Source: Mobula hypostoma (Eukaryota). Taken from it: a stretch of DNA of 64,000 nucleotides. The stretch is from assembly GCF_963921235.1 (NCBI RefSeq), contig NC_086097.1, forward strand, positions 15,872,001 to 15,936,000, written 5' to 3'. A program made the translations under genes and the position numbers. Under the pieces are notes generated by a model. It was given only the letters and a program-made list of their open reading frames with translations. It ran no database searches and was not told the origin of the DNA. Positions 1-64,000 of this stretch are shown here, in pieces (the first letter of the stretch is position 1; every line of letters begins with the position of its first letter).

Positions 1-925
1 ACTACTCATATGTTGACCCTTTCATTCTTCTAGACCCTCTCCAATGCCAGCACATTTTTTCTTTGATAAGGGGCCCAAAGCTCCTCACAATATTCCAAGT
101 GTGGTGTGACCACTGCCTTATAAAGCTTCAGTATTATATCCTTGCTTTTGTATTCTAGACCTCACAAAATAAATACTGACATTCCTTACCACTGACTCAA
201 CCTGAAAATTAACCTTTAGGGAATCCTAAAGGATGACTCCCAAGTCCCTGTGAACCTCTGATTTTTGAATATTCTCCCCATTTAGAAAATAATTCGTACT
301 CTTCTTCCTTCTACCAAAGTGCATGACCATACACTTCCCTACGTTATGTTCCATCTGCAACTTTCTTTTCCCATTCTCCCAATCTGTAAGTTCTTCTGCA
401 GACACCCTGCTTCCTCAACAATGCCTTCCCCTCCACCTATCTTCATATCATCCGCAAACTTGGCCTCACCACCATCAATTCCTTCATCCTAGTCATTGAA
501 ATATGATGTGAAAAGAAGCAGTTCCAACACCGACCCCAGCAGTGCACCACTAATCATTAGCAGCCAACCGGAAAAGGCCCTCTTTGTTCCCGCTCTTTGC
601 TGCTGTCAGTCAGTCAGTCTTCTACACGTACTAGTATCTTTCCTGTGATATCATGGGCTCTTGTTAAGCAGCCTCATGTGTGGCACCTTGTCAAAGGCTG
701 TCTGAAAATCCAAATAAACAACGTCCACTGATACTCGTTTGTCTCTCTTGCTTGTAATTTCCTCAAAGAATTCCAACAGATTTGTCAGGTAAGATTTCCC
801 CTTTAGAAAACCATGCTGACTTCCGGTAAGTACCCTGAAACTTCATCCTTATTAATAGGCTCCGATCACTGAAGTTGGGCTAACTGGCCTAAAATTTCCC
901 TTCTTCTGCCTCCCTCCCTTAAAGA
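1..925 (-). mobile_element. CR1-clade LINE fragment (RT region), degenerate
   Basis: Homologous to the minus-strand CR1 copies at 15017-17668 and 23430-24650 (e.g. tgtggcaccttgtcaaagg...ctgaaaatcca = DFQ.AFDKVPH). Confidence 0.85.
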
Positions 926-1056
926 GGAAGATAGCAATTTCCTTCAGGAGACCATGTATCTTTGTAGACAGCAAGAGGGACAGCTACATATGATCTTTAT
1001 GATGGCTACAATATGATTACCTTGTCTTACAAACACATATGTGCCTCCTTTTTCAG

Positions 1057-1142
1057 CATGGGAACTGAGAAGTCCAAAACTGAGCAATGCACAAGGTTTA
1101 AGCAGTTCCACGTCGGATCTCTCGTCTGGCCAGCGAACACAG
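1057..1142 (+). CDS. TC2N: TC2N internal coding exon (first in window); Ser-rich region N-terminal to C2A
   Basis: Acceptor ttttcag| at 1056, donor |gtaagt at 1143. Translates (2 nt + 28 codons) WELRSPKLSNAQGLSSSTSDLSSGQRTQ, resembling recalled TC2N '[20 protein letters not shown]...QRFIQ'. Ends phase 0, matching the next exon. Confidence 0.85.
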
Positions 1143-1234
1143 GTAAGTTTATATATGAGTTCAGCAACCAGTCTCGATCACCTTGTTAAAATCCACTGTC
1201 AATAATAGAGACGTAGCTCCTAGAACTTGCCAAG

Positions 1235-1998
1235 TGGGTGGTGGTGTGCAAAACACTACGAGACATTATGTAAAAGACTAGAATATAAAAGCAAGGATGT
1301 AAAGCCTGAGGCCCTATAAGGCATTGGTCAGACTGCACTTGGAGTATTGTGAGCAGTTTTGGGCCTCTTGGCTCAGAAAAGATGTGCTGGTATTGGAGAA
1401 AGTGCATAGGAGGTTCATGAGAGTGACTCTGGGAATAGAAACATAGAAACATAGAAACATAGAAAATAGGTGCAGGAGTAGGCCATTCGGCCCTTCGAGC
1501 CTGCACCGCCATTTATTATGATCATGGCTGATCATCCATGGGGAGGGGAATGAAAGGGTTAAAGTATAAGGACCCTTTAGGCCTGTACTCGCTAGAGTTT
1601 AAAAGAATGAGGGGGCATCTCAATGAAACCTACCAAATGTTGAAAGGCCTCAACAGAGTGGATGTGGAGAGGATGCTTTCAACGGTGGGTGAGTCTAAGA
1701 CCAAAGGACATAGCTTCCGAACAGAAGGATGTCCCCTGAGAGATGATGAGGAGGAATTTCTTTAGCCCGAGCGTAGTGAATCTGTGGAATTCATTGCAAC
1801 AGATGGCTATGGAGGCCACGTCATTTGGTATATTTAAAGTGGAGGTTGATAGGTTCTTGGTTAGTGAGGGCATCGTAGAATGGGGGGAGAAAACAAGAGA
1901 ATGGGGTTGAGAAGGATAATAAATCAGCCATGATGGAATAGTGGAGCAGATTCAATGGGCTGAATGGCCTAATTCTGTGCCTATGTCTTTTGGTCTTA
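1235..1998 (+). mobile_element. CR1-clade LINE 3' fragment containing a nested ~105 bp antisense CR1 tail (about 1434-1540)
   Basis: Translates 'LGLYSLEF.RMRG.L.ETY..LKGL.RVDVERM' (CR1 ORF2 C-terminus) and has a tctta-type tail. The insert matches 48305-48405. Confidence 0.85.
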
Positions 1999-2309
1999 TA
2001 AGCTGCACTTTGCAAACCTGCACAAACAAGTAATGATGAATCTTCTAGCCTTGGACAAGTCACAAGGTACTTTTAAATTTGATAGGAACTTTGATCAGTA
2101 AGCAGCCTGTCTATTGGCATTAGTAAGTGACTTGGAGGTGGTGTGGGGTGTATCAGTCATGTAAGCTCTATCAAGCAGCAAGCAAACTCTACTTGCTCAG
2201 AAAAGAGTATTAATTGAGGAAGAAATGAGAACCGTGGCAACTTCTCTCTATCAAAACAGGGTCTGTTCGATAGAAAGGTAGAAAGATTGGGAGATAATGG
2301 ATTATAAAC

Positions 2310-2800
2310 ACAAGAGATTCAGTTGATGCAGGAAATCCAGATTAACTCACAAAAGTCAGGCAGCATCAATGGAGAGAAATAAACAATCGGCCTATCAGTC
2401 CGAGACCCTTCATCAGGACTGGGAAAGAAGGGGGCAGAAGCTAGTACAAGAAGGGGAGGGGAGGGGAAAGAGTACAAGCTGTCAGATGGTGGGCGAGACC
2501 AGCTGAGAGAGTAGGTGAGTGGGAAAGGGATGGAGTGAGAAGCTGAGAGGTGGTAAGTGGAAGAGGCAAAAGGCTGGGGAAGGAATTTGCTAGGAGGGGA
2601 CGGTAGAAATTGAAAGGGAGAGAGGAGGGGTTTCTGGAGGAACATGATTAAGGAGAATAGAAGGGGTAAAAGGGGAGCCAGAATAGGGAATGGAAAGAAA
2701 TTGCTGAAAATGAGAGAAATCTATGTTCATGCCATCAATTGGAGGCTACCCATTCTGAATATGAGGTGTTGTCCCTCCAACCTGAGGGTGGTCTCATCAT
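2310..2800 (-). mobile_element. Penelope-like element 3'/pLTR fragment, old
   Basis: Similar to 20160-20648, with a degenerate hammerhead motif near 2390-2421 (GAAA changed to GATA). Confidence 0.75.
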
Positions 2801-2847
2801 GAGATCGTTTGGATTTAATTTATTTCTGTGAAGGTAATCTCACTGTC

Positions 2848-3060
2848 AGCTGGCTGATGGTGTAATGGCACTGGATTTTGAGACGCGCGGTCCCGGGTTC
2901 GAATCTGACCGGCTCCTTGCACACTTTCCGCCTGTGCTGGGTTGAGCATCGAGCTAGCAACCCAGCCTCATTTTAAAAAAAAACGGACAAAATGCTAAAG
3001 AAATGGTAAGGATCTGTCCAATGCACCACAAGGCACAGAAAGGAACAACAGCAACAACAG
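2848..3060 (+). mobile_element. tRNA-derived SINE with (CAA)n-like tail
   Basis: A-box-like tggtgtaatgg, B box ggttcgaatc, tail aacaacagcaacaacag. Confidence 0.65.
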
Positions 3061-3443
3061 TCTCTCTATCATGTGGTCAACGAGGCTGATTGGGAATATA
3101 CCTGGACATCTCCATTCTCCTTCAGCGTGCTGTTCCATGCTGTTTTCAGGCTGTGAACTGTGGGGATTTGATGCTTTGCACACCATGGTGTTGGGTCAAT
3201 CATAAATCGAGCCCTTTGGCCCATGCTGACCATTCACACTGATTCTACACTTATCCCATTTTTATTCTGCACACATTCTCAGCTCCTCTTATATTCTACA
3301 ACTCACCTCTACACTAGGGACAGTTTACAATAATTCCAGATTCATGATTGTTTAATGTCATTTCCAGCACACAAGTGTAAAGGGGAAACAAAATATCCAA
3401 TGCAGCATAAACAAACACAAAGATAAAAAAAATGCAATAAACC

Positions 3444-3971
3444 TACAGTGCTGTTCGTAAGTCTTCAGCACATATTGACAGCTAGGGTACTTCAGATCTT
3501 TGCACAGTACTGTAGTAATTTTGTGTGTTGCACTGTACAGCCACTGCAAAAAAAAACAAATTTCATGACACATGTGAGCGATGATAAACCTGATTCTGAT
3601 ATGAGTCTCTATTGTGGACTGAGAGTGGGAAGGGGGAAGGGAAAGGGGAATCATGGTTGGGAAAAGGGGAAGGGAGAGGAAAGGAAGCAGGAAGCATCAG
3701 GGAGACATTCTGTAATGATCAATAAACCAATGGTTTGCAATCAAATGACCTTGCCTGGCATCTCACCCACACCACCCACTCCCCCATCCCTGACACTCCT
3801 TCTCTGCTACCTGTCCCATATCCCTCCCTCAGCACTCCACCCTTGCCATTCCCAGCATCCTTTCCTCGCACCAGATTTACAAACTCTCTCTCTGCTTCAT
3901 GCTGACAAATATAGTCATGTGCAAAAGTCTTTAGGCACTGTAGCTCATATCTCCTTTTGCACAGTACTGTA
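3444..3971. mobile_element. Two Tc1-type mini-palindromes (3444-3514, 3910-3971) bracketing a repeat segment with a Rex1-like tail
   Basis: TA-CAGTACTGTGCAAAAGTCTT-type termini. The internal part is homologous to 30735-31050 (inverted). Confidence 0.65.
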
Positions 3972-4658
3972 AACACATAAGATAGCTTGATAGCTTGATG
4001 GATTGATTGTATGTCTATAAAGTGAGACCAGGTACAGTATGTAAAATGACTCTGACTGGAAATGATGAGGTGGTGTGTTGGGGGGGTGTTGATCAGCCTT
4101 ACTTCGCGAGGGAAAAAAACTGTTTTTGTAGCCAGTTACGTAAGTTAACCACCCGTATATCTTTGGGATGTGAGGGGAAATCAGTGCACCCAGAGGAGAT
4201 CCACATGGTTAGTCAGACAATGTTCAAGCTTCATAGAGACAGCAGACTGAGCCTGTGTCCCTCTTTGGGCCTTCTCGCTGAGCTACAGTGTTGCCCTTCA
4301 CTTTCGCAGTCAGTAAGCTTTAAACTCAGGTTTCCAAATACAGGGCACAGACCTATTTTATATTACCAAGTGCTTCAAAGATAAGATTTCCATTAATGAG
4401 ACCACTGGACCCCATTACAATCAAATGTCTTGTACTTTGATTCTGAGTTGAATTTCCTTTTAAGTCCACTGGGAAGATCCGTGAGAAATGGTGACTGGTG
4501 TCTGTGAGATAGAATAGTGCATCACAGGAACAGCCCATTTGGCCCACAATGTTGTATCAAACCAACTATAAAGCAAATCAAACACACCCAAACACCAATC
4601 CCTCCTACGTACACCATGCCTGTATCCCTTTATCTTCTTTACATCCACATGCCTATCT

Positions 4659-4837
4659 TAATTAAATTAAAGACATCCATTAGTCTTGCGAGACCATGGA
4701 TCTGCGCCTGGAAAGTCTTCACTCTCCAGGGCGCAGGCCTGGGCAAGGTTGTATGGAAGACCAGCAGTTGCCCATGCTGCAAGTCTCCCCTCTTCAGGTC
4801 ACTAGTCCAATGCCTTAACCACTTGGCCACGTGCCCA
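4659..4837 (-). mobile_element. Internally deleted copy of the SINE at 21572, inserted in a CR1 3' fragment (about 4500-5110, minus)
   Basis: TSD CACATGCCTATCT at 4646-4658 and 4838-4850. Head and tail match 21572-21886. Confidence 0.85.
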
Positions 4838-6204
4838 CACATGCCTATCTAAACATCCCTTAAAAGTTTCCAGCGTATTTGCCTCTACCACCATACCAGG
4901 CACACATTCCAGGCACCTACAGCTCTGAGTAAAAAAAAAAGCTTGCCTCACACATCTCCCTTCAATCTACCCCCTCTTGCCCTCAATGCATGCCCCATTT
5001 CAAACCTGGGAAACAGATACTCTCTGTCCACTCTATCTGTGCCTCTCATAATCTTGTAAACTTCTATCAGGTCTCCCCTCAGCCTCCAACGCTCCAGAGA
5101 AAACAACCCATAGAACGTTTGGTTTATCAAAGCAGCACTTATTTAAAGACCACATGTTTTGACAAAATGTCTCTTCCCCCTCCACCCCGCCCCCGTGAAC
5201 CATTGAAGTTCACGTGCTGGGGTTGCTCTCATTCCGCGTTGTGGATGTTCCTGTTGTCTGGCCTTGCCACTGTCAGGGTGCTTCTCCAGTCAGGATGGTC
5301 ATGTTTCTGATATTTCCAGGGTTAGGGTGTTCCCACAGTGACATCAGGGAAAGAAAGTATTTTCACTGTAACTTTGCAATTTACCCGTCTCCTTCGGTGC
5401 CATTGGCAGTTTCTGTCACGCGATTGCGGGAGTGGATTGACGTGAGCCAGGGAGTGGCTGCAAATTTCTTTGAGTGTCAAACGTGGAATATTACTGCACA
5501 GTACAGGCCCTTCGGCCCACAATGTTGTGCCGATCTTTTAACCTACATGAAGATCAGTTTAACCATTCCCTTCTACGTAGCTCTCCACGTTTCTGTCATC
5601 CTCGTGCCTACCTAAGAGTTTCTCAAAAGCCCCTAATGTGTCTGCCTCTACCACCACCCTGGCAGGGTGTTCCACACAACCAACACTCTCTGTGGAAAGA
5701 ACTTGCTTCTGACATCCACCCCTGCCCCCATACTTTCCCAAGTCCAAAGTAAATTTAAGATGACTGGAGGGAAGTAACTTTATGTCCCCTTACGTAAACC
5801 GTTTTCACCCCGGGGGTCCACTCGCAAACAAGAGAAAATCTGTAGATGCTGGAAATCCAAGCAACACACACAAAGTGCTGGAGGATCTCAGCGGGCCAGA
5901 CAGCATCTATGGAAAAAGTACAGTCAACGTTTCGGGCCAAGACCCTTCGGTAGGACTGGAGAAAAATAGAGGAGGTGGAGGGTATCAGGAGTGGGATACT
6001 TTCGATTGTTGTGGCGTGGATGAAATTACTGGAGAGACAGAGTCACTGGTAGATACAAAGCAGCTTCTTTATTCGACACAACAAGGTACAGCAGGCATCT
6101 TACGGACGGAAACAACAGGAATTCTGCAGATGCTGGAAATTCAAGCAACACATATCAAAGTTGCTGGTGAACACAGCGGGCCAGGCAGCATCTAGGAAGA
6201 GGTA

Positions 6205-6241
6205 CAGTCGACGTTTCAGGCCGAGACCCTTCGTCAGGACT
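6205..6241 (-). ncRNA. Minimal type-I hammerhead ribozyme motif
   Basis: Minus strand reads AGTC-CTGACGA-AGGGTCTCGGCCT-GAAAC-GTC-GACTG. Confidence 0.7.
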
Positions 6242-6245
6242 TCGT

Positions 6246-6283
6246 TAGTCCTGACGATGGGTCTCGGCCTGAAACGTCGACTG
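6246..6283 (+). ncRNA. Minimal type-I hammerhead ribozyme motif
   Basis: TAGTC-CTGACGA-TGGGTCTCGGCCT-GAAAC-GTC-GACTG. Core intact, one change at the base of helix II. Confidence 0.65.
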
Positions 6284-8134
6284 TACCTCTTCCTAGAGAT
6301 GCTGCCTGGCCCGCTGCGTTCACCAGCAACTTTGATGTATCTTACGGACGGAGACGCTTTCCGCAGAAAGGTCTGCTAGCTCAGTGTGGGCTTGATATTT
6401 ATATGCTAAGCACAAAGGCAATGGCTACTTAAAAAGTTACAGACAATGCATAGACAATGCTTCCTATTGAAGCTACATACAAAATCTCACACCATCCTTT
6501 CCTTCCGATGCCAACATGTCTGGGTTGATATCCACAGCCTTTAGGATTTACTTGGCATTTTGCGTGCTAACATAGAAGACAATTAATATTTATAATGTAT
6601 AGATAATACTGTCTTCGAAACTACAGCTTTAGGTCAAACTACTGCGCCAGAAGCATCTGGTTTTCACACCTTTTAGGAAGCCCATTGGGGTGGACTCAAT
6701 CCACAATACTTTGTCAAATAGAAGTCTGGTGGCCAAAGTCATTTAAGGGTAAACAAATCATCTACCCAAAAGTTGAGACAGATTGGTTCTTTGATTTCAG
6801 TTTAACAGTGGAGCAGAAAGATGATTCCTCTGATGGTTCAGCATTCCCTCACCCCAGCACTTATTAAAGGTCAAGCAGCGTTTTTGTGCCTGAGAGGAAT
6901 TTGAAGCCACACTCTGAGAGGGGTCAGTGAAACTGGACTATGGATTCAACTTCAATGTACATGAAAATATCTTTTGCTCCTCCAACTGAACTCACCTCTG
7001 TTCTATTGCTTTCAAAGAAAAAAGATGAAAATCTTCTATTGTAAATATATTATTTTGTGGAAAGCCATAAGAGAAGTAGCTATGAAAACTGCTGGGATGC
7101 CTAAGTATACCATTAAAGAAGAATTTGCCTTTCAGTGCATGCTTCAGATATGAGAGCATTACTGAAGTACAGTTAAAATTTATTTTAAAATCTCGGAAAG
7201 AAATTTCTCCTCTCAATCAAAGTTCAAAGTAAATTCATTATCAAAACACATAAATTTCACCATATACAACACTGAGATTCATTTTCTTGCAGGTATTCAC
7301 AGCAAATACAAAGAAACAACAGAATCAATGAAAGACCGCAGCCAACAAGACAACAAACTGTGCTTATAGGAAAAGAATAAATAAATAATCAATAAATATC
7401 GAGAACATTAGATGAAGAGACCATGAAAGTGAGTCCATAGATGTGGGAACATCTCAGTGCTGGGGCAAGTGAATTTCAGTGAAGTTATCTCCATTGGTTC
7501 AAGACCCTGATGGTTAGGGGGTAATAACTGTTCCTGAACCTGGTGGTGAGAGTCCTGAGGCTTCTGTACCACCTTCCTGAGAAGACAAGAGTACATAGCT
7601 ATCAGATCTCCATATCTTATGGCTGCTCCTTCAAGACTGCAATAATTCTCTTTCTGGTGTTTGCTTATATTTTTATTTTAAAATGCCATGATTTGACAAG
7701 GTTTCAGTGGATGGATTTATTGGATGAGGGAGGAGACTAGACCACTCTGTTGTTCCCTTGATGATTCAGCAGACTGACCTCTTTCCCACAAAAGAGGGTT
7801 TGGGATTTCTATTGAGATTAATTATTCCTGTATGGCCACTTTCAGTTTGAGAATGTTTGTTTATTTTGGAAAACATCATGAAATTTTGCTCGTGAAATGC
7901 ACACACTGACTTAGTTTGGCTCAGTGACTAAATGCTGGACTCGGTTGTGTGTGGACTCTGTCCTCACCTCTCGCTGCCTCGGTAAGGTAGTGAACAAATA
8001 TAAAGGTCCCATCCACTCCAAAATTTTCTCTTCGCCTCCACCCTCCGGTCAGGCAGAAGGTACAAAAGCTTGAAAGCTGTAACATCAGACTCAAGTACAG
8101 CTACTATCCTGACTTGAATAGTTTCCTAATACTG

Positions 8135-8385
8135 GGGACACCACGGTAGAACAATACTATAACAGCTTGGGATGTTAGAGTTCAATTCCAGCACTGTCTT
8201 TAAGGAGCTTTTACGTTCTCCCCTTTACTGCACGGATCTCCTCTGGGTGCTCTGTTCTTTTCCCACAGTCCAAAGCTGTAGCAGTTAGGTTAATTGGTCA
8301 TTGTAAATTGTCCTGTGACTAGGCTAGGGTTAAATAGGTGGCCGGCTGGGCTGTGTGGCTGGTTCCATGCTATATCTCTAATCTT
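8135..8385 (+). mobile_element. V-domain SINE (HE1-like); further copies at about 22675-22960, 35770-36105, 37195-37430(-), 44170-44440(-), 52197-52790, 58632-58910
   Basis: tRNA-like head (gttcaattcc), V-domain-like gggtgctccggtttcct...cagtccaaag...taggttaattggtcattg, CR1-like tail tgtatctctaaata. Confidence 0.75.
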
Positions 8386-8681
8386 AAAAAACAGCTAAAA
8401 TGAACTTTTGAAGTCTCAGTCTATCTCAGCATAGCCTTGTACCTTATTGTCTCCCTGCAGTGCACTTTTTCTGTAACTGTCACACTTCATTCTGCATTCT
8501 CTCACTATTTTCCATTGCACTATCTGAAGGTACTGACCTGATTCAATGATCTGTGTGGATGTCATGCAAAACAAAGTTTTATTCACCATACCTTGGTACG
8601 TGTGAAAATAATAAACCAATTTACCAATGTCCCCCTCACCAATCCAATCCTTGATTCATTTTGCTAACTGGATTTACCCTG

Positions 8682-8970
8682 ATAATAATAATAATAATAA
8701 TAGTAATAATAGCTTATTTATAAAGCAGTTTTTTTACAGATGACTTAGTTCAGAGTGCTTTACTTTGGGATGAAGTGCAAACATAAACTTAAAAGACTAA
8801 AAGATGTTAGTTAAAAGAAAGGTTAAATAAATAGGTTTTGTGCTGGCGTTAAAGTGTTAACTGCGTTGGCATCCCTTGAAGTTTTAGGTACTGAGAAATG
8901 ATCTAGTGCTTTAGATTAAGCAACTAGGTATTGAGTTTTACACTTTAGGACTGTAGTTCAAAATGATGTT
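8682..8970 (-). mobile_element. L2-like LINE 3' end with (TTA)n tail; second copy at 50492-50513 + 51173-51500
   Basis: (aat)n run followed by ttatttata.agca...cagagtgcttt. The two copies align with each other. Confidence 0.6.
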
Positions 8971-10689
8971 ATCAGGGCTATGGTGATATCAGGGTTAACT
9001 AACTAAGACTGGTGATCCAGAGTTTAACATCTTGAAACCTTGCATTCCAATCCCCAAGAATGTGACATCAGTATGTACCTTGTCATATAATCACCAAGCA
9101 TAGAACTAGTTCATTGTATTTTTCCACCAACCATCAAATATTCACTTATAGTGGAACAACGCTAATCATGTATTTTTTTTTATTTTTCCCACATCATGAT
9201 CAGGACCCCTGCACTACCTCCCCTCTCCATAATTCTATCACTCACTTGTGTAATTTACAGTGGCCAATTAATGGAATAAAGCCATGTGACCACATGGAGA
9301 GCATGCAAACTCCATATAGGCTGCACTGGAGATCAGTATTAAACCTGGGTCACACTGGTGCTTTGAGGCAATAGCTCTGTTCAGCCCCTGGAGAATATTA
9401 CTCGGTTGGACACTGAGAATGTAAGATGCTGCTGTTTAGTGGTGTGACAGATGGCAGGAAAGCTGCGTGGTCTTGGTGGTAATGAGGACTAGGCCTCAAA
9501 CCTTAGGCTTGTCTGCTGCTTCAGTCCAGAAGAGGAGACACTGGAGGTGGTGTAGCATGGTGTCCATGCTTGGTTGTGGGCTGGCCCCACCCATTGGTGC
9601 TACCCTCCAGTGTTTGTTTGGTGGTATGACAGGCTGAATTGTGTGCGTCTGCGCATGTCCGGGAACTGTGTCATCAATTTGCAGGACATGTCGCTCAGGG
9701 ACGGCTATATATATGGTTTTTTTGCTCTAAATTTTGAATGTACTGTGTATGTTTTGCACCTTGACCGCAGAGAAATGCTGTTTTGTCCGACTGTATTCAT
9801 ATATGGTTGAATGATAATTAAACTTGAATTTGATTTGATTAAGATCACCCTCATTTCAAAGTTCAAGTTCAGTTTATTGTCATTCAAGTGTACACATGTA
9901 TACTGCCAAACAAAATGTTTCTCCAGACCAAGGCGCACAACACAGTAACTCTCACACATACAACACATAAAGTATATCACAAATAAATTTACAAATAATC
10001 AGGTGCATTTATGATATAAGTTTAAAAAGTTAGCTGTCACAACTTACATGATGACACCTGGGTGGTGCCAAGAAGTTTACTAATCTCACGGCCTGGGCTA
10101 TGAATCCGTTTCCTATCCTAACGGTTCTTATTCTAATGCAATGGTACTTCCTGCTTGATGGTAGGGGTTCAGCAAGGTTGCTGGATGGATGGGAGGGATC
10201 ATTAACAATACTAAGGGCCCTACATCACAGGGTTCTGGATTAATATAAAATTATGTGTATGTTACTGTATACTACCCTGTGATTCATTTTCTTGTGGGCA
10301 TTCACAGTAGATACAAGGGAATACAATAGAATTCAATGAAAGTTGTTCATTTTGATTTTGAATGCAAATAAGTCATTTTTGCTGAACTCCAGCTCAACAT
10401 GTTCAAATTTTCTCATTACACAGTTGCTTCAGCTTGGGTATCAACATTTATTGAACTGCATACGACGCCATTATATTCCCTCTAAAGTCGGAGATGTAAG
10501 CCATACTCCGCATCTGATCTCGCCATTGTCGTAAGACTGCCCTTTTTATTCCATTGAACCTAAATGGCCCACATACAGACCTGTGAGAAGGTTGCGGTGG
10601 ATTGCCACACTAGCAAAGGTGTTAGCTGATACAGAGCGGGGTCTCAGGGTAGCAGAGCAGGCAGTCATTTTGCCTGAATACTAAGTATG

Positions 10690-12420
10690 TGTGTAAAGAG
10701 GAGCACAAAAGCATCTTCAACCTGGCCTTGTGAGGAGCATCTTGTACTTCAGAGTTTTCTGAGGAGATGTCAAAACAAATTGTGGCTGAAGGATGGTTGT
10801 AGTTGGGAGCTGAATGTCCAAGGTTACACATTGTATCAGAGCGATAGGAAGGTAGCCAAAAGGGGTGACGTGGCTCTGCTGGTAAAGAACGGTATCTAAT
10901 CATTAAATTGATGTGACAGAGGATCAGAAGATGTTAAATCCTTGTGGGTTGAGTTAAGAAATTGCAAGGGTAAAAGGACCCTGATGGCAGTTATATACAG
11001 GTCTCCCAACAGTGGTTGGGATGTGGACTACAGATTACAATGGGAAATAGAAAAGACATGGTAATATAATCAATCCAAAAATCTGAAATGCAAAGGGTCT
11101 TGGGAGTCCTTGTACAGAACTCCCTAAAGGTTATTTTGCAGGTTGAGCTGGTTGTGAGGAAGGCAAATGCAATGTTTGCATTCATTTCAAGAGGTATGGA
11201 ATACAGGAGCGGGGATGAGATGCTGAGGCTTTATGAGGCACTGGTGAGACCTCTCCCTGAGTATTGTGAACAGTTTTGGGTTCCTTATCGTAGAAGAGGT
11301 GTGATGGCATTAAAGAGGGCTCAGAGGAGGTTCACAAGGATGATTCCATGAATGAAAGATTTATCATATGAGGAACGTTTGATAGCTCTGAGCCTGTATG
11401 CACTGAAATTTAGAAGGATGGGTGGGGGGGGGGGGGATCTCATTGAAAACTTTTGAATGTTGAAAGGCCTAGACAGAATAGATGTGGAAAGGATATTTCC
11501 TGTGGTGAGGGAGTTTTGGACAAGGAGGCACAGCCTCAGGACAGAGGGGTGTCCATTTTAAAACAGAGATGCTGAGAAATCTCTTTAGACAGAGGGTGGT
11601 GAATTTGTGGAATTTGTTACCACAGGCACCCATGGAAGCCTGGTCATTGGGTGTACTTAAGGCAGAGATTGATTAATTTAAGGTTCCTGATTGGTCACAG
11701 CATCAAAGGGTACGGGGAAAAGGCCAGGGAGTGGGGCTGAGGAGGGGGAAAGAAAAGGATCATCTGTAATTGAATGATGGAGCAGACTCAATGGGCCAAG
11801 TAGCCTAATTCTGCTCCTATGTCTTATGGTCTTATAGTCTTATGGAGTTCAAGATCTGTGAGGTAATGTTTCAGCTCGCTGAAACACAGTTTAGACCACA
11901 CTTAGAATATTGTTTTTGATTCTGGTCACCTCATTATAGGTAAAATGTGGAAGCTTTAGAAAGGGTCCAGAGGAGATTTACCAGGATGCTGCTGGATTAG
12001 AAAAAAGGTCATGAGGAAAAGTTGAGCAAGCTAGGACTTTACTCTTTGGAGCAAAAGCGGATAACAGGCGAGTTGATAGGAGTTTCTCCCAGGGTGGCAA
12101 TGACCAGTGAATGAATGAGTGAGTGAATGAATACCAAAGAACATCCATTTAAGGTGAGTGGAGGAAAGTTTAGGGGAGATCCAGAGGTAGTTTTCTTTTG
12201 CACAGAATGGTGTGTCCCTGGAACACACTACCAGGGTGTTTGCGATTGATACAACAGGGAGAGTTAAGAAACTCTTAGGTAGTCACATGGATGTAAGGAA
12301 AATGGAGGGTTATGAGCTGTGTAAGAGGAAAGGATTAAATTAATCCTGAAGTAGGTTAAAAGGTTGGCACTATATAGTGAGCCAAAGGGCCCCTACTGAG
12401 CTGTACGGTTCTGTGTTCTA
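10690..12420 (+). mobile_element. CR1-clade LINE fragments (endonuclease remnant, ORF2 C-terminus and tail, then a second 3' fragment)
   Basis: ORF 11088-11351 'LGVLV..SLK...QVE.VVRKAN.M.AFISRG.EY...MLRLY.ALVRP..EYCEQFW'. Confidence 0.85.
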
Positions 12421-13562
12421 TCATGCTTGCCTGGCCATTTTGCCGTTCCTGACCTTGTGGACAAGGGAAAGTAGGAGGAGCATACCTTGTCTGTTGGTAA
12501 CTTGTTAGCAGGGAACAGCATGAGGATATGGTGTGGCGTGTGGAGGAGGATCAGATGTGAGGGTACTCTCATTGTCGGTGGTTTCAGCACTGCCACTGGC
12601 ATTTGCCATTAATGGACCACACTGTCCCTACCACGTGAGCATAGGCATGCAGTTAGGCCCATATCACCGTTCAGTCATCTATGCCTCCCTGAGTATATAC
12701 CTCTGAAAGTGTGCGTGTGAGATGAAGCACGTGAACGTCATGTATAAACACTGACAGATTTTTTGCCTGTAGCAAGGTACAGCAGATGAAACAAATACAC
12801 AAGAAATGCTCAGCAGGTCAGGTGGCATTGGAGGAGAAAGAAAAGTGTAAAACCTTAGATCTTTAGAACTGACGAGTAGTCATTGGCCTAAAAAATTAAT
12901 TGTCTCTTTGCACCTATCCTGCCTGTCTTATTGTTTCATGTGTTTTGTTGTCATTCAGTATCAGATATTTTCATTGTGTTTATTGGAGAGACTAAGTGGA
13001 ACTGGGGTGGTTCAAGCAGTTTGTGGTTTTGCATGGTATGACGTTTGAGGACATCACATTCACTTGTCCTGATGGCTCAAGCAAAAACATTCAACTTCAT
13101 TTTGTACTGCATTTACAGTAGATCCTCGGGATTTGGGTCCTAGTGTTAGTTTTGATTTTAAATTAATTACTATTCATGCTTTGTAATTCTCCTCAGAATT
13201 CCAACAGTCATTGTGTGAAGTCGAAGTCTGGCCCCATAAGTTCCTTGCATACATGTTTTGGATACGTTTTCATCGAACATAGTACATTACAGTACAGGCC
13301 TTTCGGCCAATAGTGTTGTGTCAACCTTTTAACCTACTCTAAGATCATTCTAACCCTTCCCTCCAAGATAACCTTCTATTTTATTTTCATTCATGTGCCT
13401 ATCTAAGAGTTCCTTAAATATCCCTAAAGAATCTGCTTCTACCACTGCCCCATCGGGGTGTTCCACGCACCCTAGTGCTTTCTATGTGGAGGAAAAACCT
13501 CCCCCTAACATCCCCCTATATTTTTCTTCAAATTACCTTAAAATTTGACTCATCATATTAGC

Positions 13563-13902
13563 CTCCAAGAGGAACACACCTTGTCATGGTTTGGAGGCTT
13601 GTGAGCCTCAATGACCTGGAGAGCTATGTTGGCTGGAGTCAGGGCTTTATGCTTTGGCTCTTGGTAGGTTCATCCATGCCCAAGAGGTCAAAGGGTAGAG
13701 GCCAGACTAAGAGTGGTCCTGTGGTCCTCTGGTCCTCCAGTTCAACTCAGGGCTAACAACACTGACTGGGCAAAAAAAATTGGAATGGAAACAGCAATGA
13801 AGGATACTTCTATATCTGTGTGCGATGGTTATGGCCAAGGACAGACAAAGATGGAGGACCTTCACTGTTGTCTTAAACATCAGTGGCGTATGGGCAGTAA
13901 CT
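13563..13902 (+). mobile_element. Bipartite non-autonomous RTE-type element (5'UTR + 3' tail); second copy at about 54058-54405 (-)
   Basis: TSD ATATTAGC at 13555-13562 and 13903-13910. Head ccttgtcatgg...cctcaatgacc...gagctatg resembles recalled RTE/Expander 5' ends. Tail encodes '..AKDRQRWR..'. Confidence 0.65.
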
Positions 13903-14892
13903 ATATTAGCGATTATACTCTGGGGGGGAAAAAGTCTCTGGCTGTCCACTCTATCAATGTCTCTTATCTTGTACACCTCTATCAAGTCACCTCTCATCCT
14001 CCTTTGCTTTGTTTCTGTTACCAAAGTAAAAAGACTCGGAATTTCACTGCACCTTTCTCACCTGTATTCTAGCGCCAATTAAGACAATAAGACATAGGAA
14101 CAGAATTGGGCTATTCAGTCATTGATTCTGCTCCACCATTCCATCATGGCTGGTTCATTACTTTACTTTATTGTCGCCAAACAATTGATACTAGAGCGTA
14201 CAATCATCACAGCGATACAGTATTTGATTCTGTGCTCCCTAGAGTACAGATAGATAGTAAATAGTTAAGATTTAAACTATAAATCATAAACAGAAAATAG
14301 AAAAGGGAAAGTAAGGTAGTGCAAAAAAAAACCAAGAGGCAGGTCCGGATATTTGGAGGGTACGGCCCAGATCCGGGTCAGGATCCGTTCAGCAGTCTTG
14401 TCACAGTTGGAAAGAAGCTGTTCCCAAATCTGGCCGTACGAGTCTTTGAGCTCTCACTCAATCCCATTATCCTATAAGACCATAAGACATAAGATTCAAG
14501 ATTCACATAGGAGCAGAATTAGGCCATTCTTCCCATTCAGTCTGTTCCACCATTCCATCATGGCGATTTATTATCCCTCTCAATCCCATTATCCTACAAG
14601 ACCATAAGACATAGGGGCAGAATTAGACTATTCGGCTTGTCAAGTACTTAAATAATTAAGTAATTATTAAAGTGTCTATAAATTTTGGCCAGTATCTATC
14701 TTTTCAATTAATCTTAACAAAATACCCTTCCATTCCATCCATGCCAACCAAGGTACCTTCCAGAGTTATTCACATTTGTTTGCATTTGACCCATCTACTA
14801 TGGAGACTATGAATGCTTCCATGAGCTTTCTGCTTTAGCCTCCTCCTATTCCTAGCTTAACACTAAAGGTGTGTATTTCTTTCTGCATGCAG

Positions 14893-14968
14893 AGATACAG
14901 TTCGACATCCAGTCTAAACAGTAATGTGTCATCTTTGATGGATTCCTTAGGAAGCTCCCGCAGTCTAG
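14893..14968 (+). CDS. TC2N: TC2N coding exon
   Basis: ttctgcatgcag| ... |gtaagc. Encodes RYSSTSSLNSNVSSLMDSLGSSRSL + 1 nt, resembling recalled TC2N '[25 protein letters not shown]'. Phase 1 fits the next exon. Confidence 0.88.
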
Positions 14969-15016
14969 GTAAGCGATGACTTTGGAAACTCTCCTACCCT
15001 TGGTGTTCTATCTACT

Positions 15017-17668
15017 TTAGACCATAAGATATAGATGCAGAATTGGGCCATATGGCCCATCAAGTCTGCTTCACCATTTCATTATGGCTGATCCATTTTT
15101 CCTCTCAGCCCCAAATTCTGCCTTCTTGCCCTCCCCCATGTCCCCTTAAGCTCTGACCATCTGACCAATCAAGAATCTATCAACCTCTGCCTTAAATATA
15201 CATAAAAACTTGGTCTCTGATTTACCACTCACTGCCTAAAGAAATTCCTTTTCATTTCCATTCTAAAATGACGCCCCTCTATTTTGAGGTTTTGTGCTCT
15301 GGTTTTAAATGCTCCCACCATAGGAAACATTCTTTCCACATCCACTCTACCAAGGTCTTTCACCATTTGATAGGTTTCAATTAGACCATTCCTCATTCTT
15401 CTAAATTCCAATGAATATAGACCCAGAGCTATCAAATGGTCTTCATATGACAAGCCGTTTAATCCTGCAATCATTTTCGTGAAGATCATTTGAACCTTGC
15501 CCAGTTTCCGCACATCCTTTCCGAGACAGGGGGCCTGAAACTGCTCGCAGTACCCAAGTGAGGCCTCACCTGTGCTTTATAAAGTCTCAACATTACATCC
15601 TTCCCTTTATATTCTAGTCCTCTTGAAATGAATGCTAACACCACATTTGCCTTCCTCTCCACAGACTCAACCTGCAAATTATCCCGTAGGGAATCCTGCA
15701 CAAAGACTCCCAAGACCCTTTGCACCTCAGTTTTTTTGTATTTTCTCTTCTATGTAGACAATAGTCAACACTTCCATTTATTCTACTAAAGCACATGACC
15801 ATACACTGTACTCCATCTGCCACTTCTTTGCCCATTCTCCTAATCTGTCTAAGTCCTTCTGTAGCCTCCATGTTTCCATAAAACTAAATGCCTCTTTGTC
15901 TATCTTTGTATCATCTGCAAACTTTGCAACAAAGCCATCAATTCCATCATCCAAATCATCAACATATAACATAAAAAGAATGGGTCCCAACACAGACCCT
16001 GGTCACTGGCAGCCAACCTGAAAAGGCTCCTTTTATTCCCACTCTTTGCTTCCTGCCTCTCATCCACTGCTTTATCCATGCTAGAATCATTCCTGTAATA
16101 CCATGGGCTCATAGCATGTTAAGCAACCTCATGTGGCACCTTGTCAAAGGACTTCTGAAAATCCAAGTACACAACCTCGACTGACTCTCCCTTGTCTGTC
16201 CTGCTTGTTATTTTCTCTAAGACTTCCAACAGAGTTGTCAGGTGAGATTTTCCCTTGAGGAAACCATGCTGACTACGGCCTATTTTATAATGTTCTTCCA
16301 AGTACCCTGAAACCACACCCTTAACCATCAACACCAACATTTTCCCAACTACTGAGGTGAGACTAAATGGCCTATAATTTCCATTCTTCTACCTCTCCCC
16401 CTTTTAGAAGAGTGGAGTGTCATTTGCAATTTTGAAAGATCATTACTAATGCCTTCTGAATCTCTTCAGCCACCTCTTTTGGAACTCTGATGTGTACACC
16501 AACTGTTCCAGGTGACTCATCTACCTTCAGTCCTTTCAGTTTCCCAAGAACCTCCTCTGTAGAAATGGTAATTTCACGCATTTGCAACCTGACACTTGGA
16601 ACTTCCACCATACTGCTAGTATCTTCCACAGTGGAGAATAATGCAAAATTCTTATTCAATTCATCCACCCTTTCCTTGTCCCGCATTACTACCTCTCCAA
16701 TCTTGTTTTCCAGTGATCTGTTATCCATTCTTGCCTCCCTTTTACACTTTATGTCTCTGAAGAAACTTTTGGTATTCTCTTTAGTACTATTGGCTAGCTT
16801 ACTTTCATATTCCATCTTCATCTTAATGACTTTTTTAGTTGCCTTCAGTTGGTATTGAAAGCTTCCAAATCTCCTAAATTCCCACTAATTTTTGCTCTAT
16901 TATATGGCTTCTCTTTGGCTCTTATCTTGGCTTTGACTTCCCTTATTAGCCATGGTTGTGCCTTTAGAATATTTCTTCCTCTTTGGATATATATATTCTG
17001 TGCCTTCCAAATTGCTTCCAGAAATTGCTGCTCTGCCGTCATCCCTGCCAGTGTTCTTTTTTAATCAAGTCTGGCCAACTCCTCTCTCATGCCTCTGTAA
17101 TTTCCTTTACTCCACTGTAATACAGATACATCTGACTTTAGCTTCTGTTTCTCAAATTTCAGAGTGAATTCAATCGTATTATGATCACTTTCCCCAAAGT
17201 GTTCTTTATACCTTAAGCTCCTTAATCAATTCTGGTTCATTGCACAGCACCCAATCCAGAAGAGCTGATCCTCTAGTGGGCTCAACCACAAGCTGCTCCA
17301 AAAAGCCATCTCATAGGTATTCCAGAAACTCCACCTCCTGGAATCTCATACCAATCTGATTTTCCCAATCTACCTGCATATTGAAGTCCCCCATGGCTAT
17401 TGCAATGTTGCCCTTTTGGTGTGCATTTTCAATCTCCCATTGTAACTTGTAGACCAAATCCTTACTACTGAGGGTCTGTATATAACTCCCATCAGGGTCT
17501 TTTTACCCTTTTAGTTCTTTAGCTTTATCCACAATAATTTAACACCTTCCAACTCTATGTCACCTCTTTCTAATGATGTAATTTCATTTTTTTTTTACCA
17601 ACAGTACCATGCCTTCCTGTCTGTCCTTATGATACAATGTGTATCGTTGGACATTAAGTTCACAGCTA
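15017..17668 (-). mobile_element. CR1-clade LINE ORF2 remnant (endonuclease to RT to tail), frameshifted
   Basis: ORF pieces 'SQHGFLKGKSHLT.LLE', 'YLDFQKSFDKVPH', 'LGPILFMLYVDDLD...KFADDTKI'. Tail (tcttatgg). Confidence 0.92.
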
Positions 17669-18104
17669 GGGAGCACTTTTAAATCAATCTAGATGGTTAC
17701 TTGGCTTGAATGCTTTTTTCCCTCTTGTGTAGTTTCATACTGAGGAGAGTTTAGGCACCTGCTTCTCACACGTTCCCTGTGAGGGTATTTACAGTGCTTA
17801 TCTGTACAAGCTAAATGGCTGGCTGCTGTCACCTCATGCTCTTCTACTTGGATCTCACTGGGAATGGTGTAGAGTCCTAGTGACTTACGAGGGGTGATTG
17901 ATAAGTTTGTGGCCTATGGTAGAAGGAGACAATTTTAGAAAACCTGGCACAGTTATTTTTCAACATAGTCCCCTCCTACATTTACACACTTAGTCCAGCC
18001 GTCGTGAAGCATACGGATCTTGGACCTCCAGAAACTGTCCACAGCAGGGGTGATTATGCAGAAAGTTTGGAGTTAATAACTCATCAGGGTTGATTGATAA
18101 GTTC

Positions 18105-19527
18105 TAACTGAAGGAAGAGTGAGTAAGGGATTTGAAAGCTGGAGGGGGAGGGGGAGATGCAAAATGATAGGAGAAGACAGGAGGGGGAGGGATAGAGCCG
18201 AGAACTGGACAGGTGATAGGCAAAAGGGGATACGAGAGGATCATGGGACAGGAGGTCCGGGAAGAAAGACAGCGGGGGGGGTGACCCAGAGGATGGGCAA
18301 GAGGTATATTCAGAGGGACAGAGGGAGAAAAAGGAGAGTGAGAGAAAGAATGTGTGCATAAAAATGAGTAACAGATGGGGTACGAGGGGGAGGTGGGGCC
18401 TTAGCAGAAGTTAGAGAAGTCAATGTTCATGCCATCAGGTTGGAGGCTACCCAGACGGAATATAAGGTGTTGTTCCTCCAATCTGAGTGTGGCTTCATCT
18501 TTACAGTAGAGGAGGCCGTGGATAGACATGTCAGAATGGGAATGGGATGTGGAATTAAAATGTGTGGCCACTGGGAGATCCTGCTTTCTCTGGTGGACAG
18601 AGCGTAGATGTTCAACAAAGTGGTCTCCCAGTCTGCGTCGGGTCTCACCAATATATAAAAGGCCACATCGGGAGCACCGGACGCAGTATATCACCCCAGT
18701 CGACTCACAGGTGAAGTGATGCCTTACCTGGAAGGACTGTTTGGGGCCCTGAATGGTGGTAAGGGAGGAAGTGTAAGGGCATGTGTAGCACTTGTTCTGC
18801 TTACATGGATAAGTGCCAGGAGGGAGATCAGTGGGGAGGGATGGAGAGTCGAATGGACAAGGGAGTTGTGTAGGGAGCGATCCCTGCGGAATGCAGAGAG
18901 AGGGAGGGAGGGAAAGATGTGCTTAGTGGTGGGATCCCGTTGGAGGTGGCGGAAGTTACGGAGAATAATATGTTGGACCCGGAGGCTGGTGGGGTGGTAG
19001 GTGAGGACCAGGGGAACCCTATTCCTAGTGGGGTGGTGGGAGGATGGAGTGAGAGCAGATGTACGTGAAATGGGGGAGATGCGTTTAAGAGCAGAGTTGA
19101 TAGTGGAGGAAGGGAAGCCCCTTTCTTTAAAAAATGAAGACATCTCCCTCGTCCTAGAATGAAAAGCCTCATCCTGAGAGCAGATGCGGCGGAGACGGAG
19201 GAATTGCGAGAAGGGGATGGCGTTTTTGCAAGAGACAGGGTGAGAAGAGGAATAGTCCAGATAGCTGTGAGAGTCAGTAGGCTTATAGTAGACATCAGTG
19301 GATAAGCTGTCTCCAGAGACAGAGACAGAAAGATCTAGAAAGGGGAGGGAGGTGTCGGAAATGGGAGGGAGGTGTCGGAAATGGGAGGGAGGTGTCGGAA
19401 ATGGACCAGGTAAACTTGAGGGCAGGGTGAAAGTTGGAGGTGAAGTTAATAAAGTCAATGAGTTCTGCATGCGTGCAGGAAGCAGCGCCAATGCAGTCGT
19501 CGATGTAGCGAAGGAAAAGTGGGGGAC
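18105..19527 (-). mobile_element. Penelope-like retroelement, left arm (RT C-terminal/thumb region + GIY-YIG endonuclease), 5'-truncated and frameshifted
   Basis: ORF 18724-19491 'LPFLDL...TDVYYKPTDSHSYLDYSSSHP..KNAIPFSQFLRLRRICS'. ORF 18401-18694 'VIYCVRCSRCGLLYIGETRRRL..F.EH'. Confidence 0.95.
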
Positions 19528-20648
19528 AACTCTGCTCTTAAACGCATCTCCCCCATTTCACGTACATCTGCTCTCACTCCATCCTCCCACCACCCCACTA
19601 GGAATAGGGTTCCCCTGGTCCTCACCTACCACCCCACCAGCCTCCGGGTCCAACATATTATTCTCCGTAACTTCCGCCACCTCCAACGGGATCCCACCAC
19701 TAAGCACATCTTTCCCTCCCTCCCCTCTCTGCATTCCGCAGGGATCGCTCCCTACACAACTCCCTTGTCCATTCGTCCCCCCCATCCCTCCCCACTGATC
19801 TCCCTCCTGGCACTTATCCGTGTAAGCGGAACAAGTGCTACACATGCCCTTACACTTCCTCCCTTACCACCATTCAGGGCCCCAAACAGTCCTTCCAGGT
19901 GAGGCATCACTTCACCTGTGAGTCGACTGGGGTGATATACTGCGTCCGGTGCTCCCGATGTGGCCTTTTATATATTGGTGAGACCCGACGCAGACTGGGA
20001 GACCGCTTTGCTGAACATCTACGCTCTGTCCGCCAGAGAAAGCAGGATCTCCCAGTGGCCACACATTTTAATTCCACATCCCATTCCCATTCTGACATGT
20101 CTATCCACGGCCTCCTCTACTGTAAAGATGAAGCCACACTCAGGTTGGTGGAACAACACCTTATATTCCCTCTGGGTAGCCTCCAACCTGATGGCATGAA
20201 CATTGACTTCTCTAACTTCCGCTAGGCCCCACCTCCCCCTCATACCCCATCTGTTACTCATTTTTATGCACACATTCTTTCTCTCACTCTCCTTTTTCTC
20301 CCTCTGTCCCTCTGAATATACCTCTTGCCCATCCTCTGGGTCCCCCCCCCGTCTTTCTTCCCGGACCTCCTGTCCCATGATCCTCTCGTATCCCTTTTGC
20401 CAATCACCTGTCCAGCTCTCGGCTCCATCCCTCCCCCTCCTGTCTTCTCCTATCATTTTGCATCTCCCCCTTCCCCTCCAGCTTTCAAATCCCTTACTCA
20501 CTCTTCCTTCAGTTAGTCCTGACGAAGGGTCTCGGCCTGAAACGTCGACTGCGCCTCTTCCTATAGATGCTGCTTGGCCTGCTGCGTTCACCAGCAACTT
20601 TGATGTATGTTGCTTGAATTTCCAGCATCTGCAGAATTCCTGTTGTTT
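19528..20648 (+). mobile_element. Penelope-like retroelement, right arm (GIY-YIG + complete 3' pLTR end)
   Basis: ORF 19899-20225 is GIY-YIG. Inverted relative to the left arm. Whole insert is flanked by TSD TTGATTGATAAGTTC (18090-18104, 20647-20661). Confidence 0.95.
20514..20551 (+). ncRNA. Minimal type-I hammerhead ribozyme motif of the PLE pLTR
   Basis: TAGTC-CTGACGA-AGGGTCTCGGCCT-GAAAC-GTC-GACTG: CUGANGA and GAAA cores, GUC cleavage triplet, helix I UAGUC/GACUG, loop-less palindromic helix III (ACGU). Confidence 0.75.
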
Positions 20649-21381
20649 GATTGATAAGTTCGCAGCCTAGGGTAGAAGGAGATGAGTTATTAACTTCAAA
20701 CTTACTGCATTTTCACTTAAAGAGTTGAACTGCATGTGCATGTAACGAGAGCTGTATAACTCATCTCCTTCTACCTTAGGCCACGAACTTATCAATCACC
20801 CCTGCTGTGGACAGTTTCTGGAGGTCCAAGATCCATATGCTTCACGACCGCTGGACTAAGAGTGTAAATGTAGGAGGGGACTATGTTGAAAAATAAATGT
20901 GCCAGGTTTTGCTAAAATTGACTCCTTCTATCATGGGCCATGAACTTATCACTCACCCCTGGTAGAATGAACTTTGAGCCAGTGACGCATGTTGACTAGC
21001 TTCCAGCTAACTTAATTGATGGGTGGGTGCCTGCAATATTTAAAAAAAGAAAATAAATAAATTTGTGACGTTTGTAACTATTTTAATTTTAAAGGGAGTG
21101 GCAGATTATTAGGGCTGCTCTTCCACATGGCAAGATTTGAGTCATTAGAGTGGATTGCAACCAAACTGATCCAGCAGGAAAAATATGTAGGAAGAGATAA
21201 GGTCAAGCTGCCTCCTCCCCAATCCTGTTTTAAACAAACATGGCTAAAATTGAGATAGTATGTCCTCCACTAACCACCCCCCATTGCCACCTGCCCCTTT
21301 CTCAGAGGATAAAATATCGTTAAAATGCTTTAAGATATTAAACTGTAAACATTGAAAACTACCTAGCATTGTTATTCCGAA

Positions 21382-21463
21382 GCAGCAGTTCCCAGCCTTT
21401 TTTTATGCCGTGGATCCTTACCATTAACTGAGGGGTCTGTGGACCCTGGGTTGGGAACCCCTG
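21382..21463. mobile_element. ~80-95 bp hAT (Charlie-like) MITE; copies at about 26879-26975, 34011-34086, 35995-36078, 55808-55887, 57737-57818
   Basis: TIRs CAG(G)GGTTCCCAACC / GGTTGGGAACCCCTG. 8 bp TSD CTCTAAGG is exact around the 26879 copy and 7/8 around the 57737 copy. Confidence 0.75.
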
Positions 21464-21571
21464 TTTTAAAGACTGGGTTTCCATGTTATTTCAGCAGTAG
21501 TTCCATTGAATAAAGCTGTTGAAATAAACTCTGCCAGGTTTTATATTTTGGCCATGCCTTAGTTTTATTTA

Positions 21572-21886
21572 GTGTGGATACGTGGCCAAGTGGTTAAGGT
21601 GTTTGACTAGCGATCTGAAGGTCGTGAGTTCAAGCCCCAGCCGAGGCAGCGTGTTGTGTCCTTGAGCAAGGTACTTAATCACACAGTGCTCTGCGACGAC
21701 ACCGGTGCCAAGCTGTATGGGCCAAGCTAATGCCCTTCCCTTGGACAACATCGGTGTCGTGGAGAGGGGAGACTTGCAGCATGGGGAACTGCCAGTCTTC
21801 CATACAACCTTGCCCAGGCCTGCGCCCTGGCGAGTGAAGACTTTCCAGGTGCAGATCCATGGTCTCGCAAGACTAACGGATGTCTT
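21572..21886 (+). mobile_element. tRNA-derived SINE with CORE-like middle and RTE-like tail
   Basis: A box tggccaagtgg, B box agttcaagcc, gtgtccttgagcaaggtacttaa (CORE-like), tail ccatggtctcgcaagact. TSD TTAGTTTTATTTA at 21559-21571 and 21887-21899. Confidence 0.85.
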
Positions 21887-23123
21887 TTAGTTTTATTTAC
21901 AATACTTGCCCTTCTGGTTTGAAGAGCAAGTATGAAACTTCTCCCTTTATAAAGGTTAAGATTCCAGTTCGATTTTTCTTTTCCCCCTAAAAATTGGCAT
22001 GAACACAATGGCTAATCAGCCTCCTCGTGTGCCATACATTGCAAAGCGATATTTAGCTGTTCAGTTCTCAAGTAAGCCCCAGTGTTCAGTTGGATGTGTA
22101 TCTCTGTGCTTTTTTACCCATGTCGCCTTTGCAGAACCACAATACACTGGATGCTTGCCTGGATGCTCTAGGCTTTGTGCCTGTGGACTCACTTTTGTTC
22201 TGAATGCTATTTGCTTACTTCTATTATTTGCACAATCTATTTTTTTTCCTCTGCTCATTGGCTGTTTGACGGTCTTTTTTAGTATGGGTTCTTCGTTTTG
22301 TGGCTGCCTGTAAGGAGACGAATCTCAAGGTTGTATAATGTATCCATTCTTTGATAATAAATGTACTTTCAACTTTGAACTTTAGAAGCTGTTTGTTCTG
22401 ACCAATTGATGGTGATGACAGGGTCATGTACCATGACTACTAACTCTGAACCTAGATTACCTTGCAGGTATTTATTTGAGTAAAGAAAATACTGTTTGCA
22501 AGAAACTTCATTCATATTATAACTCATGAAATGATTGTGAAACCCCATTTGACTTACTAATATCCTTGCCCTGTCTGACTTTTGTGTGGTCAAAGACCCA
22601 GCAATATGGCTAAATTTTAACTACCTCCTGAATGCAGAGCCACCTGGGGGTTGGGCACTAAATGCTTGCCTCATCAAGGTAGCGTAGTGGTTAGTGTGAC
22701 GTTATTACAGCGCGGGGTGTTGCAGTTCAGGACTTAGTTCCAGCGCTGTCTGTAAGAAGTTTGCACGTTCCCCCTGTCACCGCGTGAGTTTCCTCTGGGT
22801 GCTCCGGTTTCCTCTGCAGTCCAAAGACATACCGGTTACTAGGTTAGTTGGTCATTGTAAGTTGTTCTGTGAATAGACTAGGGTTAAATAGGTGGATTGG
22901 TGGGCAGCAAAGCATGTCGGACCAGAAGGGCCTGTTCTGTGCTGTATCTCTAAATAAAAAATAAAAATAAATAGATTGTAAATCCCATGAATTGCTTAGT
23001 GAAATGAATACAAAATGGGAGAAAAAAAGGTGCTCTGGATTCCTGATCATGAGCATCCCCTAAGTAATAGGACATCTTGGTCTCCAGATATAAACCAATT
23101 TGAAATGAATTATTTTTCTGCAG

Positions 23124-23209
23124 ATGGATTCTCTGATGAATTTGGAAAGCTGAATTTGAAACTTAGTTACAGACCAGATGTGGAACAGATCTGGATCACT
23201 GTGGTACAG
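23124..23209 (+). CDS. TC2N: TC2N coding exon, start of C2A domain
   Basis: tttttctgcag| ... |gtgagc. Encodes DGFSDEFGKLNLKLSYRPDVEQIWITVVQ (TC2N-type 'FGRLNVKLFY...VEQIWITVLQ'). Confidence 0.95.
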
Positions 23210-23429
23210 GTGAGCTCTAAGTGTGCCCTGTGAATGCTATAATCTTGCTTGTTGCTTCGCTCCCACCTTGTATACCTCCTCTGGATGACAACGTCCCGTT
23301 GACCGAAGACTCCGTTTCCTAATTCATTACAAAGGGAAACCAGCCTCGAGTTCCTTCACCTTGGCTCCACACGAATTTCCACTCCATCTATCTGTTTCAC
23401 CATATTTGGAACTGATGTATTGTCATTGG

Positions 23430-26010
23430 CCTCCACAGCTGCTTGTGGCAAAGAGTTCCACAGATTCACCACCCTCTCTGCATTCTAAAAGGAAGTCCCT
23501 CTATTCTGAATTCCACAGATTCACCACTCTCTGGCTAAAGAAATTTGTCCTCCTCTCCATTCTAAATGGGTACCCTTCTATTCTAAGGCTGTGTCCTCTG
23601 GTCTTAGCCTCTCCCACCATAGGAAACATCCTCTCCACATCCACCCTATCACCATTTGATAGGTTTCAATTCCAGTGAATACAGACCCAGAGCCATCAAA
23701 TGTTTTTCATGTGACAAGCAATTCAAACCTGCAGTCATTTTTGTGAACCTCCTTTGAATCCTTTCCAGTTTCAGCACATCTTTTCAAAGATAAGGGGCCT
23801 AAAATTTCTCACAATACTCCAGGCGAGGCCTTACCAGTGCTTTATGAAGTCTCAGCAGTACATCTTTGGTTTTATATTGTAGTCTTCTTGAAATGTATGC
23901 TAACATTGTATTTGCTCTCCTCACCACAGATTCAACCTGCAAATTAACCTTTAGGGAACCCTGCACAAGGACTTCCAAGTGCCTTTATGCCTCAGTTTTT
24001 TGTATTTTCTCTCCATTTAGCCAATAGTCAACCTTTTTGTTTCTTCTACTGAAGTGCATGACCACACACTTCCTGACACACTATTCCATCTGCCATTTCT
24101 TGGCCCATTCTCCTAAGCTATCTGAGTCTGTCTGTAGCCTCTAATTCCTTAAAATGACCTGCCCCTACACCGATCTTCATATCATCTGGAGACCTTGCAA
24201 AAAAAGCTACCAATTCCATCATTCAAATCATTGATATATAATGTAAAAAGGATCGGTCCCAACCCAGACCCCTGTGGGACAACACTAGTCACCGGCAGCC
24301 AGCCACCCTTTATTCCCACTCTCTGCCTCCTGCCTATCAACCAACAACTTTATCCATGCTAGAAACTTTCCTGTAATACCACGGGCTCATAGCTTGTTCA
24401 GCACCCTCATGTGTGGCACCTTGTCAAAGGCCTTCTGAAAATCCCAGTACATAACATCAACCAATTCTCCTTTGTCCATCTTGCTTTTTACTTCTTCAAA
24501 GAATTCCAACAGATTTGTTGGGCCAATTTTTCCCTTGAGGGAACCATGCTGACTACAGCCTATTTTATCATGTGCCTCCAAGTAGCCTGAGGCCTCATCC
24601 TTAATATCTTCCCACCCAGACTAACTGGCTGATAGATTCCTTTCTTCCGCCTCAGGAATATAATGTGTCTCCTTGGACATTAAGCTCCCAGCTATAATCT
24701 TGCAGCTGTGATTCACTGATGCCTACATCATACCTGCCAGTCTGCAACTCTGTTGCAAGTTCATCTACCTTATTCAGTGTACTGCATGAATTCGGATACA
24801 ATACCTGCTGTCCTGTATTCACCCTTTTCGATTTTGTCACACCATGCTCAACCTTTTGATTCTTAACGTTGTCTGAGGTCTTACCAACAGCTGCCTCCAC
24901 AACCTCTCCACTAACATTTCTGGCACTCTGGTTCCCATCCCCCTACAACTCCACCGTACAGCATTGAGGTATTAGTCCCTCTCCAGTTCAGGTGCAAACC
25001 GTCCCCTTTTGTACAGGTACCATCTTCCCTGGAAGTTAGCCCAATGTGACTTTCCACTGTTAGGTCATCCTCCCCAAAAGTATCCAAAGTTATATACCTG
25101 TTGTTGAGGGGATAGCCACAGGGGTACTCTGCACTGGCTCCTTAACTCCTTTCCCCTTCCTAACTGTCATCCAATTTCCTGTGTCCTGCACTTTGGGTGT
25201 AACTACCCCTCTATATGTCCTATCTGTCACCCCCTCAGCCTCCCGAATGATCCATAGCTCATTCAGTTCCAACTCCTTAATGCAGTTTGTTAGAAGCTGC
25301 AGCTGGATGCACTTCTGGCAGTTACAGTCGTCAGGGACGCTGGAGGTTTCCCTTCCTTTCCACATCCTGCAAGAGGAGTATTGTACTATCCTCAAACAAC
25401 AGGAATTCTGCAGATACTGGAAATTCAAGCAACATACATCAAAGTTGCTGGTGAACGCAGCAGGCCAGGTAGCATCTATAGGAAGAGGCGCAGTCGACGT
25501 TTCAGGCCGAGACCCTTCGTCCTGACGAAGGGTCTCGGCCTGAAACGTCGACTGCGCCTCTTCCTATAGATGCTGCCTGGCCTGCTGCGTTCACCAGCAA
25601 CTTTGATGTATGTTGGTTGTATTGTACTATCCTGCCTGTCATCTTTACCTAGCAGAGCAGATATAAAGAAGAGAAGGAAAAAAACTTGAACATTTCTTTC
25701 TCTGAGTGAAGCCTCAAAGAGCTAAAGCCTTAAAATCACCATTCTGACTATGTCCACTCAGGTGACAGCTTCTAGTCAAAGCTCTATTACACTGCCGTGA
25801 ACCACTCCTGCCTTTTATCCCTGGGCGGTGGACCTGATCGAAGTGCCTTCCTTTCCAAACTTCCGATGTCCAGATTGGCCACTGGTCAAAGCTCTGTTAT
25901 GTTGCCGCAAACTACTCCTGTCTTTTATCCTCGGTGGTGGACGTGATTGAAGTCTTCTCCTCTCCAAACGTCCAATGTCTAGATTAGCCACTGGTCAAAG
26001 CTCTATTACT
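23430..26010 (-). mobile_element. CR1-clade LINE retaining 5'UTR, ORF1 N-terminus, endonuclease start and RT, with large internal deletions
   Basis: ORF 25090-25428 'SSCRMW...VPDDCNCQKCIQLQLL...ELE' (CR1 ORF1 Cys-rich/coiled coil). 24652-24900 endonuclease start. 24387-24581 RT. Confidence 0.88.
25393..25618. mobile_element. Palindromic Penelope pLTR mini-insertion (plus-strand hammerhead core 25519-25552)
   Basis: TSD GTATTGTACTATCCT at 25378-25392 and 25619-25633. Near-perfect inverted arms. Confidence 0.9.
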
Positions 26011-26137
26011 GGGAATGGGTGTCAAATACATCTGATTCTACGGGAGATATAGCACAGAAACAGGTCCTACAACCCAATTTATCCACACCAGCCAAGCTGG
26101 CTACCTAAGCTAGTCCCATTTAACTGCATTTGTCCCT

Positions 26138-26603
26138 TATGATTCCAGGAATGAAAGGGTTATCATACGAGGAACGTTTGATGGCACTGGGTCTGTACCC
26201 ACTGGAATTCAGAAGGATGAGGGGGGACCTCATTGAAACCTTTCAAATGTTGAAAGGTCTAGACAGAGTAGATGTGGAAAGGATGTTTCCCATGGTGGGA
26301 GAGTCTAGGACAAGAGGGCACAGCCACAGGATAGAGGGGAGCCCTTTCAAAACAGGGATGTGGTGAAATTTTTTTTGCCAAAGGTTGGTGGAATCTGTTG
26401 CCACATGCAGCTGTGGAGGCCAGGTCGTTGGGTGTTTTTAAGGCAGAGATTGATAGGTTCTTGATTGGACATGGCATCAAAGGTTACGGGGAGAAGGCTA
26501 GACACTGGCCGGGTTGAGGAGATGGGTAAAAAGGATCAGCCATGATTGAATGGCGGAGCAGACTCAATGGGCCAGATGGCCTAATTCTGCTCCTATGTCT
26601 TAT
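26138..26603 (+). mobile_element. CR1 3' end inserted in an older antisense CR1 fragment
   Basis: ORF 26130-26366 'GMKGLSYEERLMALGLYPLEFRRMRGDLIETF'. Confidence 0.88.
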
Positions 26604-27032
26604 ATCCCTCTAAATCGTTCCTATCCATGTATCAGTCCAACTATCTTTTAAAATTGTAACAGCTCTTCCACATGCTCTGGCAGTTCATTCCACATATCTA
26701 TCACCCGCTGTGTTGGGGAAACTTGCTCCTCATGTCCTCGTTACGGTTTCCCCTCTCACCTTAAAACATCAGCTTTAGACTCTCCTACCCTGGGGTGGGG
26801 GGAGAAAGACTATTCATCATATCTGTGGTTTAATGAACCTCCCTTTCTGGTCACCCCTCAGCCTTCTATGCTCTAAGGCAAGATTTCCAATCTGGGGTGC
26901 ACAGACCCTCCCCTCCCCGGTTAATGGTAGAGATCCGTGACATAAAAAAGATTGGAACCCCCCCTCCCCTCACCGCTCTAAGGGTAACAGTCCCAGCCTT
27001 TGTAGTCTCTTCCTTAAGACCTGTAGTGCTGC

Positions 27033-27441
27033 TATAGGGTTTCATAAATAAAACGCAGAGGTGTTTTAATTTTAAGGGAAACTGTAACAACTAACTTTAT
27101 TGTAAACCAAATGCAGAACATAAAGCCTGGTAGAAAACTTCACATAATTATGAAGCAAACAACAGGAATTCTGCAGATGCTGGAAATTCAAGCAACACAC
27201 ATCAAAGTTGCTGGTGAACGCAGCAGGCCAAGCAGCATCTATAGGAAGAGGCGCAGTCGGCCTGAAACGTCGACTGCGCCTCTTCCTATAGATGCTGCTT
27301 GGCCTGCTGCGTTCACCAGCAACTTTGATGTGTGTTACATAATTATGTCATCATGTCAGACTAGCCTCTTAAAGTGAACCTCAGCTTAATGTCAGTGGCT
27401 GTGAATTAGGCATATATTTCAACCCCTTGCATTACCTTACA
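27033..27441 (-). mobile_element. Short solo LTR-like element interrupted by a PLE hairpin (27153-27336)
   Basis: Aligns end to end with the reverse complement of 27545-27754. PLE TSD ACATAATTATG at 27142-27152 and 27337-27347. Confidence 0.75.
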
Positions 27442-27544
27442 CAGGTAACATCATTATGAACATTTTCTGCACCCTTTCCAACATAATGATACCCTTCCCA
27501 TAGCTGAGTGACCAGAACTACACGCAATACTCCAAATGTGGTCT

Positions 27545-27754
27545 TGTAGGGTAATGTAATAGGTGAAAATATGCATAATTGACAACCACTGACATTGAGT
27601 TGGAATTCACTTTAAGAGGCTGGTCTGATGTGATGTCATAATTACATTTTTTTTAAGTGCACTTTATGGTTTATGTTTAGAGAACAATAAAGGAGTTGTT
27701 ACGGTTTCCCTTAAACTTAAAACAGCTCTGCCATTTTATTTACGAAAACCTACA
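27545..27754 (+). mobile_element. 210 bp solo LTR-like element
   Basis: Termini TGTAGG...CCTACA, 4 bp TSD GTCT (27541-27544, 27755-27758), internal AATAAA near 27686. Interrupts a CR1 fragment that resumes in register. Confidence 0.8.
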
Positions 27755-27992
27755 GTCTCGCCAACTTATACAACTGTATCATGACATCCCACCTAATACA
27801 GCATCTTGTGAATGGATCCACTTGAGTTTCTCAACTAACTTTTTCTACACTAATAAGCATGCACTCCTGTAAAAATGATAACATACAACAGAGTGCAAAA
27901 GTATTCCTCTTGCGGGTTACATTAAAGGGAATATATACTGTGCATATTTTTTGTCAGTATACTTAGCAAATTGTTTCTTCACTCTTTAACAG

Positions 27993-28109
27993 ATTAGGGA
28001 TTTGTATCTGTACAGCAAACCCACAGAAAAAGTGAATGTGTATCTTAAAGGGACAATAACAATCCCAAAGCCAGTGCAGTTCAGGTCATCTGTGAAAGAA
28101 GCTGGCACA
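27993..28109 (+). CDS. TC2N: TC2N coding exon, C2A
   Basis: ctctttaacag| ... |gtaagt. 39 codons IRDLYLYSKPTEKVNVYLKGTITIPKPVQFRSSVKEAGT. Confidence 0.95.
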
Positions 28110-28399
28110 GTAAGTATTCTTTAACTAATTCCTAACTAATTATGAGTGCTGCAATAGGACTATGGAACTATTAACTGTATATTTATTACAATAAGCCACC
28201 ATGGATTATCAACTGGTAATATATTGACCCTGATGGAATCAATTGAACAGTGGTTGTGGGTGGATGGAGAATGGGGTCGGCGGGGCGGGGCGGGGGGGGG
28301 GGCTCTAACCCATGGATTTTCTAAAAGAAAGCCTGTACTGTACTGATGTGCCGATGCTGTGGTTTTGCAGAGAGTTGGGAGTTCTTGTGTCAAGTTACT

Positions 28400-28740
28400 A
28401 GTCATGTCCCACAATCTCTTTGACCCACTACCATCAGGAAGGAGGTACAGGAGTGTTAGCACTAGGATTGCTAGACTGGGTAACAGCTTCTTCCCCCAGG
28501 CTGTGAGACCAATGAATACTCTGCCACCAGCGGGGTCTCGTCACTGAGACAGCGAGCTGTTTACTGTATAGTTTATCTGTGCTTCACACTATATGCATTT
28601 TGAATTGTACTTTATTAACTTCTTATGATAATATTTTGTTTTATGTACTGTGTGTGATATGTTTTCTGAGTCCAGAGTAACATAGTTTTCTTTGGTTTTA
28701 TGTATGTGTAGTCAATTCACAATAAACGTGAACTTGAACA
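28400..28740 (+). mobile_element. Rex1/Babar-like LINE 3' fragment; others at about 7220-7580(-), 8040-8620, 9850-10230(-), 30030-30320, 33345-33865(-)
   Basis: 'SHNLFDPLPSGRRYRSV.TR..RL.NSFFPQAVR'. Tail aataaac(ttgaac)n. Confidence 0.8.
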
Positions 28741-30327
28741 ACCATTCCTTAACCCCAGGTAATTAAAGCATCTGCCACCTTTTGTGAAGTGACATCTGCA
28801 TTCATAGTCCCAGCCCTGTTCATCTAGGTAATTTTCAATCATTGTTAGCAAAGTCTGGAATTTGAGATGCCTTCCATGAGGAAATTTTAGACTCTTGCAA
28901 TCGCAGGAAGTTGACTACACCTGTGAACCTGTCAGTTACAAGGAAGGAGAGTGGGAACAGGGGAAATCCAACCAGGCCAGGGATCTGTTAAATAGGCCAG
29001 GTAAACCAGAAATAGCGAGGCCCCTGGTGGACAGACCCCAGTAACCAGGATAGTGGAGGTTTTGAGGCATCCGAGTTGTGTAGATGTCACAATCAGAGAA
29101 AGCATAGATCGATCATGTTCGATACTAAGGCAGTGGAGGATTGGGGTTAGGATAGCAAATGTGATGAGGTGAAAGATCAACCATGTTCTTATGGAATGAT
29201 AGAGTAGGTACATATGGCCTGCTCCTGCTTTTATTATGAGAGACTGGTACGAGAATTTGGGGGAAAAGACCAGGCAAAAGGAAACAGTGGAAGAAAAGAG
29301 CTTTGGGAATAGAGGAAGAAGATAATTACAGCAGGAAAATGAAGAGATGGGGACATAGCAGTTGGATTGTGCGGGGAATATTCTGGCTTCTACTTCCTTC
29401 CTTTCCAACCCCGACTTGGCCCATAATGTCAACTGTTTATTCCCCTCCATAGATCCTGCCTGATTTGCTGAGTTTCTGCAGCATTCTGTGCGTTGATAAT
29501 CGGAGAAAATCTGCAGATGCTGGAAATCAAAGTAATACACTCCAAATGCTGGAGGAACTCAACAGGTCAGGCAGCATCTATGGAGGGGGAAAAAACAGTT
29601 ATCAGGACTTAATAAGAAGAAAAAATGACCAAGGAAGCTGAGGTAAATTTAGCATTTTAGCTAGAGGTGTGGAAGGCAAGAGACTACTAATGCCAATAAG
29701 GTAGGCTGGGGGAAGTTGTTTCTATTCTTACTCATGAATAAGGGCATTTGTTGACCATACTTCAGTGACTGGGCATTGAGTGGCTTGCCAGTCTAAATCA
29801 GAGCATCTCTAAATCAACAACAACCCTGTGGGACTGAAATCCTATGGGCTGGACTTGCAATGACTCTACCTTCATCGGGGAGCCTTGGAGAGTTGGATGG
29901 ATTTTAACAACAGTTTCATGTTTACCATTTCAATAGCAAGTTTTTAAATTCAACGAGTGTATATTTAATTACTTGAATACCAATGTGGTATTTTACCATT
30001 TTACCATTATAGTACTGTACTGTGTCTATCAAGCCATAATATCAGCTGGTTGCATCACTGTCTGTTATGGAGGGGTCACTGCACAGGATCAGAAAAAGCT
30101 CTAGGGGGTTGTAAACTCAGCCAGCTCCTCTAACCTCCCTACCATCTAAAGGCAATGCCTCGAGAATCCCTAAGGACCCCCACCAATCAAGACATGCCCT
30201 TTTCTCATTGCTACCATCAGAGGAGGTGCAGGAGACTGAAGGCACACACTCACTGCTTCAGCTTCTTCCCTTCTGCCATAGATTTTTGAATGGACAATGA
30301 ACTATATGTGCTCTTTTTGCACTATAT

Positions 30328-30737
30328 ATATAGGACTGTGCAAAAGTCTGAGACGTAAAAAAATTTTGTAAAGTGAAAATGCTTTCAAAAATAATAAAAT
30401 AGAAAGTTTCTAAGTATCAAAATACTATTAAGAGCAGTAAACAGTAAAAAACTAAATCAAAGCAATATTTGGTGTGACCAACCTTTGCCTTTAAAAGTGA
30501 ATTAATTCTCTCAGGTTCATTGTCATACAGTTTTATAAGAAAATTGGCAGGTAGGTTGTTCTAAACATCTTGGAGAACTTGTCACAGTTCTTCTGCAGAC
30601 TTTGGCTGTCTCGCTTGCTTCTCTCTCTCCAGGTAATCCCAGACAGCTAGATGATGTTGAGATCAGGACTGTGTGGAGGACGTACCTGAAACCATCTTAA
30701 AAATTCAGGGTGCCTAAGACTTTTGCAAAATACTGTA
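30328..30737. mobile_element. Non-autonomous Tc1-like element; sister copy at 47707-48189 carries a PLE fragment at about 47935-48023
   Basis: TIRs ..actgtgcaaaagtc / gacttttgcaaaatactg-ta. The two copies align internally. Confidence 0.75.
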
Positions 30738-31052
30738 TTTGTCAACATGGCGTGCCATGGGAGGGGTGCGGGACAGGTGGCAGAGGAGTGTCAGGGGTGG
30801 AGATTGGCATGGGAGCAGACACACCCAGCCCTGAGACACCAAACATGGTCATTTGATTGCAAACAATTGATTTGTTGATCATTACAGAATGTGTGTGTGT
30901 CTCTCTCTCTCACTTCCCGCTCCTTCCCCTTTTCCCAACCATGATTCCCCTCTCCCTGCCCCTTCCCACTCTCAGTTCACAATAGAAACCCATAACAAAA
31001 TCAGGTTTATCATCACTCACATATGTCATGATTTTTGTTTGTGGCAAAGTTG

Positions 31053-31069
31053 TATGTATGTGTGTATAG

Positions 31070-31106
<37 letters not shown>

Positions 31107-31124
31107 ACACACGTATATACACAC
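31053..31124. repeat. (TG)/(CA)n microsatellite
   Basis: Run of ac dinucleotides at about 31072-31112, 150 nt upstream of a TC2N exon. Confidence 0.9.
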
Positions 31125-31242
31125 AATGCTGCCACAAAACAACAAATTTCATGACATATGTCAGTGATAAATCTGATTGTGCTTCTGACAAGGTTACCAA
31201 GCACACAGTACACAATTCCATAGTGCATTGGATAGAGATTAA

Positions 31243-31500
<258 letters not shown>

Positions 31501-32890
31501 TGAACTGGACTGGTTCCACCATGATGTGTGGTCCACATTGGCATTAAAAAGAGTAAATGCTGGAAACATTCAGCAGAGCAATCAATGACTATGGAAGGAG
31601 AAACATTTAACATTTGGGGTCTAGGACTCTGCTTTAGAACTGAGGAAGAAAATCAAGTTGAGTCCAGTTGGTTTATAGGGGTGATGGGTGAAAAGCAGAA
31701 CATTTTTTCAGTCCACCTGATTTTCTGCTGCCTGCTGTATTAAACCCCCATCTCACTCTCACTCTGACCTATCGGTCTTGGGCCTTCTGCACTATCACAA
31801 TGAGGCCCAGTGCAAGCTGAGGAAACAATGGTTTATCTTATGTCTGGGTATTTTGCAGCCGTCAATCCTCCATAGTACATTATCCTACTTTGGATAACTC
31901 TCTGTTTCAGAATATTTTTTACTTGCTACTCCTTTATCCCCCTCTTTATTTTTATAGTTGGTTATGTTCCTGTAATCCACATTATACATTATAGAGACTT
32001 TACAACATTAGCACCACAATGACACTGGCCATCTGCCCCTCAAGCCTGGTCTGCCATTCATTAGGATCATGGCTGATCCAATTTTGATCTCAGCATCACT
32101 TTGCCCCTCTCTCTTCCCTTGTAGTTCAAATACCTGTTAACCTCCACCATGGGCAAATTCAGTGACTCTGCCTTCGCAGGGAGAGAATTCCAAAGATATG
32201 TGACTCTGAGGCAAGAATTTCCTCCTCATAGAACATAGAATATACAACATTACAGCACAGAAATAGGCCCTTCAGCCCACAACGTCATGCCAGATCAATT
32301 GGTAATCAAGTGGCCAACTGAATTAATCCCTTCTGCTTACACAATATCCATCCATTTTCCCTCACATTCATGTGCCTATCTAAACATCCCTTAAAAGTTA
32401 CTAATTTATTGCCCCTACCACCACTCCAAGCAGCTCATCCAGGCACCCACCACTCTTTTGTGTTTAAAATGAAATGCCCCTCACGTCTCCTTTGTAATTA
32501 CCCTCTCACCTTAAATGCATGCCCTCTGATATTAGACTTTTCAATCCTGGGAAAAGGATACTGCCATCTTGTGTTAAATGGGTAACTCCTTATTTTGAAA
32601 TTATTGACCCTAGTTCCAGATACCCCTTTTAAGATTGTCCTTAAAAATGTATCCACTTTGGTGATAAATTATGTGATGTCCCCTCTAACTCTTGAGAGCA
32701 CCAGGCCTGTGCCTACACTCTGAGCATCTTAACTCCCTTGCCCAAATCATGAGAATGCTGGTGAAAATTAAGCCATAGACAATCAAAGTCAAGAAAGAGA
32801 ACAAAAAAATAGGGACTGGACAAAACCAATGAGAGCCTTCCATTTGTATGGTGCTTTGGAAAACCTCCGATCCTCTCAGTACTTTACAGG

Positions 32891-33247
32891 CAATGAACTA
32901 GATTTGAGGTCTAGTCACTGTTATAACACAGGGTGGGTGACAATGAACTAGATTTGAGGTCTAGTCGCTGTTACAACACAGGGTGGGTGACAATGAACTA
33001 GTTTTGAGGTCTAGTCACTGTTATAGCACAGGGTGGGTGACAATGAACTAGTTTTGAGGTCTAGTCACTGTTATAGCACAGGGTGGGTGACAATGAACTA
33101 GTTTTGAGGTCTAGTCACTGTTATAGCACAGGGTGGGTGACAATGAACTAGTTTTGAGGTCCAGTCACTGTTATAGCACAGGGGAGGTGACAATGAACTA
33201 GTTTTGAGGTCCAGTCACTGTTACAACACAGGGTGGGTGACAATGAA
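32891..33247. repeat. 50 bp minisatellite, 7 full units plus a partial unit
   Basis: Unit CAATGAACTAG(A/T)TTTGAGGTCTAGTCACTGTTA(T/C)A(A/G)CACAGGGTGGGTGA starting at 32891, 32941, ... 33191, 33241. Confidence 0.97.
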
Positions 33248-34574
33248 TCAATGCAAAGCAAGATCACATAATCTGCAATCTGATAATTCTGGTGAGTGCA
33301 TCGGTCTGAACTCTCCTGTTGGTCAGTTGAGTGCCTTATGTAATTTCAAGGTTTAAATTAAATTTATTATCAAGGTACATATATGTCATCATATACAGCA
33401 TGAGATTTATTTTCTTGCGGGCAAACTCAATAAATAGAATAATAACCATAACAGAATCAATGAAAGACTGCACCAACTGGGCATTCAAACCAGTAGGCAA
33501 AATGTGAAAATACAAAAAGAAAGAAATAATGATAACAATAAATAAATAAACAATAAATATCGAGAACGTGTGATGAAGAGTCCTTGAAAGTGAGTCCATA
33601 ACATATGGGAACATTTCAGTGACGGGGAAAATGAAATAGTGAGGTTATCCCCTTTGGTTCAAAAGCCTGATGTTTGAGGGGTAATAACTGTTCCTGAACC
33701 TCGTAGCGTGAGTCCTGAACCTCCTCTACCTTCTTCCTGATGACAGCAGTGAGCAGAGAGCATGTCCTGGGTGGTGTGGGACCCTGATGATGGATGCTGC
33801 TTTCCTGCAACAACACCCCATGTAGATCTGCTCAGTGGTGGTGAGGGCTTTTACCCGTGATGGATCTACAGAAGGGAAGGCAGGGCTTCAATCCCATCTC
33901 ATGGTTATAATAACACAGCATTGAAACAAGGCTCTTCGGCTCAAATGGGCTATGCTGACCAAGCTGTCTGCTGGTCACATTTGCCTGTGTTTGGTCTGTG
34001 TCCCTCTAAACCGCGGGTTCCCAGCCTTTTTTTTATGTCATGGACTCCTACCATTAACCGAGGGACCCCAGGTTGGGAACTCATGGCCTAAACCTTTCCC
34101 ATCCATATAACCATGCAAATATTTTTGTTAATGTTGTGATTGGACCTGTGTCTATCACTTTTTCTGGCAGCTCATCACATAACAAAAATACAAGAGATTC
34201 TGCAGATACAAGAAATGAAAAGCAACGGACACAACATGCTGGAGGAACTCAACAGGTCAGGCAGCTGCAGCAGCAGTCATTGTTTTGGGCCGAAACGCTT
34301 CGTCACAACTTGGTGAAGGGTCTTGGCTCAAACTATTGACTACTTAGTCCTTTCCCACAGATGCTACCTGAGCTGCTGGGTTCCACCAGCATTTTGTGTG
34401 TAGCTCATTGCATATACCCACCTACCTCTGTGTGGCAATCCTACCCCTTTAAATCTTTCTGCTCTCAACTTCAACCTACACCATCTAGTTTAAGACTTCT
34501 TTATTCTGGGTGAAAGACTGTGACCGTCCACATTATCTATGCTCTGTATGATTTTTTAAAACTCTCCTTCAGAA

Positions 34575-35150
34575 CTTTAGAAAGTTTTTGACAAGAACAG
34601 GCCATTTGGTTCAGAAAAGCTTGCCAAATTCCTATCCCACATCTGGATTTTGTTTAGATCTAACTGTACTGATTCTGTTGCCAGAATGTTATCAGCCCTT
34701 CCCCCTAATTTTGTGTTATTGGCAAACTTTACTAGTTTATTTGTTATGTGCTTATCCAAGTCATTAATGTAAATTAAAAACAGCAGTGGCCCCAAAACTG
34801 ATCCCTGCGGAATCCCACTTTTAACATCCTCTAGATGGGAAAATGATCCTCTCACCATAACTCGTCATTTTCTGTTTTTGAGCCAATTCTGCACCATTCA
34901 CACATCTTATCCTGAATCCCTACTTCCTATAATTTGATTATTAACCTCTTGTGGGGTACAAAAGCCTTCTGAAAGTGTAAGTAAATGATAGCAACCGTTC
35001 TATTGTTATCATAAATTTTACTTTCCTCTTTATAGAACTTCAGCATACCAGTAAAACACAATTTCCTCTTTCTGAACCCATGCTGACTTTCTGCAAATAT
35101 GCCTGTTCTTATCAGCTTTTCCATCTCATTCTTCATTATTGTTTCCACTA
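34575..35150 (-). mobile_element. CR1-clade RT fragment of a different, AT-rich family
   Basis: 'SQHGFRKRK.CFT.ML.F', '[22 protein letters not shown]...KFANNTKLGG'. Confidence 0.85.
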
Positions 35151-37676
35151 TAAGTTGCCCTTAGTGTCTGTTACTGCAAGAAAAAAAACAATCCAAGCCT
35201 ATCCAGTCTCTACTTGTAACTCAGAGCCACCAGTCTTAGCAGCTTCCTTCTGAATCTTTTCTGTGCCCTCTAACATAATCATATCCTTCCAGTAGTATAC
35301 AGACCTGAGCTGCATATAATATCCTCATGCTATTTTGTACAACTCTAACATGATGTTTCATTTCTTGCACAAAATGCTGGGCGAACTCAGAAGGTCAGTT
35401 AGAATCTATGAAGAGGAATCAATAGTCAATGTCTCAACTGAAGAGTCTTGGTCTTTATCAGATGCTGCCTGACCTGCTGAGTTCCACCAGTGTTTGTGTA
35501 CGTCACTCTGGAATGGTGCAGAATCTCTTGTGTCCCACCTCTTGTACAGGTTTTCCCCAGGTTACATCAGGGTTACATTTGTGAGAATTGTTCACACCCA
35601 GTAAGATTGGTGGCTAAGATTAACTGTGGCCACCAAATCCATATTGATGTTCTCCCAAATGCTCCTTCATAAATGTTACTTGCCTCTTCATGGAACTTCA
35701 GCATACTAGTAAAACAAGTTGGGTGTACAGAGATTTTTAGAATCTATACTTGGTGTCCCAAGGGATGCGATGGGAGTATAGCGGTTAGTATTACAACTTG
35801 AGGCGCCAGAGTCAGGGTTCAATTTTGGTGTCCTCTGTAAGGAGTTTGTACAGTATCTCTGCTACCCCATAGGTTTTCTCCAGGTGCTATGGTTTCCTCT
35901 CAAGGTATGTTAATTGGTCAAAGTAAATGGTCCTGTGATTAGGGTGTGGTTAAATTGGTGAATTGCTGAGCATTAGGCTGGAAGTGCCTATTCCCCACTG
36001 TTCCCAACCTTTTTTTATGGTATGAACTGATATCATTAAGCAAGGGGTCTGTGGAGCCCAGGTTGGGAACCATTGCTGTAAATAAATAAATAAATAAATA
36101 AATAAATGAACTGGTGAAGGCAAACTTGCGATATGCGACACACCCAAGATACTGGGGGAACTCAGCAGGCCAGGCAGCATCTATGGAAATGAATAAACAG
36201 TCAGTGGTTTGGAGTAATACCCTTCTTCACTACTGAGAAGGAAGGGGGGAGGAGACAGAGGCTAGCTGGAAGGTGATAGATGAAGTCAGGTGAGTGGGAA
36301 AGATCAAGGGCTGGTGAAGAAAGAATCCGATAGGAGAGGAGAGTGGACAATAGGAAAAAGGGAAGGAGGAGAGGGCTTGGGGGAAGTAATAGGCAGGTGA
36401 GACAGTCAGAGTGGGGAATAGCGGAAGGCAGGAGGGTGGAAATTTTGTTCACTGAAGGAGAAATCGATATTCATATGATCAGGTTGGAGGGTGCCCAGGC
36501 AGGATATAAGTTGTATTCCTCCTTCACCACCCTGTCTAACTGTGTTGCCACTCTTGGGGAACTGTGTACTTATGCACCAGCTTCTCTGTTCTGCAACACT
36601 CTCCAGGGCCCTGTCATCACTGTCCAAATTTCCAAATGCATCACTTTGCACTCAAGTGGTGCAACTGAATGGCAGTGTGCGTGACAGTAAATTATAAACA
36701 TGACATTGTGGCATTCAACCTAAGTAACTCTGTTCAATTGTCTGGAGGCTTGAGCTCACAATACTGAATGAGAAATAAATTGCAACCTACCAAGCCATGT
36801 CTAAAACACATAGTGTGAGTGAAGTTTGAAATTATTTATGTAACTTCCATGTTAATTCAACAGCGATGTTGCGAGCATTGGAGGAAGTGAATTGTATTAA
36901 TGGTTTGTGTTACTGTAATTGATCTGAAAACCTGCAAAGCCAGTTGGCCAAGGAGAGCTGGGAACAGAAACCACTTTTGATTTAAAAGATCTTTTCAGAC
37001 TGAAGCATTTGAGCAGCAGTTTACAGTAACAATTTAGGTTTAGTGATTTTTCTCTGCAGTTAATTTACTGATCGTAATACAGAATAATCTGGCTCTAAGG
37101 AATATAATTTGTAAAATAATTGAACGGCTAATCAAGATCGTCATCCAGTGAAGAATTTTATGGATGGCTGAATTGTGGCAGCTGAGACTTTTTTTGGTTT
37201 AGAGATACATTGTAGTAACAGGCCCTTACAGTCCAACGAGCTCTTGCCACCCAATTACATCTATGTGACCATTTAATCTGCTAACCGTACATCTTTGGGA
37301 TGGGAGGAAACCAGAACACCAGGAGGAAACCCATGCAGTCACTGCAAGAGTGTACAGACTCCTTACAGGCTGTGGCAGGAATTGATAACAGGTTGCAGGC
37401 ACTGTAAAACGTTATGCAAGTCACCGTGCAGCCCGTATTCAATTTATTGAAATGTACAAGACTGCAGATGTCGGAAGTCTGGAGCAAAACATATTGGAGT
37501 CAATTCCCTCCATAGGTAGTGTCTGATTTGCTGAGTCCCTCCAGATCCTTTTGAGTGTTGGTTGAATTCTCTGAATTCATATTGAATCTTTCTCAGAGGA
37601 GGCCTGTTAAACCCACTTCCTGTACAACTTGTGTATGGAGAGTACAAACTCTGAAACAGGCTACTCAGACCATCAA

Positions 37677-38427
37677 CACATACAAGATGCTGGAGAAACT
37701 CAGCAGGCCAGGCAGCATCTATGGAAAAGAGTACAGTCGACGTTTCAGGCCAAGACCCTTCATCAGGAATGGAGAAAAAAAGATGGAGAGCCAGAGTTAG
37801 CGGGTGGGGGGAGGGGAGGAAGAAACACAGGTGATAGGTGAAGCCCGGCGGGGGGTAGAGGGATGAAGTAAAGAGCTGTGAAGGTGATTGGTGAAAGAGA
37901 TACAGGGCTTGAAAAGGAGGAATCTGATAGGAGAGGACAGAAGTCCATGGAAGAAAGAAAAGGGGGAAGAGCACCGGAGGGAGGTGATGGGCAGGTATGG
38001 AGATGGGGTGAGAGAGGGAAAAGGGAATGGGGAATGGTGAAGTGGTGGGGAGGCATTACTGGAAGTTTGAGAAATTGATGTTTATGCCATCAGGTTGGAG
38101 GCTACCCAGATGGAATATAAGGTGTTGCTCCTCCAACCTGAGATTCCCCCTTCTCCGGCCCAGTATCTCTTTCACCAATCAACTTCCCAGCTCTTTACTT
38201 CACCCCTCCTGTTTTCACCAACCACCTTGTGTTTCTTCCTCCCTTCGCCCCCCCCCCCCCGCCACTCTCTAACTCTGATTACTCATCCTTTTTTCTATAG
38301 TCCTGGTGAAGGATCTCAGCCCAAAATGTTGACTATATTCTTTTCCGTAGATGCTGAGTTCCTCCAGCATTTTGTGTGTGTTGCTTGGATTTCTAGCTTC
38401 TGCACATGTTCTCTTGTTTGTGATTAG
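37677..38427. mobile_element. Older head-to-head PLE insertion; minus-strand hammerhead core CTGATGA..GAAACGTC at about 37734-37770
   Basis: TSD ACTCAG(A/C)CCATCAA at 37663-37676 and 38428-38441. Orientation switches near 38143. Confidence 0.82.
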
Positions 38428-38834
38428 ACTCAGCCCATCAAACAGCTCTTGTCACATCTACCAGAGTCTGCAGATCCTTCAGCCACTTAAATCCATGGAA
38501 CTGACATGAATGCGAGCCCATTTTTATTGTGGCGATTGCCTAAAATGTTGTTCAATGGAGGATGGGAGCCAGCTTGTGGCTTTTTTAAAAGTAACACACA
38601 CAAAATGCTGGAGGAACTCAGCAGGTCAGGCCGCATCTGTGGAGGGAAATGAACAGACAACATTTCAGGCACTGACAATTTATTACTCTCCATAGATGCT
38701 GCCTGACCTGCACAGTTCCTCCAATCTTATGTGTGTGTCACCCCAGATTTCCAGTATATGCCGATTCTCTTGTGATTTGTAACTTTATTTTTCATGGCTT
38801 TCCTTGTTTTTGACGATTGCTTGCTGATGTATAA

Positions 38835-39011
<177 letters not shown>

Positions 39012-40835
39012 TAATGAAATTTTTAAGGTGTTGCAGTAAACCTTGAAATAGATGAGTGTGTAGGTGGTGGGTTGTAATGGGGATGTGTTGGAGAATTTTT
39101 GGCATGATCATTACTGGGGAGAGAAAGCAATACGACAGGCCACAGGGTAGGATCCATTCACTACGCTAGTGAGGACCTGAGGTATGATGTTACACTGAGG
39201 CAGTGGGATGAAGGGATAACAGGTGTCAGGGATCGGTGAGTGGTGGAGCAGCAAGGACTCGGAGACAGATTCCACGTGTTGCTTAAACATGGCAGTGACC
39301 TTGGGAAATGTGTATTCCACAGGAAAAATTCTATTAGAGTCATAGAGTGAAACAGCATAGGAACAGGCCTTCTACCCATCCATCCATGCTTGTCATCACT
39401 ACTAATCCTATTTACTGACTCTCGATACGTGGCCTCCTATGCCTTGGCAATTCAAGTGCTTCTTGTTGGAGAGAGTTTGTTGCAAAGGCAACTTATTGTA
39501 AATCAAGCAACAAGTAGAAGCAGGAGGAATCCATTCAGCCCTTTGTGTCTGCTGTACTATTCAGCAAAATCCTGGGCAAAGGAAACACATAGTCATAAGG
39601 AACTACATCACAGTAACAGGCCCTGCAGCCAATCTGGTCCATGCCAAACCATTTAAACTGCCTGCTCCCATCGATCTAGAAACATAGAAAACCTACAGCA
39701 TAATACAGGCCCTTTGACCCACAAAGCTGTGCTGAACATGTCCCTACCTTAGAACTACCTAGGCTTTACCCATAGCCCTCTATTTTTCCATCCAGGAGTC
39801 TCTTAAAAAACCCTATCGTTTCCACCAAAACCACCGCCACTGGCAGCCCATTCCACACACTCACCACTCTCTGTGTCAAACAAACTTACCACTGACATCT
39901 CCTCTGTACCTACTTCCAAGCACCTCTCATGCTAGCCATTTCAGCCCTGGGGAAAAGCCTCTGACCATCCACATGATAAATGCCTCTCATTATCTTGTAC
40001 ACCTCTATCAGGTCACCTCTCATCCTCTGTCATTCCAAGGAGAAAAGGCTGAGTTCACTCAGCCTATTCTCATAAGGCATGCTCCCCAATCCAGGCAACA
40101 TCTGCTCCGGGACCATAGCCCTCCCATTCGTATACCTATCTAAACTTCTCTTAAACATTGAAATTGAATTCACGTCCACCACTTGCTCTGGCAGCATGTT
40201 CCACACACTCAACACCTTCTGAGTGAAGAAGTTTCCTCTCATGTTCCGCTTAAACATTTCACCTTTCACCCTTAACCTATGACCTCTAGTTGTAGTCCTA
40301 CACATCCTCAGTGGGGAAAAAACCTGCTTGCAATTACCCTATCTATACCCCCCCATAATTTTGTTTATCTCTATCAAATCTTCTCTCTACCTTCTACATT
40401 CTAGGGAATGATATTATCTAGCATCTGATGGAACTCCTAGGAATATGTCTGTAATTTAACCAACTGCTGATTTGGAACTGAGCTTCAGCAGATTTAAACA
40501 AGATGAAACTGATTTAAGTAGCTTACCTAGGACATTACTTGATTATGCCCGACTCAAATCTTGGATGTAATTTTTTTTTAGGGTTCACCAGAAAAGCAGA
40601 TCAACATTTTATGTGGCTTTTTATGGGAGGAAATCTATGGGGAGAAGGACCAGTGATGTTCGATGATTCTGTGCTTCTCTGAGCTATAAAGACACAAACT
40701 TTACATACTACTTTTCTATAAGGATCAAAGATCCTCATTCGCCGTACATATTTGCATGTAATAGGAATTTGTCGTGATGTATTGGCATGATATGCAACTA
40801 AACACAAGAATATTCAGCAATTATAAAGAATTATA

Positions 40836-41439
40836 CGAGGGGTGATTCATAAGTTCGTGGCCTAAGGTAGAAGGAGTCAATTTTAGAAAACCCAGCACAT
40901 TGATTTTTCGACATAGTCTTCTCCTACATGTATACTCTTAGTCCAGCGGTCGTGGAGCATACAGATCCCTTCTTCGTAGAAGTGGTCCATAGCAGAGGTG
41001 ATTGATAATTTCGTGGAGATGAGTTATTAACTTAAACTTTCTGCATTATCACTCAGAGTTGAACTGCACATGCATGTAATGAGAGCGTCTTGGACCTCCA
41101 GGTGGTCCACAGCAGGGGTGATTGATAAGTTTGTGGCCTTAGGTAGAAGGAGATGTTATACCGCTCTCGTTACATGCACGTGCAGTTCAACTCTTGGAGT
41201 GAAAATGCAGAAAGTTTGAAGTTAATAACTCATCTCCTTCTACCTTAGGCCATGAACATATCAATCACCCCTTTTGTGGACACTTTCTGGAGGTCCAGGA
41301 CGCCGACTTCTGCAAAGAAGGGATCGGTAAGCTCTACGACCGCTGGACTAAGTGTGTAAATGTAGGAAAAATAAATGTGTTAGGTTTTCTAAAAGTGACT
41401 CCTTCTACCTTAGGCCACAAACTTATCAATCACCCCTCT
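40836..41439. mobile_element. Mariner-type MITE
   Basis: TA-flanked TIRs CGAGGGGTGATT(C/G)ATAAGTT, with internal repeats of the TIR motif. Confidence 0.82.
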
Positions 41440-41886
41440 TATATAGGTACAGAAATGGAATAAAATATGCATAAATACCAGCTTAGATTTGCAGTGTAAA
41501 CAGCATTATATAAAGTGGTTTAAAGTGTTTACAGTGCATTGATTGAGGTAATAGAGGGGGTGGTGTTCGTCCAATTAGAATGGTTTATCAGATTAATTAC
41601 CTCGGGGAAGAAACTTTTAAGATGACGTGAAGATTTTTGATTTTATTTTAGCCCTATAGCGCTTTCTAGAAGGGAACTTTTGGAAAAGGCAACTTGCTGA
41701 GTGGATAGTGTCAGCAATGGGCTTTCCTGCCCGCTTTTTTGTGCTGGACAGCTACAAGGCAGTGATTATGGACTACAGCCAGTGACCTTTCCTGCTGTCC
41801 TGAGGGTTCACTGTGGTTTTCATATATTGTGAGAGGATGCAGCACTACAACAGACAGTTCTAATAGCGTGTGCTTTCTCTGTCCAG

Positions 41887-42095
41887 CTTTCTATGTGAAA
41901 ATAATGATGGAGACAAAGGATGGGCTGTTTGACACCAAGAAGACTCGCCCTCTGAAAGCTGTGAACGGCCAGGTGAAGTGGGGAGAAACATTTCTCTTCC
42001 CTGTTGCTCAAAATGAGCTCCTTTTCCAGAGAGTTAGTTTTACCCTGAAACTCTACAGCAAGAGTTCGGTCAGAAGAAAGCATCACTTGGGCCAG
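41887..42095 (+). CDS. TC2N: TC2N coding exon, C2B with polybasic stretch
   Basis: ttctctgtccag| ... |gtatgt. (T)FYVKIMMETKDGLFDTKKTRPLKAVNGQVKWGETFLFPVAQNELLFQRVSFTLKLYSKSSVRRKHHLGQ. Confidence 0.96.
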
Positions 42096-42446
42096 GTATG
42101 TCCTACTTATTCCACAGGCTGGGAATATCTGCTGACGGCAAAGAAGCTCAAGTATGGCTCTTTCAAGACGTGCTGTTAAACTTGCTTTTGGAAAGAAAGC
42201 TGTGTGTTAACTGGAGAGCAGTGTGTGGGATAGGATCGTAGAAACAGAGTGAGCAAGTGTGGGAAGAGAGGCAGCTCAGCTTGACCCAGCCCTCGACAGA
42301 AGCAGCTCAGGTGGTGTGCTTCACATCCACACCCACACCCACAGATCTCAGAGGCACAGCAAGTAGCCTTTTCCACCTGGCATGCACAAGCAGCCCAGAA
42401 TGTGAATGAAATTCCAACATTCAGTGCCGAGATACTGGATTATCAC

Positions 42447-43012
42447 CATAAGACTGTAAGATCTAGGAGCAGAATTAGGCCATTTGGCCCATCGAGTCTG
42501 CTCCGCCATTTCATCATGGCTGATCTATTATCCCTCTTAGCCCCAATCTCCTTCTTCTTCCTTTATCCCTTCATGCTCTAACCAATCAAAAATCTATCAA
42601 CCTCTGCCTTAAATATACCCGATGACTTGGCTTTCACAGCCGCCCGTGGCAACGAATTCCACAGATTCACCACTCTCTGGCTAAAGAAATTTGTCCTCCT
42701 CCCCATTCTAAATGGACACCCCTCTATTCTAAGGTTGTGTCCTCTGGTCTTAAACTCCTGTACATAGGAAACATCCTCTCCACATCCATTCTATTGAGGC
42801 CTTTCATCATTCAGTAGGTTTCAATGAGGTCACCCTTCATTCTTCTGTATTCCAGTGAGTACAGGCCCAAAGCCATCAAACACTCTTCATATGACAATCC
42901 TTCCAATCGTGGAATCATTTTCGTGAACCTGCTTTGAACCCTCTCTAAAGTCAGCACATCCTTCCTAGGATAAGGGGCCCAGAACTGCTCACAATACTCC
43001 AAGTGAGGCCTC
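42447..43012 (-). mobile_element. CR1 3' fragment; similar minus-strand fragments at about 39560-40410, 46302-46910 and 56480-57240
   Basis: ORF 42811-43080 'RPHLEYCEQFWAPY.RKDVL.LERVQ.RFTKMIP'. Confidence 0.88.
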
Positions 43013-44164
43013 TCCAGTTTTTTGAGATAACAGCAGGAACAAACAGTTAATCTGGACATTAACTGGGGTACCGAATCCACTCACACTTGGATTTCCCACT
43101 TTAGGAAAAATAAACAGAAAATGCTGAATTTACTTAATGGTTTTGGGGGGTGGGGTTGAGGGGTTGCAGAGAGATGTTTTTTCTTCAGTGTTTCCTCTTT
43201 CCAGGTTAGTGGGTTTAGTTGTGGAGGCTTTGTGGTTCGGTGTGTGGGAAGGGAATAGTGCTGCTGGAAGCTGCCAAAGAGAGAGGTTTACATTTGGAAG
43301 GCACATGGCAACCTAATCTAAGGTGTATAATACGGAAGGAAGGGAATTGATGTGAGGAAGAGTGGGCAGAGTTAGAAAAATAATGCAATGTATAAATAGA
43401 AGTTGTCACATTATTAGACATGGTCCAAAATTCCCCCATTGAATCCTTTCCTTGTCTGTTGCACTTACTGATTGATTGAGTAGTTGTAACACTTTGAAAT
43501 AGGAATTATAAATCAATATCTTGGGGACCTCCTTCAGCATATTTCAAAAACCTTGGCACCATTCCAAAAGTAAACTGTTGTTTCTGATCTGGGAGATAAA
43601 TGTTTTTTTGTTCTGGCTGTTGTCTCAAAGCACAGGTGACACCCCAGTATCTCTGCATTGGATGTTGGAATTTCAATCACATTCAGTGCTGCTCATATAT
43701 GCCCTGTGGGAATGGGTACTAGCTATGTTTCTGGGATCTGTGGATGTGGAGATTCCACCACCTGAGCTGTTTCGGTCAAGGGCTTGGTCAAGCTGAGCAG
43801 AGCTGGGAAATTCTGAGCAGACTTGTTCGCTCACTGAGTCACCAAGACTGGCAGTCACTCTGCCCACACTTGCTTCTTTAATCCTTTCCCACACACTATT
43901 CGTTTTCATTTAAAACATACTTTCAATTCAGACCATGAGCAGTTCCTATCATAACCTGGGGACTTACCGTACTTGAAGCTGGTGGGCGGAGACCCTTTTA
44001 TAGAAGACCAGTATTACATGGTGATGCTTTGGGCTTTTTAACCCACTACATGTCACCCATTTCATGACTTTACTGAACAAGGCCATTTATATCTAACAAA
44101 GCCAGTCAATGATGTAATTGTGCTAGCAAGTCTTGTTCACCATTGGCCCTTCCAAAGTCAATCT

Positions 44165-44195
<31 letters not shown>

Positions 44196-46912
44196 TTGTT
44201 TATTTATTGAGATCCGGCACGGAGTAGCCCTTTATGGCCCTTTGAGCCTTAAAGGCAAATTCCCCAATTTAATCCTAGCCTAACCACAGGATAACTTACA
44301 ATGACCAATTAAACTACCAACCGGTGGAGTGAGACCTAGAGGAATCCCACACAGACATGGGGAGAACGTACAAACACCGTATAGGCAGCAGGTCACTGGT
44401 ATTATAAGGTGTTGTGCTAACACTACAATCCTGCCCCATGAGTTAAAACAAATACATAGATCACAGCTGTTTTCCAAAGCACAATTTGCCAGGAGAACAG
44501 GCTTTGGGCATTAGCTTTATGGAAGACAGGAGAATGGGGTTGAGAGGATAATAAATGGGCCACGAAAGAAAGGCGGAGCACACTCGAAGGGCTGAATGGC
44601 TTAATTCTGCTCCTTTGTCTTGTAGTAGATCAATGTAACCTATTTCCACCTGTTATCAATTTTTGTCACATTCTTGCTGCTGGCATAGACTGCTGACATG
44701 AAAATACGCCTGTAGCCTCAACCACCTCCTTTGAAGTCTGCTTATCTTTTATCTGCTCATGGACATATCAATCCTTCACCAGACAAGGGCTAGGGGAATG
44801 TAATAACTTGTAATTGTTTGTTATGTAGTTGGAGATTTCTGAGCCATCTCAGCAGCATAGGAACAGCTAGTGACAGATTAAGTCATCACAAATAAGCTTT
44901 GAGGGGTGGGGATGCAAATCGCACAATTTAACTGGGATGAGTTTTGCTTCAACAAGCCAGGTGATTGTTTGCATTGTGCAATGCAAGAATCACACCCTTC
45001 ATGAGGTCATCATTGACATACTTGTATAAGTTTCCCTCTAGCCATTTAGTTTTACCACAAAGATACTTTTCATTAATGTTTCAATTAAATGGGCAAGGCA
45101 ACACCATTGGTTTGGTTATCAATTACTGTACTCCTTGCACACAGATAAATGGCCAACATCAGCTGTATCACTTTCACTGGCTCATGTTTGACCATTCATT
45201 CTGTAGTTTCAAAAGATCTGTTTCCTCTCGGAAGCCAAAGAAGCCTTTGTAGTACCAGGCCTCTTAAATTACAGTACAAATAAATCTGTAAGGGCTTGAA
45301 TTACAGGCTTAGTTTAGAACTCCGAAAATTACATTGAGAAATGTACTACTAAACCTTTCTTGAAATGTACTGCAGGGAGTGGTGGGTGAATGGAATGCAC
45401 TACCAGGAATGGTTTTAGAGACAGATACAGTAGAGGCTTTTAAGAGACACATAGACGTAAGTAAAATGGAGACCTACATGTGAGGGAAGAGTAGGTTAAT
45501 CTTAGAGTAGGTTAAAAGGTCAACACAACTTTGTTTACCCTCTGACTCACCAAATTTTGGGAGTTCATAGAACACAGAATAATACTGTGCTGTACTGTTC
45601 TATGTTCTATGAACTTCCGAACTCTGGTGAGTCAGAGGCTAAAGTAGGGGAGGCGAAACACTTGTGCTTTATATTTTTTTGCCAAATTGTGGGCTGAAGG
45701 ACAAGAAAAGGGGGTGGTTGTGGTTATTTATATTTCGCAATGGTGGCACCTACCTTAATTTTAACAACTAATTGAGTCTAACCACAGCTGAGCAGACTTT
45801 CCAGACTTTGGGAAGCTTCCCACATAGAGGAGGTGCGATGGCCAGAATCCAGGAGGGAGCTGTCCCAGGAGGAGTAATTGGGTGGAGAGTCTTGACAGTC
45901 ATTTGGTAACTTCCCTCCCTTACAAGACTTGCTTCTAGACATTAAGTGTTGGGATCCTGGACATTAATTAAGCAAAGTGCTGAGATCCTCCTTCAAAAGC
46001 AGAATGTTTTCAAACACTGAAGAGAAAAACAAAAATCTTGGGGTGAAGTGTCTGAATCCGGTGCAGGAGAGGCCTGACTTGCATTCATTCATGACCCCAC
46101 AGCCACCATTATGGACGATTACATTGCCCCATATTACAACAATTTGTTATGGGAAGCATGACATCTGTGTGTGCATCAAGAAATGCAAATTGAAAAATAT
46201 AAATTATGGTTTATTTGCTTCACAAATTTTGTGAGAGCAAATTTTATTCTGTTCTCGAATGTTTACGTTGGAATTTGTAACAGTGACACTCCATTACCTA
46301 AACCATAAGACCATAAGATATAGGAGCAGAATTAGGCCATTTAGCCCATTTGAGTCTGGCGAATCATGGCTGATCCATATTTTTCCTTCCCCAGCCTCAC
46401 TCTGTGGCCTTCTCCCCCATAACCCTTGATACCGTGTCCAATCAAGGACCTATCAAGTTCTGCCTTGAATATACCCAATGACCTGGCCTCCACAGCTGCC
46501 TGTGGTAATAAATTCCACAAATTCACCACCCCTCTGGCTAAAGAAATTTCTCCACATCTCTGTTTTAAGTCGATCCCCCTCTATCCTGAGCTGTGCCCTC
46601 TTGTTCTAGAATCGCCCACCATGGGAAACATCCTTTCCACATCTGTTCTATCAAGGCCTTTTCAACATTCAAAAGGAAATCTCTCCCCCCCCACCGCACC
46701 CCATCCTTCTAAATTCTGGTGAGTACAGACCCAGAGCTATCAAACGTTCCTCATAGGATAACCCTTTTATTCCCAGAATGATCTTTGTGAACCCTAGGGT
46801 GCAGTTCATCTGGCCTGGATGACTTAACACCATTAGGCCTTTTAGCTTTTTGAGCACCTTCTCCCTTGTAATTGTAACTGCACTCACTTCTCTTCCCTCG
46901 CACCCTTGAAAA

Positions 46913-47476
46913 CACTGGACAACAATTTTTTTCAGAAGTGTTGCTTCCTCAGAATTTTAATTTGTTTATGATAGACTGCTTGAAGGTGAACACAAATATA
47001 ATTTCAGACTACTTGTATCACGTAGGAATTCGGAGAAACAACAAATTAACTTTTATTGACTATAATGTGTTTAAATGCATAATGGTTCTGATGCTTTGCA
47101 ATAGTTCAACTAAGTTAAAAATATTTTGTTAATGGTTTTCATTTCTACTCAGTGTCTGGGGCTTCCCACTTAAGTGTCCAACAATAATTCACCAGCATTG
47201 ATTGATTCCAGTTGCCCTGGTATCTTTTCTCCATGACCGCAATGTCCTGGTGAAACCTTTCCCCATGCTCGTCACTAACAGCACCAAGAATGCAGGGAAG
47301 AAGTCTAAATGGGAATACAGAAAATGAATCTTTAGTGATATGTTGCATTTCATGGTTTTATGTGCTTGAAGCATGCTTTCAACCGGCTGCATATAATTTG
47401 GTGCTCTGCAGATGCCAAGAAAATTTTCAACAACTTCCTTGAACGCCTTCCATGTGATTTTCTCCGGTCCCACTAG
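46913..47476 (-). mobile_element. DNA-transposon 3' fragment, probably Chapaev3-like transposase C-terminus plus one terminus
   Basis: Two frameshifted ORFs give 'WKAFKEVVENFLG..RAPNY...M.CNISLKIHFL.SHLDFFP..LGAVSDEHGERFHQDI..MEKRYQG.WN.SML..YCWTLK'. Terminus CACTGG at 46913. Family assignment is from memory. Confidence 0.6.
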
Positions 47477-48304
47477 GAATTCCTAGTGGAGTTGAGCAAG
47501 TGTAAATAAGACCTCTGTGTTGGGAATATTGGCCTGGAGGAAGACATTGACTTTGGTTTGCTTATTCTGCCAGTAGATATGTAGGAGTTTGCAGTAGTGA
47601 TGTTAGTGGTCTCTCTCCAGTGCTCTAGGTTGATGTTGACGTCTCTGAAGCATACAAGAGAGTGATGATCAAGAAAATGAATTTCAACTTGGTCTTTGGT
47701 AACATATACAGTATTGTGTAAAAGTAATGTGAAAAAAAATCTGTAACATGAAAATGCTTTCAAGATAATGAAAAGTTTCTAAATATCAAAAATTTATTAA
47801 AAAGAGCCATAAACAATAAAAAAGACTAAATCAAATCAATATTTTGTGTGACGAGCCTTTGCTTTAAAAACTGCATTAGTTCTCTTGGGTACGCTGTCAT
47901 GCAGTTTTATAAGAAAATCAGCTAGTAGGTTGCTCCTCGGCTTGAAACGTCGACTGCACCTCTTCCTAGAGATGCTGCCTGGCCTGCTGCGTTCACCAGC
48001 AACTTTTATGTGTGTTGCTTGGATCATTTACCATAGTTCTGCAGACTACAGCTGTCCAGCTTGCTTCTGTCTTTCCAGGTAATCCCACAAGCCTTGATGT
48101 TGTTGAGATCAGAGCTTGGTGAAGGCCATACCACCTGAAACCATATTAAAAAAATCTAGGGTACCTAAAATTTTTGCAGAATACTGTACGTATTTTGATT
48201 ATAAATGAGTTTTCAGTTTTGAACAGGTCATGAGTTGTCAGTTGGGTCTGAGAACTTGATCGCCAAATAGATGACTATAATGCTGGACAGTTACATTGGA
48301 GATC

Positions 48305-49641
48305 GAAACATAGAAACATAGAAACATAGAAAATAGGTGCAGGAGTAGGCCATTCGGCCCTTCGAGCCTGCACCGCCATTTATTATGATCATGGCTGATC
48401 ATCCAACTCAGAACCCCGCCCCAGCCTTCCCTCCATACCCCCTGACCCCCGTAGCCACAAGGGCCATATCTAACTCCCTCTTAAATATAGCCAATGAACT
48501 GGCCTCAACTGTTTCCTGTGGCAGAGAATTCCACAGATTCACCACTCTCTGTGTGAAGAAGTTTTTCCTAATCTCGGTCCTAAAAGGCTTCCCCTCTATC
48601 CTCAAACTGTGGCCCCTCGTTCTGGACTTCCCCAACATCGGGAACAATCTTCCTGCATCTAGCCTGTCCAATCCCTTTAGGATCTTGTACGTTTCAATCA
48701 GATCCCCCCTCAATCTTCTAAATTCCAACGAGTTCCAATAATTCCCTCATCCAAGTCATTAATATATATTGTAAACAACTGGGGTCCCAGCACTGAGCCT
48801 TGCGGTACCCCACTAGTCACTGCCTGCCATTCTTTATTCCCACTCTTTGCTTCCTGTCTGCTAACCAATTCTCTATCCACATCAATACCATACCCCCAAT
48901 ACTGTGTGCTTTAAGTTTGCACACTAACCTTCTGTGTGGGACCTTGTCAAAAGCCTTTTGAAAATCCAAATATACCACATCTACTGGTTCTCCCCTATCC
49001 ACTCTACTAGTTACATCCTCAAAAAATTCTATGAGATTCGTCAGACATGATTTTCCTTTCACAAATCCATGCTGAACTTTGTCCGATGATTTCACCGCTT
49101 TCCAAATATGCTGTCATCACATCTTTGATAACTGACTCCAGCAGTTTCTCCACCACTGACGTTAGGCTAACCGGTCTATAATTCCCCGGTTTCTCTCTCC
49201 CTCCTTTTTTAAAAAGTGGGGTTACATTAGCCACCCTCCAATCCTCAGGAACTAGTCCAGAATCTAACGAGTTTTGAAAAATTATCACTAATGCATCCAC
49301 TATTTCTTGGGCTACTTCCTTAAGCACTCTGGGGTGCAGACCATCTGGCCCTGGGGATTTATCTGCCTTTAATCCCTTCAATTTACCTAACACCACTTCC
49401 CTACTAACATGTATTTCGCTCAGTTCCTTCATCTCACTGGACCCTCTGCCCCTACTATTTTGGGAAGGTTATTTATGTCCTCCTTAGTGAAGACAGACCA
49501 AAGTAATTATTCAATTGGTCTGCCATGTCCTTGCTCCCCATAATCAATTCACCTGTTTCTGTCTGTAGGGGACCTACATTTGTCTTTACCAGTCTTTTCC
49601 TTTTTACATATCTATAAAAGCTTTTACAGTCAGTTTTTATG
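48305..49641 (-). mobile_element. Young-looking CR1 copy with internal deletions
   Basis: 'KSPGPDGLHPRVLKE...VPEDWRVANVTPLFKKG.REKPGNYRPVSLTSVV'. CpG retained. (TTTCTATG)n tail. Confidence 0.92.
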
Positions 49642-50513
49642 TAGATCCCTACTGCTTAATTACGATAGGTTCTTTAACGTTTTGTATATTGAAGTGCTCA
49701 AATACAGAATGATTTGCAGGAAAGCTTCGATTGTGCAGGGAATTAGCTATTTTAACAGTTGGCAGAAATCCAGATAAGTATTAACTTGAAAGAATGGTGC
49801 AGACAAAGGATCAACAGCAAATGAAACACAACTTGCCAATGCCTGGGATAACATGGCAAACTGTGACAGACAAAGGGGGATAGTACCAGGATGTCTGGAT
49901 TTAAAGGTCAATGTGAGAGACAACCATGAAAGGACAGATAATTGATGTTGGTGAGAGTTGAGCAGGAAGGCAAAGGGAGTTTTGACAAGGGAATTAATGA
50001 AAACTGAGCCCCTCCTTATTTGACTTATGAATTAAAAAAAGTGAAGGCTAGGAAAAATGTAGCTGGAAAAGATAGCTTATTATCCAGAAGAGAAGCTAAA
50101 AGATTTTGGAGAAAATAATTGTCGATGTTTCCGGTTGTAACATTGCACCAGGTCACCACAGATTCTGAATCCCTCCATCAGATTGTGCTGTTCCAGATTC
50201 CAGCATCTGTAGTCTCTTGCTTTCAAAACCCAAGAGATGTTCCTCTCCCATATGTCTCCTGTGCACACATCTCCACTGAGATCCTCTCAAACAGCATGGC
50301 CAGAATTGAGGGATTCTGTCCATATTGTGCTCTCACAGCCTGGTGAGAGGGCGAAGGCAGGTACAGTTTGGGTCACCCAGATAAAGCATCTCAAAGCTGT
50401 GGGATTGGCTGTGAGCAAGAACATGTCCTCAATAAAATGAGGTTGTGTGTGCACTACTCAAAACCCAGTGACATTGAAAGGATCTTTGTGATATAATAAT
50501 AACTTATTTATAG

Positions 50514-51172
50514 CGACACACACAGAATACTGGAGGAACTCAGCAGGTCAGGCAGCATCTAAGTAAAAGAATAGATAGTTGACATTTCGGCTGGAGACCA
50601 TTCTTCGGTCCTGAAGAAGGGTCTCTGCCTGAAACATCAGCTAACTATTCATTTCCATTCAACACACACAAAATGCTGGAGGAACTCAGCAGGCCAGTCA
50701 ACATCCATGGAAAAGAGTTTTGGGTTGAGACTTTTCGTCGGGACTGGAATGAAAAAAAAATGAGAAGTCAGAATTAGAAGGTGGGGGAGGGGAGAAAGAA
50801 ACATAAGGTGAAACTGGGAATGGGGCAGGGGTGAAGTAAAGAGCTGGGAAGTTAATTGATGAAAGAGATACAGGGCTGGAGAAGGAGAAATCTCATAGGA
50901 GAGGGCAAGAGGCCATGGAAGAAAGAAAAGGGGGATGGGAGGAGCACCAAAGGGAGGCAATGGGCAGGTAAGGAGAGAAGGCGAGAGGGAAAAGGGAATG
51001 GTAAAGGGGGGTATTATTGGAAGTCAGAGAAAACTGATATTCATTAGTTTGGAGGCTACCTAGACAGAATATAAGGTGTATTCATTTCCATAGATGCTGC
51101 CTAGCCTGCTGAGTTCCTCCAGTAATTTTTTTGTGTGTTGCTTTGGATTTCCAGCATCTGCAGACTTTCTCA
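50514..51172. mobile_element. PLE hairpin insertion containing a second PLE fragment (50659-51078, minus)
   Basis: Inner TSD TATTCATTTCCAT at 50646-50658 and 51079-51091. The outer element interrupts an L2-like tail. Confidence 0.82.
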
Positions 51173-51699
51173 AACTAGTTATAGAGCACTTTTCACACAG
51201 ACATGTAATTCAAAGTGCTTAACTATGAGATAAAGTACAAACATGAAAATAAAAGACAAAAAAGTTTAGTTAAAAGCGAAGTTAAATAAATAGGTTTTGT
51301 GCTGGTTTTTAAAAGTGTCAGCTGATTCCACACCCTTTACAGTTTTAGGTATTGAATTCCACAGTTTAGGAATGTAGTTCTAAAAAGCTGATCTGCCAAT
51401 TACCTTTTGGGGGAGATTATTTAAATTGAAGAGACCAGTGGAAGAAGACTTGAGAGCTCGAGCAGGATTATCAACACGAAAGTGACTCTGTGATGAGATA
51501 TGGCTTTTTAGTAGAAGGGTGTGTAGGAAAGATCTGCAGCTCAGATTTTAAAAATCTTTTTGAAAGCTTCCTTAAAAACAACTGTTGCAAGAGAAATCCA
51601 ATTTGGTCAGTTTAGAGAGTCATAGGAATAGGCCCTTTGGCCCATCTGAACTGAAGAAAGTAGAAGTTTCTTTTAAAGCTGATGGTAATCTTGCAGTTA

Positions 51700-52193
51700 T
51701 ATGTGTATTGCAGTTATATGGTATGGCAATGGTCCCATATTGGACCGCAAAGCACTCCAGCGTGTGGTGAAAACTGCCCGGCGGATTATCGGCACCCAGT
51801 TGCCCACCATTGAGAACATCTACCATAAGCACTGCCTGGGCAGGGCGAAAAGCATTTTCAAGGATGCATCTCATCCTAACCATGGACTTTTCACTCTCCT
51901 CCTATCCGGTAGGCGCTACAGGAGCCTCCACTCCCGCACCAGCAGGCATAGGAAGAGCTTCTTCCCTGAGGCTGTGACCCTGCCGAACCTCACATCACAG
52001 CGCAAAGCAGTATTGCACCCATATTGTACTGTCTCAGTACTTTTATATTTGTGTGCTGTAGCACTTGCTTTTTATTCGCAGTTATTTTGTAAATAACACT
52101 CTTCTTTCCATTTCTGGTTAGGTGCTAACTGCATTTCATTGGCTTTGTATCTGTACTCGGCACAATGATAATAAAGTTGAATCTAATCTAATC
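51700..52193 (+). mobile_element. Rex1/Babar-like LINE 3' end
   Basis: ORF 51701-52096 'WYGN....RKALQRVVKTA.RIIG..LP.....Y...C..RA..I.KD.SHP.H.LF.LL.SGRRYRS'. Tail ataaagttg(aatct)n. Confidence 0.88.
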
Positions 52194-52893
52194 GCTAGGG
52201 CACCATGGTAGTATAGCAGTTAGCTCGACACTATTATAGCTCCGGCATTCTGGAGTTCAGAGTTCAATTCCAGCATTCTCTGTAAGGAGTTTATACGATC
52301 TCCCTGCGATTGTGTGGGTTTCCTCTGGGTGCTCCAGTTTCCTACAATTCTCCAAAGATAAACGGCACAGGTTTAAGGTGCTTGGATGTAGGTACAGAGG
52401 AGATGTCGGGGGTAAGTTTTTTTACACAGAGTGGTGAGTGCGTGGAATGGGCTGCCAGCAACGGTGGTGGAGGCAGATACGATAGGGTCTTTTAAGAGGC
52501 TTCTGGACAGGTACATAGAACTCTGAAAAATAGAGGGCTATGGGTAACCCTAAAGTAACCCTACTGGGTAATTTCTAAAGTAAGTATGTGATTGGCACAG
52601 CATTGAGGGCTGAAGGGCCTGTATTGTGCTGTAGGTTTTCTGTGTTTCTATGTACCGGTTGGTAGGTTAATTGATCATTGTAAATTGTTCTGTGTTTAGG
52701 CTCGTGCTAAATAGATGGGTTGCTAGGCAGAGCAGCTCGTTGTGCTGGAAGGGCCTGTTGCACACTGTACCTCTAACTAAAATCAGTAAATAATTTTCTT
52801 TAACAGGAATGAAAACAACCTTGTAATAGCAATGCAGAGTTGTATTTGCCTGACCCAAGTGCCTTATTTTTATTGCATTTAAATTATTTGTAG

Positions 52894-53001
52894 GTGGTGA
52901 TCGGTTGGGACAGCACTGGATTGGCTTTGGAACAGTGGCAGGATGCAAGCTCCAACCCAGAGAAAGTTGTTATCAACTGGCACAATCTGAGTCTCACCTG
53001 A
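52894..53001 (+). CDS. TC2N: TC2N terminal coding exon
   Basis: attatttgtag| then VVIGWDSTGLALEQWQDASSNPEKVVINWHNLSLT-TGA. Contains the C-terminal WHxL motif of synaptotagmin-type tandem C2 proteins and is followed by repeat-poor AT-rich sequence (3'UTR-like). Confidence 0.95.
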   Translation: MVIGWDSTGLALEQWQDASSNPEKVVINWHNLSLT

Positions 53002-53626
53002 AGTTGCCACACCAAGCCAGACTGTAACTTTACTGGTCAGACTGGACTGGAATATTATTGAATTGTGTCTTTTATAAGTAGATTCACAGGAAACATTAAT
53101 ATGATAATACTGTGTTCTTAATTTGGAAAACCTGACACTGTTCAAGCATGGAATATATATAAAAAATGTTGAAGCATACAACAGGTTGTGTTTGAAATTT
53201 CCCAATGATTTGGGATAGTGATTTCCTAAGCCTCTGTACTGTCTTAACTGGCTTGTAATGTGTTCCACATGGTAGTACATAAAGTTATTATATTTGCTCT
53301 AGTCTCTTTTGTTTCATGGTCATCAGGTAGTAAAACTTTTCTTCATGTGTTATGCCAATTGATTAACATCAAATATCAATAATGTTCTGATTTAAATTCA
53401 GTGTATTTAATAGAGGACTGTTCCAGTTTGTCTGTTAGCGTGTATTTATAAGTAGTGGCTTTGAAAAGGCATCTTTAATTTGAGTTAATAGTCCTGAGTT
53501 TTCTCTTTTTAGTACAACTTGGGCATTTATTGCATGACCCCAGTGTGCTGGAGATGAAAAACTTGAAATTTATTAATGAAGGATTAAAAAATCTCCATGT
53601 TGTGAATGAGGAAGATGCCTTGCATC

Positions 53627-53632
53627 AATAAA
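53627..53632 (+). terminator. Candidate polyadenylation signal of TC2N
   Basis: AATAAA ~625 nt after the stop codon. A second AATAAA at 55218-55223 is an alternative. Usage cannot be shown from sequence. Confidence 0.4.
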
Positions 53633-54821
53633 ATGTCAGCCTTATTGAGATATTAGCACATTGACTCTAAATAGAAAATGAAGTTTTGAGAACACCATAC
53701 CCTCTAAATTGTTATAGCCATAGTCTTGTAAGTAAAGTAGGAATTTCTTTTTAACCTGATGGTGTATCTTTCTGAAGCTTCCCCCCCCCCATTACATAAG
53801 CCCTTTAGTTTTTTTATACCAGCTATTGAGGGTGATGTTTCTGAATTTGTTATTTATATTAATCTGTATGTTTTATGTTCAAGCTGCTCTACAGAATATA
53901 TTACTGGATTTTCTTGGTTTTTGGATAAGATAATTTAACTTATACTTACACTTGCTTCCACACCAGACCACCCTCCTCGTGAGCAGTGCAACTCTAGTAG
54001 ATGGAATTCAGTAATAAGCATAGAAGATATTGATACACTACGATAGGGTTGACTTAGTTACTGCCCGTTATGCTGCTGATGTTTAGAGCAGCAATGAAGG
54101 TCCTCCATCTCCTGTCTGTCCATGTCATCACACAAACTATAGAAGGACTCTTCATTGCCGTTTCTGTAACTTTTTTTTAACCATTCAGGGTTGTTCGCCC
54201 TGACCCGAGCCCCTGAACCTGGAGGACCAATAGACCACTCTTAGTCTGACCTCTATCTACCCTTTGACCTGTTTGGCATGGGTGACCCTACCAAGAGCCA
54301 AAGCACTAGGCCCTGTCTCTAGCCAATACACCATAGCTCTCCAGGTCATTGAGGCATGCAAACCTCCAAATCCTATGACAAGGTTGTGGTCCTGTTGCTG
54401 TGAGCTCAACTTAAATATGTGCTGCTTCATACTACTGCACATCCATTAAAACTATTTATTCGCAAATGGAAAATTTCAACTAGATTACTTCAAATTGATT
54501 AATTTTTCCTCTAATAATGACAGTACATCCTGTTTACAAACCTTTCCTTTCATATCTTTGAGCCTGTGAGGTATATGTCCTGAATTTACGAAGTTAACAG
54601 ACCTGCAATACATTCCATCCAGCTTTTTGATTTATGAAATTTCACTCACTGAAACATGTTGCAAGAATGTGTGAAACGAAAAATGGTTGTAATTTGATTT
54701 GCAGTAAATATTCCTCAGGTGTAATTAGCTTGAAAAGCAATTCCCATCTCAAAGGAAAGGGGGAGGAACCTCAATATTAAGGTTTGGTGTTTGTAATCTC
54801 TTTTTTGTGATAGAAAGTAGC

Positions 54822-55063
54822 TATAGTACTGTGTAAATGTCTTAAGCACATGGCTAGGGTGCCTAAGACATTGCACAGTACTGTATATTATGTCTTTCCA
54901 GTTAGCAAATAACATTTAATACTACTGAGCTAATACAAAGCTAAGTATTCTTATTTCTGTTTCCCAACCATCTTCCTATTTTTACCAATATACAGTACTG
55001 TGCAAAAGTCTTAAGGACCCTAGCTATATATATGTATGCCCTAGACTTTTTCACAGTATTGTA
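54822..55063. mobile_element. Two Tc1-derived mini-palindromes (54822-54885, 54991-55063)
   Basis: TA-CAGTACTGTGCAAAAGTCTT...AGACTTTT.CACAGTA.TG-TA, 64 and 73 bp. Confidence 0.75.
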
Positions 55064-58000
55064 TGTTTACAATCATCCTTTTAAAACTGGATAATGAGAA
55101 CTTAAGAAATCTAAGTAGGCCCCTTATGCCTTTTAAATGTTATCATGTCTGATCCTTTACCTCAGTGCCACAATCCTGCACTGATTCCATAGTCATTGAT
55201 GTCTGATTAATATTAGCAATAAATCTCTGGGCAATTTCTGCTTTGGCCCACCTCTTAGCTAGCTCACTTGGTCTTCATAGGCAATTTAATGTGAAAATCT
55301 ACAAAGCTTATGTCACATGTGACAAGTTTACCTCATGTCTAAATGATTGGCCAAGATCAACACGGTGATATTTGTCTATCGGGTGCGTGACTGTCATGTT
55401 CTACAGCTGGAAACTGGGTCACGTGCTGTGCAGAAGCACAGACTTTTCAGAAAATTCCTTAGAACAAACAATATGATCTTTGAGAGAATGGGCTGTACAT
55501 CACTGTCTGGGCCATGTGGGGAAGAAGAGTGTGTTGTATCCACTAAAAGCGTCTGCAGCATCCTAATAACTTAAGTATTTGCTTTCCAGTCATTGAAGTA
55601 AAGCCACTAATTAAAGTAGAAAACATGACCACATTAAAATACAAATTACTGTGCGGGGCAGTCTGCTTAAAAAGTGACCAACTGAGTAAAACATTCATGA
55701 AGATAATGTTCCACAACTACCTAATAATTTCCTGTTGCATGTCTCACGCACTTCTCAGCCTCAAACTGTTCAATTTCAGACGGTGCATAATCCCAGTAGT
55801 TTAAAGAAGGGGTTCCCAACCCAGAATCCACAGACCTCTTGCTTAATAATATTGGTCCATGGCATAAAAAAGGTTAGGAATCCCCACCATATACTTTCCT
55901 CTGATCACTTTAAAATTATGCCCCACTGTATTGGCTATTTCTGCCCTGGGAAAAAGGTCTCTGGCTATCCACTCGATCTAAGCCTCTTATCTTGTACACC
56001 TCCACCAAGTTACCTCACACGCTCTTTTGCTCCAAAGAGAAAAGCCCTAGCTCACTCAAACCAGCTTACTCATAAGTCTTGCAATAATTTCTAGTGGTAA
56101 CATTCATCAACTCTCTCTGACTTTTCGCAGGTCTTTTTCTACAAGCTGTTTCAAATATCTTGATTGCACCTGTGTTAATGGAGATTAGAGCAATGCCTTA
56201 CATTAATAGCAAGGTTTGAGTGAATGATCTTCCCTTCTTCCTCCAGCTTTTCAAATGGGCAGAAAACAAAATCCTGAAAGGGCTCTTTTCACTTACGTGC
56301 AGTTTTTCAGATGATGATCCTGTATTATTTTGTACTGAACCTCCTCTAGAATCTCATCCATATTCCTTCTATTTGGTGCAATGGTTTGTAGCTAGGTGTT
56401 TGGAAATGCACCTCCTTTTGGCCCATTTAGTTGCAACATCATTAAAAGACCTATTCTCGCTACATTGATGCAGATAGTATATTGAACAGCTTGGGAACAG
56501 GTCCTTTGGCTCACCATATCCACGCCACTTTAAACTAATCCTATTTTCCGGTACACGGTCTATAACCCTCCATTCCCTACCTGTTGCCATGCCTATCTAA
56601 ATACCTTGTAAACATTGCTATGTATCTGCCCCTCTGGTTAGCTTGTTCCAACCACCTACCACTCTGCATAAAACAAAATTTGCCTCGTACATTCATTTAA
56701 ACATTTCCCCTCTCACTGTAATTCTATGCCCTCTAGAATTTGACATTTCCATCCCGAGGGAGAAAGACTGTCTACCTTACATATATCCTTCATAACTGTG
56801 TACATTCTCTCAGCTCCAGAGAAAACAATTCCAATTTATCCAACCTCTTCTTGTAGAGTAGTGAATACTCTCTAATCCAGGCGGTATCCTGGCAAATCTC
56901 TTCTGCACCCTCTCCAGTGCCTCCACATCCTTCCAGTAATGTGGCAACCTGAGCTGCACACAATACTCTGAATATGAACTTAACCAAAGCTATATACACC
57001 TGCAAAGTGACTTGCCAACTTCTATATTCAGTGCCCTGACCAATGAAAGGTGTATTTGTTACATGCTTTCGTTACCACCCTATCTACTTTAGTTGTCACT
57101 TTTGGGAAGCCCCAGATTGCACCTCAAGATCCCGCTGTATGCCATTGTACCCAAGGATCTTGCAATCCTCAGAGTTATGGGTGAATCTCCATTCTGTATG
57201 ATGTTCTGTCACCCTCCCTCTAGTCAAACAACCTGCATTGATTAATTGCTCAATGCCTAAGAAACACACACAAAGTGCTGGAGGAACACAGCAAGCCAAG
57301 CAGCATCTGTGGAAATAATCCAACAGTCGATGTTAGGAGCTGAGACACTTCATCAGTATTCTTGATCCAGATTAGGTGAACTATTTTATCAGGACATCTT
57401 GCATCCCTCTGTCTGGCCTGCTGAGTTTGTCCAGCATTTTGTGTGTGTTGCTTGGATTTCCTTCTCTTGCTTGTGGCCGCATTGCCCTAATACTTGATTG
57501 AGTTATGATTTGAAAATGTCAGTTCACCTTGTTTGGCACCATTGTGTTTCTGTGGCCCCAGGTACGTGTGGTTGGCATTATCTCATTTCCCTGCTTGTTT
57601 CTATTTGCTGCCTAGGAACCATGTTGCTCCATCAAACCTTCCTGTCTGGTAAAGTCAACATTTTAACTGGCAGCCTAATTTATTTTTTCACTCTACCCCT
57701 GATTATATTTTTTTCCCTTTCACTACAGATATAAAGCAGAAGAGTCCCAACCCAGGGTCCACAGACCCCTCAGTTAATGGTAGGGGTCCATGGCATAAAA
57801 AAATGTTAGGAACCCCTGAAATAAAGGTACCTTGATATGGCATTAGAGGGACCACATTTTAGCTTAGAGATACACAGGATCTATGATGGGGGGTGGGGTG
57901 GAATTCTCGTGCTGCTCAGAATCTAGGATTGATATACTCTATGCAAGGATGACAATTGGGAAACTCATGATCCAGAGCAACACATACAAAATACTCGAAG

Positions 58001-59464
58001 AACTCAGCAGGTCAGGCAGCATTTATGGAAATAATAAACAGTCAACATTACAGGCTGAGACACTGCATCAGCATTCTTGATCCAGATTAGGTGAACTATT
58101 TTATCTATTTTAACTATTTTATTACATCCCTCTGTCAGAACCTTAATATTTTTTCCATGTTCAAGTTGCACAGTTTTTGCCACATTAATGATCACAAAGC
58201 AGCAAGAGCTTTGAGATGAGTGAAATACCCACCCCATTAACTACACCACGCTCCCCACAACCACCATTCCAGTGATTGCAGTTTTAGTCCAGTGTTCAGT
58301 CTCTTAGAACAAGTGATTTAAAACTTTTGACAAGTGATCTGAATTACAAAGTATGCACCTAACTTCTTGCCTGGTAATCCAACTGCAGTGCACTGTTGTT
58401 TATACTGTTGTGTAATTCTAAAACTATTTAAATTTATTCCAAAATGAATCATAAAAATAACTGCTTCCAGGTAATTTCATCACTCAGAAGATTAGATAGA
58501 ACTGCAATCCTGTCATACTTGTAAACCTAATCCAATTTCCTCATCAGATGTAAATCATGCCATTTCATTTTCAACTTCCTTAGTGGAACTTTTCAGAAAG
58601 CAATTACTGGCATATACCTTTCCCCCACCCTGGAGCGCCATGGTAGCATAGCAGTTAGTGTGATGCTATTGCAGCCCAGGATGTTGGAGTTCAGAGTTCA
58701 ATTCTGGCATCCTCTGTAAGAAAGCTTAGACGTTCTTTCTGTGCGCATGTGGGTCTCTTCTATATTCTCCCACAGTCCACAGACCTATGGATTGACAGGT
58801 TATTGGAAATTGTCCTGTGATTAGGCTAGGGTTAAATCAGCAGGTTGCCGGGCAGTGCGGCTCAGCTGCCTGGGAGGTCCTGTTTTGCGCTGTATCTCTA
58901 AATAAATAAATACATATACCCATGAATCATGCAAGTAATCACCATTCGCCCACCCCAGCAGGTGATCACCCAGCCTTCAGTCTTCCGATCACTCACAACA
59001 AACTTTCTGTTTCAGATTTTAGCCGGAATGTTTAAGTGTATTTGTGGATTGTGGGAACATTTACTAGTGGAGTGATAGTACATTTGATAGTTGGTACCTA
59101 AGGTTTTAAAGGTTTAAGGCACCATGACAATGGATTTCAGTTAAATTTCATCTTTGTCATCATTGATTCAACCTGGTGAGCTCCAAAGTTTACCTTGTAG
59201 CACCATAAGCTTCTAGGGAAAAGAATACCTCTTTACATGTTGATCTTATCTTGTGTAAATGTCAGTGTTTAATTAGTGAAAAATAAATATCTAATTGCAT
59301 TTATTTGCACTCTGGTTTTTATGTGATGGAAATCTATAGGAAATTATGCACTGTTTTAGTGAAAACAATCTCTGGAAGCTGACTACTTGATTACAGTCTC
59401 TAACCTCCTCACTATTCTCCGGAAATGGACAAGACAAAATGTGAGGACTAGGTTTGGAGCAATT

Positions 59465-60035
59465 AGCAACACACACAAAATGCTGGAGGAACTTAGCAGG
59501 CCAGGCAGCATCTATGGAAAAGAGCAAACAGTCAATGTTTTGGCCAATACCCTTCATGAGTACTGCAGAAAAAAGATGAGAAGTCGGAGTAAGAAGGTGG
59601 GGGAGGGGAGGAAGAAATACAAGGTAGTAGGTAATTGTTGAAACCAGGTGGGGAGCGTGAAGTAAAGAGTTAGGAAGTCAATTGGTGAATGAGATAAAGG
59701 GATGGAAAAGGAGGAATCTGATAGAAGAGGACTTTAGTCTATGGAAGAAAAGGAAGGGGAGGAGCACCTGAGGGAGGTGATGGGCAGGTAAAGAGATAAG
59801 GAGAGAGAGGGAAATAGGAATGGGGAATGGTGAAGGAGACCATTACTGGAAGTTTGAAAAATCGATGTTCATGCCATTAATTAGGAGGCTACCCAGATGA
59901 AATATAACGTGTTGCTCCTCCACCCTGAGTGTGGGCTCATCATGGCAGTAGAGGAGACCATGGACTGTCATGTCAGAATGGGGATGGGAAGTGGAATTAA
60001 AATGGGTGGCCATTGGCAGATCCCACTTTTTCAAG
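59465..60035 (-). mobile_element. PLE 3' fragment (end of GIY-YIG + pLTR)
   Basis: ORF 59843-60034 'DLP.ATHFNSTSH.HSDM.VHGLLYC.DE.TLR.EEQH.IF.LGSL...GMNIDFSNF'. Confidence 0.88.
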
Positions 60036-60039
60036 TGGA

Positions 60040-63000
60040 TGGAACTTAACTCAGTACTCCACGTGGGGTCTGACCAGGGTCCTATATAGCTATAACATTA
60101 CCTCTCGGCTCTTAATCTCAATCCCATGGTTGATGAAGGCCAATGCACCGTATGCCTTCTTAACCACAGAGTCAACCTACGCAGCAGCTTTGAGTGTCCT
60201 ATGTACTCCGACCCTAAGAATCCTCCGATCCTCCACACTGCCAAGAGTCTGACCATTAATACTATATTCTGCCATCATATTTGACCTACCAAAGTGTACC
60301 ACTTTACAGTTACATATCTGGGTTGAACTCCATCTGTCACTTCTCAGCCTAGTTTGGCATCCTATCAATGTCCCGCTGTAACCTCTGACAGCCCTCCACA
60401 CTATCCACAACACCCCCAACCTTTGTGTCAGAAAGTTTACTAACCCATCCCTCCACTTCCTCATTCAGGTCATTTATAAAATTCACGAAGAGAAGGAGTC
60501 CCAGAACAGATCCCAGAGGCAAATCACTGGTCACCGACCTCCATGCAGAATATGACCCGTCTGCAACCACTCTTTGCCTTCTGTGCACAAGCCAATGGAT
60601 CCACAAAGCAATGTCCCCTTGGATCCCATGCCTCCTTACTTTTTCAATAAGCCTTGCATGAGGTACCTTATCAAATGCCTGGCTGAAATCCATATACACT
60701 ACATCTACTGCTCTTCTTTCATGAATGTGTTTAGTCACATCTTCAAAAAATTCAATCAGGCTCGTAAGACACGACCTGCCTTTGATAAAGCCATGCTGAC
60801 TATTCCTAATCATATTATGTCTCTCCAAATATTCATAAATCCTGCCTCTCAGGATCTTTTCCATCAACTTACCAACCACTGAAGTAGGACTCACTGGCTA
60901 TAATTTCCTGGGCTATCTACTCCCTTTCTTTAATAAGGGAACAACATCTGCAACCCTCCAGTCCTCTGGAACCTCTCCCATCCCCATTGATGATGATGCA
61001 AAGATCATTGCCAGATGTCCAGCAATCTCCTCCCTCGCCTCCCACAGTAGCCCGGAGGACATCTCGTCCATCCCAGAGACTTATCTAACTTGATGCTTTC
61101 CAAAAGCTCCAGTACATCTTCTTTCATAATGTCTGTATGCTCAAGCTTTTCAATCCACTGTAAGTCATCCCTACAATTGCCAAGATCCTTTTCTGTAGTG
61201 AATACAGAAGCAAAGTATTCGTTAAGTATCTGTGCTATCTCCTCCAGTTCCGTACACACTTTTCCACTGTCACACTTGATTGGTCCTATTCTCTCACATC
61301 TTATCCTCTTGCCCTTCACATACTTGTAGAATGCCTTGGGGTTTTCCTTAATCCTGCTCGCCAAAGGCCTTCTCATGGCCCCTTCCGGCTCTCCTGATTT
61401 AATTTTTAAGCTCCTTCCTGCTAGCCTTATAACCTTCTAGATCTCTATCATTACCTAGCTTTCTGAACCTTTCGTAATCTTTTCCTTTCTTCCTGACTAG
61501 ATTTTCAACAACCTTTATACACCGTGGTTCCTGTACCCTACCATCCTTTTCCTGTCTCATTGGAATGTACCTGTGCAGAACACCACACAAATATCTCCTG
61601 AACATTTGCCACATTTCTGCCGTACATTTCCCTGAGAACATCTGTTCCTAATTTATGCTTCTAAGCTCCTGCCTGATAACTTCATATTTCCCCTTACTCC
61701 AATTAAATGCTTTCCTAACTTTCTGTTCCTATCCCCCTCCAATGCTATTGTAAAGGTATAGAATTGTGATCACTATCTCCAAAATGCTCTCCCACTGAGA
61801 GATGTGACACCTGACCAGGTTCATTTCCCAATACCAGATCAAGTACAGCCTCTCTTCTCTAGATTATGAGAACACTCAGTCCTCTTTTATTGTCATTAGA
61901 AATGCATACATGCATTAAGAAATGATACAATGTTTCCCCGGAGTGATATCACGGAAAACAGGATAAACCAAAGACTAACACTGACAGAACCACATAATTA
62001 TAACATATAGTTACAACAGTGCAAAGCAATACCATAATTTGATGAAGAACAAACCATGGGCACGGTAAAAATATTCTCAAAGTCCCCGAGTCCATCGACT
62101 CCTGAGTCCCCAATAGCAGGCGGCAAAAGAGAGAAACTCCCTGCCATAAACCTCCAGGCACCGTCAACTTGCCGATGCCTTGGAAGCAGCCAACCACAGC
62201 CGACACCAAGTCCATCCATCCGAAAACTTTGAGCCTCCGACCAGCCTCTCTGATACAGCCTCCCGAGCGCCATCCTCTGCTGAGCGCCTTCAACCTAGCC
62301 CCGGCCGCTGAAACAAGCAAAGCCAAGGATTCAGGGCCTTCTGCTCCGGAGATTCCGGTTACCACACAATAGCAGCGGCAGTGAAACGGGCATTTCAGAA
62401 GTTTTCCAGATGTTCCTTCGTACTCTCACGTCATCTCCGTCAAATCAGAATCGTGCACGGTCCCCTACTTGACAGATAACAGATGTTCATCAACGGAGAG
62501 GCCGCACGCACTGCCGTCGCACCACCATCTTCTCCTCCTCTTGTAGGCTTATCTACATATTGTGTCAGGAAACCTTCCTGAACACACCTAACAAACTCCA
62601 CCCCATCTAAATCCCTTGCTCTAGGGAGATGCCAATCAATATTTGGGAAATAAAAATCTCCCACCACGACAACCCTGTTATTATTACACCTTTCCAGAAT
62701 CTGTTTCCCTATCTGCTCCTTGATGTCCCTGTTACTATTGGGTGGTCTATAAAAAACACCCAGTAGAGTTGCTTACCCCTTCCTGTTTCTAACTTCCACC
62801 CACAGAGTAGACAAACACTCCATGACTTCCTCCTTTTCTGCAGCCATGACACTATCTCTGATCAGCAGTGCCACTCCCCCACCTCTTTTACCTCCTTCCC
62901 TGTCCTTTCTGAAACATCTAAAGCCTGGCACTCTAAGTAACCATTCCTGCCCCTGAGCCATCCAAGTCTCTGTAATGGCCACAACACAACTCCAAGTACT

Positions 63001-64000
63001 AATCCACGCTCTAAGCTCATCCGTTTTGTTCGTGATCTTCTTGCATTAAAATAGACACATTTCAAACCAAATGTCTGAGCGTATCCCTTCTTTATCACCT
63101 GCCTATCCTCCCTCTTGCACTGTCTCCAAGCTTTCTCTATTTGTGAGCAAACAGACCCTTCCTCTGTCTCTTCAGTTCGGTTCCCACCGTCCAGCAATTC
63201 TAGTTTAAACTCTCCCCAATAGCCTTAGCAAACCTCCCTGCCAGGATATTGGTCCCCCTTGGATTCAAGTGCAACCCTTCCTTTTTGTATAGGTCATGCC
63301 TGCCCCAAAAGAGGTCCCAATGATCCAGAAACCTGAATCCCTGTTCCCTGCTCCAATCCCTCAGCCACACATTTATCCTCCACCTCACCCTATTCCTATA
63401 CTCACAGTTGCGTGTCATAGGCAGTAATCCCGAGATTACTACCTTTGAGGTCCTGCTTCTCAATCCCCTGTAGTCTGTTTTCAGGACCTCCTCCCTTTTC
63501 CTACCTATGTTGTTGGTACCAATATGTTCCATGACCTCTGGCTGTTCACCTTCCCACCCCAGGATATCACGGACGTGATCAGAAACATCCTGGATCCTAG
63601 CACCTGGGAGGCAAAGAACCATCTGTGTTTCTTTCCTACATCCACAGAATCGCCTGTCCGACCCCCTAACTATAGAGTCCCCTATTACTGCTGCCTTCTT
63701 TCTTTCCCTACCCTTCTGAGCCACAGGGCCAGACTCTGTGCCAGAGGCACGTCCACTGTTGCTTCCCCCAGATAGTTCATTCCCCCCCCCCCGACAGTAC
63801 TTAAACAGGAATACTTATTGTTAAGGGGGACAGCCACAGGGGTACTCTCTAGTATCTGACTCTTGCCCTTCCCTCTCCTGACTGTTACCCACTTACCTGT
63901 CTCCCGAGGCTCCAGAGTGGCTACCTGCCTATAGCGCCTCTCTTGCCTCACTCTCTCTGACCAGCCAAAGGTCATCGAACTGCAGCTCCAGTTCCCTAAT
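60040..64000 (-). mobile_element. Long CR1-clade LINE: ORF1 with SGNH-esterase-like domain and degenerate ORF2; continues beyond the window
   Basis: ORF 63200-63724 'VIGDSIVRG...CLPGA...HIGTNN...GLHLN'. Endonuclease 'AITETW', 'GDF.FPNIDW'. RT 'SQHGFIKGRSCLT', 'YMDFS.AFDKVPH'. Confidence 0.93.
61861..62531 (-). mobile_element. ~670 bp non-coding retroposon inserted in the CR1
   Basis: CR1 resumes in register on both sides with ctc(c/t)tct duplicated. On the minus strand it begins GAAGATGGTGGTGCG and ends GACAATAAAA...ATAATCT (Rex1-like tail). Confidence 0.7.

Follow-up and report, generated by a model that had tools for sequence, protein, structure and literature searches.

Head-to-head ends of a Penelope-like element in TC2N introns of a ray, each probably built at its own site by two priming events

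The layout considered here, in which a retroelement end has an inverted partner, a 30-40 nt tail at one end, a target-site duplication (TSD) and hammerheads on opposite strands, is already published. In the canonical insertion of an endonuclease-bearing (EN+) Penelope-like element (PLE), an inverted 5'-truncated copy is accompanied by a one-sided tail of 30-40 bp and a TSD (PMC8557442), and Pen2a_Av and Pen2_Av are rotifer examples (PMC3846280). The formation of tandem and inverted PLE insertions has been called undefined (PMC8557442). For the anole Poseidon element PAc, both strands are cut and extended, two internal reverse transcriptase (RT) start sites bound the tail, a dimer is predicted and insertion proceeds without hammerhead cleavage (PMC11167929); the portion of that text searched does not tie two-strand priming to inverted insertions. 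Opposite-strand hammerhead pairs 100-700 bp apart were reported earlier (PMC4209133), and non-LTR retrozymes consist of head-to-tail tandem units with a hammerhead in each (bioRxiv 10.64898/2026.07.22.740005).

The window, the whole 64-kb stretch of ray DNA that was analysed, contains four inserts in inverted layout, all of them 5'-truncated copies of the end of a young and very abundant PLE. The first-pass annotation had placed them within TC2N introns and ascribed to them one head-to-head architecture enclosed by a single TSD. The exons, mapped on the plus strand, agree in making all four inserts intronic, and the coordinates and layout were re-derived with exact TSDs of 11-15 nt. In the following list, the tailed arm of insert 2 is the coordinate reference for all arms.

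~1.1k, 14.9k, 23.1k, 28.0k, 31.3k, 38.9k, 41.9k and 52.9k, plus strand: TC2N exons
6097..6110 (left) and 6339..6352 (right), plus strand: TSD copies of insert 1, 14 nt
6111..6241, minus strand: tailed arm of insert 1, reference 20515-20648, complete minimal hammerhead motif at 6241-6206
6240..6338, plus strand: tail-less arm of insert 1, reference ~20507-20606, hammerhead motif at 6247-6282
17886..20960, no strand: host element of insert 2 with terminal inverted repeats; a sister copy without the insert lies at ~41.1-41.4k
18090..18104 (left) and 20647..20661 (right), plus strand: TSD copies of insert 2, 15 nt
18105..19528, minus strand: tail-less arm of insert 2, beginning at reference 20516 (hammerhead 5' edge), frameshifted; 3' UTR, GIY-YIG endonuclease and RT thumb, up to the RT YIDD motif
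19527..20648, plus strand: tailed arm of insert 2; RT end, endonuclease frame 19704-20225, 3' UTR and pLTR end
20514..20551, plus strand: hammerhead motif of the minimal type I, cleavage predicted after 20546, pair 10.1-11.1 being G-U not G-C
20612..20648, plus strand: 37-nt tail between two inferred RT start sites
25378..25392 (left) and 25619..25633 (right), plus strand: TSD copies of insert 3, 15 nt
25393..25521, minus strand: tailed arm of insert 3, reference 20521-20648, hammerhead core incomplete
25519..25618, plus strand: tail-less arm of insert 3, reference 20516 to ~20612-20615, hammerhead core complete with 3-bp helix I
27142..27152 (left) and 27337..27347 (right), plus strand: TSD copies of insert 4, 11 nt
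27153..27259, minus strand: tailed arm of insert 4, reference 20546-20648 plus 4 nt, hammerhead core absent
27257..27336, plus strand: tail-less arm of insert 4, reference 20532-20611, hammerhead core absent

In each insert one arm reaches the element end at reference 20648, whereas the head-to-head partner lacks the last 33-42 nt in three inserts and the last 132 nt in the 2.5-kb insert 2. This shortness on one side is the tail of 30-40 bp already described (PMC8557442, PMC11167929, PMC3846280). Like canonical EN+ PLE insertions, the inserts combine a head-to-head pLTR pair with an inverted, heavily 5'-truncated partner, a tail on a single arm (33-42 nt in three of the four young inserts) and one TSD. 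They differ in that inserts 1, 3 and 4 (228, 226 and 184 bp) are pLTR ends only, in the 132 nt missing from the short arm of insert 2 as against 30-40, and in TSDs of 14, 15, 15 and 11 nt for inserts 1-4 (up to 2 nt of their edges also being readable as element sequence), compared with 8-10 nt for the rotifer examples (PMC3846280). Units of 2.5 kb and 0.75 kb that include coding sequence have this layout too. MITEs are short and have inverted repeats and a TSD, whereas the ray inserts have asymmetric ends, TSDs of variable length, unique junctions and retroelement-end sequence. The earlier reading of the copies as Penelope-like retro-products rather than MITEs is upheld. In L1 twin priming, both target strands prime cDNA and the products are joined by microhomology within one TSD, but the inverted arm there derives from another part of the RNA, lying upstream. 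In the ray inserts both arms instead represent one 3' region, copied from two fixed start sites.

The element can be identified from insert 2, which holds remnants of an RT (YIDD) followed by a C-terminal GIY-YIG endonuclease, the order found in EN+ PLEs. The endonuclease frame matches Pfam PF01541 (E 1.2e-4; 22.7 bits against a cut-off of 22.6) and the RT-bearing homolog P0042 aligns over residues 162-525, YIDD included (E 7e-91); a Pfam profile search with the RT-thumb frame gave no match. In EN+ PLEs the endonuclease carries a CCHH motif whose two cysteines lie between GIY and YIG (PMC8557442), and the translation here reads CSRC between VIY and YIG with two histidines downstream. Ahead of the endonuclease the translated linker, CKRNKCYTC (CX4CxxC), is zinc-finger-like. 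A CX2-5CxxC linker is present in Neptune and Nematis and absent in Penelope/Poseidon (PMC8557442), and the ray linker is of this Neptune type, which Nematis shares. The 64-kb window holds no full-length element and more than 25 pLTR-end matches. Young copies probably number over ten thousand per ray genome, summed contig depth giving an order of magnitude only and no copy number. Pattern scans with the family motifs gave 0 matches in contigs from metagenomes and likewise 0 in those from prokaryotic genomes.

The junctions between arms differ in all four inserts, which confirms the earlier statement that these four are unique, and have 2-3 nt of microhomology (that of insert 2 being inferred from homolog P0032). 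Within each short insert both arms have a common haplotype, and the four inserts represent four haplotypes. The arms of inserts 1-3 diverge by ~1-4% (18 substitutions in ~990 nt for insert 2), and in the three short inserts the 5' ends of the paired arms lie 5-14 nt apart.

Other genomic copies, inserted behind one repeat, start at reference 20650 and 20613, 37 nt apart (contigs at the two sites, respectively: X1 20/10, X2 18/11, X5 7/5, X9 0/0), and single-arm copies terminate at either start site. As in PAc, two RT start sites 3' of the hammerhead bound the tail and the pLTR has a hammerhead (PMC11167929), whereas PAc belongs to another clade, Poseidon being without the linker zinc finger, and has AC-rich start sites; those of the ray are GU-rich on the coding strand. 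Eight nicks yielded no convincing nick-site consensus. Older pairs of the same kind are also present in the window.

34185..34401, no strand: older head-to-head pair with the left arm tailed; the 13-nt TSD has decayed (2 mismatches)
35370..35531, no strand: weakly aligned older head-to-head pair with the right arm tailed; TSD not convincing
37678..38419, no strand: older head-to-head pair with the right arm tailed; the TSD of 14-15 nt has decayed
38589..38773, no strand: older head-to-head pair, tail on right arm
50512..51170, no strand: older head-to-head pair, tail on right arm
50660-51078, no strand: single tail-less copy nested within 50512..51170, flanked by a 13-14 nt duplication
57259..57475, no strand: older head-to-head pair whose right arm has a degenerate tail

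Exactly one tail is found in 10/10 head-to-head pairs of the window (p ~0.001 under independent end choice per arm), the ten having been chosen by eye in this single window and the older ones aligning at roughly 65-80%. The tail-less arm reaches farther 5' in 4/4 young and 3/6 old pairs. A polarity rule making the tail-less arm the longer one is a lead only (7/10 overall, p = 0.34), and so is any order of events on one RNA. At 29.4k an old pair is joined tail-to-tail, with a single tail and a spacer of 7-12 nt; in this single decayed case, the spacer fits what a dual-primed, unmelted intermediate would leave.

Taken as head-to-head PLE ends, the four inserts were probably each built at their own site by two priming events. 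A GIY-YIG endonuclease, probably a dimer, would nick both strands 11-15 nt apart, and both 3' ends would prime RT on sense RNA, probably the same RNA. The outer start site would give the tailed arm and the inner site, ~37 nt upstream, the tail-less arm. Synthesis would mostly end early, frequently at the hammerhead 5' edge, after which the two cDNA ends may join by 2-3 nt of microhomology and fill-in would produce the inverted pair and its TSD. Ribozyme cleavage is likely dispensable, and the products are likely dead on arrival. Among the points against dual priming, the tail-less arm of insert 2 starts at 20516, which places it ~95 nt 5' of the inner start site; the 5-14 nt spacing of 5' ends is predicted equally by fold-back; and the in vitro results were obtained with a Poseidon-clade element that has AC-rich start sites, not the GU-rich ones of the ray element. 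More tentatively, a reaction that always needs two enzymes acting on one RNA could generate PLE inverted repeats, with tail-to-tail pairs as an alternative resolution. In such a reaction the inner-site subunit would lead and the outer-site subunit follow, hence one tail per pair and, in young pairs, a tail-less arm reaching farther 5'.

A less likely but still serious alternative is that the pairs arose by fold-back self-priming, in which one strand (antisense RNA or first cDNA) snaps back and copies itself, with endonuclease resolution giving the tail asymmetry. Fold-back was proposed for rotifer elements from palindromic head-to-head junctions (PMC3846280), and the tail has been attributed to endonuclease resolution (PMC8557442), as fold-back holds. 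The 5-14 nt loops, junction microhomology and identical arm haplotypes seen here would also be expected, the shared haplotypes being compatible with later gene conversion as well. However, it is the tail-less arm that holds the loop in 4/4 young inserts, and therefore the supposed fold-back copy outruns its template by 33-132 nt and needs trimming or a second priming. Fold-back is also opposed by the finding that the two borders of the tail coincide with RT start sites on the sense RNA (PMC11167929) and by the single-arm copies that end at either site. A hybrid scheme, in which the tail-less cDNA folds back and is captured by a tailed cDNA of short length, would still take two priming events and is grouped here with dual priming.

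The first-pass annotation had also described the inserts as carrying hammerhead motifs, which holds for inserts 1-3 and fails for insert 4 (27153-27336), where neither arm has a complete motif. Using a descriptor of our own after PMC4209133, the complete minimal motif is found in 4/8 arms (both arms of insert 1 and the right arms of inserts 2 and 3), and that at 20514-20551 has the core boxes, helix I, helix II and palindromic 15.2-16.2. It resembles the minimal type-I hammerheads of metazoan PLEs in its CUGANGA / GAAA / GUC core, an unpaired base before helix II, a palindromic ACGU in place of helix III and a 5-bp helix I (PMC4209133). The G10.1-C11.1 pair, highly conserved in those hammerheads yet outside the search descriptor (PMC4209133), is G-U in all four young candidate motifs and G-C in an older copy at 5.9k. 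A search of 5000-30000 against Rfam gave no match to a hammerhead family at E <= 1. The predicted fold of the monomer is not a hammerhead (z 0.26), as expected because the motif is without helix III, and folding of the pLTR end is no more stable than shuffles (z -0.53 and -1.33). Sub-threshold Rfam matches to mir-3926 (52 and 48 bits against 82) stem from nothing more than the long hairpin, and that identity was rejected. The start of the tailed arm of insert 4 (20546-20549) was likewise rejected as a record of ribozyme cleavage because it concerns 1/8 arms and the partner arm continues 14 nt beyond the site.

Two origins had been left open by the earlier note: a stereotyped integration reaction, which is the one preferred here, and a non-autonomous ribozyme-bearing hairpin class, disfavoured by the different junctions and haplotypes and the buried hammerheads. 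That units of 184-228 bp were transcribed, mobilised in trans as hairpins and amplified is quite improbable. Their sizes are alike, the hammerhead 5' edge is close to the junction in inserts 1 and 3 as well as in the old pairs at 34.2k and 50.5k, and in organism B one head-to-head junction occurs at depth 504 against ~45 for single-copy contigs; moreover, pLTRs can mobilise other sequence in trans (PMC3846280) and tandem retrozymes are reported to be PLE derivatives (bioRxiv 10.64898/2026.07.22.740005). A non-autonomous family would repeat one unit and internal junction at many loci, whereas junctions and source haplotypes differ in all four inserts, which makes a self-amplifying hairpin family unlikely. 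No head-to-head pLTR junction appeared among the best 15 of 9,347 joints, some joints being uncounted, in a contig comparison that spanned 19100-27600 and left out insert 1 and the left flank of insert 2. Also against such a class are the 2.5-kb and 0.75-kb units of the same layout and the predicted hairpin transcript, one long duplex with the hammerheads buried inside. The anole RNA requires ~55-60 nt past the RT start (ORF first 172 nt; start 111-118) (PMC11167929), and by analogy the inserts would be without the required part. Nor do they resemble non-LTR retrozymes, the units being single and head-to-head.

Chance neighbouring of independent insertions, or assembly fold-back artefacts, can be set aside as very improbable: the family is dense, the element can insert into itself (50.66k) and no junction-bridging contig piece was among those listed for runs X1, X2 and X5, but one TSD encloses each whole pair (random end pairs in the same search box gave a TSD of at least 11 nt in 2/3000), the substitutions between arms run contrary to read fold-back, the site of insert 4 is empty in the related organism C (19 letters against 218 in the window) and every pair has exactly one tail.

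Since the structure is already known, the finding itself alters little and offers modest material for an open mechanistic question. For annotation, hairpins that resemble MITEs or microRNA precursors belong filed as retroelement ends. A young family this abundant makes simple counts possible (tails per pair, loop arm, TSD length and tail-to-tail spacers), by which two-strand priming can be told from fold-back. If the two-enzyme reading is true, rare TSD-spaced tail-to-tail pairs would resolve the same intermediate, and ray genomes would be an in vivo record that settles how inverted insertions form.

The four Penelope-like element (PLE) insertions reported by the first-pass annotation are confirmed in the sequence, each being a tailed arm joined head-to-head to an inverted, tail-less arm within an exact target site duplication (TSD) of the claimed 11-15 bp. 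The insert 2 right arm (19527-20648) serves as the coordinate reference for all inserts, and its last 37 nt (20612-20648) form the tail.

Insert 1, 6111-6338: TSD 14 nt; 5' ends 20515 (tailed) and 20507 (tail-less); tail-less outer end ~20606; junction microhomology 2 nt
Insert 2, 18105-20648: TSD 15 nt; 5' ends 19527 (tailed) and ~428 nt further upstream (tail-less); outer end 20516; microhomology 2 nt, deduced via residues of homologous protein P0032
Insert 3, 25393-25618: TSD 15 nt; 5' ends 20521 (tailed) and 20516 (tail-less); outer end 20612-20615; microhomology 3 nt
Insert 4, 27153-27336: TSD 11 nt; 5' ends 20546 (tailed) and 20532 (tail-less); outer end 20611; microhomology 3 nt

The proposed common architecture holds in 4/4 inserts: one arm ends at 20648, extending 1 and 4 nt past it in inserts 3 and 4, and its partner ends earlier. 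All four junctions are mutually different. When 3000 random end pairs were searched identically for TSDs, 11 nt was reached twice. Insert 2 landed in an internal end-motif copy of a short non-coding element (17886-20960, and again at ~41000-41440) that has long terminal inverted repeats and is presumably mariner-like.

A further six head-to-head pairs, at 34.2k, 35.4k, 37.7k, 38.6k, 50.5k and 57.3k, are older; three of them have recognisable decayed TSDs. Exactly one tail is present in all ten young and old pairs (p ~0.001 under independent choice, for pairs chosen by eye and weakly aligned among the older ones). The tail-less arm is longer toward 5' in every young pair and in three of the six old ones (37.7k, 38.6k, 57.3k). 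At 34.2k, 35.4k and 50.5k it is not longer or not clearly so, and the bias is not significant. At 29390-29600, an old tail-to-tail pair sets a tail-less + arm facing a tailed - arm across a 7-12 nt spacer, which would be the expected leftover of a dual-primed intermediate if the inter-nick DNA stayed unmelted. At 50646-51091, a single tail-less copy (50660-51078), flanked by a 13-14 nt duplication, apparently sits inside an older hairpin's pLTR, suggesting self-insertion.

Contigs from four public sequencing runs (X1, X2, X5 and X9), drawn from window-like organism A and organisms B and C, were compared over 19100-27600. X1 and X2 are identical to the window wherever its sequence is unique; as they possibly represent the source of the window itself, they do not count as independent. 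The end of an unrelated repeat (26603) is joined to 27155 in 20, 18, 7 and 0 contigs of the respective runs and to 27192 in 10, 11, 5 and 0. These points correspond to reference 20650 and 20613, 37 nt apart; thus other genomic copies start where the arms here start. The 3' end of this repeat (26140-26603), which we take to be LINE-like, is a recurrent landing site in organisms A and B and not in C. A young single-arm copy (47936-48024, 92% to the reference) ends within the tail near 20619-20623, and a search around it found no TSD. For an anole element, the available text of PMC11167929 describes a tail that is the stretch between two reverse-transcription (RT) start sites, cutting and extension on both strands, a predicted dimer and hammerhead mutants that insert nonetheless; the available part of its supplementary text does not mention inverted insertions, tail, TSD or duplication.

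The mechanism that we favour as probable is that both target strands would prime reverse transcription, at the two start sites, and that the cDNA ends would be joined through microhomology. Two-strand priming would explain why each pair has one TSD and one tail, why arms end at two fixed places and why no junction is shared; it leaves unexplained the start of the insert 2 tail-less arm at 20516, a site of many 5' truncations. Fold-back self-priming (PMC3846280), with one arm made by looping back, is rather unlikely: it accounts for short loops and shared haplotypes, but the looped arm is shorter at its outer end, so that trimming or a second priming would be needed.

The first-pass annotation had left a choice between one stereotyped integration reaction and a mobilised hairpin class. 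Copy-variable sites (20552, 20553, 20574, 20580 and 20607) served as haplotype markers, at which the arms of each short insert agree and the four inserts represent four haplotypes; an apparent mismatch at 20607 in insert 1 lies in the TSD, and the insert 2 left arm lies outside the variable sites. No head-to-head pLTR junction occurs among the best 15 of 9,347 joints, some joints being uncounted. The anole element requires RNA ~55-60 nt past the RT start (PMC11167929, in part), and by analogy inserts ending at that site would be poor templates. On the other side, organism B has one head-to-head junction at depth 504 (31-62 in single-copy contigs) and organism A one joint of tail-to-tail type at depths 174 and 342 (single-copy 11-15), so a few junctions recur at roughly 10-30 copies, perhaps via duplication or carriage in another repeat. 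With junctions and haplotypes all differing, stereotyped integration is the better of the two readings and a remobilised hairpin class is improbable. Artefact or chance juxtaposition, both raised at the outset as possible refutations, is very unlikely. The insert 2 arms differ by 18 substitutions in ~990 nt, unlike a read fold-back.

Hammerhead motifs, attributed earlier to the whole family, occur twice in insert 1, one per arm, and once each in inserts 2 and 3, on the right arm; insert 4 has none. A minimal type-I descriptor scan of the whole window returned four motifs, every one inside inserts 1-3. They agree with the minimal type-I motif of PMC4209133 except for a G-U at 10.1-11.1; opposite-strand pairs of minimal hammerheads 100-700 bp apart are also reported there. 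Predicted folds of the three short-insert transcripts give a single long duplex (-147 to -200 kcal/mol), in which the motifs would be buried. Immediately before helix I, a pyrimidine tract ending in CAG (20490-20512) resembles a splice acceptor; in Drosophila virilis an intron ends at the same place within the motif (PMC4209133, available text). Many arm ends cluster within 20507-20524.

An endonuclease frame (19704-20225) matches Pfam GIY-YIG barely over the cut-off, an RT-bearing homolog aligns on the insert 2 left arm from the YIDD motif to its end (E 7e-91), and both arms carry frameshifts. Translation shows a CX4CxxC linker before the endonuclease, and CCHH cysteines between VIY and YIG. 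Such linkers occur in Neptune and Nematis and not in Penelope/Poseidon (PMC8557442, in part), and on these motifs the element is probably Neptune-type. Its nearest homologs are from Mobula, Hypanus and sharks. A 156-codon stop-free frame (20200-20670, +) spans the insert 2 3' UTR, hammerhead and tail; it has no Pfam match, and the element's ORF may begin within it. In the RT region, a ~20-nt unit is tandemly triplicated (19343-19402), where other copies in the contigs skip 39-41 nt. NCBI ray gene models P0034, P0035, P0043 and P0048, with proteins named mucin-2, divergent protein kinase domain 1C and chitinase domain-containing 1, contain the endonuclease sequence, through either mis-annotation or exonisation.

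The 70-residue exon 41889-42098 is identical to the NCBI-named Mobula birostris TC2N protein (P0001), and the whole protein maps with few residue differences to eight + strand exons (1.0k-53.0k); the host is thus a Mobula-like ray, and inserts 1-4 all lie within TC2N introns. Shortly past the last coding exon is a stop-free, exon-like frame (53479-53628, +), and a 50-nt unit is repeated in ~nine copies at 32841-33297.

On the listed pieces, organisms B and C diverge from the window by ~1.8% and ~7.6%. A contig of organism C spanning the insert 4 site has 19 letters against 218 in the window, where removal of the element and one TSD (195) predicts 23, and is the empty site. Summed 3' UTR depth relative to single-copy contigs exceeds that of C ~29-fold in A and 13-fold in B, suggesting that the family expanded once C had split off. 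In organism A, a depth ratio of 3.8e5 divided by 31 for contig overlap gives a rough estimate of >1e4 copies, depth not being copy number.

That PLEs carry minimal hammerheads and form inverted arrangements, as the annotation had it, is in the literature (PMC4209133, PMC8557442). The available texts describe as typical of PLEs a 5'-truncated copy in inverted orientation, whose 30-40 bp tail is on one side only (PMC8557442, PMC8969392); this layout is found also with a 31-bp tail inside 9- and 10-bp TSDs (PMC3846280), and published non-autonomous derivatives are tandem retrozymes (bioRxiv 10.64898/2026.07.22.740005). Literature listings outside subscription reviews showed no twin-priming account of PLE inversions. 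The inserts are thus a young ray family, Neptune-type by its motifs, in an already canonical insertion layout.
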